This document shows positions 1 to 34,008 of a DNA stretch of 34,008 nucleotides, piece after piece. Origin of the DNA: a virus. The position numbers were made by a program, and so were the translations under genes. The DNA lies in the IMG/VR virus record IMGVR_UViG_3300025536_000009, positions 1 to 34,008 of that record. One strand, given 5' to 3'. Each line of letters begins with the position of its first letter. Within the stretch, counting starts at the first letter, position 1. Below the pieces are notes generated by a model. The model did not search any database and was not told the DNA's origin. It saw only the letters and a list, made by a program, of their open reading frames with translations.

Positions 1-127
1 AGACCGTCTTGTCATCACCGAACCGGGCAACGTCCAGTCCGGTCCGTCTCTTGTTCATGTCCTTCACAACCGTCAGCCGTCTCTCTTCAGACATGGCTGC
101 TTCAACCTTCCAGAGTGGAATCAGAAC
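1..127. repeat. Terminal duplication. Bases 1-127 are identical to 33882-34008, so the window is a closed 33,881-bp circle (or circular permutation) opened inside terL
   Basis: Direct comparison of both ends: agaccgtcttgtcatcaccgaaccgggc...ccagagtggaatcagaac occurs at both, with a constant offset of 33,881. Confidence 0.95.
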
Positions 128-946
128 GTCATCAGCGTCTTCAGGGAAGTTGCCTTCAACACGGCTCATCCACATAGGGGAGTTGATGCCCCACTGCAAG
201 GCACGCCGGTATGCCCATTGTGGAGTGATCAGGAACGGGAACGGCACCGGCATTGATTCAAGCTTCCCGGCATTGCCAAGCTCAATGAGCTGCTCTGCAT
301 TCTTGATCCCGTTCAGTTGGAAGTTTGGAGTGTCCCATGCACTGATGTGGATCTTGCCGGTTGTTGGATCCTTGAAGCTCTTGGCAAAGCGTCCCATTGG
401 ATTGGTAGGGTTCCCAAGCAATAGGATCCTTGCATGTTGAGAGGTTGTCACACCGTCAATGGCATCATAGATCTTCTCAGGAATACCGGATGCTTCATCT
501 GCTATGACAAGAATGTGTTCAGCGTGGAAGCCTTGAAAAGCATCACCGTCTTTGGTGGAGAGTCCCACTGCATACCACTTCTCATCCACCCGGAGATTGG
601 GAGTCTTGAGCATCTTCCCGGCAAGCCGGACCTTGCTCTTGTTCATGGCATCCCTCATCTCCTTCCACATCATCTTCTCAACCTGCCGGAAGGTTGGAGC
701 GGTGGTGATCACTATGGAGTTCTGGAATGAATTGAGGAACCACAAAGCGGTCCGGGATCCAACAAAGGTCTTGCCGATACCGTGACATGACCGGGCACAC
801 GTCTCTGCATGATCACGGACTGAGTTCATGATCTGCTCTTGACCGGACCATATAGAGTCTCCAAGCACTTCCTCAACAAAGAACCGGGGCTTTGTCTGAA
901 GAGCGGTGATCAGATCTGCAGCGTCATTAGGACTTATCTTTGCCAT
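1..946 (-). CDS. terL: Terminase large subunit, N-terminal ATPase part. It continues through the circular junction into 33364-33881 (487 aa in total)
   Basis: Own reverse translation from the ATG at 946: MAKISPNDAADLITALQTKPRFFVEEVLG..ARSCHGIGKTFVG (Walker A-like)..EHILVIADEASGI (Walker B-like). There is no stop down to base 1. 946+518 nt = 488 codons, in frame with the 33364-33975 ORF. It is missing from the ORF track because it is open at the window edge. Confidence 0.85.
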   Translation of the reverse strand, partial: MAKISPNDAADLITALQTKPRFFVEEVLGDSIWSGQEQIMNSVRDHAETCARSCHGIGKTFVGSRTALWFLNSFQNSIVITTAPTFRQVEKMMWKEMRDAMNKSKVRLAGKMLKTPNLRVDEKWYAVGLSTKDGDAFQGFHAEHILVIADEASGIPEKIYDAIDGVTTSQHARILLLGNPTNPMGRFAKSFKDPTTGKIHISAWDTPNFQLNGIKNAEQLIELGNAGKLESMPVPFPFLITPQWAYRRALQWGINSPMWMSRVEGNFPEDADDVLIPLWKVEAAMSEERRLTVVKDMNKRRTGLDVARFGDDKTV

Positions 947-1580
947 CTAGCACTTCCTTTGCCTTCTCATGAAGCGTCTCAATTGCAACACCAAGCCTGT
1001 CACCTCTTGGATCAGAGAGTCCCTTCACGTCAGACGGAAGTCCAACAGTTAAACGCTCACCCTCAATGACTAGCTTTGAAGCCTTTGCAAGAGCTTCCAG
1101 ATTCTTTGCTGCCCACTCATCCATTGATAGAGTCTCAACCGCTTTGGTGATCTTCTCAGAGAGTGTGTTCAGCAGTGTGGAGTGCTTATTGGTCAAGGCA
1201 GTGATGAGATCCTCACGGTCCTCACCGGCTGCAGCTATGACATTAGACTCTGTTTTTTTGATGTACTCTTGGCGTTCTTCTGCCCACTTCTCATTCTTGC
1301 AGTGCTTTGCAATGGCACTCCTTGACACCTTGAATTGCTCTTCTAGGGAACGGTGAGTGGCTTTGGGATCCGTGACATAGACTGTCTTGATTGCACTCCA
1401 ATCAATGTTGCTGCCGGACTTCTGGACCTTCCTGACGGGCATTGTGGCTTTGTTGGCTTTGTCCTTCTGAGACTTGGACCTCTTGTTGTCTGCAACAACC
1501 TTCTTCACCACATCAGCAACGGCAGGTGTTGGTGCCACCTGCTTCTTCTTCCTGACTATGATGATCTTCTTGCCTGCCAT
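927..1580 (-). CDS. terS: Terminase small subunit (putative)
   Basis: Lies immediately upstream of terL and overlaps it by 20 nt. Start taken at ATG 1580 (MAGKKIIIV, RBS agaaggacaactc); the track start at 1601 is a TTG. Basic N-terminus, HTH-like HRSLEEQFKVSRSAIAKHCKNEKW, helical C-terminus. Confidence 0.6.
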   Translation of the reverse strand: MAGKKIIIVRKKKQVAPTPAVADVVKKVVADNKRSKSQKDKANKATMPVRKVQKSGSNIDWSAIKTVYVTDPKATHRSLEEQFKVSRSAIAKHCKNEKWAEERQEYIKKTESNVIAAAGEDREDLITALTNKHSTLLNTLSEKITKAVETLSMDEWAAKNLEALAKASKLVIEGERLTVGLPSDVKGLSDPRGDRLGVAIETLHEKAKEVLDGKDKS

Positions 1581-1600
1581 GAGTTGTCCTTCTGCTATCA

Positions 1601-1630
1601 ATTATAGCCACAAGCATTGACAATTGACAG
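1601..1630 (-). promoter_or_regulatory. Putative late-operon promoter upstream of terS (GCTTGTGGCTATAAT box)
   Basis: Minus strand reads ctgtcaattgtcaatGCTTGTGGCTATAATtgatagcagaaggacaactcATG. TATAAT lies at 1606-1601. It shares the GCTTGTGCTAT(A/C/T)AT box with 11839, 12595 and 13177. The -35 is poor and the TG is displaced by one base, so it may depend on an activator. Confidence 0.45.
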
Positions 1631-1636
1631 AGTAGG

Positions 1637-1873
1637 CTATCTCATGATGAGACTATACAGTCCCCATGCAATGATTCCTATGACTGCAACTGCAGCGATT
1701 GTGACACCTATTCCAATGATGAGCAGTGCTATGCCATGAGCAATGAGCAACAGTCCATCCCGTATGATCAGCATCCAGACTTTGCGATTCTCACGCTTCA
1801 GATCTTTGGCTGTCTTCCTTCTGCTGATTCTGAGATCCCGTTGGATCCGTGCTTCTTCTTCAGAACTATTCAT
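1637..1873 (-). CDS. Small membrane protein (basic N-terminal region, two hydrophobic helices)
   Basis: Start chosen at MNSSEEE (ATG 1873), preceded by ggagacaccatca and overlapping the upstream stop (ATGAATAG). C-terminal WMLIIRDGLLLIAHGIALLIIGIGVTIAAVAVIGIIAWGLYSLI. Confidence 0.6.
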   Translation of the reverse strand: MNSSEEEARIQRDLRISRRKTAKDLKRENRKVWMLIIRDGLLLIAHGIALLIIGIGVTIAAVAVIGIIAWGLYSLIMR

Positions 1874-2258
1874 TGATGGTGTCTCCATCAGCCACCGGGT
1901 AGACACGGCGTGTCACGGTGTCAAACTCCCCGATCTGCTGCCAATTCTTCCTGACGGATCCCTTGAATAACTTTTTGAGTGGCAGTCCAATGAAGAACTT
2001 GAGCCACGTCCAGACGGTCAGCTTCTTGTAGACCTGAGTCACTATGCCAAGCCGGGGGAACCATATGAGCAGCAGCGTCTTGAACGCCGGTGCAATGGTG
2101 TGGCTGACTATCTTGTATTGTGGCAGCACTCCCTGCAGGTGCATGGTGAGCCTGACCTGATTCACGGACTCTCCCCGTGTGACATAAACGGTGAGCTGAT
2201 CTTCCGGCGTGTTCACCTTCAGTGGCTCTTCCAATAAAATGATATGAAGTTTTTTCAT
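1866..2258 (-). CDS. Hypothetical protein, 130 aa, with hydrophobic/aromatic central segments
   Basis: ATG preceded by aaaggagaccaagcacaATG, the same RBS string as at 12616-12635, and by a TGCTATAAT promoter at 2284-2292. Confidence 0.65.
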   Translation of the reverse strand: MKKLHIILLEEPLKVNTPEDQLTVYVTRGESVNQVRLTMHLQGVLPQYKIVSHTIAPAFKTLLLIWFPRLGIVTQVYKKLTVWTWLKFFIGLPLKKLFKGSVRKNWQQIGEFDTVTRRVYPVADGDTINE

Positions 2259-2283
2259 TGTGCTTGGTCTCCTTTGCCCCTCT

Positions 2284-2299
2284 ATTATAGCACTTGTGC
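2284..2299 (-). promoter_or_regulatory. Leftward extended -10 promoter (gcacaagTGcTATAAT)
   Basis: Plus strand attatagcacttgtgc, which reads gcacaagtgctataat on the minus strand, 26 nt upstream of the ATG at 2258. Confidence 0.5.
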
Positions 2300-2309
2300 T
2301 TCAGGCAGA

Positions 2310-2400
2310 GTTGTCCACAATTCTTCATTCAATGATCAATGACTTGCCATCAGATATGGAACCAAAAGTTGTCCCCAATTTTTGCCCGGTTGTCCACAAT
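2310..2400. repeat. Three copies of the operator-like palindromic motif GTTGTCC(A/C)CAAT
   Basis: gttgtccacaatt at 2310-2322, gttgtccccaatt at 2368-2380, gttgtccacaat at 2389-2400. The core TTGT-CC-ACAA is an inverted repeat. Copies 2 and 3 are 21 bp apart. Confidence 0.6.
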
Positions 2401-2456
2401 CAAAGCATGAGCGTTGGTTGTATGACCCGGCAGAATAGTATATGATTGAAGCACTG

Positions 2457-2612
2457 TAGTGTTCACACGACAATGAACAGTGCAGGCAATTCACGGCGTG
2501 ATCCAATGTTCACGCTTGGCTTTTTGACCCCTGATGATGCATCTCAGGTCTGTTAAAAATGCCTAAAAATTAAGTGCCCTCATCCAAAGGAGAGGGCTAG
2601 TATTCACACGAC
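2457..2612. repeat. Two copies of the 15-mer TAGT(G/A)TTCACACGAC, each near an AATAGTATA box
   Basis: tagtgttcacacgac at 2457-2471 and tagtattcacacgac at 2598-2612. aatagtata at 2434-2442 and 2617-2625. The first 15-mer lies within the inverted repeat TGTTCA-N8-TGAACA. Confidence 0.5.
2576..2597 (-). terminator. Hairpin with a downstream U-tract on the minus strand (candidate leftward intrinsic terminator)
   Basis: gccctc(a)tcc-aaa-gga-gagggc stem. The minus strand continues acttaatttttaggcattttt. There is no T-tract on the plus-strand side. Confidence 0.4.
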
Positions 2613-2642
2613 TAAAAATAGTATAGCAAGAAGGTGGTCAGG

Positions 2643-2942
2643 ATGCAAGGAATCAACTCAATAATCAATACCAATATCAATACCCTAAGCTCAAAGAGAT
2701 TCAATACCAATACTATTGATATTGATGATAAGACTAAGAGTCATATTGGTATTGAGAATAAGGCAAGGGATCTGATGAAGAAGCTTGGTGCCGGTGAAGG
2801 CTCATTGGAGTTCTTCTGCATGGCATTCCATAAGCTGCCGGAAGGGACCGTCAACCGGCTTGCAGGTCTTGCCCGTGATCCCGGTGTCAGGAATCCCGGT
2901 GCATACTTCAACACGTTGGTCCGGAGAGAATTGGCAAAATAA
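2643..2942 (+). CDS. Hypothetical protein, first rightward gene. Its 5' third carries AT-rich iterons. Possible origin-associated or replication-organizer-like protein (weak)
   Basis: ATG 2643 is preceded by aaggtggtcagg; the track start at 2634 is a GTG. The C-terminal half has genome-typical codon usage and ends ..GVRNPGAYFNTLVRRELAK. My recollection of DnaD/DnaB_2-type C-termini is only tentative. An alternative start is ATG 2775. Confidence 0.5.
   Translation: MQGINSIINTNINTLSSKRFNTNTIDIDDKTKSHIGIENKARDLMKKLGAGEGSLEFFCMAFHKLPEGTVNRLAGLARDPGVRNPGAYFNTLVRRELAK
2665..2755. repeat. Iteron cluster TCAATACCAATA(T/C): three direct cores plus one inverted copy in an AT-rich stretch (candidate ori)
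   Basis: tcaataccaatat at 2665-2677, tcaatacc at 2677-2684, tcaataccaatac at 2701-2713. Inverted copy atattggtattga at 2743-2755. Tandem attgat-attgat at 2715-2726. Confidence 0.55.
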
Positions 2943-3056
2943 AAAGCACCAACAAGGTGTGCTCTTTATAGTGCCGGTGATCCCGTGAAGGATCCAAAGA
3001 GGGAGACCAATGCACAAAAGCGTGAGCTAAAGACATAACCTCACCCGGCACTTCTC

Positions 3057-3065
3057 ATTATACCA
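3057..3065 (-). promoter_or_regulatory. Candidate antisense (leftward) extended -10 promoter TGgTATAAT
   Basis: Plus strand attatacca, which reads tggtataat on the minus strand. An operator-like tccacaatt (plus aattgtgga, 3078-3086) sits at about the -35 position. Confidence 0.3.
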
Positions 3066-3107
3066 GTCCCCTGTCAGAATTGTGGATAAGAATAAGCAAT
3101 AATGTCC

Positions 3108-3137
3108 TTGACATGGCTTGAGCGGTTGCGATATTAT
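3108..3137 (+). promoter_or_regulatory. Early/middle promoter cassette 1 (TTGACA ... AGCGGTTGCGATATTAT)
   Basis: ttgacatggcttgAGCGGTTGCGATATTAT, followed by an A/C-rich leader and aaggagaccat before ATG 3175. Confidence 0.65.
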
Positions 3138-3174
3138 GAGAGTACAAACAACTAAGGCAAAGGAGACCATTGCC

Positions 3175-3372
3175 ATGACAACAAAACATTCAACATTATA
3201 CGAACTCACACACCCTCTCAGTGGCATGGTGATGAGCTTCATCAGCAGCGTGCAGAACGCCTTTGACCAATACCAAGTGAACCGGATGAAGAAGCAAGTG
3301 CTTGCACGCCGGTTCAACAATCTGACTGATCCAACATTCTTGGACCGTGCAGTGAAGGGAGAATCAAAGTAA
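3175..3372 (+). CDS. Hypothetical protein, 65 aa
   Basis: ATG preceded by aaggagaccattgcc. The track start at 3118 would lie inside the promoter. Confidence 0.6.
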   Translation: MTTKHSTLYELTHPLSGMVMSFISSVQNAFDQYQVNRMKKQVLARRFNNLTDPTFLDRAVKGESK

Positions 3373-3605
3373 TGTCAGAAGACAAGAAGATCCTTCAGGC
3401 AACTGCCACTGAATCAGTGGATGCAGTGCTGAAGCTCACCCGGACAATCATGGAGTTTGAATCAGCAAGCTTCTATGGTCCTGACATCACTGCAGGTGAA
3501 GCGTCAAGAATGGCACTGATCCTCATTGATAACTTGAGTGAAGATGTCAAAGCCGTTGACGGCAAACTGCTCTCAGATCTACTTGAGCAAGTGAGGGCTG
3601 AATAG
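3372..3605 (+). CDS. Hypothetical acidic protein, 77 aa
   Basis: TAATG start/stop overlap with the upstream gene; RBS gggagaa. Confidence 0.7.
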   Translation: MSEDKKILQATATESVDAVLKLTRTIMEFESASFYGPDITAGEASRMALILIDNLSEDVKAVDGKLLSDLLEQVRAE

Positions 3606-3607
3606 TC

Positions 3608-3886
3608 ATGGCTGAAGAGAAGAAGTATGTCAAGCATGACTACATTGACGGCTGCTTGTATATGCTCAGGGACACCATCACGGTCCATCAGAAGGATCAG
3701 GTTGATGAGTTCCCTTCAGGTGAAGTCTACATCTATGACGGTGAGAACTTTGTCAGCACCCGTGACGGGGCAAAGCTTGGCAAGGCGATCATCCGGAAGA
3801 CCAAGAATGAGATGATGCCACCAACCGTGTGGAAGCAGCGTGGTCTGCATTGGGTTGATCCCCGTCCGAAGGGAGCCAAGTCATAA
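3608..3886 (+). CDS. Hypothetical protein, 92 aa
   Basis: ORF with a gaggg RBS, tightly packed. Confidence 0.7.
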   Translation: MAEEKKYVKHDYIDGCLYMLRDTITVHQKDQVDEFPSGEVYIYDGENFVSTRDGAKLGKAIIRKTKNEMMPPTVWKQRGLHWVDPRPKGAKS

Positions 3887-4092
3887 TGGACTACATCTCA
3901 GAGAAGCAGATGCTTGCATTGGTGAAGCTCTCTCTTGACTACAACACTCAAGTGACCGGAATTGCCATTCAGGTGCTCAACTCAAAGCACGGCATCAAGC
4001 ACAAGGAATTGCAGAAGACTCTTCAGCAATACAGTGCAGACTATAACAAACGAATTGAACAGATCATGGCTGAAGGAGACCAATCATCATGA
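3886..4092 (+). CDS. Hypothetical protein, 68 aa
   Basis: TAATG overlap; RBS aagggag. Confidence 0.65.
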   Translation: MDYISEKQMLALVKLSLDYNTQVTGIAIQVLNSKHGIKHKELQKTLQQYSADYNKRIEQIMAEGDQSS

Positions 4093-4376
4093 GTCCAAAA
4101 TACAAACTCTCAAAATATGTTATCTTCCGGGATCACACCGGCAAGGAGCAGACGCTCCTGCAGGGACAGATCTTCACTTGGAATCAGCACCGCTTTGTGA
4201 CCGCTGATCATGACCTTGCAGTCATTGAGATCTCACGGGCAAAGCTCAGGGCTGCCGGTGCCAAGATGATCCCTTGTGATTCTGCAGGCAAAGAACTTGA
4301 TCTCTCACCAACCGGACCGGACATTGTGATGCCTGAACCAATGGTGCCGGAGAAGAAGGCTGCATTCTCACTATGA
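4089..4376 (+). CDS. Hypothetical protein, 95 aa
   Basis: ATGA overlap; RBS aaggagaccaatcatc. Confidence 0.7.
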   Translation: MSPKYKLSKYVIFRDHTGKEQTLLQGQIFTWNQHRFVTADHDLAVIEISRAKLRAAGAKMIPCDSAGKELDLSPTGPDIVMPEPMVPEKKAAFSL

Positions 4377-4549
4377 CACGCCGGACCAAGTGGGCAATCA
4401 CACTGACGGTCATTGGCTTCCTGCTCCTATGTGCATTCATGCTGATCCTTATGGACGGTGGTGAGATGATGATGGAGTACACGGCAGCATGGATCCTCAT
4501 TGGCTTTGCCGGAGCGGTGCTCTTCAATCTAGGAACGGCACTGCTATGA
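4373..4549 (+). CDS. Small membrane protein, 58 aa (below the ORF-track cutoff)
   Basis: Own translation: MTRRTKWAITLTVIGFLLLCAFMLILMDGGEMMMEYTAAWILIGFAGAVLFNLGTALL. ATGA overlaps at both ends. Two hydrophobic helices. Confidence 0.55.
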   Translation: MTRRTKWAITLTVIGFLLLCAFMLILMDGGEMMMEYTAAWILIGFAGAVLFNLGTALL

Positions 4550-4968
4550 AGAAGATGACTCTGCATGGAGCCACTATCAGCTTCAATGGCATTGAGATCC
4601 CCGGCAAGCGTGACGTTGAGCTGTTGGTTGATGACACTCCAAAGGTGTGGGACATCACCCCACCACAAGGATGGAACTGGACGGAAGATGATTGGAGAAT
4701 CTTCAACTTCTGCCGGGACTTAGACTTCAGAGGTGGAGTTGTGAGCGGTGGGCTTTTTGATCAGTATGTGCTTATTCAATACAACCGGAAGAAGCCGTCA
4801 AAGAGCTTGATCATAATTGAGAGAGTCATGGCTGACTGGACCAAAGAGAAGGTCAACATGCCGGATCACCCGTTCCCTCAACATGCTAAGTGCAGGAGCG
4901 TGGTGACAATACCAGATGATGACTTTGAGCTTCCGTCATACGCTGCCATCTATAGGAAGCAGCCATGA
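4546..4968 (+). CDS. Hypothetical protein, 140 aa
   Basis: Start taken at MKKMTLHG, coupled to the upstream stop. Confidence 0.7.
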   Translation: MKKMTLHGATISFNGIEIPGKRDVELLVDDTPKVWDITPPQGWNWTEDDWRIFNFCRDLDFRGGVVSGGLFDQYVLIQYNRKKPSKSLIIIERVMADWTKEKVNMPDHPFPQHAKCRSVVTIPDDDFELPSYAAIYRKQP

Positions 4969-5255
4969 ACGGGGTGCTTGAACTGAGGGAAGATCAGATC
5001 AACTTCTTGGTGGATTCTGAATGGACCTGTCCTGAGTGTGGTCATGATGAGGTGAAGCTCTATGTGCACCCTCACAAACATGCCGGGATCTATGAGTGTC
5101 AGAATGAAGAGTGCTTTGCAACGTGGGATTGTGAGCACCCGGACACTGAGACTGAGATAGTTGAGGATCCACCAATGCACCCGGAGCAGACGGCTGTCTA
5201 TCAAAGCAAGGTGGTGTTCTGCATCCTTTGCGGATCAGGGGTTGATCATGATTGA
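4965..5255 (+). CDS. Zinc-ribbon-like protein, 96 aa
   Basis: CPECGH..(20)..CQNEEC and a C-terminal CILCGSG cysteine pair; ATGA overlap. Confidence 0.6.
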   Translation: MNGVLELREDQINFLVDSEWTCPECGHDEVKLYVHPHKHAGIYECQNEECFATWDCEHPDTETEIVEDPPMHPEQTAVYQSKVVFCILCGSGVDHD

Positions 5256-5481
5256 TGAACAGAAGATCCCAATGGGAACCTATTCAGTGAGCTTCCAAAC
5301 GTGGTGGAGACACCCGTTCACAAGCAAGAATCACATGGACCACCGTGTCTTCAGCCTATATGAAGACATGTCAGAAGCAACGCTTTGTGATCAGATTGCT
5401 CAATGGATGACGGATCATTCCGGTGGTGCCAAGTGCCACATGGTGAAGATCTATTCCATCCATAAGCTTGACATTCAATAA
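5248..5481 (+). CDS. Hypothetical protein, 77 aa
   Basis: Start at MIDEQKI, 8-nt overlap with the upstream gene. Confidence 0.6.
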   Translation: MIDEQKIPMGTYSVSFQTWWRHPFTSKNHMDHRVFSLYEDMSEATLCDQIAQWMTDHSGGAKCHMVKIYSIHKLDIQ

Positions 5482-5497
5482 GCGGTTGCGATATAAT
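5468..5497 (+). promoter_or_regulatory. Early/middle promoter cassette 2
   Basis: ttgacattcaataAGCGGTTGCGATATAAT, then leader ..actacaaactaagacatag and aaggagaccatcc before ATG 5533. Confidence 0.65.
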
Positions 5498-5532
5498 CAG
5501 ACTACAAACTAAGACATAGAAGGAGACCATCC

Positions 5533-6426
5533 ATGTCAACAGAACAAGATCAACAATCACTTGAGGATGCTCAGGTCAATGATCACTCTGATGCTCAAGA
5601 AGCTCAGATTGTGACACCACCTGCAGCTCCTGCAGCAGATGATAAGCCTGCAGACACACCTGCAGCTGAAGCACCAAAGCCACCGGCAGGCGTGCTCAGT
5701 GATGAAGACAAGCGTCAGATGACACTTGCTGCCCGGAACACGGAGACAAGCATCCTGAGTCCTGTCATGTATAACCAAAGCAAGCTAGTTGCCAAAGACT
5801 TCTATGATTCAGGTGCACTTCCAAAGCATCTGCAGAATGAGACTCAAGCCTTTGTGACAATCATCACGGGTGCTGAGATGGGGATGAAGCCAATGCAGGC
5901 AATCCAATCTCTCTACATCATCAATGGCATCATCACCCTTTGGGGCAAAGCGGTGCCACGTCAGATCAAAGCTCACGGCTACAAGTTCAAGTTCAAGGAT
6001 GAGACTCAAGAATCCTGCACCGTTGAGGTGTGGAAGGAAGATATGTATGGCAACAAGATTGAAGAGTATGAAGAGACCTTCAACTATCAAGATGCCGTTG
6101 ATTCCAAGTACACCGTTGACTCATATGGCAAGACCAAAGTTGGTTGGTTGCCGGGTCAGAACCGGAAGCTGAAGATGAGATACAACGTGCTGAGTGCACT
6201 GATCAAGACATACATTCCTGAAGTTCTTGGTGAAGCTGCAGATGTGGCTGAGGTTGCTCAGGACTTCATTGACATTGATGAAGCAGGCAACGTCAAAGTT
6301 GATCCAAAGACTGCCATCCGTGAAGCTCAGAAGCGGAAGCAGGCTGAAGCAACCACTACCGTGAAGCATACTCCAAAGGCTGTTGCTCAGGAGCAGGGTG
6401 AGAAGAAGGAAGATGAAGCAGTATAA
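5533..6426 (+). CDS. Single-strand annealing protein, RecT/Red-beta-like (putative)
   Basis: Low-complexity acidic/Pro-Ala N-terminus, then AFVTIITGAEMGMKPMQAIQSLYIINGIITLWGKAV..., which resembles RecT-type cores. Adjacent to a PD-(D/E)XK exonuclease. Family assignment is from memory. Confidence 0.5.
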   Translation: MSTEQDQQSLEDAQVNDHSDAQEAQIVTPPAAPAADDKPADTPAAEAPKPPAGVLSDEDKRQMTLAARNTETSILSPVMYNQSKLVAKDFYDSGALPKHLQNETQAFVTIITGAEMGMKPMQAIQSLYIINGIITLWGKAVPRQIKAHGYKFKFKDETQESCTVEVWKEDMYGNKIEEYEETFNYQDAVDSKYTVDSYGKTKVGWLPGQNRKLKMRYNVLSALIKTYIPEVLGEAADVAEVAQDFIDIDEAGNVKVDPKTAIREAQKRKQAEATTTVKHTPKAVAQEQGEKKEDEAV

Positions 6427-7108
6427 GATACAGAATGACGGCAAACTTCACACCCGGTATTCAGAGCTGACTCAATGCACTGATGCCGGGATTGTCCGGG
6501 TGCTGCAGCTGAGAGCCGGTGAGCTGAAGAAGTTCACCACCGCTTCAACTCAGTTTGGATCCACCCGTCATGAGATGTTTGAAGAAGATGTGGCAGAGAC
6601 CGGCAACGTGCCGGAAGTATTCACTCACCATGAGGTGACACGGGAAGAGGTCCGGGCAACCGGCAAGACTCCCTATGAATATCAGTTCCTGATTGGCTCT
6701 ATGCCGGTCAGCCATTGTGAGCAAAGCTTTGCCACTGAACTCTTCCCCGGTGTGGTGATCCACTTCACCCCGGATGAGATTGCTTCAGAGCTTCAGACGA
6801 TCATTGACACCAAGACTATGATCCCCAATGAAGCCGGGAAGGTGAATCCAAACAAGTATCTGAAGAGCATTCAGCTCAAGCTCTATGCCCTGCTGCTGAG
6901 ACCTCACGGGATCACCATCACAAAGGGACTGTTCTTGATTGAGCAGTGGACCCGTGACTATAAGGACATCACTGACTATCATGTGGTTCCTCAGAAGATT
7001 GGTATCATGGAGATGGGAGAAGCTCAAGCTTGGGCAAAGGAGCGTGTCTCCCGTTTACAAACAGGCATTGAATGGTGGAATAGCCAAGAAGGAGTTGCAA
7101 AGATATGA
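6413..7108 (+). CDS. PD-(D/E)XK exonuclease (lambda Exo/RecB/Cas4-like), partner of the annealase
   Basis: Start at MKQYKIQ. FGSTRHEMFEED, then ..IIDTKT.. and QLKLYALLL (a QxxxY-type motif), in the order typical of this fold. Confidence 0.55.
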   Translation: MKQYKIQNDGKLHTRYSELTQCTDAGIVRVLQLRAGELKKFTTASTQFGSTRHEMFEEDVAETGNVPEVFTHHEVTREEVRATGKTPYEYQFLIGSMPVSHCEQSFATELFPGVVIHFTPDEIASELQTIIDTKTMIPNEAGKVNPNKYLKSIQLKLYALLLRPHGITITKGLFLIEQWTRDYKDITDYHVVPQKIGIMEMGEAQAWAKERVSRLQTGIEWWNSQEGVAKI

Positions 7109-7323
7109 GTATAATTGGCAAGCATGACGTTGGAGTTGAGGTGCCTTACATCCCCTCACGGGCTGAACGCCGGGCACGGGCAAAGAAGGCAGGTGTCTTC
7201 AAGCACAAAGGTGGTTGGAAGCACGTCAATGATGCTGCCTATATGCAGCGGAACAATGCCATTCAGAAGGCTGTTGATCTGCAGCACAAGAAGCAGAACG
7301 CTCCAAAACAGAAGGGAGAGTGA
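7105..7323 (+). CDS. Hypothetical basic protein, 72 aa
   Basis: ATGA overlap; RBS gaaggag. Confidence 0.6.
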   Translation: MSIIGKHDVGVEVPYIPSRAERRARAKKAGVFKHKGGWKHVNDAAYMQRNNAIQKAVDLQHKKQNAPKQKGE

Positions 7324-7436
7324 TGTTCAAGTTACCACACATACATTGGCATAAGCCGGTTGGAGATTGGACCGGGTACATTGGCATCAAGCGGTGCCGG
7401 TGTGGTCATGAGAAGGAATATGAGATCTATCCATGA
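7323..7436 (+). CDS. Possible micro-protein, 37 aa (MFKLPHIHWHKPVGDWTGYIGIKRCRCGHEKEYEIYP)
   Basis: Fills the gap exactly, with TGATG and ATGA overlaps at its two ends. Confidence 0.4.
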   Translation: MFKLPHIHWHKPVGDWTGYIGIKRCRCGHEKEYEIYP

Positions 7437-7915
7437 ATGAACTTCAGCACCACAAGGAAGCAACACGTCACATGAAGCGTGCTCATCCGGGACTGATCTT
7501 CCGGACTGACTATGGTGCCGGTCTGAAGCTGACAGTTGGTCAGGCAAAGACTCAGAAGGCACTGCAGGAGTCTGATTCATTCCCGGACATCACGGTCTTT
7601 GAACCGGTTGGCAAATATCATGGATTCTTTGCTGAGATGAAGGTGCCGGAGCAGCAGCTGCTGAGGTCAAAGGATCTCACTAAGATGCTGAAGAATGACG
7701 TGAAGATCCGGAAGGCAGGTGATTGGTGGGACCGTCACATTGAGAAGCAGGCTGAGATGATGATCCGGCTCCAAGCAAAGGGATATGCCTGCACGTTCAC
7801 GCTTGGTCATGCTGACTTCAAGAAGAAGCTTGCAGAGTACCTTGCAGGCAAAGAGTTCCCGGTCCTATATGTGTTCAGTGAGCAAGCACCGGATGATGAT
7901 GACAGTCCATTCTGA
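7433..7915 (+). CDS. VRR-NUC-like PD-(D/E)XK nuclease (possible Holliday-junction/branch resolvase)
   Basis: FPDITVFEPVGKYHGFFAEMKV gives a D..(n)..E-x-K arrangement. Sits next to the recombination genes. Confidence 0.55.
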   Translation: MNELQHHKEATRHMKRAHPGLIFRTDYGAGLKLTVGQAKTQKALQESDSFPDITVFEPVGKYHGFFAEMKVPEQQLLRSKDLTKMLKNDVKIRKAGDWWDRHIEKQAEMMIRLQAKGYACTFTLGHADFKKKLAEYLAGKEFPVLYVFSEQAPDDDDSPF

Positions 7916-7916
7916 C

Positions 7917-7945
7917 TTGCAATTCATAAGCGGTTGCGATATTAT
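7917..7945 (+). promoter_or_regulatory. Early/middle promoter cassette 3
   Basis: ttgcaattcataAGCGGTTGCGATATTAT, then leader agagtaacaaaacataatcatg and aaggagaccatc before ATG 7980. Confidence 0.6.
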
Positions 7946-7979
7946 AGAGTAACAAAACATAATCATGAAGGAGACCATC

Positions 7980-8627
7980 ATGAGTACAGAAGACAAACAA
8001 ACTGCAGTGATCACCGTTGACGCTGCATCAACCAAAGAGGTGAGCATCTTTGAGAAGACTGCCAATGAGCTGAAGATCACTTCAGCTGCAGACATGGAAG
8101 CTGCAGTGGACACGCTTGGCTCTATCAAGAAGATGCAGAAGTCTCTGAAGACCAAAGAGGATGAAGCCAAGAAGCCATTCCAAGAGACCCTCAATGGGAT
8201 CCGTGATGCATACCGTCCAATCAAGACCAACCTTGACAAAGCTGAGAGCACCATCAAGCAGAAGATTGGTGCCTTCCGAACTGCTGAAGCAAAGAAGGCT
8301 GAAGAGAAGAAGGCAAAGATTGAAGCACGGGTTGGTGAAGGACGGGGCAAGCTGAAGGTAGACACTGCCATCAATCAGATCTCAAACGTTGAGAGCAGCC
8401 GGTCAGCCAATCACGTTGACACCGGCAGCTCAAGCATGACGGTCCGGAAGATCAAGAAGCTCAACATCACTGATGAATCTTTGATTCCCCGTGAGTTCCT
8501 TGTAGTTGACCAAGCCAAAGTCCGTGCTGCAGCCTTCAAGATCTATGATCTGAAGAAGGAAGGTGTGGCTGTTGATATGATCCCCGGTGTGAATGTCACT
8601 GAGGAAGAGAGCTATGGTGCACGCTAG
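7980..8627 (+). CDS. Coiled-coil protein, 215 aa (possibly Gp157/DUF1351-like, recombination-module associated)
   Basis: Start at MSTEDKQ after aaggagaccatc. Long K/E/A-rich helical region. The family resemblance is only a recollection. Confidence 0.55.
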   Translation: MSTEDKQTAVITVDAASTKEVSIFEKTANELKITSAADMEAAVDTLGSIKKMQKSLKTKEDEAKKPFQETLNGIRDAYRPIKTNLDKAESTIKQKIGAFRTAEAKKAEEKKAKIEARVGEGRGKLKVDTAINQISNVESSRSANHVDTGSSSMTVRKIKKLNITDESLIPREFLVVDQAKVRAAAFKIYDLKKEGVAVDMIPGVNVTEEESYGAR

Positions 8628-8734
8628 TGATCAAGAGCATCATCACGGTATCTGAGACCGGTGAAGTCACCGTGCTCAATCCGGATATAGTCAAGGTGAT
8701 CTACAAAGACACCGGAGAGGAAGTTGAATCATGA
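8627..8734 (+). CDS. Possible micro-protein, 35 aa, GTG start
   Basis: Fills the 8627-8731 gap exactly, with TAGTG and ATGA overlaps. No convincing RBS. Confidence 0.3.
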   Translation: MIKSIITVSETGEVTVLNPDIVKVIYKDTGEEVES

Positions 8735-9015
8735 ATCAAAACGTCCAAGACATACTCAATGAATTGCCGGTGACGGTGGTTGAAGATCCTGCCTTTGATG
8801 ACACGGAGCTTGTGCTCTACATTCAGCGTCTGAAGAACGGTGAATCTGGTGAGTCATTCTTCTGCTTCTATGCACCTGATGATGACGGTGACATGGTGAA
8901 CGGCACCCTCAGTGGAGCCGGTCTCACTATGGTTGAAGCTTTGAATGAGCTGCTCCATAACTACAAAACTGAATACCCCAAGTGGCTTGCTGATCAGAAG
9001 GAGAGCATTGAATAA
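8731..9015 (+). CDS. Hypothetical acidic protein, 94 aa
   Basis: RBS ggagaggaag; ORF track. Confidence 0.7.
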   Translation: MNQNVQDILNELPVTVVEDPAFDDTELVLYIQRLKNGESGESFFCFYAPDDDGDMVNGTLSGAGLTMVEALNELLHNYKTEYPKWLADQKESIE

Positions 9016-9016
9016 T

Positions 9017-9334
9017 ATGGCAGGAGATCAAAAGACTGCAGCACAAAAGAGAACTGAAGCCTTACTTGCTAAGGATCCAGATCACTTCCGGAAGTTAGCT
9101 GCCAAGAAGAAGGGACTTCCGAATCCATCAAAGACCAAGTTCACCTCAAAGGTGGCTGCCAAGTTTGGAGCCAAAGGTGGGAGTGCACCACGCCGGAGCA
9201 AGGAGATCATTGAAGCTGACCGAAGGTTGGAGCATGGTCTCATTGAGCTGAACAATCAATCAGCGTCCCGGCAATATCAGAATGAGCACCATCAGAAGAT
9301 AGTGCAGGAAGGGTTCAAGGGTGAGAAGTCATGA
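9017..9334 (+). CDS. Hypothetical basic protein, 105 aa
   Basis: Start at MAGDQKT after aaggagagcattgaataat. The track start at 8945 overlaps the upstream gene. Confidence 0.6.
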   Translation: MAGDQKTAAQKRTEALLAKDPDHFRKLAAKKKGLPNPSKTKFTSKVAAKFGAKGGSAPRRSKEIIEADRRLEHGLIELNNQSASRQYQNEHHQKIVQEGFKGEKS

Positions 9335-9642
9335 GCAAACAACTATGTGACTATGGTCAGGATCTAGCACGGAAGCTGAAGCTCTCCAATGAGTTCCGGC
9401 TTTGCAAGAAGCCTGTTGAATATCAAGACTTCTGCCTTGAGCATCTTCCCTTTGAGCTGCAGAAGCAGCGTGAGTGGGAGAACACCCCTCATGAGAAGCG
9501 TCAGGAATACTTGGATCTATTGCATCAAGGCAAGTCCATTGGTGAAGCACGGGAATTAGTAGGCATCAGCTTTGAAGCTGCACTTGAGATCACCAACCGG
9601 TCAATCAAGAGCCACCTCTATCTTGGGAAGGAAGCAGCATGA
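9331..9642 (+). CDS. Putative HTH DNA-binding protein, 103 aa
   Basis: C-terminal LHQGKSIGEARELVGISFEAALEITNR resembles a helix-turn-helix; ATGA overlap. Confidence 0.5.
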   Translation: MSKQLCDYGQDLARKLKLSNEFRLCKKPVEYQDFCLEHLPFELQKQREWENTPHEKRQEYLDLLHQGKSIGEARELVGISFEAALEITNRSIKSHLYLGKEAA

Positions 9643-9983
9643 CCATTGAAGAGAAGCTTGCTCAGTGCTCAGAGACTGAGCTGAAGATCATTGCAATCCT
9701 TCACATGTCCGGTGGGAGTTGGTTTGGGTATGGTAATTGTTACTACCCTCATTCAGCCATTGAAGCAGGTGAAGGACAGATCTTTGGCAAGGCATGGCAT
9801 GAAGAGATTGGTGACAGGAAGAACATCAGCAAGCTGCTGAAACACCTCAGAGAGTTGGATCTTGTGCACTTCATGAGAGGACTTATGACTGATGACGGGC
9901 AAGTTGCCGGGTCCGGTCATGCTCCCAATCCTGAATATGAGCAAGACTTCCAGAAGCTTGTTGAATCAAAGGAGTGGGAGTGA
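9639..9983 (+). CDS. Hypothetical protein, 114 aa
   Basis: ATGA overlap; RBS gggaaggaag. Confidence 0.65.
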   Translation: MTIEEKLAQCSETELKIIAILHMSGGSWFGYGNCYYPHSAIEAGEGQIFGKAWHEEIGDRKNISKLLKHLRELDLVHFMRGLMTDDGQVAGSGHAPNPEYEQDFQKLVESKEWE

Positions 9984-10282
9984 TGCTTGAGACCAAACAA
10001 CTATCACGGACCACACCTTGTGCACTGTTCAAGATCCGGGCACCAATATGGAATGGCAAAGCTCAGAAGCGTGTGGTGGGATTGAACCGGGCACTGATCC
10101 GGCAGCACAATGAGATTCACTTCACCTATGTCCGGAAGTCTGACAATGAGTTGTCCATACCCGGTGCCTTCTACTTTGACGGCACCCGGCTGAATGAACT
10201 TGACTATGAGCTGCAGAACGTCCGGGGCACCACGCTTGTGCTGATCCCGTTCACGGATCTGCAGGCTTTGGAACGTATATAA
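9983..10282 (+). CDS. Hypothetical protein, 99 aa
   Basis: ATG at 9983 (TGATG overlap, RBS ggagtgggag). The track start at 9974 is non-ATG. Confidence 0.6.
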   Translation: MLETKQLSRTTPCALFKIRAPIWNGKAQKRVVGLNRALIRQHNEIHFTYVRKSDNELSIPGAFYFDGTRLNELDYELQNVRGTTLVLIPFTDLQALERI

Positions 10283-10301
10283 TAAAAGAAGGGAGATCAT
10301 T

Positions 10302-10652
10302 ATGATCTTGAGCGGTTATCTAGTAATAACACCGAAGCAAACGGGGAACAACTACTATCCCCGGAAGACTGCTGAGATGAGAGTCATGAAGCAGAAGCCA
10401 ACTCTGAAGGCAAAGGAGATTGCATTCAACTTGGAGATCACATTGCCTGACACGTTGTGGGACCGTCCAATCACTGAGATCAAGCTTGACGTGCCAAGAG
10501 ACATCCTTGTGAATCCGGATGCCACCACTGCAGTCAAAATGATCTCACCTGAAGTGGCTGATGCCCTGAAGGTGGAAGTCAAGGACATTGAAGACGGTCT
10601 GCTTGCAGCCATTAAGAAGAGAGAGGACGCTCAAAATGACAACCAAAGCTGA
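10302..10652 (+). CDS. Hypothetical protein, 116 aa
   Basis: RBS aagaagggagatcatt. Confidence 0.7.
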   Translation: MILSGYLVITPKQTGNNYYPRKTAEMRVMKQKPTLKAKEIAFNLEITLPDTLWDRPITEIKLDVPRDILVNPDATTAVKMISPEVADALKVEVKDIEDGLLAAIKKREDAQNDNQS

Positions 10653-11247
10653 CATCAAAGAGAACAGAATGAATCTGATCCGGACCATCCGGGAGACTGA
10701 CCTTGAGTTGGTTGATCTCAAGTCCACCAAGAAGGAGCTTGATAAGGATCTCACTGAGCATGTGGCATCCTATCAGGAGAGCAAAGACATCAAGGAATTG
10801 AAGAATCAGATTGAGCTGAAGAAGGCTCAACTGAATGCCAAGCTCTCACAAGATCCAGACTTTGCTGAGATGATGAGCACCAAGACCAATCTGAATCAAC
10901 AGATTGCTGATGCCAAAGAGATCCTGAGCAGTCACGTTGTGGCTTGGAAGACCATGACCGGTGAAGATCAAGTTGAGTATGATGAAGTGATGGGCAAGGA
11001 AGTCATTGTCACCGGACGGCTTGGGAAGCTTGAGCGGTATCAGACCAACATCTTCACTCCTGAAGAGACCCGTGCCAAGCTTGCCGGTCCACTGCAGGGA
11101 ATGCAAGACATGGCTGATAAGCACGGAGCTGAGATCACAATCAGTGGTGGTGGCAAGGAAGTGACGCTCTCTCCAAGTCAAGGTGGAAGACCTGATCCAA
11201 GTGACTTGCCAAAGAAGAGGGGCAGACCACCAAAAGCAAAGGCATAG
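10636..11247 (+). CDS. Coiled-coil protein with a C-terminal AT-hook-like tail (KKRGRPPKAKA)
   Basis: Start at MTTKADI. Heptad-rich middle region, basic GRP tail. Confidence 0.6.
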   Translation: MTTKADIKENRMNLIRTIRETDLELVDLKSTKKELDKDLTEHVASYQESKDIKELKNQIELKKAQLNAKLSQDPDFAEMMSTKTNLNQQIADAKEILSSHVVAWKTMTGEDQVEYDEVMGKEVIVTGRLGKLERYQTNIFTPEETRAKLAGPLQGMQDMADKHGAEITISGGGKEVTLSPSQGGRPDPSDLPKKRGRPPKAKA

Positions 11248-11249
11248 CC

Positions 11250-11489
11250 ATGCACACCATTGTCTTCAGCATGGATCCTGAGAGCACAATCCTGATCATA
11301 GCGGATGACTATCCGGAAGGTGATCTGCAGGATCTCAGAGATAAGTTCCCACACCATAAGATTGTCAGCTGTTGCCGGAACCATGCACCCGGCAACGGTG
11401 CATTCATGGCACCTGCAGCAATGCTTGATAATGCTCCACCATGTGCAATAGTCTTGACCCCTGATGATGAGTGGAAGTTGCCACTTTAA
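11250..11489 (+). CDS. Hypothetical protein, 79 aa
   Basis: ORF track, tightly packed. Confidence 0.6.
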   Translation: MHTIVFSMDPESTILIIADDYPEGDLQDLRDKFPHHKIVSCCRNHAPGNGAFMAPAAMLDNAPPCAIVLTPDDEWKLPL

Positions 11490-11501
11490 GCATAAAGAGT
11501 A

Positions 11502-11530
11502 TTGACTTTTTTGAGCGGTTGCGATATGAT
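11502..11530 (+). promoter_or_regulatory. Early/middle promoter cassette 4
   Basis: ttgacttttttgAGCGGTTGCGATATGAT, then leader ggaagagtcaaacaattaaagcatatg and aaggagaccatcatc before ATG 11573. Confidence 0.6.
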
Positions 11531-11572
11531 GGAAGAGTCAAACAATTAAAGCATATGAAGGAGACCATCATC

Positions 11573-11839
11573 ATGCAAGACAAAACCAAAAACATCATCA
11601 ACAATATCAACCAATCAGGCTTCATGCAGAAGACAACTGTTCTCTGCCGGACGTTCTGGTCAGTAGCACTTGTGCTTGGACCTGCAGCACTGTCAGCTTA
11701 TCTTTTGCTGACGGTAGCTGATCACGTTGTCACCGTGCTTGGTGTACTCTTTGCAGTCATCAGCCTTGTCAACTTGGTCAGGATTGCATACCGTGCCAAC
11801 ACCTCTGTCAAGAAGACCTCTAAGAAGGCAGCCAAGTAG
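11573..11839 (+). CDS. Membrane protein, 88 aa (two TM helices, basic tail)
   Basis: Start at MQDKTKN after aaggagaccatcatc. FWSVALVLGPAALSAYLLLTV and VTVLGVLFAVISLVNLV. Confidence 0.65.
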   Translation: MQDKTKNIINNINQSGFMQKTTVLCRTFWSVALVLGPAALSAYLLLTVADHVVTVLGVLFAVISLVNLVRIAYRANTSVKKTSKKAAK

Positions 11840-11852
11840 CTTGTGCTATAAT
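11839..11852 (+). promoter_or_regulatory. GCTTGTGCTATAAT promoter box
   Basis: gcttgtgctataat, 20 nt upstream of ATG 11873 (RBS aaaaggagacc). Confidence 0.55.
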
Positions 11853-11872
11853 TGGGAAGTCAAAAGGAGACC

Positions 11873-12580
11873 ATGAGTATCAAACGATATATCACCATTC
11901 TGATTGCCACCTTCATCCTTAGCGTCCCGGCAATCTACATCAAGGATCAGAACATCAAACTTGAGAAGCAAGAGTCAGTGGCACGGTATCAGGTGCAGCT
12001 TGCTTCCACCCGTGCAGCTGAAGCTGCCGAACAACAGAAGCTTGAAGAGCAGAAGGCAATTGAACTTGCTGAAGCTCAACGTATTGAAGCAGAGCGTGTG
12101 GCTGCAGAGCAGGCTGCTCAGGCAGCTGAAGCTGAGAAGCAACGTGTTGCTCAGGTTCAAGCTCAGGAAGCTGCTGTGGCTGCTGCTGCAGCGTCAAACT
12201 GTGGACCGGCAGACCCTGCCGTTGTCTACAATGTGCTGAGAGAACTTGGCTTGAGCCGGACTGCAGCAATCCAACAGGTAGGATCATGGAAGCATGAGTC
12301 CGGATTGGATCCATGTCAGAAGCGTGGTGACGGTGGTGTTGCTTGGGGACTGAACTCATGGCACCCCGGAAGGCGTGCTGATATGCCTGAGAATCTTAGG
12401 GATCAGATAGTGTGGGCAATTCAGACTGAGCTTCCAAGAGATTGTGCTGAGTGCTATCAGATCATCATGAGTCCAAACGCCGGAGTGTCATCCGTCCGTG
12501 CAGCCATTCAAAAGACTACCCGTTGGGGAGTGCTTGGCAACCGTTGGATCTATGCTGATCAACTGATGAATCAACTCTAG
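11873..12580 (+). CDS. Membrane-anchored protein with an A/E/Q-rich coiled coil and a C-terminal domain resembling phage tail-lysozyme/peptidoglycan-hydrolase modules
   Basis: MSIKRYITILIATFILSVPAIYI anchor. AEAAEQQKLEEQKAIELAEAQRIEAERVAAEQAAQAAEAEKQRVAQ coiled coil. Then GSWKHESGLDPCQKRGDGGVAWGLNSWHPGRR, which is like the ES..(n)..G.(F/W)QW..R pattern of that family (from memory). Confidence 0.55.
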   Translation: MSIKRYITILIATFILSVPAIYIKDQNIKLEKQESVARYQVQLASTRAAEAAEQQKLEEQKAIELAEAQRIEAERVAAEQAAQAAEAEKQRVAQVQAQEAAVAAAAASNCGPADPAVVYNVLRELGLSRTAAIQQVGSWKHESGLDPCQKRGDGGVAWGLNSWHPGRRADMPENLRDQIVWAIQTELPRDCAECYQIIMSPNAGVSSVRAAIQKTTRWGVLGNRWIYADQLMNQL

Positions 12581-12594
12581 TCAGATTCCATTAT

Positions 12595-12608
12595 GCTTGT
12601 GCTATCAT
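12595..12608 (+). promoter_or_regulatory. GCTTGTGCTATCAT promoter box
   Basis: gcttgtgctatcat, followed by ataggagaccaagcacaATG (12633). Confidence 0.5.
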
Positions 12609-12632
12609 ATAAATGATAGGAGACCAAGCACA

Positions 12633-12803
12633 ATGTCAAAAAGACAAACGTATTCAAAGCCACCTATGGCAGTGCCACCGCTCATTCTGGTGGACACCGG
12701 CAAACGCTGCACCATTGATGGGAAGAACTACCGGATCCTTGCCATAGAGCGTGCCAAAGAGACTGACGTGACATATAAGTTCAAGAAGCCTAAGAAGGCA
12801 TGA
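12633..12803 (+). CDS. Hypothetical basic protein, 56 aa
   Basis: Start at MSKRQTY after aggagaccaagcaca. The track start at 12597 lies in the promoter box. Confidence 0.55.
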   Translation: MSKRQTYSKPPMAVPPLILVDTGKRCTIDGKNYRILAIERAKETDVTYKFKKPKKA

Positions 12804-13165
12804 CAGAACTTCAGAGACTTCCTTGTGATCCAGAGATCCCGTGCCCCTTGCGTGAGGGCATAGGCTGCCATGAGGATGTGCATCACCACTACTATGAGCG
12901 TGCCACATACCGGAAGCTTGGCACCCTTGCAATGACCTTCCGGGAGTTGCCGGAGAACAAGGACCGCCGGTGCCGGAACATCCACAATATAGATCATGAG
13001 GTCAGTGATCCACCGCCGGTCCCGGATGAAGCGTTCATGGCTCTTGCAGTTATGGAAGCGATCAACAAAGGGATCCTGCAGCCAAGCAAGACCAAGATGA
13101 AGAAGCTCAGACCTGCCATCAACAGGGCATTGACAGAGTTTGAAGAAGATGAGAAAAGTGCTTGA
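12800..13165 (+). CDS. Cys/His-rich protein, 121 aa, last gene of the rightward block (possible metal-binding regulator or HNH-like; unresolved)
   Basis: PCDPEIPCPLREGIGCHEDVHHHYYER ... CRNIHNIDHE; ATGA overlap. Confidence 0.55.
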   Translation: MTELQRLPCDPEIPCPLREGIGCHEDVHHHYYERATYRKLGTLAMTFRELPENKDRRCRNIHNIDHEVSDPPPVPDEAFMALAVMEAINKGILQPSKTKMKKLRPAINRALTEFEEDEKSA

Positions 13166-13190
13166 CAATTCATGACGCTTGTGCTATTAT
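13162..13190 (+). promoter_or_regulatory. Near-consensus sigma70-type promoter with no downstream CDS
   Basis: TTGACA (13162-13167), 17 nt, gTGcTATTAT (13185-13190). Contains the GCTTGTGCTAT box. Confidence 0.65.
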
Positions 13191-13196
13191 GTATAC

Positions 13197-13338
13197 AGTT
13201 GATAAGCAACACAAACATCAACAACAGATAGTCAAGCGTAATATCATGACACTTCCACTCCTAGCGATAGAAGAACAACGGCTAGCCACTGACGATCAGC
13301 AACAAAAAGACCCGGACAATTGCCGGGTCTTTTGCTTC
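13197..13338 (+). ncRNA. Candidate ~140-nt small RNA bounded by the 13162 promoter and the 13304 terminator
   Basis: No GGAG RBS. A/C-rich 5' part. Hairpins gttgat/atcaac (13198-13222) and ctagc/gctag (13261-13285), plus the terminator hairpin. The only ORF runs through the terminator. Confidence 0.4.
13304..13332. terminator. Bidirectional intrinsic terminator between the convergent early and late blocks
   Basis: aaaagacccgg-acaattg-ccgggtctttt: an 11-bp stem flanked by an A-run and a T-run. Confidence 0.8.
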
Positions 13339-13346
13339 GTGTGAGA

Positions 13347-13592
13347 CTATACTCTCTTGCGGTTCATGAAGAATGCAATGAGTCCTGCAGGGATGCCAAT
13401 GGTGGCAAGCAACAGGATGAGCAAGCTCAAGCCTTCTGTCTGGACAAAGTTGTTCACATAGTCACTGACACCGGGCAGCTGCCACAATCCATAGAGGAAT
13501 GCTCCAATGGTGGCAATGGCTGTCTGGATGAAGGTCCGGAAGCCTTTGCCTTCTGCAGTTGTTTTGTCTAGTATCTTTGGCGTGTCTGCCAT
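13347..13592 (-). CDS. Holin (two TM helices, basic C-terminus), 81 aa
   Basis: Start at MADTPKIL after aagaaggagaatcat. TFIQTAIATIGAFLYGLW and LSLLILLLATIGIPAGLIAFF, then NRKRV. Immediately downstream of the endolysin. Confidence 0.65.
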   Translation of the reverse strand: MADTPKILDKTTAEGKGFRTFIQTAIATIGAFLYGLWQLPGVSDYVNNFVQTEGLSLLILLLATIGIPAGLIAFFMNRKRV

Positions 13593-13612
13593 ATGATTCT
13601 CCTTCTTACTTA

Positions 13613-15019
13613 TTATAGTCCAAGCTTTGCAAGCAACTTCTGGAATGCATCCTTCAGCCACTTCACAATGCTATGGATCTCTTTGATCATATCATCAACC
13701 GGCATGTCTGGATCTTCAGGAAGCGGTGCAGGTGGCTCAGTAGAGACCGGCTTGATGTCCAAGTCTACCAGTCTGAGACCTCTTGCAGCCTTCAGATCAG
13801 TGCTGCTCTTGGTGATCAAGAACTTCTGACCGTGCCATTCAGTTGATGAAGCAATGTCAATCTCTGTTCCCTTTGGAATAACCTTCACGGTGGATCCGTC
13901 AATCAGGTTCACAAGGTCAGCATCAACACGGGCATACATCTTCACATCTTCAATGTCTTCCCAATTCTTCAACCATTCAGGTTCCGGCTCTTCTCTTGGT
14001 GGTTCAGGATCAACTGGATCCGGTGCCGGTACACCAACATCAGTCTTCAGCACGCCGTTTGGCATGGCATTGTCTGCTGCATAGTTGCTGATCAGGTATT
14101 CTTTGCCACTCACGGTGGTCATCTTCTTGAAGTCAATCCATGTTCCTTGAGGAATAGGAGTGCCCACCGTCTTGCCGGTGTCATTCAAGTTATAGATTGG
14201 AGCAACCGGCTGCAGGACCATCAGCTTGACCGGCTGAATATCCTTCAGATTCTGCTGCCATTCAGGTGTTGGTGGAACAGGTGGAACCAAGTCAGTGGCA
14301 ATGAAGCCTGCTGCACGGTCCTGATCCATAGCACTCTTGGTCAGATAGATGTCAAAGTCACCAATCCGGGACTTGCCGGTGATCTGCATTGGCGTTCCTT
14401 TGGTGAACTCCTTGATGACCGGACCCCAAAGGTTGTCCAGATTCCTCAATGGAACACCGTCATGGTGGACCACAAGGTTGAGTTCAGGGATAGCTTGACG
14501 CTTCTGCTTCCACTCAGGGATCTGAGGTGGTGGTGGCGTGCCATACTTCTGTTGCCATACGATCTTGGCACGTCTCATGACTTCATTCCAGTCAATAGGA
14601 TTGCACCCGGTAGGGAACCAATTCTTGTGAGGAAGCCACTGAAGGTTGTGGTAGCCTTTGTCAGCAATGTATTCAGCAAGAGTTGCCATCACATTCTCTG
14701 CAGCCTGACCGCCGGTGGTGATCCGGGGATCACACTCAATTGCAAACGTGTATGGATTGGCGTTGTTGGTACACCATGCAGTGTCACCGTCACGGACCAT
14801 CTCAGTGACAAGTCCTGCAGATACTACTGCATGAGCTGAAGCCTGACGTGCAGGATTCAGGAAGGTGTTGACTACACCGCTATGAGATGGACCCCGTGAA
14901 GGATCATCCCACCAGTGACCGGCACCAAATTGAATAGTTCTTGGTCTCCCATAGAACGCTTGAGTTTGACTGCCCGGTGTGAAGTTAGGAGAAGCTCTCC
15001 ATTCTTTTTGATACCCCAT
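13613..15019 (-). CDS. Endolysin: N-acetylmuramoyl-L-alanine amidase (PGRP/Amidase_2-like) with three SH3b-like wall-binding repeats and a C-terminal amphipathic helix
   Basis: N-terminus ..GAGHWWDDP..ASAHAVVSAG..TAWCTNNANPYTFAIECDP. Three ~75-aa modules, each starting P-EW and separated by Pro-rich linkers. Tail MIKEIHSIVKWLKDAFQKLLAKLGL. Confidence 0.8.
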   Translation of the reverse strand: MGYQKEWRASPNFTPGSQTQAFYGRPRTIQFGAGHWWDDPSRGPSHSGVVNTFLNPARQASAHAVVSAGLVTEMVRDGDTAWCTNNANPYTFAIECDPRITTGGQAAENVMATLAEYIADKGYHNLQWLPHKNWFPTGCNPIDWNEVMRRAKIVWQQKYGTPPPPQIPEWKQKRQAIPELNLVVHHDGVPLRNLDNLWGPVIKEFTKGTPMQITGKSRIGDFDIYLTKSAMDQDRAAGFIATDLVPPVPPTPEWQQNLKDIQPVKLMVLQPVAPIYNLNDTGKTVGTPIPQGTWIDFKKMTTVSGKEYLISNYAADNAMPNGVLKTDVGVPAPDPVDPEPPREEPEPEWLKNWEDIEDVKMYARVDADLVNLIDGSTVKVIPKGTEIDIASSTEWHGQKFLITKSSTDLKAARGLRLVDLDIKPVSTEPPAPLPEDPDMPVDDMIKEIHSIVKWLKDAFQKLLAKLGL

Positions 15020-15043
15020 GTGATTGATCTCCTTTGTGATCCT

Positions 15044-15052
15044 ATTATACCA
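15044..15052 (-). promoter_or_regulatory. Extended -10 box (TGgTATAAT) directly after the upstream stop codon, ahead of the endolysin
   Basis: Plus strand attataccа-equivalent attatacca at 15044-15052, which reads tggtataat on the minus strand. Confidence 0.4.
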
Positions 15053-15055
15053 CTC

Positions 15056-15865
15056 TTAGCATATACGGATTGGAAGAAGCAGATTGGCTTGGAGATCCAA
15101 GCCGGTTGCCCGGCAAAGGGCAGAGTCATTGTCAGCAGTTGACCCTTGTTCAACTTGCTGCTGAGTCTCATTGGTCTCAACAAGATTGGTCCGGTTGCCA
15201 CCATTTTCATTGTTGTCAAGATTCACGGCACCGGGAGATCCCTGCACCGAAGGAAGTCCGGGGCTTGTTGATTCACTGCTGCTGCCGGGAAGCGTGCCAC
15301 CGTCTTGAGGTATCTTCAGACCATCCTCATCAGGGTTGACTCCTTCAGGCAGGTATACTTCAAAGCTCTCAGTCTCAAAGCATTCTGTCACGGTACGATC
15401 AAGAGCAAACTCTGCTTGATAACAGATCCGGAAGTGGTACTTGCCGGGGTTCAAGTTTGGTGGAAGCAGCACTTCAACCACAAAGGCTCCCGGTCCTGCC
15501 GGACGGTTGCTCAATGAAGCACTCAATGGAATGGTCTGACCATTCACAATGTTCCTGATAACGGTGATGGTGTCGTCAGTGTGGCGTTGAGTCTTGATGT
15601 CATACTTGGCATATTGCCCGGCTTGGACACGCTCAGTGAGCATTGGGATCTTGCCCTTGTCAGTCAGGTTGGTGACATCTATGACGTTGAACGGGAAGAA
15701 CTTTGCATAAGCAACATAGCCAACTATCAAAAGAATCACCATCAGGTTGATGATGTCAATGAGCCTTATCTGACGGACCACTTGGTGAGTCTCCCCGTTA
15801 CTTACTGTCTGATGATCTGACCGTTTCACTAAGCTTCTCACCTTCTTCTTTATTGATCCGAACAT
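15056..15865 (-). CDS. Signal-anchored protein, 269 aa, with a beta-rich ectodomain and an S/G/N-rich tail (lysis accessory or exclusion protein; unknown)
   Basis: ATG 15865 after ggagaggtgg; the track start at 15889 is a TTG. TM helix LIDIINLMVILLIVGYVAYAKFF. Confidence 0.6.
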   Translation of the reverse strand: MFGSIKKKVRSLVKRSDHQTVSNGETHQVVRQIRLIDIINLMVILLIVGYVAYAKFFPFNVIDVTNLTDKGKIPMLTERVQAGQYAKYDIKTQRHTDDTITVIRNIVNGQTIPLSASLSNRPAGPGAFVVEVLLPPNLNPGKYHFRICYQAEFALDRTVTECFETESFEVYLPEGVNPDEDGLKIPQDGGTLPGSSSESTSPGLPSVQGSPGAVNLDNNENGGNRTNLVETNETQQQVEQGSTADNDSALCRATGLDLQANLLLPIRIC

Positions 15866-16028
15866 GTTTGTCAACCACCTCTCCTGCAATTTTCCTATTA
15901 GCCACCACTTCCTTGTGGATCTCTTTGGTAAGCTTCAGACCTTCCTTGATATTGGCATGGCTTGAACGTCCCTGAATAAATAATAGCAGGAGTAGCACTA
16001 TTAGCACTAGGACTATGAAGGTCATCAT
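15798..16028 (-). CDS. Small N-terminally anchored membrane protein, 76 aa
   Basis: MMTFIVLVLIVLLLLLFIQG; ATGATGA overlap with the upstream gene. Confidence 0.6.
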   Translation of the reverse strand: MMTFIVLVLIVLLLLLFIQGRSSHANIKEGLKLTKEIHKEVVANRKIAGEVVDKHVRINKEEGEKLSETVRSSDSK

Positions 16029-16291
16029 GATTGCTTCTCCCCACCACGCTTGGCATCACGGAGTTCCAGATCATGCCGGAGATCAGTAATAGCAGTGGTG
16101 CTTGTAATAGCCACGTCAATCATCCTGTCTCTGTCTTTTTCTGCCTGCATTCTGAGCACCTCTTCCTTTTTGGTATCTTCCTTGAGGTGTTCTTCAAAGC
16201 GTTTGCCGTCCCTTTGCCACAAGTAGAGTGCAGCAAAAGCAACGATACCGCCAAGACCGAACTTTGCAAACTCAGGAAGTAGTTGTTCCAT
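16025..16291 (-). CDS. Small membrane protein with a charged coiled tail, 88 aa (holin-like or lysis regulator)
   Basis: FAKFGLGGIVAFAALYLW TM helix followed by a K/E/D/R-rich helix. First gene after the 16372 promoter box. Confidence 0.55.
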   Translation of the reverse strand: MEQLLPEFAKFGLGGIVAFAALYLWQRDGKRFEEHLKEDTKKEEVLRMQAEKDRDRMIDVAITSTTAITDLRHDLELRDAKRGGEKQS

Positions 16292-16371
16292 ATCAATTAT
16301 GCTCCCTGTTTGTCAATAGAGAAGTAACAATTCTCACTAAACTGCTTGTGCATTGGTCCATTCATGTCTTG

Positions 16372-16380
16372 ATTATAGCA
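16372..16380 (-). promoter_or_regulatory. Extended -10 box TGcTATAAT directly after the stop of the 16381-16806 gene
   Basis: Plus strand attatagca, which reads tgctataat on the minus strand. An 80-nt untranslated gap follows before ATG 16291. Confidence 0.45.
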
Positions 16381-16806
16381 TCAACGTGCTAGTGTATATT
16401 CAACAAAGGCAATAGGCACCTTCATTCCCGGAGTGAAGTTGAAGGATCCAAAGCCATTCACTGTCAGGTAGACCGTCACCACATTGTTGACAATCTTATA
16501 ATTCACCTTGTAGTAGTACAGAGAAGAGACCGGGTGATTGAACACCAGATAGTCAAGGGACTGCTCAACCGGCTGCCACTTGTCATGGTATTGGCTGTCA
16601 AGATACCGGAAGTATTTTGCATAGTCAGTGCCATAAACAAAGAGCTGCACAAAGTCAGTGTCATCAGCAAGCGTGAAGGTGAAGCTCTTGGTCTGCACGG
16701 ACCCGGTGCTTGATACGAAGAAGTCAAACTCATGCCGGTGCACGCCGTTATTCTTGAAGGCGTTGAACTCACTGGACATCACGATCAGGTCAGGATCTAC
16801 ACTCAT
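16381..16806 (-). CDS. Hypothetical beta-rich protein, 141 aa (tail-distal cluster)
   Basis: ATGA coupling with the upstream gene; aromatic-rich; no recognisable motif. Confidence 0.65.
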   Translation of the reverse strand: MSVDPDLIVMSSEFNAFKNNGVHRHEFDFFVSSTGSVQTKSFTFTLADDTDFVQLFVYGTDYAKYFRYLDSQYHDKWQPVEQSLDYLVFNHPVSSLYYYKVNYKIVNNVVTVYLTVNGFGSFNFTPGMKVPIAFVEYTLAR

Positions 16807-17210
16807 ATGATCTCCAATCCGAAGTCCTTATATATCACCCAATACACGGGGAAGTCAGCGTTCTGCAAGGAGTCATTCACAAAGTAGAGAGTGATTGTAA
16901 GATTGACATCATCTGCTTCAGCTGTCAGGGTTGGTGCTGAATCAGTGAAGTTCACAAAGTCATTGACCGGTGAGCTGAACACATAGTCAGTGTCATGCAT
17001 GATAGGGTAGAGCTTGCCGTCCTGATATGGCTCATAGAATGCCCGGAAGAATGGAGTGTAGCCAAGAGCGTGGTTGATGACAAGCTCACGGATCCAGACG
17101 TTCCCAAAGTATTGAGAGACGTTTGGACCCTTCATGACGGTGCTCCCACTTGAGGGATCACGCTTCATGAAGTTCCTGTCAGACCGGAAGAGTATGCCGT
17201 CACCAATCAT
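16803..17210 (-). CDS. Hypothetical beta-rich protein, 135 aa (tail-distal cluster)
   Basis: ATGA coupling at both ends. Confidence 0.65.
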   Translation of the reverse strand: MIGDGILFRSDRNFMKRDPSSGSTVMKGPNVSQYFGNVWIRELVINHALGYTPFFRAFYEPYQDGKLYPIMHDTDYVFSSPVNDFVNFTDSAPTLTAEADDVNLTITLYFVNDSLQNADFPVYWVIYKDFGLEII

Positions 17211-17608
17211 AGTATATTGTCCAATACATACTTGATTCTGAAGTTCACTGCCACCAGATAATAGTGAGTGAAGAAGAACTGGATCTCATCCTCATCAATG
17301 CAGCAGCCAACGGTTGCACCGGTCCGTCCTTCCGGAACCGGGTTGCCGGGGTTGTAGAGTGTAGCCTTCTGAGGGTAGTAGTTCACGCCGTCAATGGACC
17401 ACTTCATGTTGATGAATGCCTTCTTGCCAATAGGATTGGGGATGGTCAGGATGTCAGTCTTTGGCATGACAAAGCCACCGCTGTCATAGGATGCTGCAAC
17501 GGTGTGCTCAATAGGAGTCTCAGTCTGCTCAAAGAGAATCTTATCAATAGGGTATAAGCTCATGAAGGACATCAAGTCCTTGACTGCTAGTGGATCAATT
17601 GAAGACAT
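17207..17608 (-). CDS. Hypothetical beta-rich protein, 133 aa (tail-distal cluster)
   Basis: Overlaps its neighbours (14 nt and 4 nt). Confidence 0.65.
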   Translation of the reverse strand: MSSIDPLAVKDLMSFMSLYPIDKILFEQTETPIEHTVAASYDSGGFVMPKTDILTIPNPIGKKAFINMKWSIDGVNYYPQKATLYNPGNPVPEGRTGATVGCCIDEDEIQFFFTHYYLVAVNFRIKYVLDNIL

Positions 17609-17798
17609 CTAAGACATTGACCCCTTCTTTGCTGATGACAATTCCAATGGTGCCATCCGGAAGAAGACCAATGATCATTCTGACAATGCCGTTCTCATCA
17701 GCAACTAGGAAGCGGTTGTTGTCATACTCCATCCGGACCTGACCGTCCTTCACGGATTCCATCTTCTTGCCTTTGGAGCTTGTGCTAGTTATAGCCAT
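17595..17798 (-). CDS. Hypothetical protein, 67 aa
   Basis: ORF directly downstream of the fibre gene; RBS gaaggagcag. Confidence 0.6.
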   Translation of the reverse strand: MAITSTSSKGKKMESVKDGQVRMEYDNNRFLVADENGIVRMIIGLLPDGTIGIVISKEGVNVLDVFN

Positions 17799-17809
17799 GA
17801 CTGCTCCTT

Positions 17810-18382
17810 CTATATCTTGATGATATGATTCATCACCATGTAAGGTTGAAGGACGTTGAATGGAGTGGAGCTTCCTGCAGTGTCACAATTTCCTGAGACA
17901 ACACGGAAGGCAGAGCCACCCTGATTGATAGATGCCGGGCTGTCACCAGAGCCACCCCTCACCCACTGATTCTGACCACCACCAATTGAGTGAGAGTGTG
18001 TTGCCATCTCTGCAGTAGTCTGAGTGTGAGCCTTCTCACCACCTGTCTCACCGATCACATCAAACTCTGTCTGAGCAGCATCACGTCCAACGATCACACG
18101 CCCCTTCAAGTTTGGCAGGTTGAACGTGGTGGATCCGTTACCTGATCCATAAGTGGTTCCGATAATTGCAAACAGTGCAGCATAAGTTGTCCGGCTGACG
18201 GCTGATCCGTCACATAGAAGCCATCCAGTAGGAGCTGAAGAACCGGCAAACTGAGTCACCTCACCAACCGGTGCAGCCTGAATGATCCTTGAATCAAAGT
18301 CTGCATCATTGCCCCATAGTTTGTTCCACTTTGCAGTGGTTGGAACCTCACCTGCCGTGAATGTATCTGCTGAATATGCCAT
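17810..18382 (-). CDS. Tail fibre protein with a phage tail-collar domain
   Basis: VGEVTQFAGSSAPTGWLLCDGSAVSRTTYAALFAIIGTTYGSGNGSTTFNLPNLKGRV..GGEKAHTQTTAEMATHSH...NVLQPYMVMNHII matches the collar-domain signature as I know it. Confidence 0.75.
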   Translation of the reverse strand: MAYSADTFTAGEVPTTAKWNKLWGNDADFDSRIIQAAPVGEVTQFAGSSAPTGWLLCDGSAVSRTTYAALFAIIGTTYGSGNGSTTFNLPNLKGRVIVGRDAAQTEFDVIGETGGEKAHTQTTAEMATHSHSIGGGQNQWVRGGSGDSPASINQGGSAFRVVSGNCDTAGSSTPFNVLQPYMVMNHIIKI

Positions 18383-18383
18383 A

Positions 18384-19334
18384 TTATTTCACCTTCCTAA
18401 GAATGAATTGATCCACTTTGTAGCCGTCCTTGACCTTTGTCACCGGCTTCTTATATCCGGTTGCTTCAATGTGTCTCTTAACCTCTACTATATCAGAGTT
18501 GGTTATGCTTGACATCACATGATCTTCAGCAATGACCTCAGTCTCAGGCACGGACCAACGTGTGTCCAGACACTGAATGAATTGCTCAATCTCAGGACGT
18601 TCAGGCTCATCAAAGGCAGCCGGTCCAACATACTTTGGATCCTTATATTTTGGAACTGCCGGTGCACCCGGATCATCCGGACCAATGTTCATGTCATTGA
18701 GCTTCTTATCAAAGGCAGCAATCTGCTTCTCATGAGTGGCAATGGCTTTGTCCACCTTCTTCTGATGAGCAGCCTTTGCCTTCTCAACCTTGCCTTGATA
18801 GACGGCAAAAGCCTTCTCTCTCTTGGCATAGAACTTGGACCAATCATCAACAAAGTTTGGTGCCTGCAGTGGGATGTTGCACTGATAACCAACAACGCCG
18901 TCAAGCCGTGTCCGGGTTGAAGCAAGCCGGTTGCCCACTGCAACAATGAAGCGTCCGTCCCAATGAACTTTGGGAGAGTTCTTCAAGGTCTTGTGCTTCA
19001 CTTCAAGAGCAATGACTTCATTATGGTTAGGGCAGACAACTTCTTCCACCTCAGAACAGTTCTCCTTGTACCAGTCCATCAGACCGGCAAGCTCATCCTC
19101 ACCAACATGAGTCAGCCGTCTCTTCACTTCATTGTTTTGGTTCCGATCAACAAAGCCTTTGAGGATTGCAGGTGTGGCATCCTGAAGATCCCTCAGCTCT
19201 TTGTTGCTGAAGTAGTCTGCAAGAATCTCAATGCCCAAGTCATCAAGATATGACAGTTGATCTTCCGTGAAGTAGTTGCTCAACCGTTCATTGATTATCT
19301 TTTGTGCTTCTTTGCTTCTGCTTTTGGTCTCCAT
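18384..19334 (-). CDS. Hypothetical protein, 316 aa, between the tail-tip and fibre genes (fibre-proximal part or moron; unknown)
   Basis: Central K/A-rich coiled coil. Own TGaTATAAT box at 19355-19363 and RBS aaggagaac. Confidence 0.65.
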   Translation of the reverse strand: METKSRSKEAQKIINERLSNYFTEDQLSYLDDLGIEILADYFSNKELRDLQDATPAILKGFVDRNQNNEVKRRLTHVGEDELAGLMDWYKENCSEVEEVVCPNHNEVIALEVKHKTLKNSPKVHWDGRFIVAVGNRLASTRTRLDGVVGYQCNIPLQAPNFVDDWSKFYAKREKAFAVYQGKVEKAKAAHQKKVDKAIATHEKQIAAFDKKLNDMNIGPDDPGAPAVPKYKDPKYVGPAAFDEPERPEIEQFIQCLDTRWSVPETEVIAEDHVMSSITNSDIVEVKRHIEATGYKKPVTKVKDGYKVDQFILRKVK

Positions 19335-19354
19335 ATGTGTTCTCCTTGCTTATG

Positions 19355-19363
19355 ATTATATCA
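19355..19363 (-). promoter_or_regulatory. Extended -10 box TGaTATAAT directly after the tail-tip gene stop
   Basis: Plus strand attatatca, which reads tgatataat on the minus strand, 21 nt upstream of ATG 19334. Confidence 0.4.
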
Positions 19364-19364
19364 G

Positions 19365-20984
19365 TTATGGGGCAATGGCATCCAATCCACCAATCTGTGA
19401 GGACTCAATTGTGAAGAATTGTTGGAATAGCAACGCTTCACGGTACTCAAAGACAAGCTTCTGATGCAGGATCTTGCCCATATTCATCTTCAATTCACTG
19501 CCAACAACTACTGCATAGCGTGGATCCACCTCAATGTCATCCACCCGGAGCGTCACAACGTCACCATATTGGTGTGAAGGATCCCCAAAGACGGTGCCTG
19601 CAAGCTGCTGTTCCGGGTCTGCATACTGATCAACCTGCAGGGATGCCAATGATTGAGCGGTTGCAGCGTCTTGGATCCAGTCATTGTTGATCTCAATAGG
19701 CTCACCGTTGTTGGATTCAGGGTTGATGCCATACTTCTCAATAGAGTCAGCATCCTTTGATTCAACCGTGATCCGGTCAGTGACCTTTGCCGGGGTTCCA
19801 TGAATCTCCATTCCGGTGATGTATACGCTATATGCTGCAGTGTTTGAGAACTCCACAAAGGCAACGTCACCAACCAAGCTGATGTCAGTCATGGTGATGA
19901 AGACATTGCCGGGAGCACCGGTTCCATCTTGAGCTTCATTGGTCTCATAATAGGAGCGGTTCAGATCATCCCGATCTGCTATATATACGGGATCCATTAT
20001 GCTTGTGACAGGCAGCGGTCCATCATCATCTTCAAACTGGACCGGCAGTGTGATGGTCTGACCGGCTTTGATCTCAACGGAGTTTGCCAATTGATAGACG
20101 GGTTGCATGGCAGCAATGGCACGGGGCTTTGCATTCACTATCACCCAATTGATGATTGGAGTATCTGACCACTCAAGATCCACAAGGTTGGTGTAGTCAT
20201 ACTCTGCAGCCGGTCCATCAAAGCCAAGACCTGCATAGTGCTGCCGGTTCCAGAAGTGAATGATGCCCTGCTCATCAGCAAAGATCACACCCTGTTCAGC
20301 TTCACATATCTTCTGGAATACCTGAGCAACGGTCATGCCACTCATAGTGACAAAGCCGGGAGCAGTCTGCAGGGAGACTTCAAGATCATACTGAGAGGAT
20401 GAGAATCCAAGCTCAGTCAGAATGTCAGCAATGATCTCATGGAAGTAGTACCCCTCATAGCTCTTCACGGGAGTCTCCACATTGGTGAAGTAGTCAATCA
20501 CGTCATAGGCGTGCATTGTGAGCTTCTGCCCCATCAGGGACGTTCTTGGACGGTCAGTGAAGCCAACAAACTGCTGCAGATTCTCACCATCAAAGCCTGC
20601 AGAGATCTTGATTGGTCTCCTGTTCTTGTTCACAAAGGATCCAATAGTGGGATCAAAGCCGGGAATATACCGCTTGTCAGTGTTGTCCAACTCCACATCA
20701 GCCTGAGCAGAGAACACACCAAAGGGAGTCACACTGCTCATCCGTGTGATGCTTATATCATTGACGTGCCCGGTCTCTTCTTGGAAGTTATACTTGTCAA
20801 AGAAGGTGACATCCTCACCGGCACCCTTGATGAAGTCATTGCCTTCAATGGCAGAGGTGCCAATCTGGAAGAAGGTGGCAGTGCCCTCATAGATCTTGTC
20901 CCATGCAACAAGAAGACCAAACGTCACATCATTGACGGTTGCATCTGCTGCTGCTTGGAATGCTGCTGATGATGGAATTGACAT
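19365..20984 (-). CDS. Tail-tip/minor tail protein, 539 aa
   Basis: Assigned by position (second gene after the tape measure) and size only. Confidence 0.55.
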   Translation of the reverse strand: MSIPSSAAFQAAADATVNDVTFGLLVAWDKIYEGTATFFQIGTSAIEGNDFIKGAGEDVTFFDKYNFQEETGHVNDISITRMSSVTPFGVFSAQADVELDNTDKRYIPGFDPTIGSFVNKNRRPIKISAGFDGENLQQFVGFTDRPRTSLMGQKLTMHAYDVIDYFTNVETPVKSYEGYYFHEIIADILTELGFSSSQYDLEVSLQTAPGFVTMSGMTVAQVFQKICEAEQGVIFADEQGIIHFWNRQHYAGLGFDGPAAEYDYTNLVDLEWSDTPIINWVIVNAKPRAIAAMQPVYQLANSVEIKAGQTITLPVQFEDDDGPLPVTSIMDPVYIADRDDLNRSYYETNEAQDGTGAPGNVFITMTDISLVGDVAFVEFSNTAAYSVYITGMEIHGTPAKVTDRITVESKDADSIEKYGINPESNNGEPIEINNDWIQDAATAQSLASLQVDQYADPEQQLAGTVFGDPSHQYGDVVTLRVDDIEVDPRYAVVVGSELKMNMGKILHQKLVFEYREALLFQQFFTIESSQIGGLDAIAP

Positions 20985-20985
20985 G

Positions 20986-21327
20986 CTATACCTCTCTCAA
21001 GGTGACAGTCAGATCCCTCAAGAATGTTCCACCACCAAGATACTCTGAAGCATTCAACGGGAGATCCGGGATCCCCACAAAGTCAAACGATCCAAAGGAA
21101 GAGTCAGTGTTGGTGAACGTCACCTCATCACCATCACCAAACATTGCCTGTAATGCTTGGAACTCAGACGGCTCCAACATGGTCCAGATCATAGTGGCAT
21201 ACTTCTTTTTGGCTCTTCTGTTCCGCTGCCGGTTGCCTGCAAGTGAGATGTTGTCAGTGAAGAACTGATCATAGTTGTCATCATAGCCTGAAGGATCCGG
21301 GACCGGTGTTCCATTTATAGTGATCAT
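20986..21327 (-). CDS. Small distal/minor tail protein, 113 aa
   Basis: ATGA-coupled to the tape measure stop. Position is analogous to lambda gpM-type proteins. Confidence 0.5.
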   Translation of the reverse strand: MITINGTPVPDPSGYDDNYDQFFTDNISLAGNRQRNRRAKKKYATMIWTMLEPSEFQALQAMFGDGDEVTFTNTDSSFGSFDFVGIPDLPLNASEYLGGGTFLRDLTVTLREV

Positions 21328-23531
21328 TGTGCTGTTACCCTCAACATATTAACGTTCTTTGTCCCTTGTGCACGGAGCTGCTGATCAACCTTCTGAGCCA
21401 AGACAACGGCAAGCTTGCTGATGGAAGACTCATCACCGATCACATGACCGTTGATTGTGATGTCCACCTTCACTTGAGGTGCCATCTGATTGTTGTTGTC
21501 ATTGCCTTCAGCAGCGTGCTGCAGCATAGCGTCAAGCTTGCTCAGTGGAAGGACCGCTTCATCTTCACGTCCTTCACCGATCATTGCAACGGTTGGTCCC
21601 GTGACCACACCACCGGTTGCAAGCATTGGCATCTTAGGGAATCCAACGCTCTTGCCACCAATGCCCGGCACCCAATCAGGAGCCTTCCATTGAATGTTGC
21701 CAAGCGTGCTGTTCCAGAAGCCTGCCACTGCATTGAATGCTGCCCGGAATGGAGCCGTCACAATGTTCTTGACTGCATCAAAGGCAGATCTCAGGGCACC
21801 AATGATCCCGTTCCATGCACCGGTTGCAGTATCACGGACCCAATTGAAGACTCCCACAATGGCATTGCCAACTGCAGAGAAGCCGTTCCTGATGTTATTG
21901 ATGACCGGGTTGATCACATTATCAAAGAGCCACCTTGCAGCGTTCCCAATGGCATTCCAGACGGCAATGGCAGCGTCCTTGATCCAGTTGAATATGGCAA
22001 TATAAGCATTGATGTATGTGGTGATGATGCCCTTGATCACGTCAAAGAGCCACTGAGCAGCAATCAGGATCCCGTCCCACACGGCTTTGACCCCTGCAAC
22101 AAGTAGTTGGAAGGCAGTCACATAGATGTTGATGTACCATTCAACCGCTGACTTGATTGCATTGAAGAGCCACTCTGCCCCGGCTTTGATGCCTTCCCAC
22201 ATGGCTGCAGCTGCAGCTTTTATGGTGTCCCAATTCTTCACAATGAGGATCACAAGTCCCACCACTGCAGCAATGATGAGTCCAATTCCCAAGAGCATGG
22301 CAGCGTTTGCCACTACCCATGCAGCTGCAACTGCTAGTGCTGAAGCAATGTGAGCAGCCTGAGTTGCTATGGCTGCAGCCACCATCTTGATCTGAGTCCC
22401 TGCCCATAGAGCAGCAACCTTTGCAGCCTGAGCGGTAGCCACTGCAGCAATCTTGATCTGAGTGGCAGTCCATACTGCAGCAGTCTTCACGCCGGATGCC
22501 ACCGCCTTCACGCCGGTGCCCACCCATGAGTTGCCTAAGAACTGAACCGTCTTGATCAATGCACTGATGCCCTGAGCCATCTTGCCAATAATAATGAGAG
22601 CCGGTCCAATTGCTGCAGCTATCACCACACCAATGCCAACCATCTTCTGCTGACCTTCAGTGAGTCCATTGAACTTCTCAATCATGCCGGACAGTCCTGC
22701 CACAAAGCTGTTGATTGCAGGCAGTGCATCAGCCATCAGCGTCTCAGCCACATTGCCAAACTCATTCTGAAGCTTTGCCACCTTACCTGCAGTAGTAGCA
22801 CCGAAGGCTTCAGCGGATCCACCGAACTCCTTATTCAACTCTGCAAGAATCACCTTCTGAGCACCCATAGTGTCACCGGCTTCCTGCATAGTTTGGATCT
22901 GCTTCTTCTGATCTTCCGTGAAGGAGACACCAACCTTTGACAGTGCAGTGAGTCCCTTCATAGGATCATTCAAAGCCTTACCAAGTTGAATGGCTTGAGC
23001 CTTCATAGCTTCAGCAGACGGGACGGCTCCACCGTTCATGGCAGTTGCCATGTCCAGAGTCATCTTGGTTGCTTGGTTGAAGATGTCATTGTTCTCACCA
23101 ACGCCGTTCTTGATGTTGGTGAATGTCAATAGCATATTCTCACCGGTCATGACGGCTTCAGCTTCTACACCCGTGAGCTTCTCAAGCTCATCAGCAAGAC
23201 CCGTGACCTGTTCTTTGGTAACGTTTGCAGCACCGCCGGTGGACTTGATCACGGCAGCGGTCTGAGCACCAAGCACTTCAACTCCTTGAAGAGCCTGAAT
23301 AGTAGCTGCACCAAGTGCAACAATAGGAAGGGTGACACCCAAAGACATCCCCTTCCCTACATCTGTCATCTTGGCACCGGCTTTGTCAAGACCGTCAGTG
23401 AATCCCTTCATTCCAGAGGTAGACTCTTTGACCTGCTTGGCTGTTTCACCAATAGAGTCATTCATCTTCTGGATCTCATTGAGACCTTCAGCTTTGGCTC
23501 TAGCTACAATGCTTAATGTTTTTTGCTCCAT
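21324..23531 (-). CDS. Tape measure protein, 735 aa
   Basis: Largest tail gene, following the G/GT chaperones. Long A/G-rich helices, central hydrophobic segments, periodic W/F repeats (..AEWLFNAIKSAVEWYINIY..AAQWLFDVIKG..AARWLFDNVINP..). Confidence 0.85.
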   Translation of the reverse strand: MEQKTLSIVARAKAEGLNEIQKMNDSIGETAKQVKESTSGMKGFTDGLDKAGAKMTDVGKGMSLGVTLPIVALGAATIQALQGVEVLGAQTAAVIKSTGGAANVTKEQVTGLADELEKLTGVEAEAVMTGENMLLTFTNIKNGVGENNDIFNQATKMTLDMATAMNGGAVPSAEAMKAQAIQLGKALNDPMKGLTALSKVGVSFTEDQKKQIQTMQEAGDTMGAQKVILAELNKEFGGSAEAFGATTAGKVAKLQNEFGNVAETLMADALPAINSFVAGLSGMIEKFNGLTEGQQKMVGIGVVIAAAIGPALIIIGKMAQGISALIKTVQFLGNSWVGTGVKAVASGVKTAAVWTATQIKIAAVATAQAAKVAALWAGTQIKMVAAAIATQAAHIASALAVAAAWVVANAAMLLGIGLIIAAVVGLVILIVKNWDTIKAAAAAMWEGIKAGAEWLFNAIKSAVEWYINIYVTAFQLLVAGVKAVWDGILIAAQWLFDVIKGIITTYINAYIAIFNWIKDAAIAVWNAIGNAARWLFDNVINPVINNIRNGFSAVGNAIVGVFNWVRDTATGAWNGIIGALRSAFDAVKNIVTAPFRAAFNAVAGFWNSTLGNIQWKAPDWVPGIGGKSVGFPKMPMLATGGVVTGPTVAMIGEGREDEAVLPLSKLDAMLQHAAEGNDNNNQMAPQVKVDITINGHVIGDESSISKLAVVLAQKVDQQLRAQGTKNVNMLRVTAQ

Positions 23532-24096
23532 AGTTTGATTATACCTTCTAGCTTGCCAAAAAGCTGCTGCTTATCTGTCATAAGTATGACATAGACCCTC
23601 TCCTTCAACCAGTCAGGTTGCTCATCCATGATCTCAGTGGTCCAACCAGTTCCGGCTGCAATCACTGCTTCTATGGTCTCCTGATCTGCAGCCGGTGGGA
23701 ACTTGGTGGAAGGATCAACTAGCTTTTGGTACTGCTTGGACCACCGGCTTTTTTTGACTTGTCAACCGGCTTGGTGATCTCTTCAATCTTCTCCATGAGT
23801 TCATCATAGTCATTGGAGTGCATATCAAGCACACGGTCCAAGACATTCTCACGGCTGCCATCTAACTGAACAACCATCAATTCAATGGTCTTGTCAGTGG
23901 AAGCATCCATGTCTTCCATAGGCACGGGATCAGATTCACCCTTGCCGTCTTTGATGGTCATGTTCTTGCCACCCCATAGGGCATTCTTGATCAGACGCTT
24001 CTCACGTCCGGTCAGGTAGTCACGAAGTTCAACGGTGTGATTGCCGGACTTCAGTTTGTATTCAGTGGTTGGCTTTGAGCTATTTTCAGTAGTCAT
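23513..24096 (-). CDS. Tail assembly chaperone GT-type fusion made by -1 frameshifting at 23755-23749
   Basis: After the slip the -1 frame stays open for 78 codons (SRWSKQYQKLVDPSTKFPPAADQETIEAVIAAGTGWTTEIMDEQPDWLKERVYVILMTDKQQLFGKLEGIIKLWSKKH) and ends at the TAA at 23515-23513, inside the tape-measure start. Confidence 0.6.
23719..24096 (-). CDS. Tail assembly chaperone (G-type, frame-0 product), 125 aa
   Basis: Start at MTTENSS after ttggagaccaatgca; the track start at 24180 lies in the promoter/hairpin. Located between the major tail and tape measure genes. Confidence 0.7.
   Translation of the reverse strand: MTTENSSKPTTEYKLKSGNHTVELRDYLTGREKRLIKNALWGGKNMTIKDGKGESDPVPMEDMDASTDKTIELMVVQLDGSRENVLDRVLDMHSNDYDELMEKIEEITKPVDKSKKAGGPSSTKS
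23749..23755 (-). other. -1 programmed ribosomal frameshift slippery heptamer A_AAA_AAA
   Basis: Minus strand gac aag tcA AAA AAA gcc, in the X_XXY_YYZ register of frame 0. Confidence 0.6.
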
Positions 24097-24130
24097 TGCA
24101 TTGGTCTCCAATCTTATTATTATCAAGTCA

Positions 24131-24147
24131 ATTATAGCACAAGAAGC
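24131..24147 (-). promoter_or_regulatory. GCTTCTTGTGCTATAAT box upstream of the chaperone genes
   Basis: Plus strand attatagcacaagaagc, which reads gcttcttgtgctataat on the minus strand. Confidence 0.4.
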
Positions 24148-24172
24148 GTGAGCACTAAGGCACCACGCTTCT
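24142..24172 (-). terminator. 9-bp hairpin downstream of the major tail gene (partial terminator or mRNA-stabilising stem)
   Basis: agaagcgtg-N13-cacgcttct. On the minus strand it is followed by tgtgct, so there is no clear U-tract. Confidence 0.35.
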
Positions 24173-24211
24173 CTGTTCAACTATGCTGCTTGAGGTGTCA
24201 TGAGTGATCTC

Positions 24212-25195
24212 CTAAGCGTATGATGCAGTTGTGTTCCGGACTTTGTAGTTGAAGAACTGTCCAGTGTTTGCATCCAAGTAACCGTTGATTGAGAGGGTCT
24301 GAGGGATGAGGTCATCAGCACCATAGTCAGGTTCCCAATTCTCAATCATTGCGAACGGCAGATCAATCTGGATTGACGGGTGAGTGTCAGTTCCAATGAC
24401 TGCATCAGTGGCTTCAATCTCCAAACGGAGTGCAAGCTCAGTGTCATTCTTCCAGTAGTTCTTGAACGTCTGAGAGTTATAGAAGATCTCAACTTCACCG
24501 CTGATCTCCATCCGTCCGTTCCGGGGATTGACCTTCTTGTTGCCAAGTGACTCTTTGCGGATCAAGTTCTTGTTGAACTCAATGGATGCACGCCGGACAT
24601 CTGCAATCTCAGTTGCAGCGTCAAGGTCTCCACCCTTTGCAACAATGTAGACATGAGCGTCAGACGGTACGAACTCAAGCTCTTGAGTGTGAGCAGGTGT
24701 GTTGGCAACTGCAGTTGGCTCTTCACTCAGGAAGTTGGCAGTCATCTTTGCATAGTCATCAGTTGCAAACTCTAGTGACAGGCTGTTCAGCATGGCACCG
24801 GGGAAGCGTGAGTCAGCAAGACCACCTTCCTTGATTGCAAGAGTATATGACGGATGAGTGTTGGTGTTGAGCAGGGAACCGGTGTGATCATATGCACCTG
24901 TCTGACCAACTACTGCAGCAGTGGTTGGAACCTGACCGGCAACCATGACAAGGAAGTCAACAATAGCAGCATCAAAGATCTTGGCAGTGATGTCACCTTC
25001 ACCATAACGCCTGATAGTAGCTTGACCACTGTTCTTGGCAAGGTGATTGTAGGAACTCTCATTCATGATCTTGTCTGCACGGGGGAAGAAGCTCAGTTCA
25101 TACTTCCCAATCCAACGTGTAGCAGGGACGGCAGTGCCCCGTGTCGTCTCTTTGCCATATCCAACGGCAACAAGTGCTCCAATAATATCATCCAT
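24212..25195 (-). CDS. Major tail (tube) protein, 327 aa
   Basis: Lies immediately upstream of the G/GT chaperones. The size, the strong stem-loop after the gene and the absence of an adjacent sheath gene fit a siphovirus tube protein. Confidence 0.65.
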   Translation of the reverse strand: MDDIIGALVAVGYGKETTRGTAVPATRWIGKYELSFFPRADKIMNESSYNHLAKNSGQATIRRYGEGDITAKIFDAAIVDFLVMVAGQVPTTAAVVGQTGAYDHTGSLLNTNTHPSYTLAIKEGGLADSRFPGAMLNSLSLEFATDDYAKMTANFLSEEPTAVANTPAHTQELEFVPSDAHVYIVAKGGDLDAATEIADVRRASIEFNKNLIRKESLGNKKVNPRNGRMEISGEVEIFYNSQTFKNYWKNDTELALRLEIEATDAVIGTDTHPSIQIDLPFAMIENWEPDYGADDLIPQTLSINGYLDANTGQFFNYKVRNTTASYA

Positions 25196-25374
25196 TATGA
25201 CTGTTCCTTCCCTGCTTTATGCATTTTCTTAGCCTTATCACCTGCTTCTTTGACGGTCCGTGCAACAACATGGTACACATGACCTTCAACATCTACTGAA
25301 TAATTGGTGTAACCTTCAGCAACCTTGAGGTCTGAAGCCTTGTGTTCCACTGTTTGATCTGATTCCGTTGACAT
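25195..25374 (-). CDS. Small hypothetical protein, 59 aa (below the ORF-track cutoff)
   Basis: Own translation: MSTESDQTVEHKASDLKVAEGYTNYSVDVEGHVYHVVARTVKEAGDKAKKMHKAGKEQS. RBS gtaaggagagcatcat. TAATG overlap with the major tail gene. Confidence 0.55.
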   Translation of the reverse strand: MSTESDQTVEHKASDLKVAEGYTNYSVDVEGHVYHVVARTVKEAGDKAKKMHKAGKEQS

Positions 25375-25442
25375 ATGATGCTCTCCTTACTTCATATTAT
25401 ACTCATAATGATAACTCTACAACAAGCTTATGGCTGCAGACC

Positions 25443-25967
25443 CTATGGCTTCAGCTGATTATGCTTGATCTCAATCTCCAAAGTGCCCTCATAGAGCAAC
25501 ATGCCACGCCCTCTTCCCTCAATGTTTGGACGGATCCGGGCACGGGTCTCTGATCCAAGATCTATATAGAGCCGGTTCATCCGGTCCAGAACGTTGAACT
25601 TCCGGCAGACATATTCCAGTGAGCCAACAAGCATGTCATAGTTCTCATCACGTCCGATCAGCAACCGGTGAAGCTCCATCTCAGGACCAACACGGTCCTT
25701 GCCGGTCAGCCATTCCTTCTTCATGTCAATCATGATGGTGATCTGATAACGGATCCGGGACTGATCATGAGTGTTTGTCTCTGTCCCGGTGGCACTCTCA
25801 ACACCACCACTGATGCAGACCGCCGGGAAGTTGAGCTGATTCTGAGCAATGATCATTGGCGTTCCATAGTAGTATCTGCCCTTCAGTTCCTTGAAGGCGT
25901 GCTCTTCAAACAAGCTCACAAGCTTTTGAGCTATTGGATCACGGTATGTGGTTGAATTGCTTTTCAT
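25443..25967 (-). CDS. Head-tail joining/tail terminator-type protein, 174 aa (assigned by position)
   Basis: Lies between the gpG-like protein and the major tail gene; ATGA-coupled. Confidence 0.5.
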   Translation of the reverse strand: MKSNSTTYRDPIAQKLVSLFEEHAFKELKGRYYYGTPMIIAQNQLNFPAVCISGGVESATGTETNTHDQSRIRYQITIMIDMKKEWLTGKDRVGPEMELHRLLIGRDENYDMLVGSLEYVCRKFNVLDRMNRLYIDLGSETRARIRPNIEGRGRGMLLYEGTLEIEIKHNQLKP

Positions 25968-26404
25968 CTTTGTCCTCTCAATGCATACACTATGTACTTC
26001 TGGAATGCCTTGAATATCTCATCTCTCATTGTAGCATCTATCTGAAGCATCACACGCCGGGGAAGGTTGCTCTTCCGGGGCTGATTGCTTTGGTGGTAGG
26101 GGAACTTGAAGTCATCATTGCCAACCATTGCATAGTCTGAATTGGATTCCTTGAAGAATCCCTTCCTCATGTCACCGCTCTTCTCAAGCAACGGGTGAGT
26201 CTGAGGTGGGATGGTTGGCTTCCGGGGTGCCCATCCACCGAACCGTCCACCACGCTTATCAAAGTTATCTTCAACGGCATCCATCATGATGTCTGCAGCT
26301 TCTGACATTGGCTCAGAGAAGTCCGTCAGGTGATCAATGGTGATGCCTAACTCAGCGGAGATCTGCTTGTCTCCCTCAATCTCAAAGCCTATATTCATGC
26401 CCAT
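25964..26404 (-). CDS. Virion morphogenesis/tail completion protein (Mu gpG-like)
   Basis: ..FDKRGGRFGGWAPRKP..THPLLEKSGDMRKGF..FPYHQ.. resembles that family as I remember it. Fits the Mu-like head-module context. Confidence 0.55.
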   Translation of the reverse strand: MGMNIGFEIEGDKQISAELGITIDHLTDFSEPMSEAADIMMDAVEDNFDKRGGRFGGWAPRKPTIPPQTHPLLEKSGDMRKGFFKESNSDYAMVGNDDFKFPYHQSNQPRKSNLPRRVMLQIDATMRDEIFKAFQKYIVYALRGQR

Positions 26405-26691
26405 GAGAACTCCTTCAGCTCAACGGTCTGACCGGCAAGATCATGAGTTGAGTCTTCTAAGAATTGGATTCTGCCATCAGTCACAAAGGAGTGGCAGCGT
26501 CTCTCCTGTCTCCATTCAGCAAACTCTTCAGAAGCATCAGGATTGGCAGGGTATGTGACAAGCAATGACGGTGTGAATGTTGGCTTCTCTTCATTGCCGT
26601 TGAAGGACCAACGCTCATCAATCTGATGGACATCTTTGCAGCCGGGACAACTGAATGCCCATCCACCTTTGAGCTTATCAAGAACTGCCAT
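26395..26691 (-). CDS. Small Cys/His phage protein, 98 aa (resembles the family I recall as DUF6527)
   Basis: Start at MAVLDKLKGGW (TGAcATG junction with the upstream gene). FSCPGCKDVHQID..WSFNGNEEKPTFTPSLLV..CHSFVTDGRIQFLEDSTHDLAG. Confidence 0.55.
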   Translation of the reverse strand: MAVLDKLKGGWAFSCPGCKDVHQIDERWSFNGNEEKPTFTPSLLVTYPANPDASEEFAEWRQERRCHSFVTDGRIQFLEDSTHDLAGQTVELKEFSWA

Positions 26692-26692
26692 G

Positions 26693-27448
26693 TCACACGT
26701 CCGGGTTGATGGGGAAGCTTCCAGATCCGGGATGACGGAAGAACTTCTCATGCTCATCCGTGCCCACAAGATATGGATCATCACCAAAGATGGTCCCCTT
26801 ACTTTGAACCACTACCGTGCCACCGGTGCCACCATTGCTCTGAGTATTAGGAATCAAAGGATCCTCAAGCAGTGCATCAAGCAGTGAGGTCAGCTCACTC
26901 TTTGCCGTGCTCATCTTCTTATAGCCATCCTTTGAAGTCTCTTCAGTGTCAGCACTGGATCCATAGTCACGGGTCAATGCAAGACCGGCAGCATAGAGCT
27001 TCACGATCATCTGAATGCTTGGATAGTAGTCAGCATGAGTGGCATTGTCAGTATCAAAGGGAGTGGTGATTCCATTGCTCTTGAAGGCACGGTGAACAAT
27101 GCCGGTTGCTTGAGCAATAACGCTGTCAACATACCGGTCAGACATCTGACTATGATGATAATAGATGTGCATGTTCTCAGTGTCTGCAGCAGGTGCATTC
27201 ACCAACGTGATCACACCATTCTCAAAGTCAATGATGTTCACGTCTGCAGGAGCACCGTCAACATACACGGTGACATCTTCTGCATTGGTGAGTTCATCAT
27301 AGTTCCGGTCAACAATAGGCTTGTGCTCTGTCATGAACACTTTGTTGTTGCCGTCTAAGATACCAGTAAGGGAACCGTTCTCTTCAACATGTTGAAAACC
27401 GGCTTCTTCCCGGACATCCTGACGTGTAATGTAGGGAACGGTTGCCAT
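26693..27448 (-). CDS. Head completion/connector-type protein, 251 aa (assigned by position)
   Basis: Lies downstream of the capsid genes; no motif recognised. Confidence 0.45.
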   Translation of the reverse strand: MATVPYITRQDVREEAGFQHVEENGSLTGILDGNNKVFMTEHKPIVDRNYDELTNAEDVTVYVDGAPADVNIIDFENGVITLVNAPAADTENMHIYYHHSQMSDRYVDSVIAQATGIVHRAFKSNGITTPFDTDNATHADYYPSIQMIVKLYAAGLALTRDYGSSADTEETSKDGYKKMSTAKSELTSLLDALLEDPLIPNTQSNGGTGGTVVVQSKGTIFGDDPYLVGTDEHEKFFRHPGSGSFPINPDV

Positions 27449-27456
27449 GTGGGATC

Positions 27457-28164
27457 CTATTCTTCAGTCTTAGCTGATGCTTCTTCTATTGCTTTGATGA
27501 GGTCAGCTTTGTTGTCTTCAGTGTAGGAGTCAAGATTCTCAACACCCTGCTCTTCAGCAATCTTCTTGAGGTCATCAAGTGGCATGTCCTCTGAGATGGT
27601 GACTTCCTCTTCATCAAGGTTGTCAGCTAGTTCCTGAGCTTTGTTCAGTTCAGCAAGAGCTTCATCTTCAGTCTCACCGAATCCGGCAAGTGACTCTTCC
27701 AAGTTGGTGAATCCTTCATCTTGAACGGCAACGATCTTGTCACCATCCTTGAAGTAGCGGATGCCATCAGTGACGTGCTCTTCATAAGATGTTCCACCTG
27801 CAGGATCTTGATTCTTTGCAGCTTCAAGAGCGTCAATCACGCCTTGCTTTGAGCGGATGCCGGTGACATCAACTTCAGCTTCAGCAGCCATTGCCTGAAG
27901 ATCCTTCAGTGACTTGCCGTCATATGGACTTGGCTCTTCCTGTTCATCCTCATTGGACTCAGGAGCTGATTCACCGGGAGCGGTGACAGTTGCACCTTCA
28001 GGTGCTTCAGCAACAAGGATCCACACGTCAGCTTCAAGAGCAGCAAGCTGTTCTTTGGTGAGTTCAAAAATGCTAGTCACACCCTTCTCAAGTGTAACGC
28101 CTGCACGGGTACGCCCTGCAGCATTGAATCCGGGTGCTAGTTTGACTTGGTATAGCTTGCTCAT
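27457..28164 (-). CDS. Acidic protein with two HeH/Rho-N-like motifs, 235 aa
   Basis: Start at MSKLYQV after gaaggagatcaaccac. KSLKDLQAMAAEAEVDVTGIRSKQGVIDAL and LDDLKKIAEEQGVENLDSYTEDNKADLIKAI. Confidence 0.6.
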   Translation of the reverse strand: MSKLYQVKLAPGFNAAGRTRAGVTLEKGVTSIFELTKEQLAALEADVWILVAEAPEGATVTAPGESAPESNEDEQEEPSPYDGKSLKDLQAMAAEAEVDVTGIRSKQGVIDALEAAKNQDPAGGTSYEEHVTDGIRYFKDGDKIVAVQDEGFTNLEESLAGFGETEDEALAELNKAQELADNLDEEEVTISEDMPLDDLKKIAEEQGVENLDSYTEDNKADLIKAIEEASAKTEE

Positions 28165-28243
28165 GTGGTTGATCTCCTTCTTATTATTGATCTCTTTATG
28201 GGGAAGACGGTGCCTGTCTTCCCCACTCATGACCAATTATAGA

Positions 28244-29125
28244 CTAGGCTACAACTGAGATGTAGGCTTTGCGGTATTCACCATAGCCTGCATTGCCACG
28301 AAGGTATGAACCATAGAAGTTCTCCTTGCGGAAGAAGTCTTCATGAGACCCTGCTTCTTGTGCTTCAAACGGAACCTCTTCACGGACCTGCCATACGAAT
28401 GGACGGGCTGTTGGAGAGCTAACATCAAGGAGTGCCCAACGGTTGCTTGCAACGTCAGCCGTCACAAGGATCTCTGCAGCTTGATAGTTAGGGTTGTTCT
28501 CACCACCGGCAAGGTGCTCTTTGAGCAAGATGCCTTCTGCAAGTGCACGCTTGCTAGGTGGAACCACCAAGAGGAACTTAGGAGCACGGTTGAGGACTTT
28601 GCCTGCATCTGAGCGTGCTGTCTCAATTGCAAGACGGGCTGTTGCAAAGGTTGTTGCAGACAATTCTGCAGTTCCCAAGTTGCTCCAGTTCTCAGTACCA
28701 TCTGAGCCGTTACCCTGAACGTGATCAGTATCAGCGAAGTTCTGACCATCATATGCAACAGAACTGTCAGCCAAGTTGATCAGGCTGAACACCTTCTCAT
28801 CCGGGAACGTCCTGAAGTTCTCACCCAAGATCCGGACCATGTTGTTGTAAGTGGCAATCTTGCTGTCACGGATGTCAGCACGTTTGACACGAACACTCTC
28901 TTCAAACTCAATGTTCTTGATCTTGAAGTCATAGTTCTTCAGACCTTGTGGCTGACGCTCACCATGCATCTCACGCATTCCGGCAAGACCACCAAGCCAA
29001 CCATACTCTTCACTACCGCCGTCACTTGGAACAAGTGCAGCGATCCGGTCCCATACCGGTGTTGCAGCGTCATAACCTTCTGCAAACTGGACACGGAATC
29101 CTTCTAGTAAGCTAGTTTCATTCAT
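28244..29125 (-). CDS. Major capsid protein, Mu gpT-like
   Basis: ..SEEYGWLGGLAGMREMHGERQ.. and the overall length and order (protease, small protein, capsid) match Mu-type head modules. Confidence 0.8.
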   Translation of the reverse strand: MNETSLLEGFRVQFAEGYDAATPVWDRIAALVPSDGGSEEYGWLGGLAGMREMHGERQPQGLKNYDFKIKNIEFEESVRVKRADIRDSKIATYNNMVRILGENFRTFPDEKVFSLINLADSSVAYDGQNFADTDHVQGNGSDGTENWSNLGTAELSATTFATARLAIETARSDAGKVLNRAPKFLLVVPPSKRALAEGILLKEHLAGGENNPNYQAAEILVTADVASNRWALLDVSSPTARPFVWQVREEVPFEAQEAGSHEDFFRKENFYGSYLRGNAGYGEYRKAYISVVA

Positions 29126-29153
29126 CTCAATTCTTCACTTTCTGCTTTAGCTA

Positions 29154-29567
29154 TTAGGCTGCTGCTGTTACAAGTGCCACACGGACACGGGTTGCTGATA
29201 CTACTTCAACGATACGTCCGGCTTTGATACCAGATGCAAACGTTTCAACGTTGTTGTCATCTACCCACTGGACAAGATCACCAACAATGCTGTCTGCAGC
29301 ACCACCGGCAGGGTAGCCAAACTCAAACGTGCCTGAACGCTGCACACGGATCCGGGATCCGGCAGGTGCATTGGTAAGGTCTTTAGTTTCAAGGGCAACT
29401 CCTGCAGTCACACTTGAAGCGGTTGTTACTGAACGGCTCAGGAGACCAGTTGTAGGACTGAACACAACTGCACCACCGGTGACGAACTTGCCACCGACGG
29501 TTGCTTTGAGTTCTGCAACTTTGTCTTCACGCCATTTTGGATCACGGGCTGCTGTAAGATTAGCCAT
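29154..29567 (-). CDS. DUF2190-like small head protein (possible decoration/cement protein)
   Basis: 137 aa, G/A/V-rich beta protein between the protease/scaffold and major capsid genes, which is the typical position for that family. Confidence 0.55.
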   Translation of the reverse strand: MANLTAARDPKWREDKVAELKATVGGKFVTGGAVVFSPTTGLLSRSVTTASSVTAGVALETKDLTNAPAGSRIRVQRSGTFEFGYPAGGAADSIVGDLVQWVDDNNVETFASGIKAGRIVEVVSATRVRVALVTAAA

Positions 29568-29569
29568 GA

Positions 29570-30886
29570 TTATTCCTCATCTTCCTTCTTATTATCTGCT
29601 GTCACATCCGGGTACATTTCCGGGTGCTTGGCAACATTGTCATTGTAACGTTCTTTAGAGACTCCAGTGGCTTGCAATCCCGCTTTTGCTTCTGCACTCA
29701 GTTTATCATAGGGAGTTGCATCTTTGTCAACACCTTCACCACCGGCACCACCACCATTGCCACCATCTTCTGAATAGTTGACAACTTTTGGAGCGTGCTT
29801 GGTGAACTCTTTGAGCATCTCAGAGACTGGAACCTGAGTGGACTTGCCGTCCTTTGAGAACTCAACCTTCACATCACCGGACATTGCAAGAGCTTTGAAT
29901 GCCTTCTCCTGAGCAGGAACAATCTTGCCTGCTTTGAGAAGCTTCTCATATTCTTGATCAACTTCCTTCTTGCGGTATTCTTGAATCTGCTTCTGAGCTT
30001 TGGCAAGTTCAGCTTTGGTGCCTTCCTCTTCAGCAGCTGCAGCATCAGCATCTTCCTTCTCTTTTTTCTCACGGGCTTCACGCTCTTCATCAGTCTCTTC
30101 TTCTTCAGGAGCGGTGGATTCTGCAATGAGAGTCTCAACAACTTCCTTCTGATCTGCAGGAACTTCTACTTCAGCACCGGCTTCAACAGTCACGGTCTTG
30201 TCTTCATCACCTTCTCTGAAGGTAACTTCAACCGGATATTCTTTGTCATTGATGATCTTAACTTTGTCCATATCACTCTCCTTGCTTAATTCTTTTTTGA
30301 TCCCTGACCTGCTCAACATTATAGCATTAGCACCATAATTGGTGGCAACCTCTGCTCTGCATTCAGCAGTCACTTTGGCAAACGCTTCAAACGGAGTCAT
30401 GTCTTCAATATAAGGGTTGTTGACCAATGCAACGTGGTAGATTGCCGGTCCCTTCTCATCACCCTCTTTGGTGATCCAGTTCATTGTGAAGCCAATTGAG
30501 ACATCCCATATCAGGTCAGCTTCAATCTTCTCAACGGTCTCTTCATCACGGATGTCAAGGATTGCATCAATCCCGGCACCGTCTGCAGAGAGCATCATGT
30601 CAATGACTTCACCACGATTCTTGTCAGGATCATCAGTGTGGGAAGCAGGAACATAGACACGTCCAACCGTGCCGTCCTTGAAGTTCTGCAGGACTGATTC
30701 ACCCCATGCTTCATCAAGGTGCAGGAAGTATTCAGGGAACCATTGGTCAGCGTACTCACCAAAGTTGATGATCCTCTTCTTGTAGAGTTTGCCTTTGGCG
30801 TTTGGATATTCACTGTCACCGGCTGCATACCTGACTGCCTTTGAGTCATCAGGTTGCAATACTGTATAGAGCTTTTTGTCCTTCAT
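29570..30886 (-). CDS. Prohead protease/scaffold protein (Mu gpI-like), 438 aa, with a nested in-frame scaffold start at 30271
   Basis: ATG 30886 (MKDKKLY); the track start at 30907 is a TTG. N-terminal ..VPASHTDDP..WDVSIGF..HVALVNNPYIEDM. The C-terminal half is an E/K/A-rich coiled coil. Confidence 0.7.
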   Translation of the reverse strand: MKDKKLYTVLQPDDSKAVRYAAGDSEYPNAKGKLYKKRIINFGEYADQWFPEYFLHLDEAWGESVLQNFKDGTVGRVYVPASHTDDPDKNRGEVIDMMLSADGAGIDAILDIRDEETVEKIEADLIWDVSIGFTMNWITKEGDEKGPAIYHVALVNNPYIEDMTPFEAFAKVTAECRAEVATNYGANAIMLSRSGIKKELSKESDMDKVKIINDKEYPVEVTFREGDEDKTVTVEAGAEVEVPADQKEVVETLIAESTAPEEEETDEEREAREKKEKEDADAAAAEEEGTKAELAKAQKQIQEYRKKEVDQEYEKLLKAGKIVPAQEKAFKALAMSGDVKVEFSKDGKSTQVPVSEMLKEFTKHAPKVVNYSEDGGNGGGAGGEGVDKDATPYDKLSAEAKAGLQATGVSKERYNDNVAKHPEMYPDVTADNKKEDEE

Positions 30887-30915
30887 ATCTTTACTATATC
30901 CCTTCAATGCTTATG

Positions 30916-33333
30916 TTACAACGCTTGATTCTTAGCCACAACTTCTTCAGGAATGTCCGGGATCCCGGTGGTCTCAGGAATATCAGTCTGATCCTTCTTG
31001 ATTGCAATCCATATGCAACGGCAGAAGCCGTGTTCAGGTGGCTGATATGGAGAAGCTTTGTATTCCTCATGCTCAACAACCGTTCCATCCATTGCTTCAC
31101 AAAGCTCACACGTCACGTCATCCAAGATTGCTGAATACTGATAGACCTCAATGTCCTCTTTGGCTGTCTCAAAGACATCATCACGGGACCGGTTGATTGC
31201 CTGAGCAACTGCTATCACGCCGGTGAGTGAGATGGTCTTCTGATAGAACTGCTCAAAGTCCTCACCAAGCAAGGCAGCAATCTCTTCAGGTGTGGCAAAC
31301 TCATGACCCCGTGAGAGCTGTCCCTTGTGGAACTCTGATGTGACCTTCTGCTTGATGATGAATGTGAGATCACTGAACTGCTTGTCAGCAATGCTCTTGC
31401 CGTTCTGCTTGAAGTATTCCTTTGACTCTTTGGGAGTGGTTGGAATGCCAATGTCAAGGTCATCAGACGTGATCTTCTTCCCGGCATTGTAAGTCTCAAG
31501 GCTCTGATCAGTAATGGTCTGAGCATACTTGTCAGCACCCGTCAGGCTGAAGTCTTCAAGCTTGGTGATGTCACCACCTTCAAGGATTGGCTTGATGTCT
31601 TCCAGTGCCTGAGCAACCACGTCATCAAAGACCGGCTTCATGGCAGCATCAAACTTCTTCTCTTGACTGATGATCTTGTCTTCTATTGCAGCAAGGTTGG
31701 TGTTGGCTTCAGCAGGTGAGAGATCCCGTCTCCAAGCAAGCTCCTGCTTCTCAGTGTCAAAGTGCCGGGCACTTGCACCACGCCGGTGACTATGACTCAG
31801 TTTTTTTTTTGACCGGCTGAGGGCAGCAGCAGTTGGCGTGAATGTCTTGGCAGGTTCAAGGATCCCATCAATCTCTTCATCTGATAGGGTAGGGAATGAA
31901 GCAACAATCACGGCACGTCCGGTGTCATATGGCATCTGACCCGTGACAATCTGAGTGACAATGGAGAGCAGGCTTGCAATCTGAGCACCGTTCAAAGCGG
32001 TCTTTGCAATCTCTTCCACTTCAGCCACTACTGCAGCACCGCCTTCAGGCAGCTCTTCACCGGTATCATTCACGTCATCAGCCTTCAGTTCAGTCAGGTC
32101 AATGTCAAGCCGGTCTGCAACCTGCTCAACCAAGCCGTCCACAAAGTCCTTCCGGAGATCAGTCTTCTTCACGATCTCAAGGAAGATGCTCTCAATGAAG
32201 TCAGCGGTGTCATCTGACATGTCATTGAAGCGGAACTCAGGATAGTATTGAGTCTCATAGTTGTAGTCAATCAGCTGAGGGATCAGGTATGAATTGATAT
32301 GCTCTTCAACTTCAGCCATCATTCCCCGGAGTGCCATCATGAACAGGTCAGCGTGTGACTTGCTCAATGCAAAGGAGCCGGTCTTGTCCCCGGATCCAAG
32401 CAGGATGAACTGAGCCAAGACGGAACGTGCCATCTGAGCATCTTGGTGATCAATGCCGGGCATAGGATCAATCCGTCCCTTGCCTGCATCATAAGGGTTC
32501 AGCTTATAACCGGTAGGGACAAGCACTGCTGAGTCAATGCCAAAGCGGTCCATTGCCTGCAGGTTGGCACGCTGAGTGGACTCAGTGTCATCATTGCCTT
32601 CTTGAACCTCAAGCATCTTTGGTGGCATGGCACCCTTCTCAACGCTCTGCTCATAAAGGTAGTAGAGACGGCGTTTGCGGTCCCAATGGTAGTATGCAGA
32701 TTGGAATGCTGACTGACCATAGATCTCATCCTCATCTTTGTTGTAAGTGTAGAGGAAGCACTTCTCAACAGGGATCTGAACGGTGATGGTCTTCTTCTGT
32801 TCCTTTGAATAATAGCTTTGCTCAAAGCCTGCAAAGCCACCCTTGTCATCTCTGAGGACAGTGACTTCAGTGACATCACGGAATGCAATCTTCCTATATA
32901 CAATCTTGCCCTGCTCATTCAGAGTCCACACCTTCTCTGCAATGGCATAGCCTTCAAGCACTGCTTTGAGTGTCCGGGCAATGACCAAGCGGAATGGAGT
33001 TGTCATGCCACCCTTGTGAGGTGGACGGGTGAAGTTATCAAGGACGTGATCAGCCTGCTCTTTGGCTGCCTTCTGCAGACCTTCCGGAACCTCTTCAGGA
33101 TCCAGTCTCCAACTGTTTGACATGATAGGCATTCTCAGGATCTGATAGAGTGAACGGACCGTGCCGTCATTGTCCTTCATGAACCGGAGATCTTTGATGC
33201 TGACTTTGCTGCTAGTCTTCTTCTTGACGGTGAGCATGTCTGCAAGACTACCACCAGAGGTGCCAAGCTCACTGTCAATGTCAGGCTTCTCAGTCCGGGC
33301 AAAGTTCTTCTTGTTTGTTGCTTGTATGATCAT
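30916..33333 (-). CDS. Portal protein (Mu gp29/DUF935-like, about aa 1-510) fused in frame to a Mu gpF/SPP1 gp7-like minor head protein domain
   Basis: Lies immediately downstream of terL. The C-terminal ..AQAINRSRDDVF..YQYSAILDDVTCELCEAMDGTVV..YQPPEHGFCRCIW is the MuF-type signature. Confidence 0.8.
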   Translation of the reverse strand: MIIQATNKKNFARTEKPDIDSELGTSGGSLADMLTVKKKTSSKVSIKDLRFMKDNDGTVRSLYQILRMPIMSNSWRLDPEEVPEGLQKAAKEQADHVLDNFTRPPHKGGMTTPFRLVIARTLKAVLEGYAIAEKVWTLNEQGKIVYRKIAFRDVTEVTVLRDDKGGFAGFEQSYYSKEQKKTITVQIPVEKCFLYTYNKDEDEIYGQSAFQSAYYHWDRKRRLYYLYEQSVEKGAMPPKMLEVQEGNDDTESTQRANLQAMDRFGIDSAVLVPTGYKLNPYDAGKGRIDPMPGIDHQDAQMARSVLAQFILLGSGDKTGSFALSKSHADLFMMALRGMMAEVEEHINSYLIPQLIDYNYETQYYPEFRFNDMSDDTADFIESIFLEIVKKTDLRKDFVDGLVEQVADRLDIDLTELKADDVNDTGEELPEGGAAVVAEVEEIAKTALNGAQIASLLSIVTQIVTGQMPYDTGRAVIVASFPTLSDEEIDGILEPAKTFTPTAAALSRSKKKLSHSHRRGASARHFDTEKQELAWRRDLSPAEANTNLAAIEDKIISQEKKFDAAMKPVFDDVVAQALEDIKPILEGGDITKLEDFSLTGADKYAQTITDQSLETYNAGKKITSDDLDIGIPTTPKESKEYFKQNGKSIADKQFSDLTFIIKQKVTSEFHKGQLSRGHEFATPEEIAALLGEDFEQFYQKTISLTGVIAVAQAINRSRDDVFETAKEDIEVYQYSAILDDVTCELCEAMDGTVVEHEEYKASPYQPPEHGFCRCIWIAIKKDQTDIPETTGIPDIPEEVVAKNQAL
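31801..31810 (-). other. A10 homopolymer (T10 on the plus strand) at the portal/MuF domain junction; candidate slippage site
   Basis: Minus strand cgg tcA AAA AAA AAA ctg agt cat agt (codons 508-511). With A11 or a -1 shift it reads act gag tca TAG. With A9 or a +1 shift it reads aac TGA. Confidence 0.5.
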
Positions 33334-33363
33334 TGGTCAAATGCCCTCTCTTTACTCATTATC

Positions 33364-34008
33364 TTACCTGTTTTCATTGTGGTTATGCAATATCTCATCA
33401 TAATTCCCGGCAGTTATAACAGTCCCACCCTTCTTCTTACGCTTGACATAGTAGTCTGAGATTGCTAGGAACACGGCATCTGCTTTGTCCGGGGACTGAC
33501 CGTGAGTCCTTGCTTTGACTTCATCCTTCTGCTCCACTGCAATCCTTCCACCAATGTACTTGAACTTGATATTGCTCAACTGAGCAAGCAGCTCTTCATC
33601 ATAAGGAAGGTATACATCATCTATCATCTCACGGAACTTCCAAGCAAGCTCACTTTTGAGGTTGGCAAAGGTCTCTTTGTCTTTGGCAACGTTCTGCACA
33701 TTGATGCCATAGACATCAAGCTTCTGCTCTGAAGCGTTGTCCGTGACACCACCACCAACACCAATGTCATCCACAAGATAGGGATAGAGTCCCATGACCT
33801 TGAGCTTTGAGAAGGTCTCAGTGGTGCTCTTCTTGGCAAGCTGAACCAATGGCTCAAACCAAAAGCCATACCGTGTGGCAAAGACCGTCTTGTCATCACC
33901 GAACCGGGCAACGTCCAGTCCGGTCCGTCTCTTGTTCATGTCCTTCACAACCGTCAGCCGTCTCTCTTCAGACATGGCTGCTTCAACCTTCCAGAGTGGA
34001 ATCAGAAC
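33364..34008 (-). CDS. terL: Terminase large subunit, C-terminal nuclease part (33882-34008 duplicates 1-127)
   Basis: ..LDVARFGDDKTVFATRYGFWFEP..VDDIGVGGGVTD.. is typical of the RNase H-like terminase nuclease. The frame is open to the window end and continues in 1-946. Confidence 0.85.
   Translation of the reverse strand, partial: VLIPLWKVEAAMSEERRLTVVKDMNKRRTGLDVARFGDDKTVFATRYGFWFEPLVQLAKKSTTETFSKLKVMGLYPYLVDDIGVGGGVTDNASEQKLDVYGINVQNVAKDKETFANLKSELAWKFREMIDDVYLPYDEELLAQLSNIKFKYIGGRIAVEQKDEVKARTHGQSPDKADAVFLAISDYYVKRKKKGGTVITAGNYDEILHNHNENR
33882..34008. repeat. Second copy of the 127-bp terminal duplication
   Basis: Identical to 1-127. Confidence 0.95.

Follow-up and report, generated by a model that had tools for sequence, protein, structure and literature searches.

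Avoidance of recognition sites is a textbook anti-restriction strategy, and it stands beside active forms of protection such as the DNA mimics Ocr and ArdA, phage methyltransferases, and hypermodified bases (T4 hmC). That phage genomes avoid palindromes and the sites of restriction enzymes was reportedly described by Sharp in 1986 and by Rocha and colleagues in 2001. The later survey of Rusinov et al. (2018), the largest to date, found avoidance to be strongest in non-temperate double-stranded DNA phages without a modification system, phages with active protection not being expected to purge their sites (PMC6286503). In the same survey, Type III avoidance was very rare and there was no systematic strand-asymmetric avoidance (PMC6286503). 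In phage T7, all 36 CAGCAG sites lie in one orientation and EcoP15I cannot cut (Meisel et al. 1992; PMC3874151), as Type III cleavage needs pairs of inversely oriented sites (PMC3874151). Among Type III enzymes of Neisseria, the specificities of ModD1 (CCAGC) and ModA11 (CGYAG) have been determined experimentally (PMC4417156).

The window, by which we mean the whole 34,008-nt stretch of viral DNA analyzed here, was assembled as a circle whose ends overlap by 127 nt, leaving 33,881 bp of unique sequence. It represents the whole genome (~33.9 kb) of an uncultured tailed phage that is siphovirus-like and probably virulent; no tRNA genes were found in it (Table 1). The genes form two opposed transcription blocks, which served as controls for gene orientation. 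The plus-strand block also holds many small ORFs without assigned function, and the only recognizable nucleases in the genome are the terminase, the exonuclease-like protein, and a resolvase-like protein. Searches of the INPHARED phage collection by megablast with 20 kb gave no match, and tblastn with the portal gave at best 31% identity, to actinophage and other portals; neither search thus revealed a closely related isolated phage. A single-protein scan of IMG/VR was likewise without a match. Profile scans recovered 79 viral loci along with 5 in genome collections, all 5 on contigs of phage size that had been placed in metagenome-assembled genomes (MAGs) of Coxiellaceae, Planctomycetota, and Patescibacteria. 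We do not trust these taxa as hosts.

Table 1. Gene layout of the window and positions of depleted words
Feature	Position (nt)	Strand	Basis or remark
Exact repeat of positions 1-127	33882..34008		Assembler overlap; circular or circularly permuted genome
Gene block, probably early and recombination genes	2634..12580	+	ORF calls, PHROG matches
RecT-like protein	5533-6426	+	PHROG
Exonuclease-like protein	7965-8627	+	PHROG
Lysis and structural gene block	13613..33333	-	Pfam/PHROG domain scans
Amidase endolysin	13613-15019	-	In lysis/structural block
Tail proteins	within 13613..33333	-	In lysis/structural block
Tape measure protein	21324-23531	-	In lysis/structural block
Tube protein	24212-25195	-	In lysis/structural block
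Mu gpT-like capsid protein	28244-29125	-	In lysis/structural block
Protease	29570-30907	-	In lysis/structural block
Portal-MuF fusion	30916-33333	-	In lysis/structural block
Minus-strand block, continued across assembly junction	1..2328	-	ORF calls, domain scans
Large terminase	1-946 (N-terminal part), 33364-34008 (rest)	-	Spans assembly junction
Small-terminase-like ORF	927-1601	-	Plus two small ORFs in 1..2328
TCG trinucleotides, the only 3 on the plus strand	13337..13339, 15573, 25144	+	All TCGT; exact count
Absent from both strands: GGCC, GCGC, CGCG, TCGA, CCWGG, CTCG/CGAG	1..34008		Exact counts
Absent from both strands: CCAGC/GCTGG, GAGGC/GCCTC, CCTCC/GGAGG, CGYAG/CTRCG, GCSGC	1..34008		Exact counts
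Absent from both strands: AAATC/GATTT, CATCG/CGATG, CCWWGG	1..34008		Exact counts
Absent from both strands, among others: GATATC, CTTAAG, GAATTC, GAGCTC, GCCGGC, CCCGGG, CGATCG	1..34008		Exact counts

The original prediction, made by reading the letters of the window, held that GGCC, CCWGG, GCGC, CGCG, and TCGA are absent. Exact counting bears this out, with zero copies each of GGCC, CCAGG, CCTGG, GCGC, CGCG, and TCGA in the 34,008 nt, and the sequence contexts on which the claim was based are also as described: the base after GGC is always A, T, or G, that after CCAG always A or T, and that before CGC always A or C, while no T precedes CGA. We compared these counts with two null models. The first consisted of 1000 synonymous-codon shuffles within genes, which keep protein sequence and codon usage, and the second, stricter model keeps protein, codon usage, and every dinucleotide count. 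Under the first, ~94 GGCC (lowest shuffle 72), ~116 TCGA (lowest 93), and ~61 CCWGG are expected. Under the second, the expectation is still 60 for GGCC (lowest 41), 34 for CCWGG (lowest 25), 14 for GCGC (lowest 6), and 8.9 for TCGA (lowest 5), and the asymmetric words CCAGC and GAGGC, expected 36 and 13 times, are also missing. Both types of shuffle thus reject codon bias alone as the source of the absences. For CGCG the stricter expectation is 4.2 and some shuffles reach zero, so that this word alone is marginal or not significant; the absence is beyond chance for the other four of the five words. Codon-preserving shuffles, proposed as a check that might routinely yield zero, never came near it; zero was reached only by CGCG, once dinucleotides were also kept. 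A maximal-order Markov model, the other proposed check, gives a high expectation for GGCC (83), with smaller ones for GCGC (11.7) and CGCG (5.7) and one of only 0.2 for TCGA.

The five absences are real, but the avoided set is much larger and also includes many asymmetric pentamers and most six-base palindromes (Table 1). Missing altogether are 9 of the 256 tetramers, 116 of the 1024 pentamers, and 1035 of the 4096 hexamers, where shuffles lack on average 0, 0.1, and 53.5, respectively. Among six-base palindromes, 41 of 64 are missing (shuffle mean 3.5), and for 41 pentamer pairs neither orientation reaches 0.1 of its expectation. As these pairs and the high Markov expectation for GGCC illustrate, this avoidance acts on whole words and is symmetric between strands, TCGA being the exception. 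The effect extends to the protein level, where the Trp-Pro dipeptide, which forces TGGCCN, is found 0 times against 5.9 expected.

Certain words are, conversely, over-abundant, as the original prediction had noted from 8 CCGG and 6 GATC in the first 600 nt, both of which counts are correct, and from the recurrence of GGATCC and CTGCAG, present in 43 and 77 copies. The window contains 310 GATC and 310 CCGG, where the codon shuffle expects 215 (z ~10) and 166 (z ~16). The excess is therefore real, but it is largely a by-product and no separate signal. When sequences were resampled synonymously with the depleted words forbidden and nothing else changed, the expectation rose from 166 to 287-289 for CCGG, from 206 to 288-294 for TGCA, and from 215 to 257-268 for GATC. 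The forbidden words thus account for roughly half of the surplus of GATC and for most of that of CCGG and TGCA, which rules out positive selection as the main cause for CCGG and TGCA. Some surplus of GATC, GGATCC, and CTGCAG is left after this resampling.

The strongest feature of the genome, missed in the first reading, is the purging of asymmetric words in one orientation only. On the plus strand, GCTGT occurs 31 times (expected 32) and its complement ACAGC not at all (expected 26). The same holds for CGGAG (25, expected 26) and CTCCG (0, expected 25), and for GGGYT (34, expected 43) and ARCCC (0, expected 38), the latter comprising GGGTT (20, expected 22) and GGGCT (14, expected 21) against AACCC and AGCCC (0, expected 19 each). 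Two shorter words behave alike, with 62 CGA to 3 TCG and 14 TGCG to 1 CGCA. The sign of the bias is the same in both gene blocks and independent of transcription direction: in the plus- and minus-strand blocks, respectively, there are 0 and 0 ACAGC to 7 and 23 GCTGT, 0 and 0 CTCCG to 11 and 13 CGGAG, 0 and 0 AACCC to 4 and 16 GGGTT, and 0 and 2 TCG to 15 and 42 CGA. Coding-strand asymmetry, the usual confound, is removed by this opposed arrangement, and we reject it as an explanation of the bias. Single-base variants of the purged pentamer motifs are at expectation. ACAGC, CGGAG, and ARCCC resemble Type III words in being asymmetric, of 5-6 bp, and with adenine on the recognized strand, and for them the retained orientation is not selected against.

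The CGA core differs on both points. At 3 bp it lies outside the range of Type III words, and we know of no Type III site as short. The retained CGA is itself depleted ~7-fold (62 against 415 expected), which would not be foreseen if orientation alone mattered. The loss of TCGA sits inside this general, strand-asymmetric loss of TCG/CGA, a trinucleotide down ~12-fold, and the TaqI-like specificity originally assigned to TCGA is inseparable from it. The TCG loss and CGA depletion could record a new orientation-sensitive defense that reads asymmetric words of 3-4 bp, an unlikely reading but one in keeping with the one-orientation tetramers of relatives, where CCAG and CTGG number 0 and 28 (L089) and TTTC and GAAA 1 and 13 (L087). 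Words of 3-4 bp would be shorter than any characterized Type III or Type ISP site known to us.

Comparison with relatives shows that the avoided set turns over lineage by lineage. The avoided words differ between relatives at 82% nucleotide identity, and the same motif may be fully absent, confined to one orientation, or unconstrained, depending on the lineage. For example, CCAGC and GCTGG number 21 and 12 in L087 and 0 and 33 in L003, and both are missing from the window, while CGYAG, absent from the window, keeps a single orientation in L003-L005. The portals of L080 and L083 are 93% identical, yet one genome carries 4.4 GATC per kb and the other none. Purging of a similar kind, but of other words, is seen in relatives from other samples, and the uniform orientation along the genome also holds in relatives. 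L087 has 79 sites of window-purged words; the window shares none of them, compared with 52% of generic pentamers, and of the 73 site losses in coding sequence, 55 are purely synonymous, against a baseline of 47%. Loss is thus mostly synonymous. The shuffles, the relatives, and these mostly synonymous losses uphold the original view of site-level selection rather than codon bias.

Collectively, these data are probably best explained by selection that removed the sites recognized by many restriction-modification enzymes of the host, giving the phage a passive escape. Palindromic words of 4-6 bp and many asymmetric pentamers would have been stripped from both strands, so that Type II and IIS enzymes, which act on one site and cut there or nearby, would find no target. 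ACAGC, CGGAG, ARCCC, and the CGA core would have been stripped in one orientation, leaving copies that all point alike, and as Type III-like cleavage needs two inversely oriented unmethylated sites, it would be blocked. The Type II reading first proposed is incomplete, as the one-orientation words point to Type III-like enzymes too. We infer both that restriction enzymes were the selective agent and which enzyme class acted on each word. The defense appears passive, as proposed from the lack of a recognizable methyltransferase, because Pfam, PHROGs, and precomputed Pfam matches reveal no methyltransferase, base-modification, or anti-restriction domain. Most early ORFs match nothing in these searches and, with most early proteins lacking a detectable function, one of them might be an unrecognized anti-restriction protein.

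The one-orientation purging could also stem from a strand-specific process other than Type III cleavage, namely a nicking endonuclease, whose nicks would be harmless if all on one strand, or a single-stranded DNA nuclease acting on the strand exposed during rolling-circle replication or injection. Formally, every such purge amounts to words missing from the plus strand, and the 3-bp TCG/CGA core is nearer to the sites of frequent-cutting nickases, such as Nt.CviPII (CCD), than to Type III sites. However, the purged pentamers have the length, the asymmetry, and the adenine on one strand typical of Type III words, and CCAGC and CGYAG, which are orientation-purged in relatives, are known Type III specificities. 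Moreover, a motif that is absent, in one orientation, or unconstrained according to lineage fits enzymes that recognize duplex DNA, and there is no genome-wide strand skew beyond the part tied to gene orientation. We regard a strand-specific process as improbable.

We give still less credence to an artifact of composition, in which codon usage, a scarcity of the dinucleotides CG and TA, or mutation that depends on context (such as deamination of methyl-C to give TG/CA) produced the absences without selection on sites. The composition of the genome does lend itself to such a view: observed/expected ratios are 0.49 for CG, 0.42 for TA, and 1.46 for CA/TG, TCG, CGA, and GCG hardly ever serve as codons, and words containing TAA/TTA are at 0.1-0.4 of expectation in a broad, not site-like manner. 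Indeed, this TAA/TTA, TA, and CG depletion could reflect dinucleotide forces or methylation and deamination, and the small Markov expectations for TCGA, CGCG, and GCGC and the CGCG-free shuffles are in line with it. But GGCC, CCWGG, CCAGC, GAGGC, and ACAGC are expected 12-60 times and never zero in the strictest shuffle, CCGG is enriched despite containing CpG, and single-base neighbors of purged pentamers are unaffected. Composition also predicts missing words common to all relatives, which fails given that the sets differ at 82% identity, and the orientation bias ignores transcription direction. Least probable of all is that the phage avoids cutting by its own nuclease or packaging machinery or that the zeros are an assembly or sequencing artifact, for which nothing direct speaks beyond the many early ORFs of no known function: to cut at so many unrelated words, the phage would have to encode as many dozens of specificities within 34 kb, where only the three nuclease-like proteins named above are recognizable, the two identical independent assemblies reject an assembly artifact, and relatives from other samples share the pattern with other words.

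The genome also illustrates how far the coding of a proteome can go when a quarter of hexamers are forbidden. Because the purged words differ between close relatives, the family forms a natural series, which bears on the speed at which sites are lost and regained, on the restriction-modification specificities of uncultured hosts, and on linking phages to hosts by motif fingerprints, a use that the original prediction raised and that is plausible. More speculatively, and with low probability, the family could let more than 25 restriction specificities of uncultured hosts, Type III included, be read from sequence alone.

The phage can be set beside several known systems. As in T7 and EcoP15I, asymmetric sites are present in normal number and all in one orientation, and the proposed logic is the same. 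In contrast to T7, at least three pentamer motifs and the CGA core are purged at once, the bias is found in both transcription blocks although these run in opposite directions, and other motifs are confined to one orientation in relatives. The same specificity may occur in enzymes of bacteria that are unrelated. Like the Neisseria Mod specificities, both CCAGC and CGYAG, including its Y degeneracy, act as units in the relatives L003-L005, where they are found in one orientation; only the words coincide, however, and nothing ties the phage to Neisseria. Compared with active anti-restriction, the presumed goal is the same, but no such domain was detected in the scans described above. As in the surveyed phages, short palindromes are fully lost, the phage appears non-temperate, and no modification system was found. 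However, with five 4-5-bp palindromes at zero, 41 of 64 six-base palindromes gone, and more than 100 pentamers missing, the genome goes beyond those phages. It and its relatives clearly show both Type III-type avoidance, very rare in that survey, and the strand-asymmetric avoidance that the survey did not find systematically, a known mechanism in unusually extreme form.

The window has an even base composition (48.7% G+C). Its first 127 nt recur exactly at its end, which indicates that the assembly is circular or circularly permuted and that the genome measures 33,881 bp; the identical sequence was obtained from two independent assemblies, JGI and Logan. The 54 called ORFs cover 94% of the genome. 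In addition to the large terminase and a portal fusion, about half of whose homologues align over the portal half only, the window encodes a small-terminase-like protein, a protease, a Mu gpT-like capsid protein, tail tube, tape measure, tail and baseplate proteins and an amidase endolysin. The early block, on the strand opposite the structural genes, holds small genes, including those for RecT-like, exonuclease-like and resolvase-like proteins. The window proteins gave no sign of an integrase, a methyltransferase, a base-modification enzyme or a known anti-restriction protein (most early ORFs had no match at all), and no close relative was found among isolated phages.

Positions of genes, repeats and promoter-like elements in the window
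Feature	Position	Strand	Remarks
Terminal direct repeat, 127 nt	1-127 = 33882-34008		exact
Large terminase gene	33364-34008 then 1-946	-	spans the junction
Portal gene	30916-33333	-	805-aa fusion, Mu-like or P23-45-like portal with C-terminal Mu-F (SPP1 gp7-like) head-morphogenesis domain
Early gene block	2634-12580	+	from ORF calls; remaining genes form the - strand block
Promoter-like element, 4 copies	3123-3134, 5483-5494, 7931-7942, 11516-11527	+	early block
GTTGTCCACAAT, 3 copies	2310-2321, 2368-2379, 2389-2400		divergent intergenic region between gene blocks
25-nt repeat TAGTGTTCACACGAC..., 2 copies	2457-2481, 2598-2622		divergent intergenic region between gene blocks

The main new result, beyond the original prediction of five absent words, is that certain asymmetric words have been purged in one orientation only. 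Of the 465 asymmetric pentamer pairs whose expected copy number was high enough, 41 had lost both orientations, and 4 had one orientation at zero with the other at expectation. On the + strand, ACAGC is absent (26 expected) with its complement GCTGT present 31 times (32 expected), and the same holds for CTCCG (0, 25 expected; CGGAG 25, 26 expected), AACCC (0, 19 expected; GGGTT 20, 22 expected) and AGCCC (0, 19 expected; GGGCT 14, 21 expected), the last two merging into the degenerate motif ARCCC. Single-base variants of ACAGC and CTCCG, other avoided words excepted, occur at about their expected numbers in both orientations, and thus the specificity for these words is sharp. ACAGC/GCTGT counts are 0/7 in the + gene block and 0/23 in the - gene block, and those of CGGAG/CTCCG are 11/0 and 13/0, respectively. 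Because the sign is the same in both blocks, the bias tracks the genome strand and not transcription or translation.

Exact counts bore out the absence of GGCC, CCAGG, CCTGG, GCGC, CGCG and TCGA from all 34,008 nt, together with the predicted neighbor rules: GGC is followed only by A, T or G and CCAG only by A or T, no base but A or C stands before CGC, and T never precedes CGA. Expectations were taken from a maximal-order Markov model, from a synonymous shuffle (1000 runs) that permutes synonymous codons within each gene, keeping each protein and per-gene codon usage, and from a dicodon shuffle that also keeps all dinucleotide counts. The absence of GGCC (expected 83 under Markov, ~94 synonymous, lowest 72, and 60 dicodon, lowest 41) and of CCWGG (~61 synonymous; 34 dicodon, lowest 25) is robust. 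That of GCGC (Markov 11.7; dicodon 14, lowest 6) and TCGA (Markov 0.2; synonymous ~116, lowest 93; dicodon 8.9, lowest 5) is significant, and that of CGCG, taken alone, is marginal (Markov 5.7; dicodon 4.2, lowest 0); relatives with many more expected CGCG likewise have none. The argument that codon bias is not responsible thus stands for the first four words, which never reach zero in the shuffles, and is marginal for CGCG alone, which can under the dicodon shuffle. The cost of avoidance reaches the proteins: Trp-Pro, whose TGG-CCN codons always contain GGCC, is the sole Trp-X dipeptide missing from all predicted window proteins (0 against 5.9 expected). It is also missing from 17 of 17 portal homologues, including ones from GGCC-tolerating lineages.

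Avoidance extends far beyond the words originally predicted, with more than 100 pentamers missing. The + strand lacks 9 of 256 tetramers, 116 of 1024 pentamers and 1035 of 4096 hexamers, compared with 0, 0.1 and 53.5, respectively, in synonymous shuffles. Of the 64 six-base palindromes, 41 are absent (shuffle mean 3.5, maximum 9), among them GATATC, CTTAAG, GAATTC, GAGCTC, GCCGGC, CCCGGG and CGATCG, and 25 of the 41 contain no absent tetramer; CCCGGG and GCCGGC are at zero despite more than 300 CCGG. Pentamer pairs absent in both orientations (expected totals for the pair on both strands in brackets) include CCAGC/GCTGG (76), GAGGC/GCCTC (54), CCTCC/GGAGG (62), CTGGC/GCCAG (61), CGCAG/CTGCG (59), GCCGC/GCGGC (46), AAATC/GATTT (60) and CATCG/CGATG (66). 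Depletion is sharp but incomplete for GAAA/TTTC, AAAT/ATTT and TTAA (observed/expected 0.08, 0.14 and 0.11), with the neighbors AAAG, CAAA, GAAG and GAAC at normal frequency.

GATC and CCGG, reported as over-abundant, do exceed unconstrained expectation, and the first 600 nt contain the 6 and 8 copies originally counted. However, the excess is mostly a by-product of the restricted vocabulary. When synonymous codons were resampled under the sole constraint that depleted words not exceed their observed counts, expectations rose toward the observed counts: from 166 to 287-289 for CCGG (308-310 observed), 206 to 288-294 for TGCA (308), 215 to 257-268 for GATC (310), 17 to ~22-23 for GGATCC (43) and 32 to ~53 for CTGCAG (77). 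After conditioning on all depleted words, GATC, GGATCC and CTGCAG retain a modest 1.2- to 1.9-fold excess. CANTG and TGNCA are likewise strongly enriched.

The four promoter-like copies consist of TTGACA, a conserved spacer, GAGCGGTTGCGA, which may be an operator, and TATTAT, TATAAT or TATGAT, with AGGAG ~35 nt downstream in three of the four. The GTTGTCCACAAT and TAGTGTTCACACGAC... repeats are candidate regulator-binding or origin repeats. Most ATG-start genes are preceded by AAGGAG-, GAAGG- or GAGG-like ribosome-binding sites; GGAGG/CCTCC is at zero on both strands genome-wide, and the Shine-Dalgarno sequences stop before the canonical GGAGG.

About 100 portal homologues were found, nearly all on 33-38-kb metagenomic contigs, and 85 related loci were fetched. 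Individual pentamers change state inside the window's own clade, represented below by the loci L087, L089 and L003. CGYAG is at zero in both orientations in the window, L087 and L089 and present in one orientation only in L003-L005, CGCAG and CGTAG forms alike; in another clade, GAACC is at zero and GGTTC occurs 19-25 times. Among the relatives as well, the retained orientation is identical across both gene blocks.

Copies of four word pairs in the loci's orientation (reverse complement of the window); portal identity to the window in brackets
Pair	Window	L087 (89%)	L089 (85%)	L003 (73%)
CCAGC/GCTGG	0/0	21/12	0/0	0/33
CCTCC/GGAGG	0/0	10/13	8/4	0/0
ACAGC/GCTGT	31/0	26/1	25/1	27/26
CGCAG/CTGCG	0/0	0/0	0/0	11/0

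When the window was aligned to L087 (82% nucleotide identity), none of 79 L087 copies of words missing from the window was conserved, compared with 52% of generic pentamers. Of the 73 differences in coding sequence, 55 were purely synonymous (the share among changed pentamers generally is 47%), in a comparison of two genomes where a difference may be a loss or a gain.

More distant lineages have sets of absent palindromes that differ from the window's. One lacks CCGG, with AATT near zero and GATC at 15 per kb; a second lacks CATG, CCGG, CGCG, GATC and TCGA, with GCGC near zero; a third has CATG, CGCG, GCGC, GGCC, TGCA and CCWGG at or near zero and GATC present or absent; and one clade is nearly free of avoidance. 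GATC tolerance flips fast in this phage family: L080 and L083, whose portals are 93% identical, carry 4.4 per kb (64 in 14.5 kb) and ~0 (1 in 22 kb), and the L018/L081 and L019/L021 sub-lineages (73% identity) carry 9 per kb and 0, with their other absent palindromes in common. Words absent in relatives include GGATG, GACGC, GCATC, CTCTTC, CCCGC and CCTTC, which correspond to Type IIS sites. Loci L055-L079 (IMG/VR 3300045988 and others, two with 7000000xxx identifiers; 53% G+C), of the same family with portals ~37% identical, are almost without word avoidance, L058 missing only GGATG/CATCC and GAAGG/CCTTC; this clade is a possible negative control within the family. Three GTDB genome contigs of the family (L082, L083 and L086), phage-sized at 31-35 kb, lie inside Coxiellaceae and Planctomycetota MAGs, a placement that probably reflects binning errors and neither prophages nor host evidence.

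The best-supported explanation of the avoided words is selection by many restriction specificities, whose enzymes we infer. Removal of a word from both strands would fit enzymes cutting at one site, and words that persist at normal frequency in a single orientation would fit Type III enzymes, which require two inversely oriented unmethylated sites, a requirement by which T7 escapes EcoP15I (PMC3874151). In Neisseria, CCAGC and CGYAG have been shown by experiment to be Type III specificities (PMC4417156), and such words are thus realistic Type III targets, although this is silent on the host of the phage. A nicking enzyme or single-strand-specific nuclease could also produce purging of one orientation and, for a 3-bp TCG core, would be a better fit than Type III restriction. 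The TCG/CGA trinucleotide shows the same strand-bound bias as the four pentamers: TCG occurs 3 times on the + strand against 62 CGA (0/15 in the early block, where four of the 15 CGA come from the promoter-like copies, and 2/42 in the structural block); the retained CGA is itself depleted (~415 expected), and CGCA/TGCG stands at 1/14. For the key words, the dicodon shuffle, the unaffected single-base neighbors and the turnover of avoided words among relatives exclude an origin in composition or mutation bias alone. Such bias may still add to the broad shortage of CG and TA (observed/expected 0.49 and 0.42, with every TAA/TTA word at 0.1-0.4), which need not have a restriction origin. Self-avoidance of a phage nuclease, or an artefact, is very unlikely.

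Site avoidance in general, and the T7 strand-bias case, are already established. The TCG/CGA behavior stands out because known enzyme classes do not fully explain it, and the relatives of the window supply a graded series. In a 2018 phage-host survey, avoidance was almost confined to orthodox Type II sites, Type III avoidance was very rare and systematic strand-asymmetric avoidance was not seen (PMC6286503). In contrast, the window combines multi-motif orientation purging with freedom from a coding-strand confound, and is thus a new, extreme case of a known phenomenon.

Follow-up and report, generated by a model that had tools for sequence, protein, structure and literature searches.

Two proteins are produced from one gene by slippage on a homopolymer in dnaX of Thermus thermophilus, which contains nine consecutive A and, close by, stop codons in both alternative frames and yields its products at about 1:1, and other dnaX lineages use -1 ribosomal frameshifting (PMC5009743). 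On 9 A/T, RNA polymerase slips very efficiently in vivo, the RNA:DNA hybrid being 9-10 bp long (PMC5009743). In dnaX of E. coli the heptamer A AAA AAG is combined with a hairpin and an immediate stop. Recoded structural genes of phages include the tail chaperone pair G/GT (G GGA AAG in lambda) and the T7 capsid gene 10A/10B, in which conserved recoding yields, at a fixed ratio, a short protein and one with an extended C-terminus. Conserved coding A-runs are further used via RNA polymerase slippage in transposases of IS elements and in Shigella mxiE (PMC1088944). Slippage of the truncation type is hard to detect by comparison (Baranov et al.).

A defining feature of MuF proteins is that they are encoded directly downstream of the portal gene; MuF of SPP1 (gp7) is a portal-binding protein of which each capsid contains only 1-2 copies (PMC5576092). 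Portal and MuF-like functions are found in one fused gene in Microbacterium phages of clusters EA3, EA5, EA8 and EB (PMC7302621). These fusions were reported as plain ones, neither a slippery site nor a second product being described, and belong to actinobacteriophages with only distant portal similarity to the gene described here. No report of recoding at portal or MuF genes was found in the literature searched, which described plain fusions only; slippage or recoding of a portal-MuF gene is thus most likely not previously reported, whereas slippage of the dnaX type was already known.

The window analysed here is a stretch of 34,008 nucleotides from a virus record (IMGVR_UViG_3300025536_000009). 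The gene of interest and its parts are the following, with the type of evidence in brackets:

30916..33333, minus strand: zero-frame open reading frame of 805 aa with ATG start, the portal-MuF fusion and long product (ORF listing, Pfam)
31828..33333, minus strand: portal part, codons 1-502, a Mu gp29-like domain and C-terminal helices to about residue 500 (Pfam, phrog_113, structure model)
31801..31810, minus strand: A10 tract on the coding strand (T10 on the plus, template strand), the proposed slippage site (sequence)
31797..31799, minus strand: TGA stop reached after one A fewer or a +1 shift, giving 511 aa ending in ...KKN (translation)
31790..31792, minus strand: TAG stop reached after one extra A or a -1 shift, giving 514 aa ending in ...KKKTES (translation)
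31753..31827, minus strand: inter-domain linker, codons 503-527, predicted to be disordered (pLDDT below 50, variable alignment columns)
30919..31752, minus strand: MuF part (minor head/morphogenesis protein), codons 528-805 (profile matches, alignment)

That this frame joins a Mu-like portal to a MuF-like protein, as a preliminary description had proposed from the letters, was borne out by Pfam matches above the cut-offs: Portal_Mu (PF06074) on residues 52-380 with 131.9 bits (cut-off 23.9) and Phage_Mu_F (PF04233) on residues 713-774 with 37.5 bits (cut-off 29.6). The portal part was also matched by phrog_113 (portal) and PF21919, and the MuF part by several PHROG head-morphogenesis families. 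By profile score and position in the head module the first part is a Mu gp29-like portal, and by profile score and its place directly after the portal, here fused in frame, the second is a protein of the MuF/SPP1 gp7 type. Genes for a Mu-like protease (weak PF10123 match), a cement protein and a Mu gpT capsid protein follow downstream, and a terminase gene lies upstream in relatives. A near-identity search of GenBank phages gave no match, so that no annotated close relative is available, and a scan of viral contigs with the single 805-aa protein as query retrieved no relatives; alignment-based scans did retrieve them. About 90 homologues have the same portal-MuF fusion.

The A10 tract comprises the third base of codon S508 and codons K509-K511 in the coding-strand context agc cgg tcA AAA AAA AAA ctg agt cat agt cac, and it is the sole homopolymer of at least 8 nt in the window. 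In the structure model residues 432-500 are confident, while residues 503-527, with pLDDT below 50, lie between two confidently folded parts; the tract is therefore predicted to sit in a disordered linker separating the portal and MuF folds. The linker differs in length among relatives, and the conserved motif L-S-R ([LNQ]-S-[RK] in the alignment) stands immediately before the tract. The MuF part begins with the conserved motif W-R-R-D-L-S-P-A-E (residues 534-542). It was claimed to lack a start of its own for about 60 codons, which is nearly correct: the first in-frame start-like codon past the tract is an ATG at codon 565, 54 codons on, that lacks a suitably spaced Shine-Dalgarno sequence and lies past the WRRDLSPAE motif. 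Translation of the sequence also gave the two predicted truncated portal-only products of 511 and 514 aa, as the tract is followed by TGA after 1 codon and by TAG after 3 codons in the shifted frames.

The preliminary description had pointed to these stops as part of the arrangement. They are present as it stated, but compared with the background of the frames themselves they say little about design. In the -1 frame the observed median distance to a stop was 3 codons against a background median of 5-9 (combined P = 0.33), and in the +1 frame stops were mildly nearer (median 5 against 10-22, P = 0.017, with lineages that are not independent). The closeness of the stops is weak evidence and largely what chance gives, because -1-frame stops are close throughout this reading frame.

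Codon usage is more telling. Lysine is encoded by 9 AAA and 50 AAG codons in the rest of the 805-aa frame and by 156 AAA and 590 AAG codons (21% AAA) in the whole window. Among the eight KKK tripeptides of the window, six are encoded as AAGAAGAAG, including the other one of the 805-aa frame, one as AAAAAGAAG, and only that of the junction as AAAAAAAAA. The A10 tract is hence encoded against the codon preference of the phage. When synonymous codons were resampled from the usage of the window, a run of at least 10 arose anywhere in 3% of genomes and one of at least 9 in 16%, which is modest evidence on its own. We regard codon usage together with conservation in relatives as the decisive evidence that the tract is under selection.

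When the junction was compared between related phages, A9 (6 clusters) or A10 (13 clusters) was found to be kept in 19 of 21 relative clusters, which fall into two separate clades, despite a diverged linker and pairwise protein identities of 36-92% (median 45%). The distance from the tract to the MuF W-motif varies from 8 to 26 codons, all three codon registers occur, and in one relative (L176) the tract is kept although the peptide there is S-K-K-N. It is the sole homopolymer of at least 8 nt in each of the 19 loci (143.8 kb in total). At 14 conserved lysine columns elsewhere, the mean AAA fraction was 0.32 and none was all-AAA. These comparisons argue that the tract is maintained by selection at the nucleotide level, beyond the needs of the protein. 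Two close relatives depart from this pattern: L173/P0010 has no tract, and L182/P0004 has only an in-register A7 (agA AAA AAA), set against its own lysine usage of 9 AAA to 48 AAG. The tract would thus be dispensable there, or replaceable by another signal. A further A8 tract (L076) was discounted as it belongs to a very AT-rich phage with several A-runs nearby, and locus L034, with an in-frame stop inside the portal domain, was taken as an error or pseudogene.

With fair but not firm confidence, we read the A10 tract as a selected recoding signal of the Thermus dnaX tau/gamma type, by which a portal and a portal-MuF protein would be obtained from one gene. Slippage would probably be mainly transcriptional. 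RNA polymerase would copy the dT10 template into rA10, which matches the RNA:DNA hybrid (9-10 bp) in length, so that the transcript could realign without mismatches. In some mRNAs the tract would then be A9 or A11. The 805-aa fusion (about 90 kDa) would come from unslipped mRNAs and from those with a 3-nt insertion or deletion, whereas mRNAs with one A more or fewer would stop after 1-3 codons and give the 511- or 514-aa portal (about 57 kDa) without MuF. In such a scheme the portal dodecamer would be built from a fixed mix of plain and MuF-carrying subunits, the tract setting their ratio, and the mixed ring would hold MuF below 12 copies and place it inside the procapsid. As the fusion is the zero-frame product, MuF-bearing subunits might be the majority, which fits poorly with the stoichiometry of SPP1.

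Several properties of the locus are those looked for in transcriptional slippage: a run of at least 9 A/T, conservation beyond protein needs (except in L173 and L182) and stops in both frames. The length of 9-10 nt fits slippage by the polymerase. A9 runs are, however, tolerated without slippage in some bacteria (PMC1088944). Folding of the sequences up- and downstream of the A-tracts in 19 relatives revealed no consistent hairpin; for the 60 nt downstream, z was +0.2 in the window and -0.4 on average over the 19 relatives, with no shared stem. This lack of conserved RNA structure is as expected for a self-sufficient A-run.

The same two products could also arise from homogeneous transcripts if ribosomes shifted to the -1 frame on A AAA AAA or slid on the poly(A) lysine codons, a mode that we consider rather unlikely here though worth keeping in mind. 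In sister clades this junction carries classical -1 heptamers (U UUU UUA with a hairpin, C CCA AAA and G GGA AAG), and the A7 that L182/P0004 has kept, contrary to its codon preference, is more in line with frameshifting by ribosomes than with slippage by the polymerase. The in-register heptamer of the type X XXY YYZ that this mode needs is present in tcA AAA AAA AAA, but trivially so, as A AAA AAA is contained in any A-run of at least 7. For ribosomes 7 nt would do, yet a length of 9 or 10 nt is seen in 19 of the 20 tracts; the minimal heptamer A AAA AAG occurs in none, and the few tracts ending in AAG still measure 9-10 nt. Neither a conserved stimulatory structure, be it a hairpin or pseudoknot downstream or a structure upstream, nor a Shine-Dalgarno-like element was found in the window and the 19 relatives. 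The somewhat nearer +1-frame stops also speak against a -1 shift, a point that is relevant only if deletions occur as well. Much less probable is that the A-run has no role in recoding, being a tolerated lysine-rich linker or serving another purpose at the DNA or RNA level, and that only the fusion is made, any separation of its two parts being due to cleavage by the prohead protease at the conserved [L/N/Q]-S-[R/K]. Nearly all clades have such a motif ahead of the junction, whether they carry a tract or not, a gene for a Mu-like protease lies downstream, and recoding signals are absent from many fused clades. The portal of Mu is itself processed at the C-terminus during head maturation. A neutral linker fails to explain why the lysines are all encoded by AAA in 19 clusters with an AAA preference of 15-21%, and why the tract keeps its narrow length of 9-10 nt through changes of position, register and peptide. 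No intrinsic terminator or promoter element was present at T10 on either strand, and proteolysis would be compatible with recoding rather than a substitute for it.

The preliminary description had also raised the alternative that the length of the tract reflects an error of sequencing or assembly, or that it varies in the phage population as a DNA-level contingency locus. Homopolymers are readily misread in sequencing and prone to mutation by slippage during replication, and minority variants would be hidden by consensus assemblies. Yet independent assemblies gave the identical in-frame protein for each of the three closest phages (3 assemblies, from JGI, Logan and ENA, for one, and 3 and 13 for the others), so that 19 of 19 assemblies were in frame at the consensus level, and every tract-bearing contig is in frame. 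The phage of the window itself occurs in the metagenomes JGI 3300001798, SRR27947147/48/50 and SRR28981358/90. None of six predicted out-of-frame truncated proteins was found by exact look-up among about 15 billion proteins. Sequencing or assembly error is thereby largely refuted, and error and phase variation together are given very little weight.

Signals of a classical type were detected at the homologous junction in other clades. Nine clusters share an invariant in-register caT TTT TTA (U UUU UUA), built from codons that are nearly unused elsewhere in these frames (for example TTA in 0 of 62 Leu and TTT in 0 of 32 Phe), with a -1 stop 1-2 codons after the heptamer. When folded one by one, seven of eight sequences showed a hairpin 5-8 nt downstream, and RNAalifold found no single consensus stem in this clade because the stems vary in sequence and register between subclades. 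In three loci (L039, L165 and L179, the last being the only one added by a second scan for relatives of this type), an in-register C CCA AAA is present and the conserved N-terminus of MuF lies in the -1 frame with no start codon. The isolate phiT1, a Rossellomorea phage (PV767480.1), carries G GGA AAG, identical to the heptamer of lambda G/GT, directly before the portal stop; here too MuF lies in the -1 frame, and a shift would give a gp61-gp60 fusion of about 87 kDa. In about half of the fused clades no recoding signal was detected at the junction, and fusion alone would therefore suffice in some phages. One locus (L166) bears an ADP-ribosyltransferase toxin instead of MuF as its C-terminal cargo. 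The preliminary description took fused relatives lacking a homopolymer as an argument against slippage. Such relatives do exist in many clades, but they do not refute the idea, because several of them carry other recoding signals at this place. Its core proposal, portal-only and fusion products made by means of a slippery homopolymer, is supported by codon bias, conservation, the linker position, the missing MuF start and these frameshift signals.

Compared with the systems described above, the locus resembles Thermus dnaX in its coding-strand A-homopolymer, in the long product being encoded in the zero frame with stops in both other frames, and in the prediction that slipped mRNAs give a C-terminally truncated protein without the distal domains. 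It differs in being a phage structural gene instead of a replicase subunit and in its tract of A9-A10. As in the dnaX family, signals interchange among lineages of the portal-MuF family, but unlike in Thermus dnaX some relatives are mirrored, the short product being zero-frame and the fusion arising by a -1 shift. The layout of E. coli dnaX is that of the U UUU UUA sister clade and is a possible mode for the A-tract as well, although in the window neither a conserved hairpin downstream nor a stimulator resembling a Shine-Dalgarno sequence is present, and the run exceeds a heptamer in length. Like G/GT and 10A/10B, the gene would give a short and a C-terminally extended structural protein; in contrast to these, the extension is the default product that slippage would truncate, and the gene pair is portal/MuF. 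In IS transposases and mxiE slippage fuses two frames into a longer active protein, whereas here it would remove a domain.

Taken together, the junctions suggest, at slightly better than even probability, that the portal/MuF boundary is a recoding hot spot with at least four interchangeable signals (the A9-10 polymerase-slippage tract, U UUU UUA with hairpin, C CCA AAA and G GGA AAG). These would act in two polarities, slippage truncating a default fusion in one and a -1 shift extending a default portal to the fusion in the other, and would share a hetero-oligomeric portal ring as outcome. This reading may span a large family of phages with Mu-like heads, about 33-45 kb in size and for the most part uncultured.

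If true, only some subunits of the ring would carry the C-terminal cargo (MuF, or the toxin in L166), and recoding would offer a general and genetically encoded means by which internal or ejected proteins are dosed and loaded via the portal. The portal gene would join the few recoded structural genes of phages, such as tail chaperone G/GT and some capsid genes. It would also be a second natural case, besides dnaX, of a gene family in which slippage by the polymerase and frameshifting by the ribosome take each other's place at a single position. Gene callers report either one long 'portal' or a portal and an N-terminally truncated MuF (as in L165 and phiT1), and would miss one real product each way. 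As a cultured phage, phiT1 would offer an immediate test system. About one in three tailed phages has a MuF protein. If MuF were covalently tethered and sub-stoichiometric, this would explain how a few copies of it reach the portal vertex, and tethered C-terminal cargo suggests a loading route for toxin or ejection domains.

The tract lies inside a single gene that joins a portal to a MuF-like protein. The preliminary description had placed an A10 run at the portal/MuF junction, at codons 508-511 of an 805-aa ORF, and sequence, ORF search and Pfam bore this out in every detail.

31801-31810, T10 on the + strand, A10 on the - strand: homopolymer (sequence read)
30916-33333, - strand: portal-MuF ORF, ATG start, 805 aa (ORF search)

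On the - strand the context reads agc cgg tcA AAA AAA AAA ctg agt cat agt cac. The Mu gp29-type portal domain (residues 52-380, 131.9 bits) and the MuF domain (residues 713-774, 37.5 bits) both exceed the curated Pfam thresholds, and PHROGs agrees on both assignments. Because residues 503-527 have a pLDDT below 50 and are flanked by two confidently folded parts in the AlphaFold2 model (input alignment of 37 homologues), the model places the tract in an inter-domain linker. Conceptual translation reproduced the products proposed for one A more or less: an A11 variant yields 514 aa ending in KKKTES and an A9 variant 511 aa ending in KKN. As also described, the MuF part has no early start of its own; the earliest in-frame start-like codon 3' of the tract, ATG 565, is already past the WRRDLSPAE motif (W-motif) that opens it. 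On the 3' side follow a weak match to a Mu-like protease, a cement protein and the gene for a Mu gpT-type major capsid protein. By sequence the head module of this ~34 kb phage contig is Mu-like, and no close relative of the contig was found in GenBank. The ORF directly 3' of the portal-MuF gene (29570-30907, - strand, 445 aa, TTG start) matches only Mu-like protease I, and weakly; its C-terminal half is long, acidic and Lys-rich, and it may encode a protease with a nested scaffold, like Mu gpI/Z.

Judged within this genome, the tract is partly beyond chance. It is the only homopolymer of at least 8 nt in the 34 kb window, where 156 Lys codons are AAA and 590 AAG (21% AAA), and of eight KKK tripeptides six are encoded by AAGAAGAAG, one by AAAAAGAAG and the junction alone by AAAAAAAAA. 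In genomes simulated by drawing synonymous codons according to the codon usage of the window, 3% had a run of at least 10 somewhere.

Among 5.8 billion protein clusters searched, ~90 homologues of 711-867 aa were found, every one with the portal-MuF fusion, and DNA was obtained for ~180 loci (L-numbers; P-numbers denote homologous proteins). In a neighbour-joining tree of the fused ORFs (48 clusters at 95% identity), the tract is present throughout the window's clade and turns up again in a clade set apart from it (L015, L095, L024, L096), surrounded by lineages without one. After the closest relatives had been added, 19 of 21 clusters carried A10 (13) or A9 (6), with A7 in one and no tract in another. 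Protein identity among these sequences is 36-92% (median 45%), so unconstrained synonymous sites probably had ample time to change, and the nucleotides flanking the tract do vary from cluster to cluster. The tract lies 8-26 codons upstream of the W-motif in all three codon registers (e.g. tcA AAA AAA AAA, ctA AAA AAA AAg, cAA AAA AAA AAg, gct AAA AAA AAA); in L176 it encodes S-K-K-N, and nucleotides rather than three lysines are therefore what is kept. Conserved Lys columns in the same 19 ORFs (n=14) average 32% AAA and are all-AAA in 0/14. Calculated per ORF, the probability of three AAA codons lies between 0.002 and 0.15. None of the 19 loci (143.8 kb in total) has a homopolymer of at least 8 nt other than the junction tract. 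This comparison indicates purifying selection at the nucleotide level on a run of 9-10 A. Two close relatives break the rule: P0010 (67% identity), with the tract-less junction ctg agc aag cac tac (L173:2500-2600), and P0004 (73%), with only A7 in agA AAA AAA gca (L182:2521-2530). A module of ~55 residues ending the portal part (ALNGAQIASLL...FPxLxxxxIDxILxP; window ~31840-32010, residues ~442-498, columns 501-557 of protein alignment A1) occurs in the window and many relatives and is cleanly missing from P0011-P0018, P0020, P0043 and P0046; the A tract is kept with or without it. In L034 an in-frame stop (4051-4053) interrupts the portal domain of a fused gene that is intact elsewhere; a sequencing error or a pseudogene is the probable explanation.

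Assembly error and phase variation were offered as alternatives in the preliminary description. The exact window protein was found on three contigs (JGI, Logan and ENA assemblies), P0002 (89% identical) in 3 runs and P0003 (85% identical) in 13 runs, all in frame, and none of the six truncated proteins predicted from A9/A11-type genomes of these three phages occurred among ~15 billion proteins. At the level of assembled contigs, the tract is neither an artefact nor a visible DNA switch.

Other recoding signals were found at the same junction in other clades, a point beyond the preliminary description that has direct bearing on it. Nine clusters share an invariant ca/gT TTT TTA gcc/gct gat (H/R-F-L-A-D) seven codons 5' of the W-motif, containing U UUU UUA in register.

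U UUU UUA at the portal/MuF junction: L004:4497-4503, L007:4506-4512, L082:2002-2008
U UUU UUA at the portal/MuF junction: L083:4491-4497, L085:4497-4503, L086:4515-4521
U UUU UUA at the portal/MuF junction: L089:2185-2191, L094:4491-4497, L161:4485-4491

This clade is GC-rich and otherwise almost avoids TTA (0/62, 2/47, 0/60, 1/58, 0/64, 0/50 and 0/52 Leu codons elsewhere in the ORFs) and TTT (0-2 of ~30 Phe codons in most). A -1 shift ends in S* or SR* within 1-2 codons, and a stable hairpin, whose stem sequences vary by subclade, lies 5-8 nt 3' of the heptamer in seven of eight (z -1.8 to -3.4). The layout is that of E. coli dnaX, with fusion as default and truncation by a -1 shift, and the junction looks like a candidate dnaX-style frameshift site.

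A mirror layout, with portal as default, was found in three loci, where the portal ORF stops 25-30 codons past an in-register C CCA AAA and the MuF N-terminus W-x-R-x-L-T-P-A-E sits in the -1 frame.

C CCA AAA, mirror layout: L039:4362-4368, L165:4470-4476 (P0091), L179:4395-4401

Start-like codons in this -1 ORF occur only at least 50 codons past the motif, or not within the first 90 codons, so gene callers truncate MuF; in L165 its start is called too late, at 4647. The heptamer C CCA AAA is also found in register in three fused ORFs (L010, L050, L051), where the -1 frame closes 1-6 codons on; the L050 peptide D-P-K-V is identical to that at the L165 shift site. In L166 the -1 frame (4515-5147) opens precisely at the C CCA AAA site, with a stop codon immediately before, and codes for ~210 aa that include an ADP-ribosyltransferase toxin domain (PF03496); a separate gene further along (5147-6016) encodes MuF, and the arrangement would amount to a portal-toxin fusion by frameshifting. 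The portal gene gp61 of the cultured Rossellomorea phage phiT1 (L181, PV767480.1) ends in GAG GGA AAG TAA.

G GGA AAG + stop, end of phiT1 gp61: L181 2763-2772

The heptamer is that of lambda G-T, in phiT1 in register and directly 5' of the stop. The -1 frame runs on into gp60, which resembles MuF but carries the annotation of a second 'portal protein', its start called ~230 nt downstream. The conceptual 774-aa fusion aligns with window residues 41-783 as one HSP (E = 1e-33). No recognisable recoding signal was seen in about half of the fused clusters examined. From these sequences, four signals in two polarities appear to interchange at the junction across the family.

Taken together, the tract is very probably a selected two-product recoding signal, polymerase and ribosomal routes combined. 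The comparative evidence supports this slippage reading, and not the stop codons in both alternative frames emphasised in the preliminary description, which are weak evidence of design: the median distance from a -1 shift to the next stop is 5-9 codons anywhere in these ORFs, against 3 at the tract in 19 relatives (combined P = 0.33), and only the +1 stops are somewhat nearer than background (5 vs 10-22 codons, P = 0.017, in lineages that are not independent). In vivo, nine consecutive A or T residues make bacterial RNA polymerase, whose RNA:DNA hybrid spans 9-10 bp, slip highly efficiently, and in Thermus thermophilus dnaX the long tau product is in the zero frame, with a slippery 9-nt run, stops nearby in both other frames and a tau:gamma ratio of about 1:1; E. 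coli dnaX reaches the same outcome by -1 ribosomal frameshifting (PMC5009743, PMC1088944). Because the window tract agrees with the Thermus site in length and layout and likewise lacks accessory structure, polymerase slippage is favoured and seems the likelier main route. A ribosomal route, through a -1 frameshift or through sliding on A AAA AAA, is suggested by the ribosomal signals of sister clades and by L182, which retains only an in-register A7, and is rather unlikely as the main route; the two mechanisms are not mutually exclusive and yield identical proteins.

A conserved [L/N/Q]-S-[R/K] motif lies just 5' of the junction in nearly all clades, slippery signal or not.

31813-31821: L-S-R motif, codons 505-507, with an equivalent position in most loci

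It could be a maturation (prohead) protease site that also splits portal from MuF; proteolysis may add to recoding and may be the sole route in signal-less clades. In SPP1, the MuF protein is gp7; it is bound to the portal, and each capsid contains just 1-2 copies of it (PMC5576092). A fused gene lacking recoding would force 12 MuF copies per ring, and recoding would give a mixed ring of subunits with and without MuF, which may be the rationale for two products.

Portal-MuF fusions are known from Microbacterium phages, without recoding (PMC7302621). 'Portal' occurs nowhere in a large recoding review (PMC5009743) and 'frameshift' nowhere in the MuF toxin paper (PMC5576092), the GeneTack survey does not mention recoding at either gene, and the full-text literature searched contained no such report. 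The mechanism class is well known; new are the gene context and the family-wide swap of four signals and two polarities. The junction would offer a clean, testable and previously unannotated case of recoding in a central structural gene of phages, and phiT1 is a cultured relative on which it could be studied.
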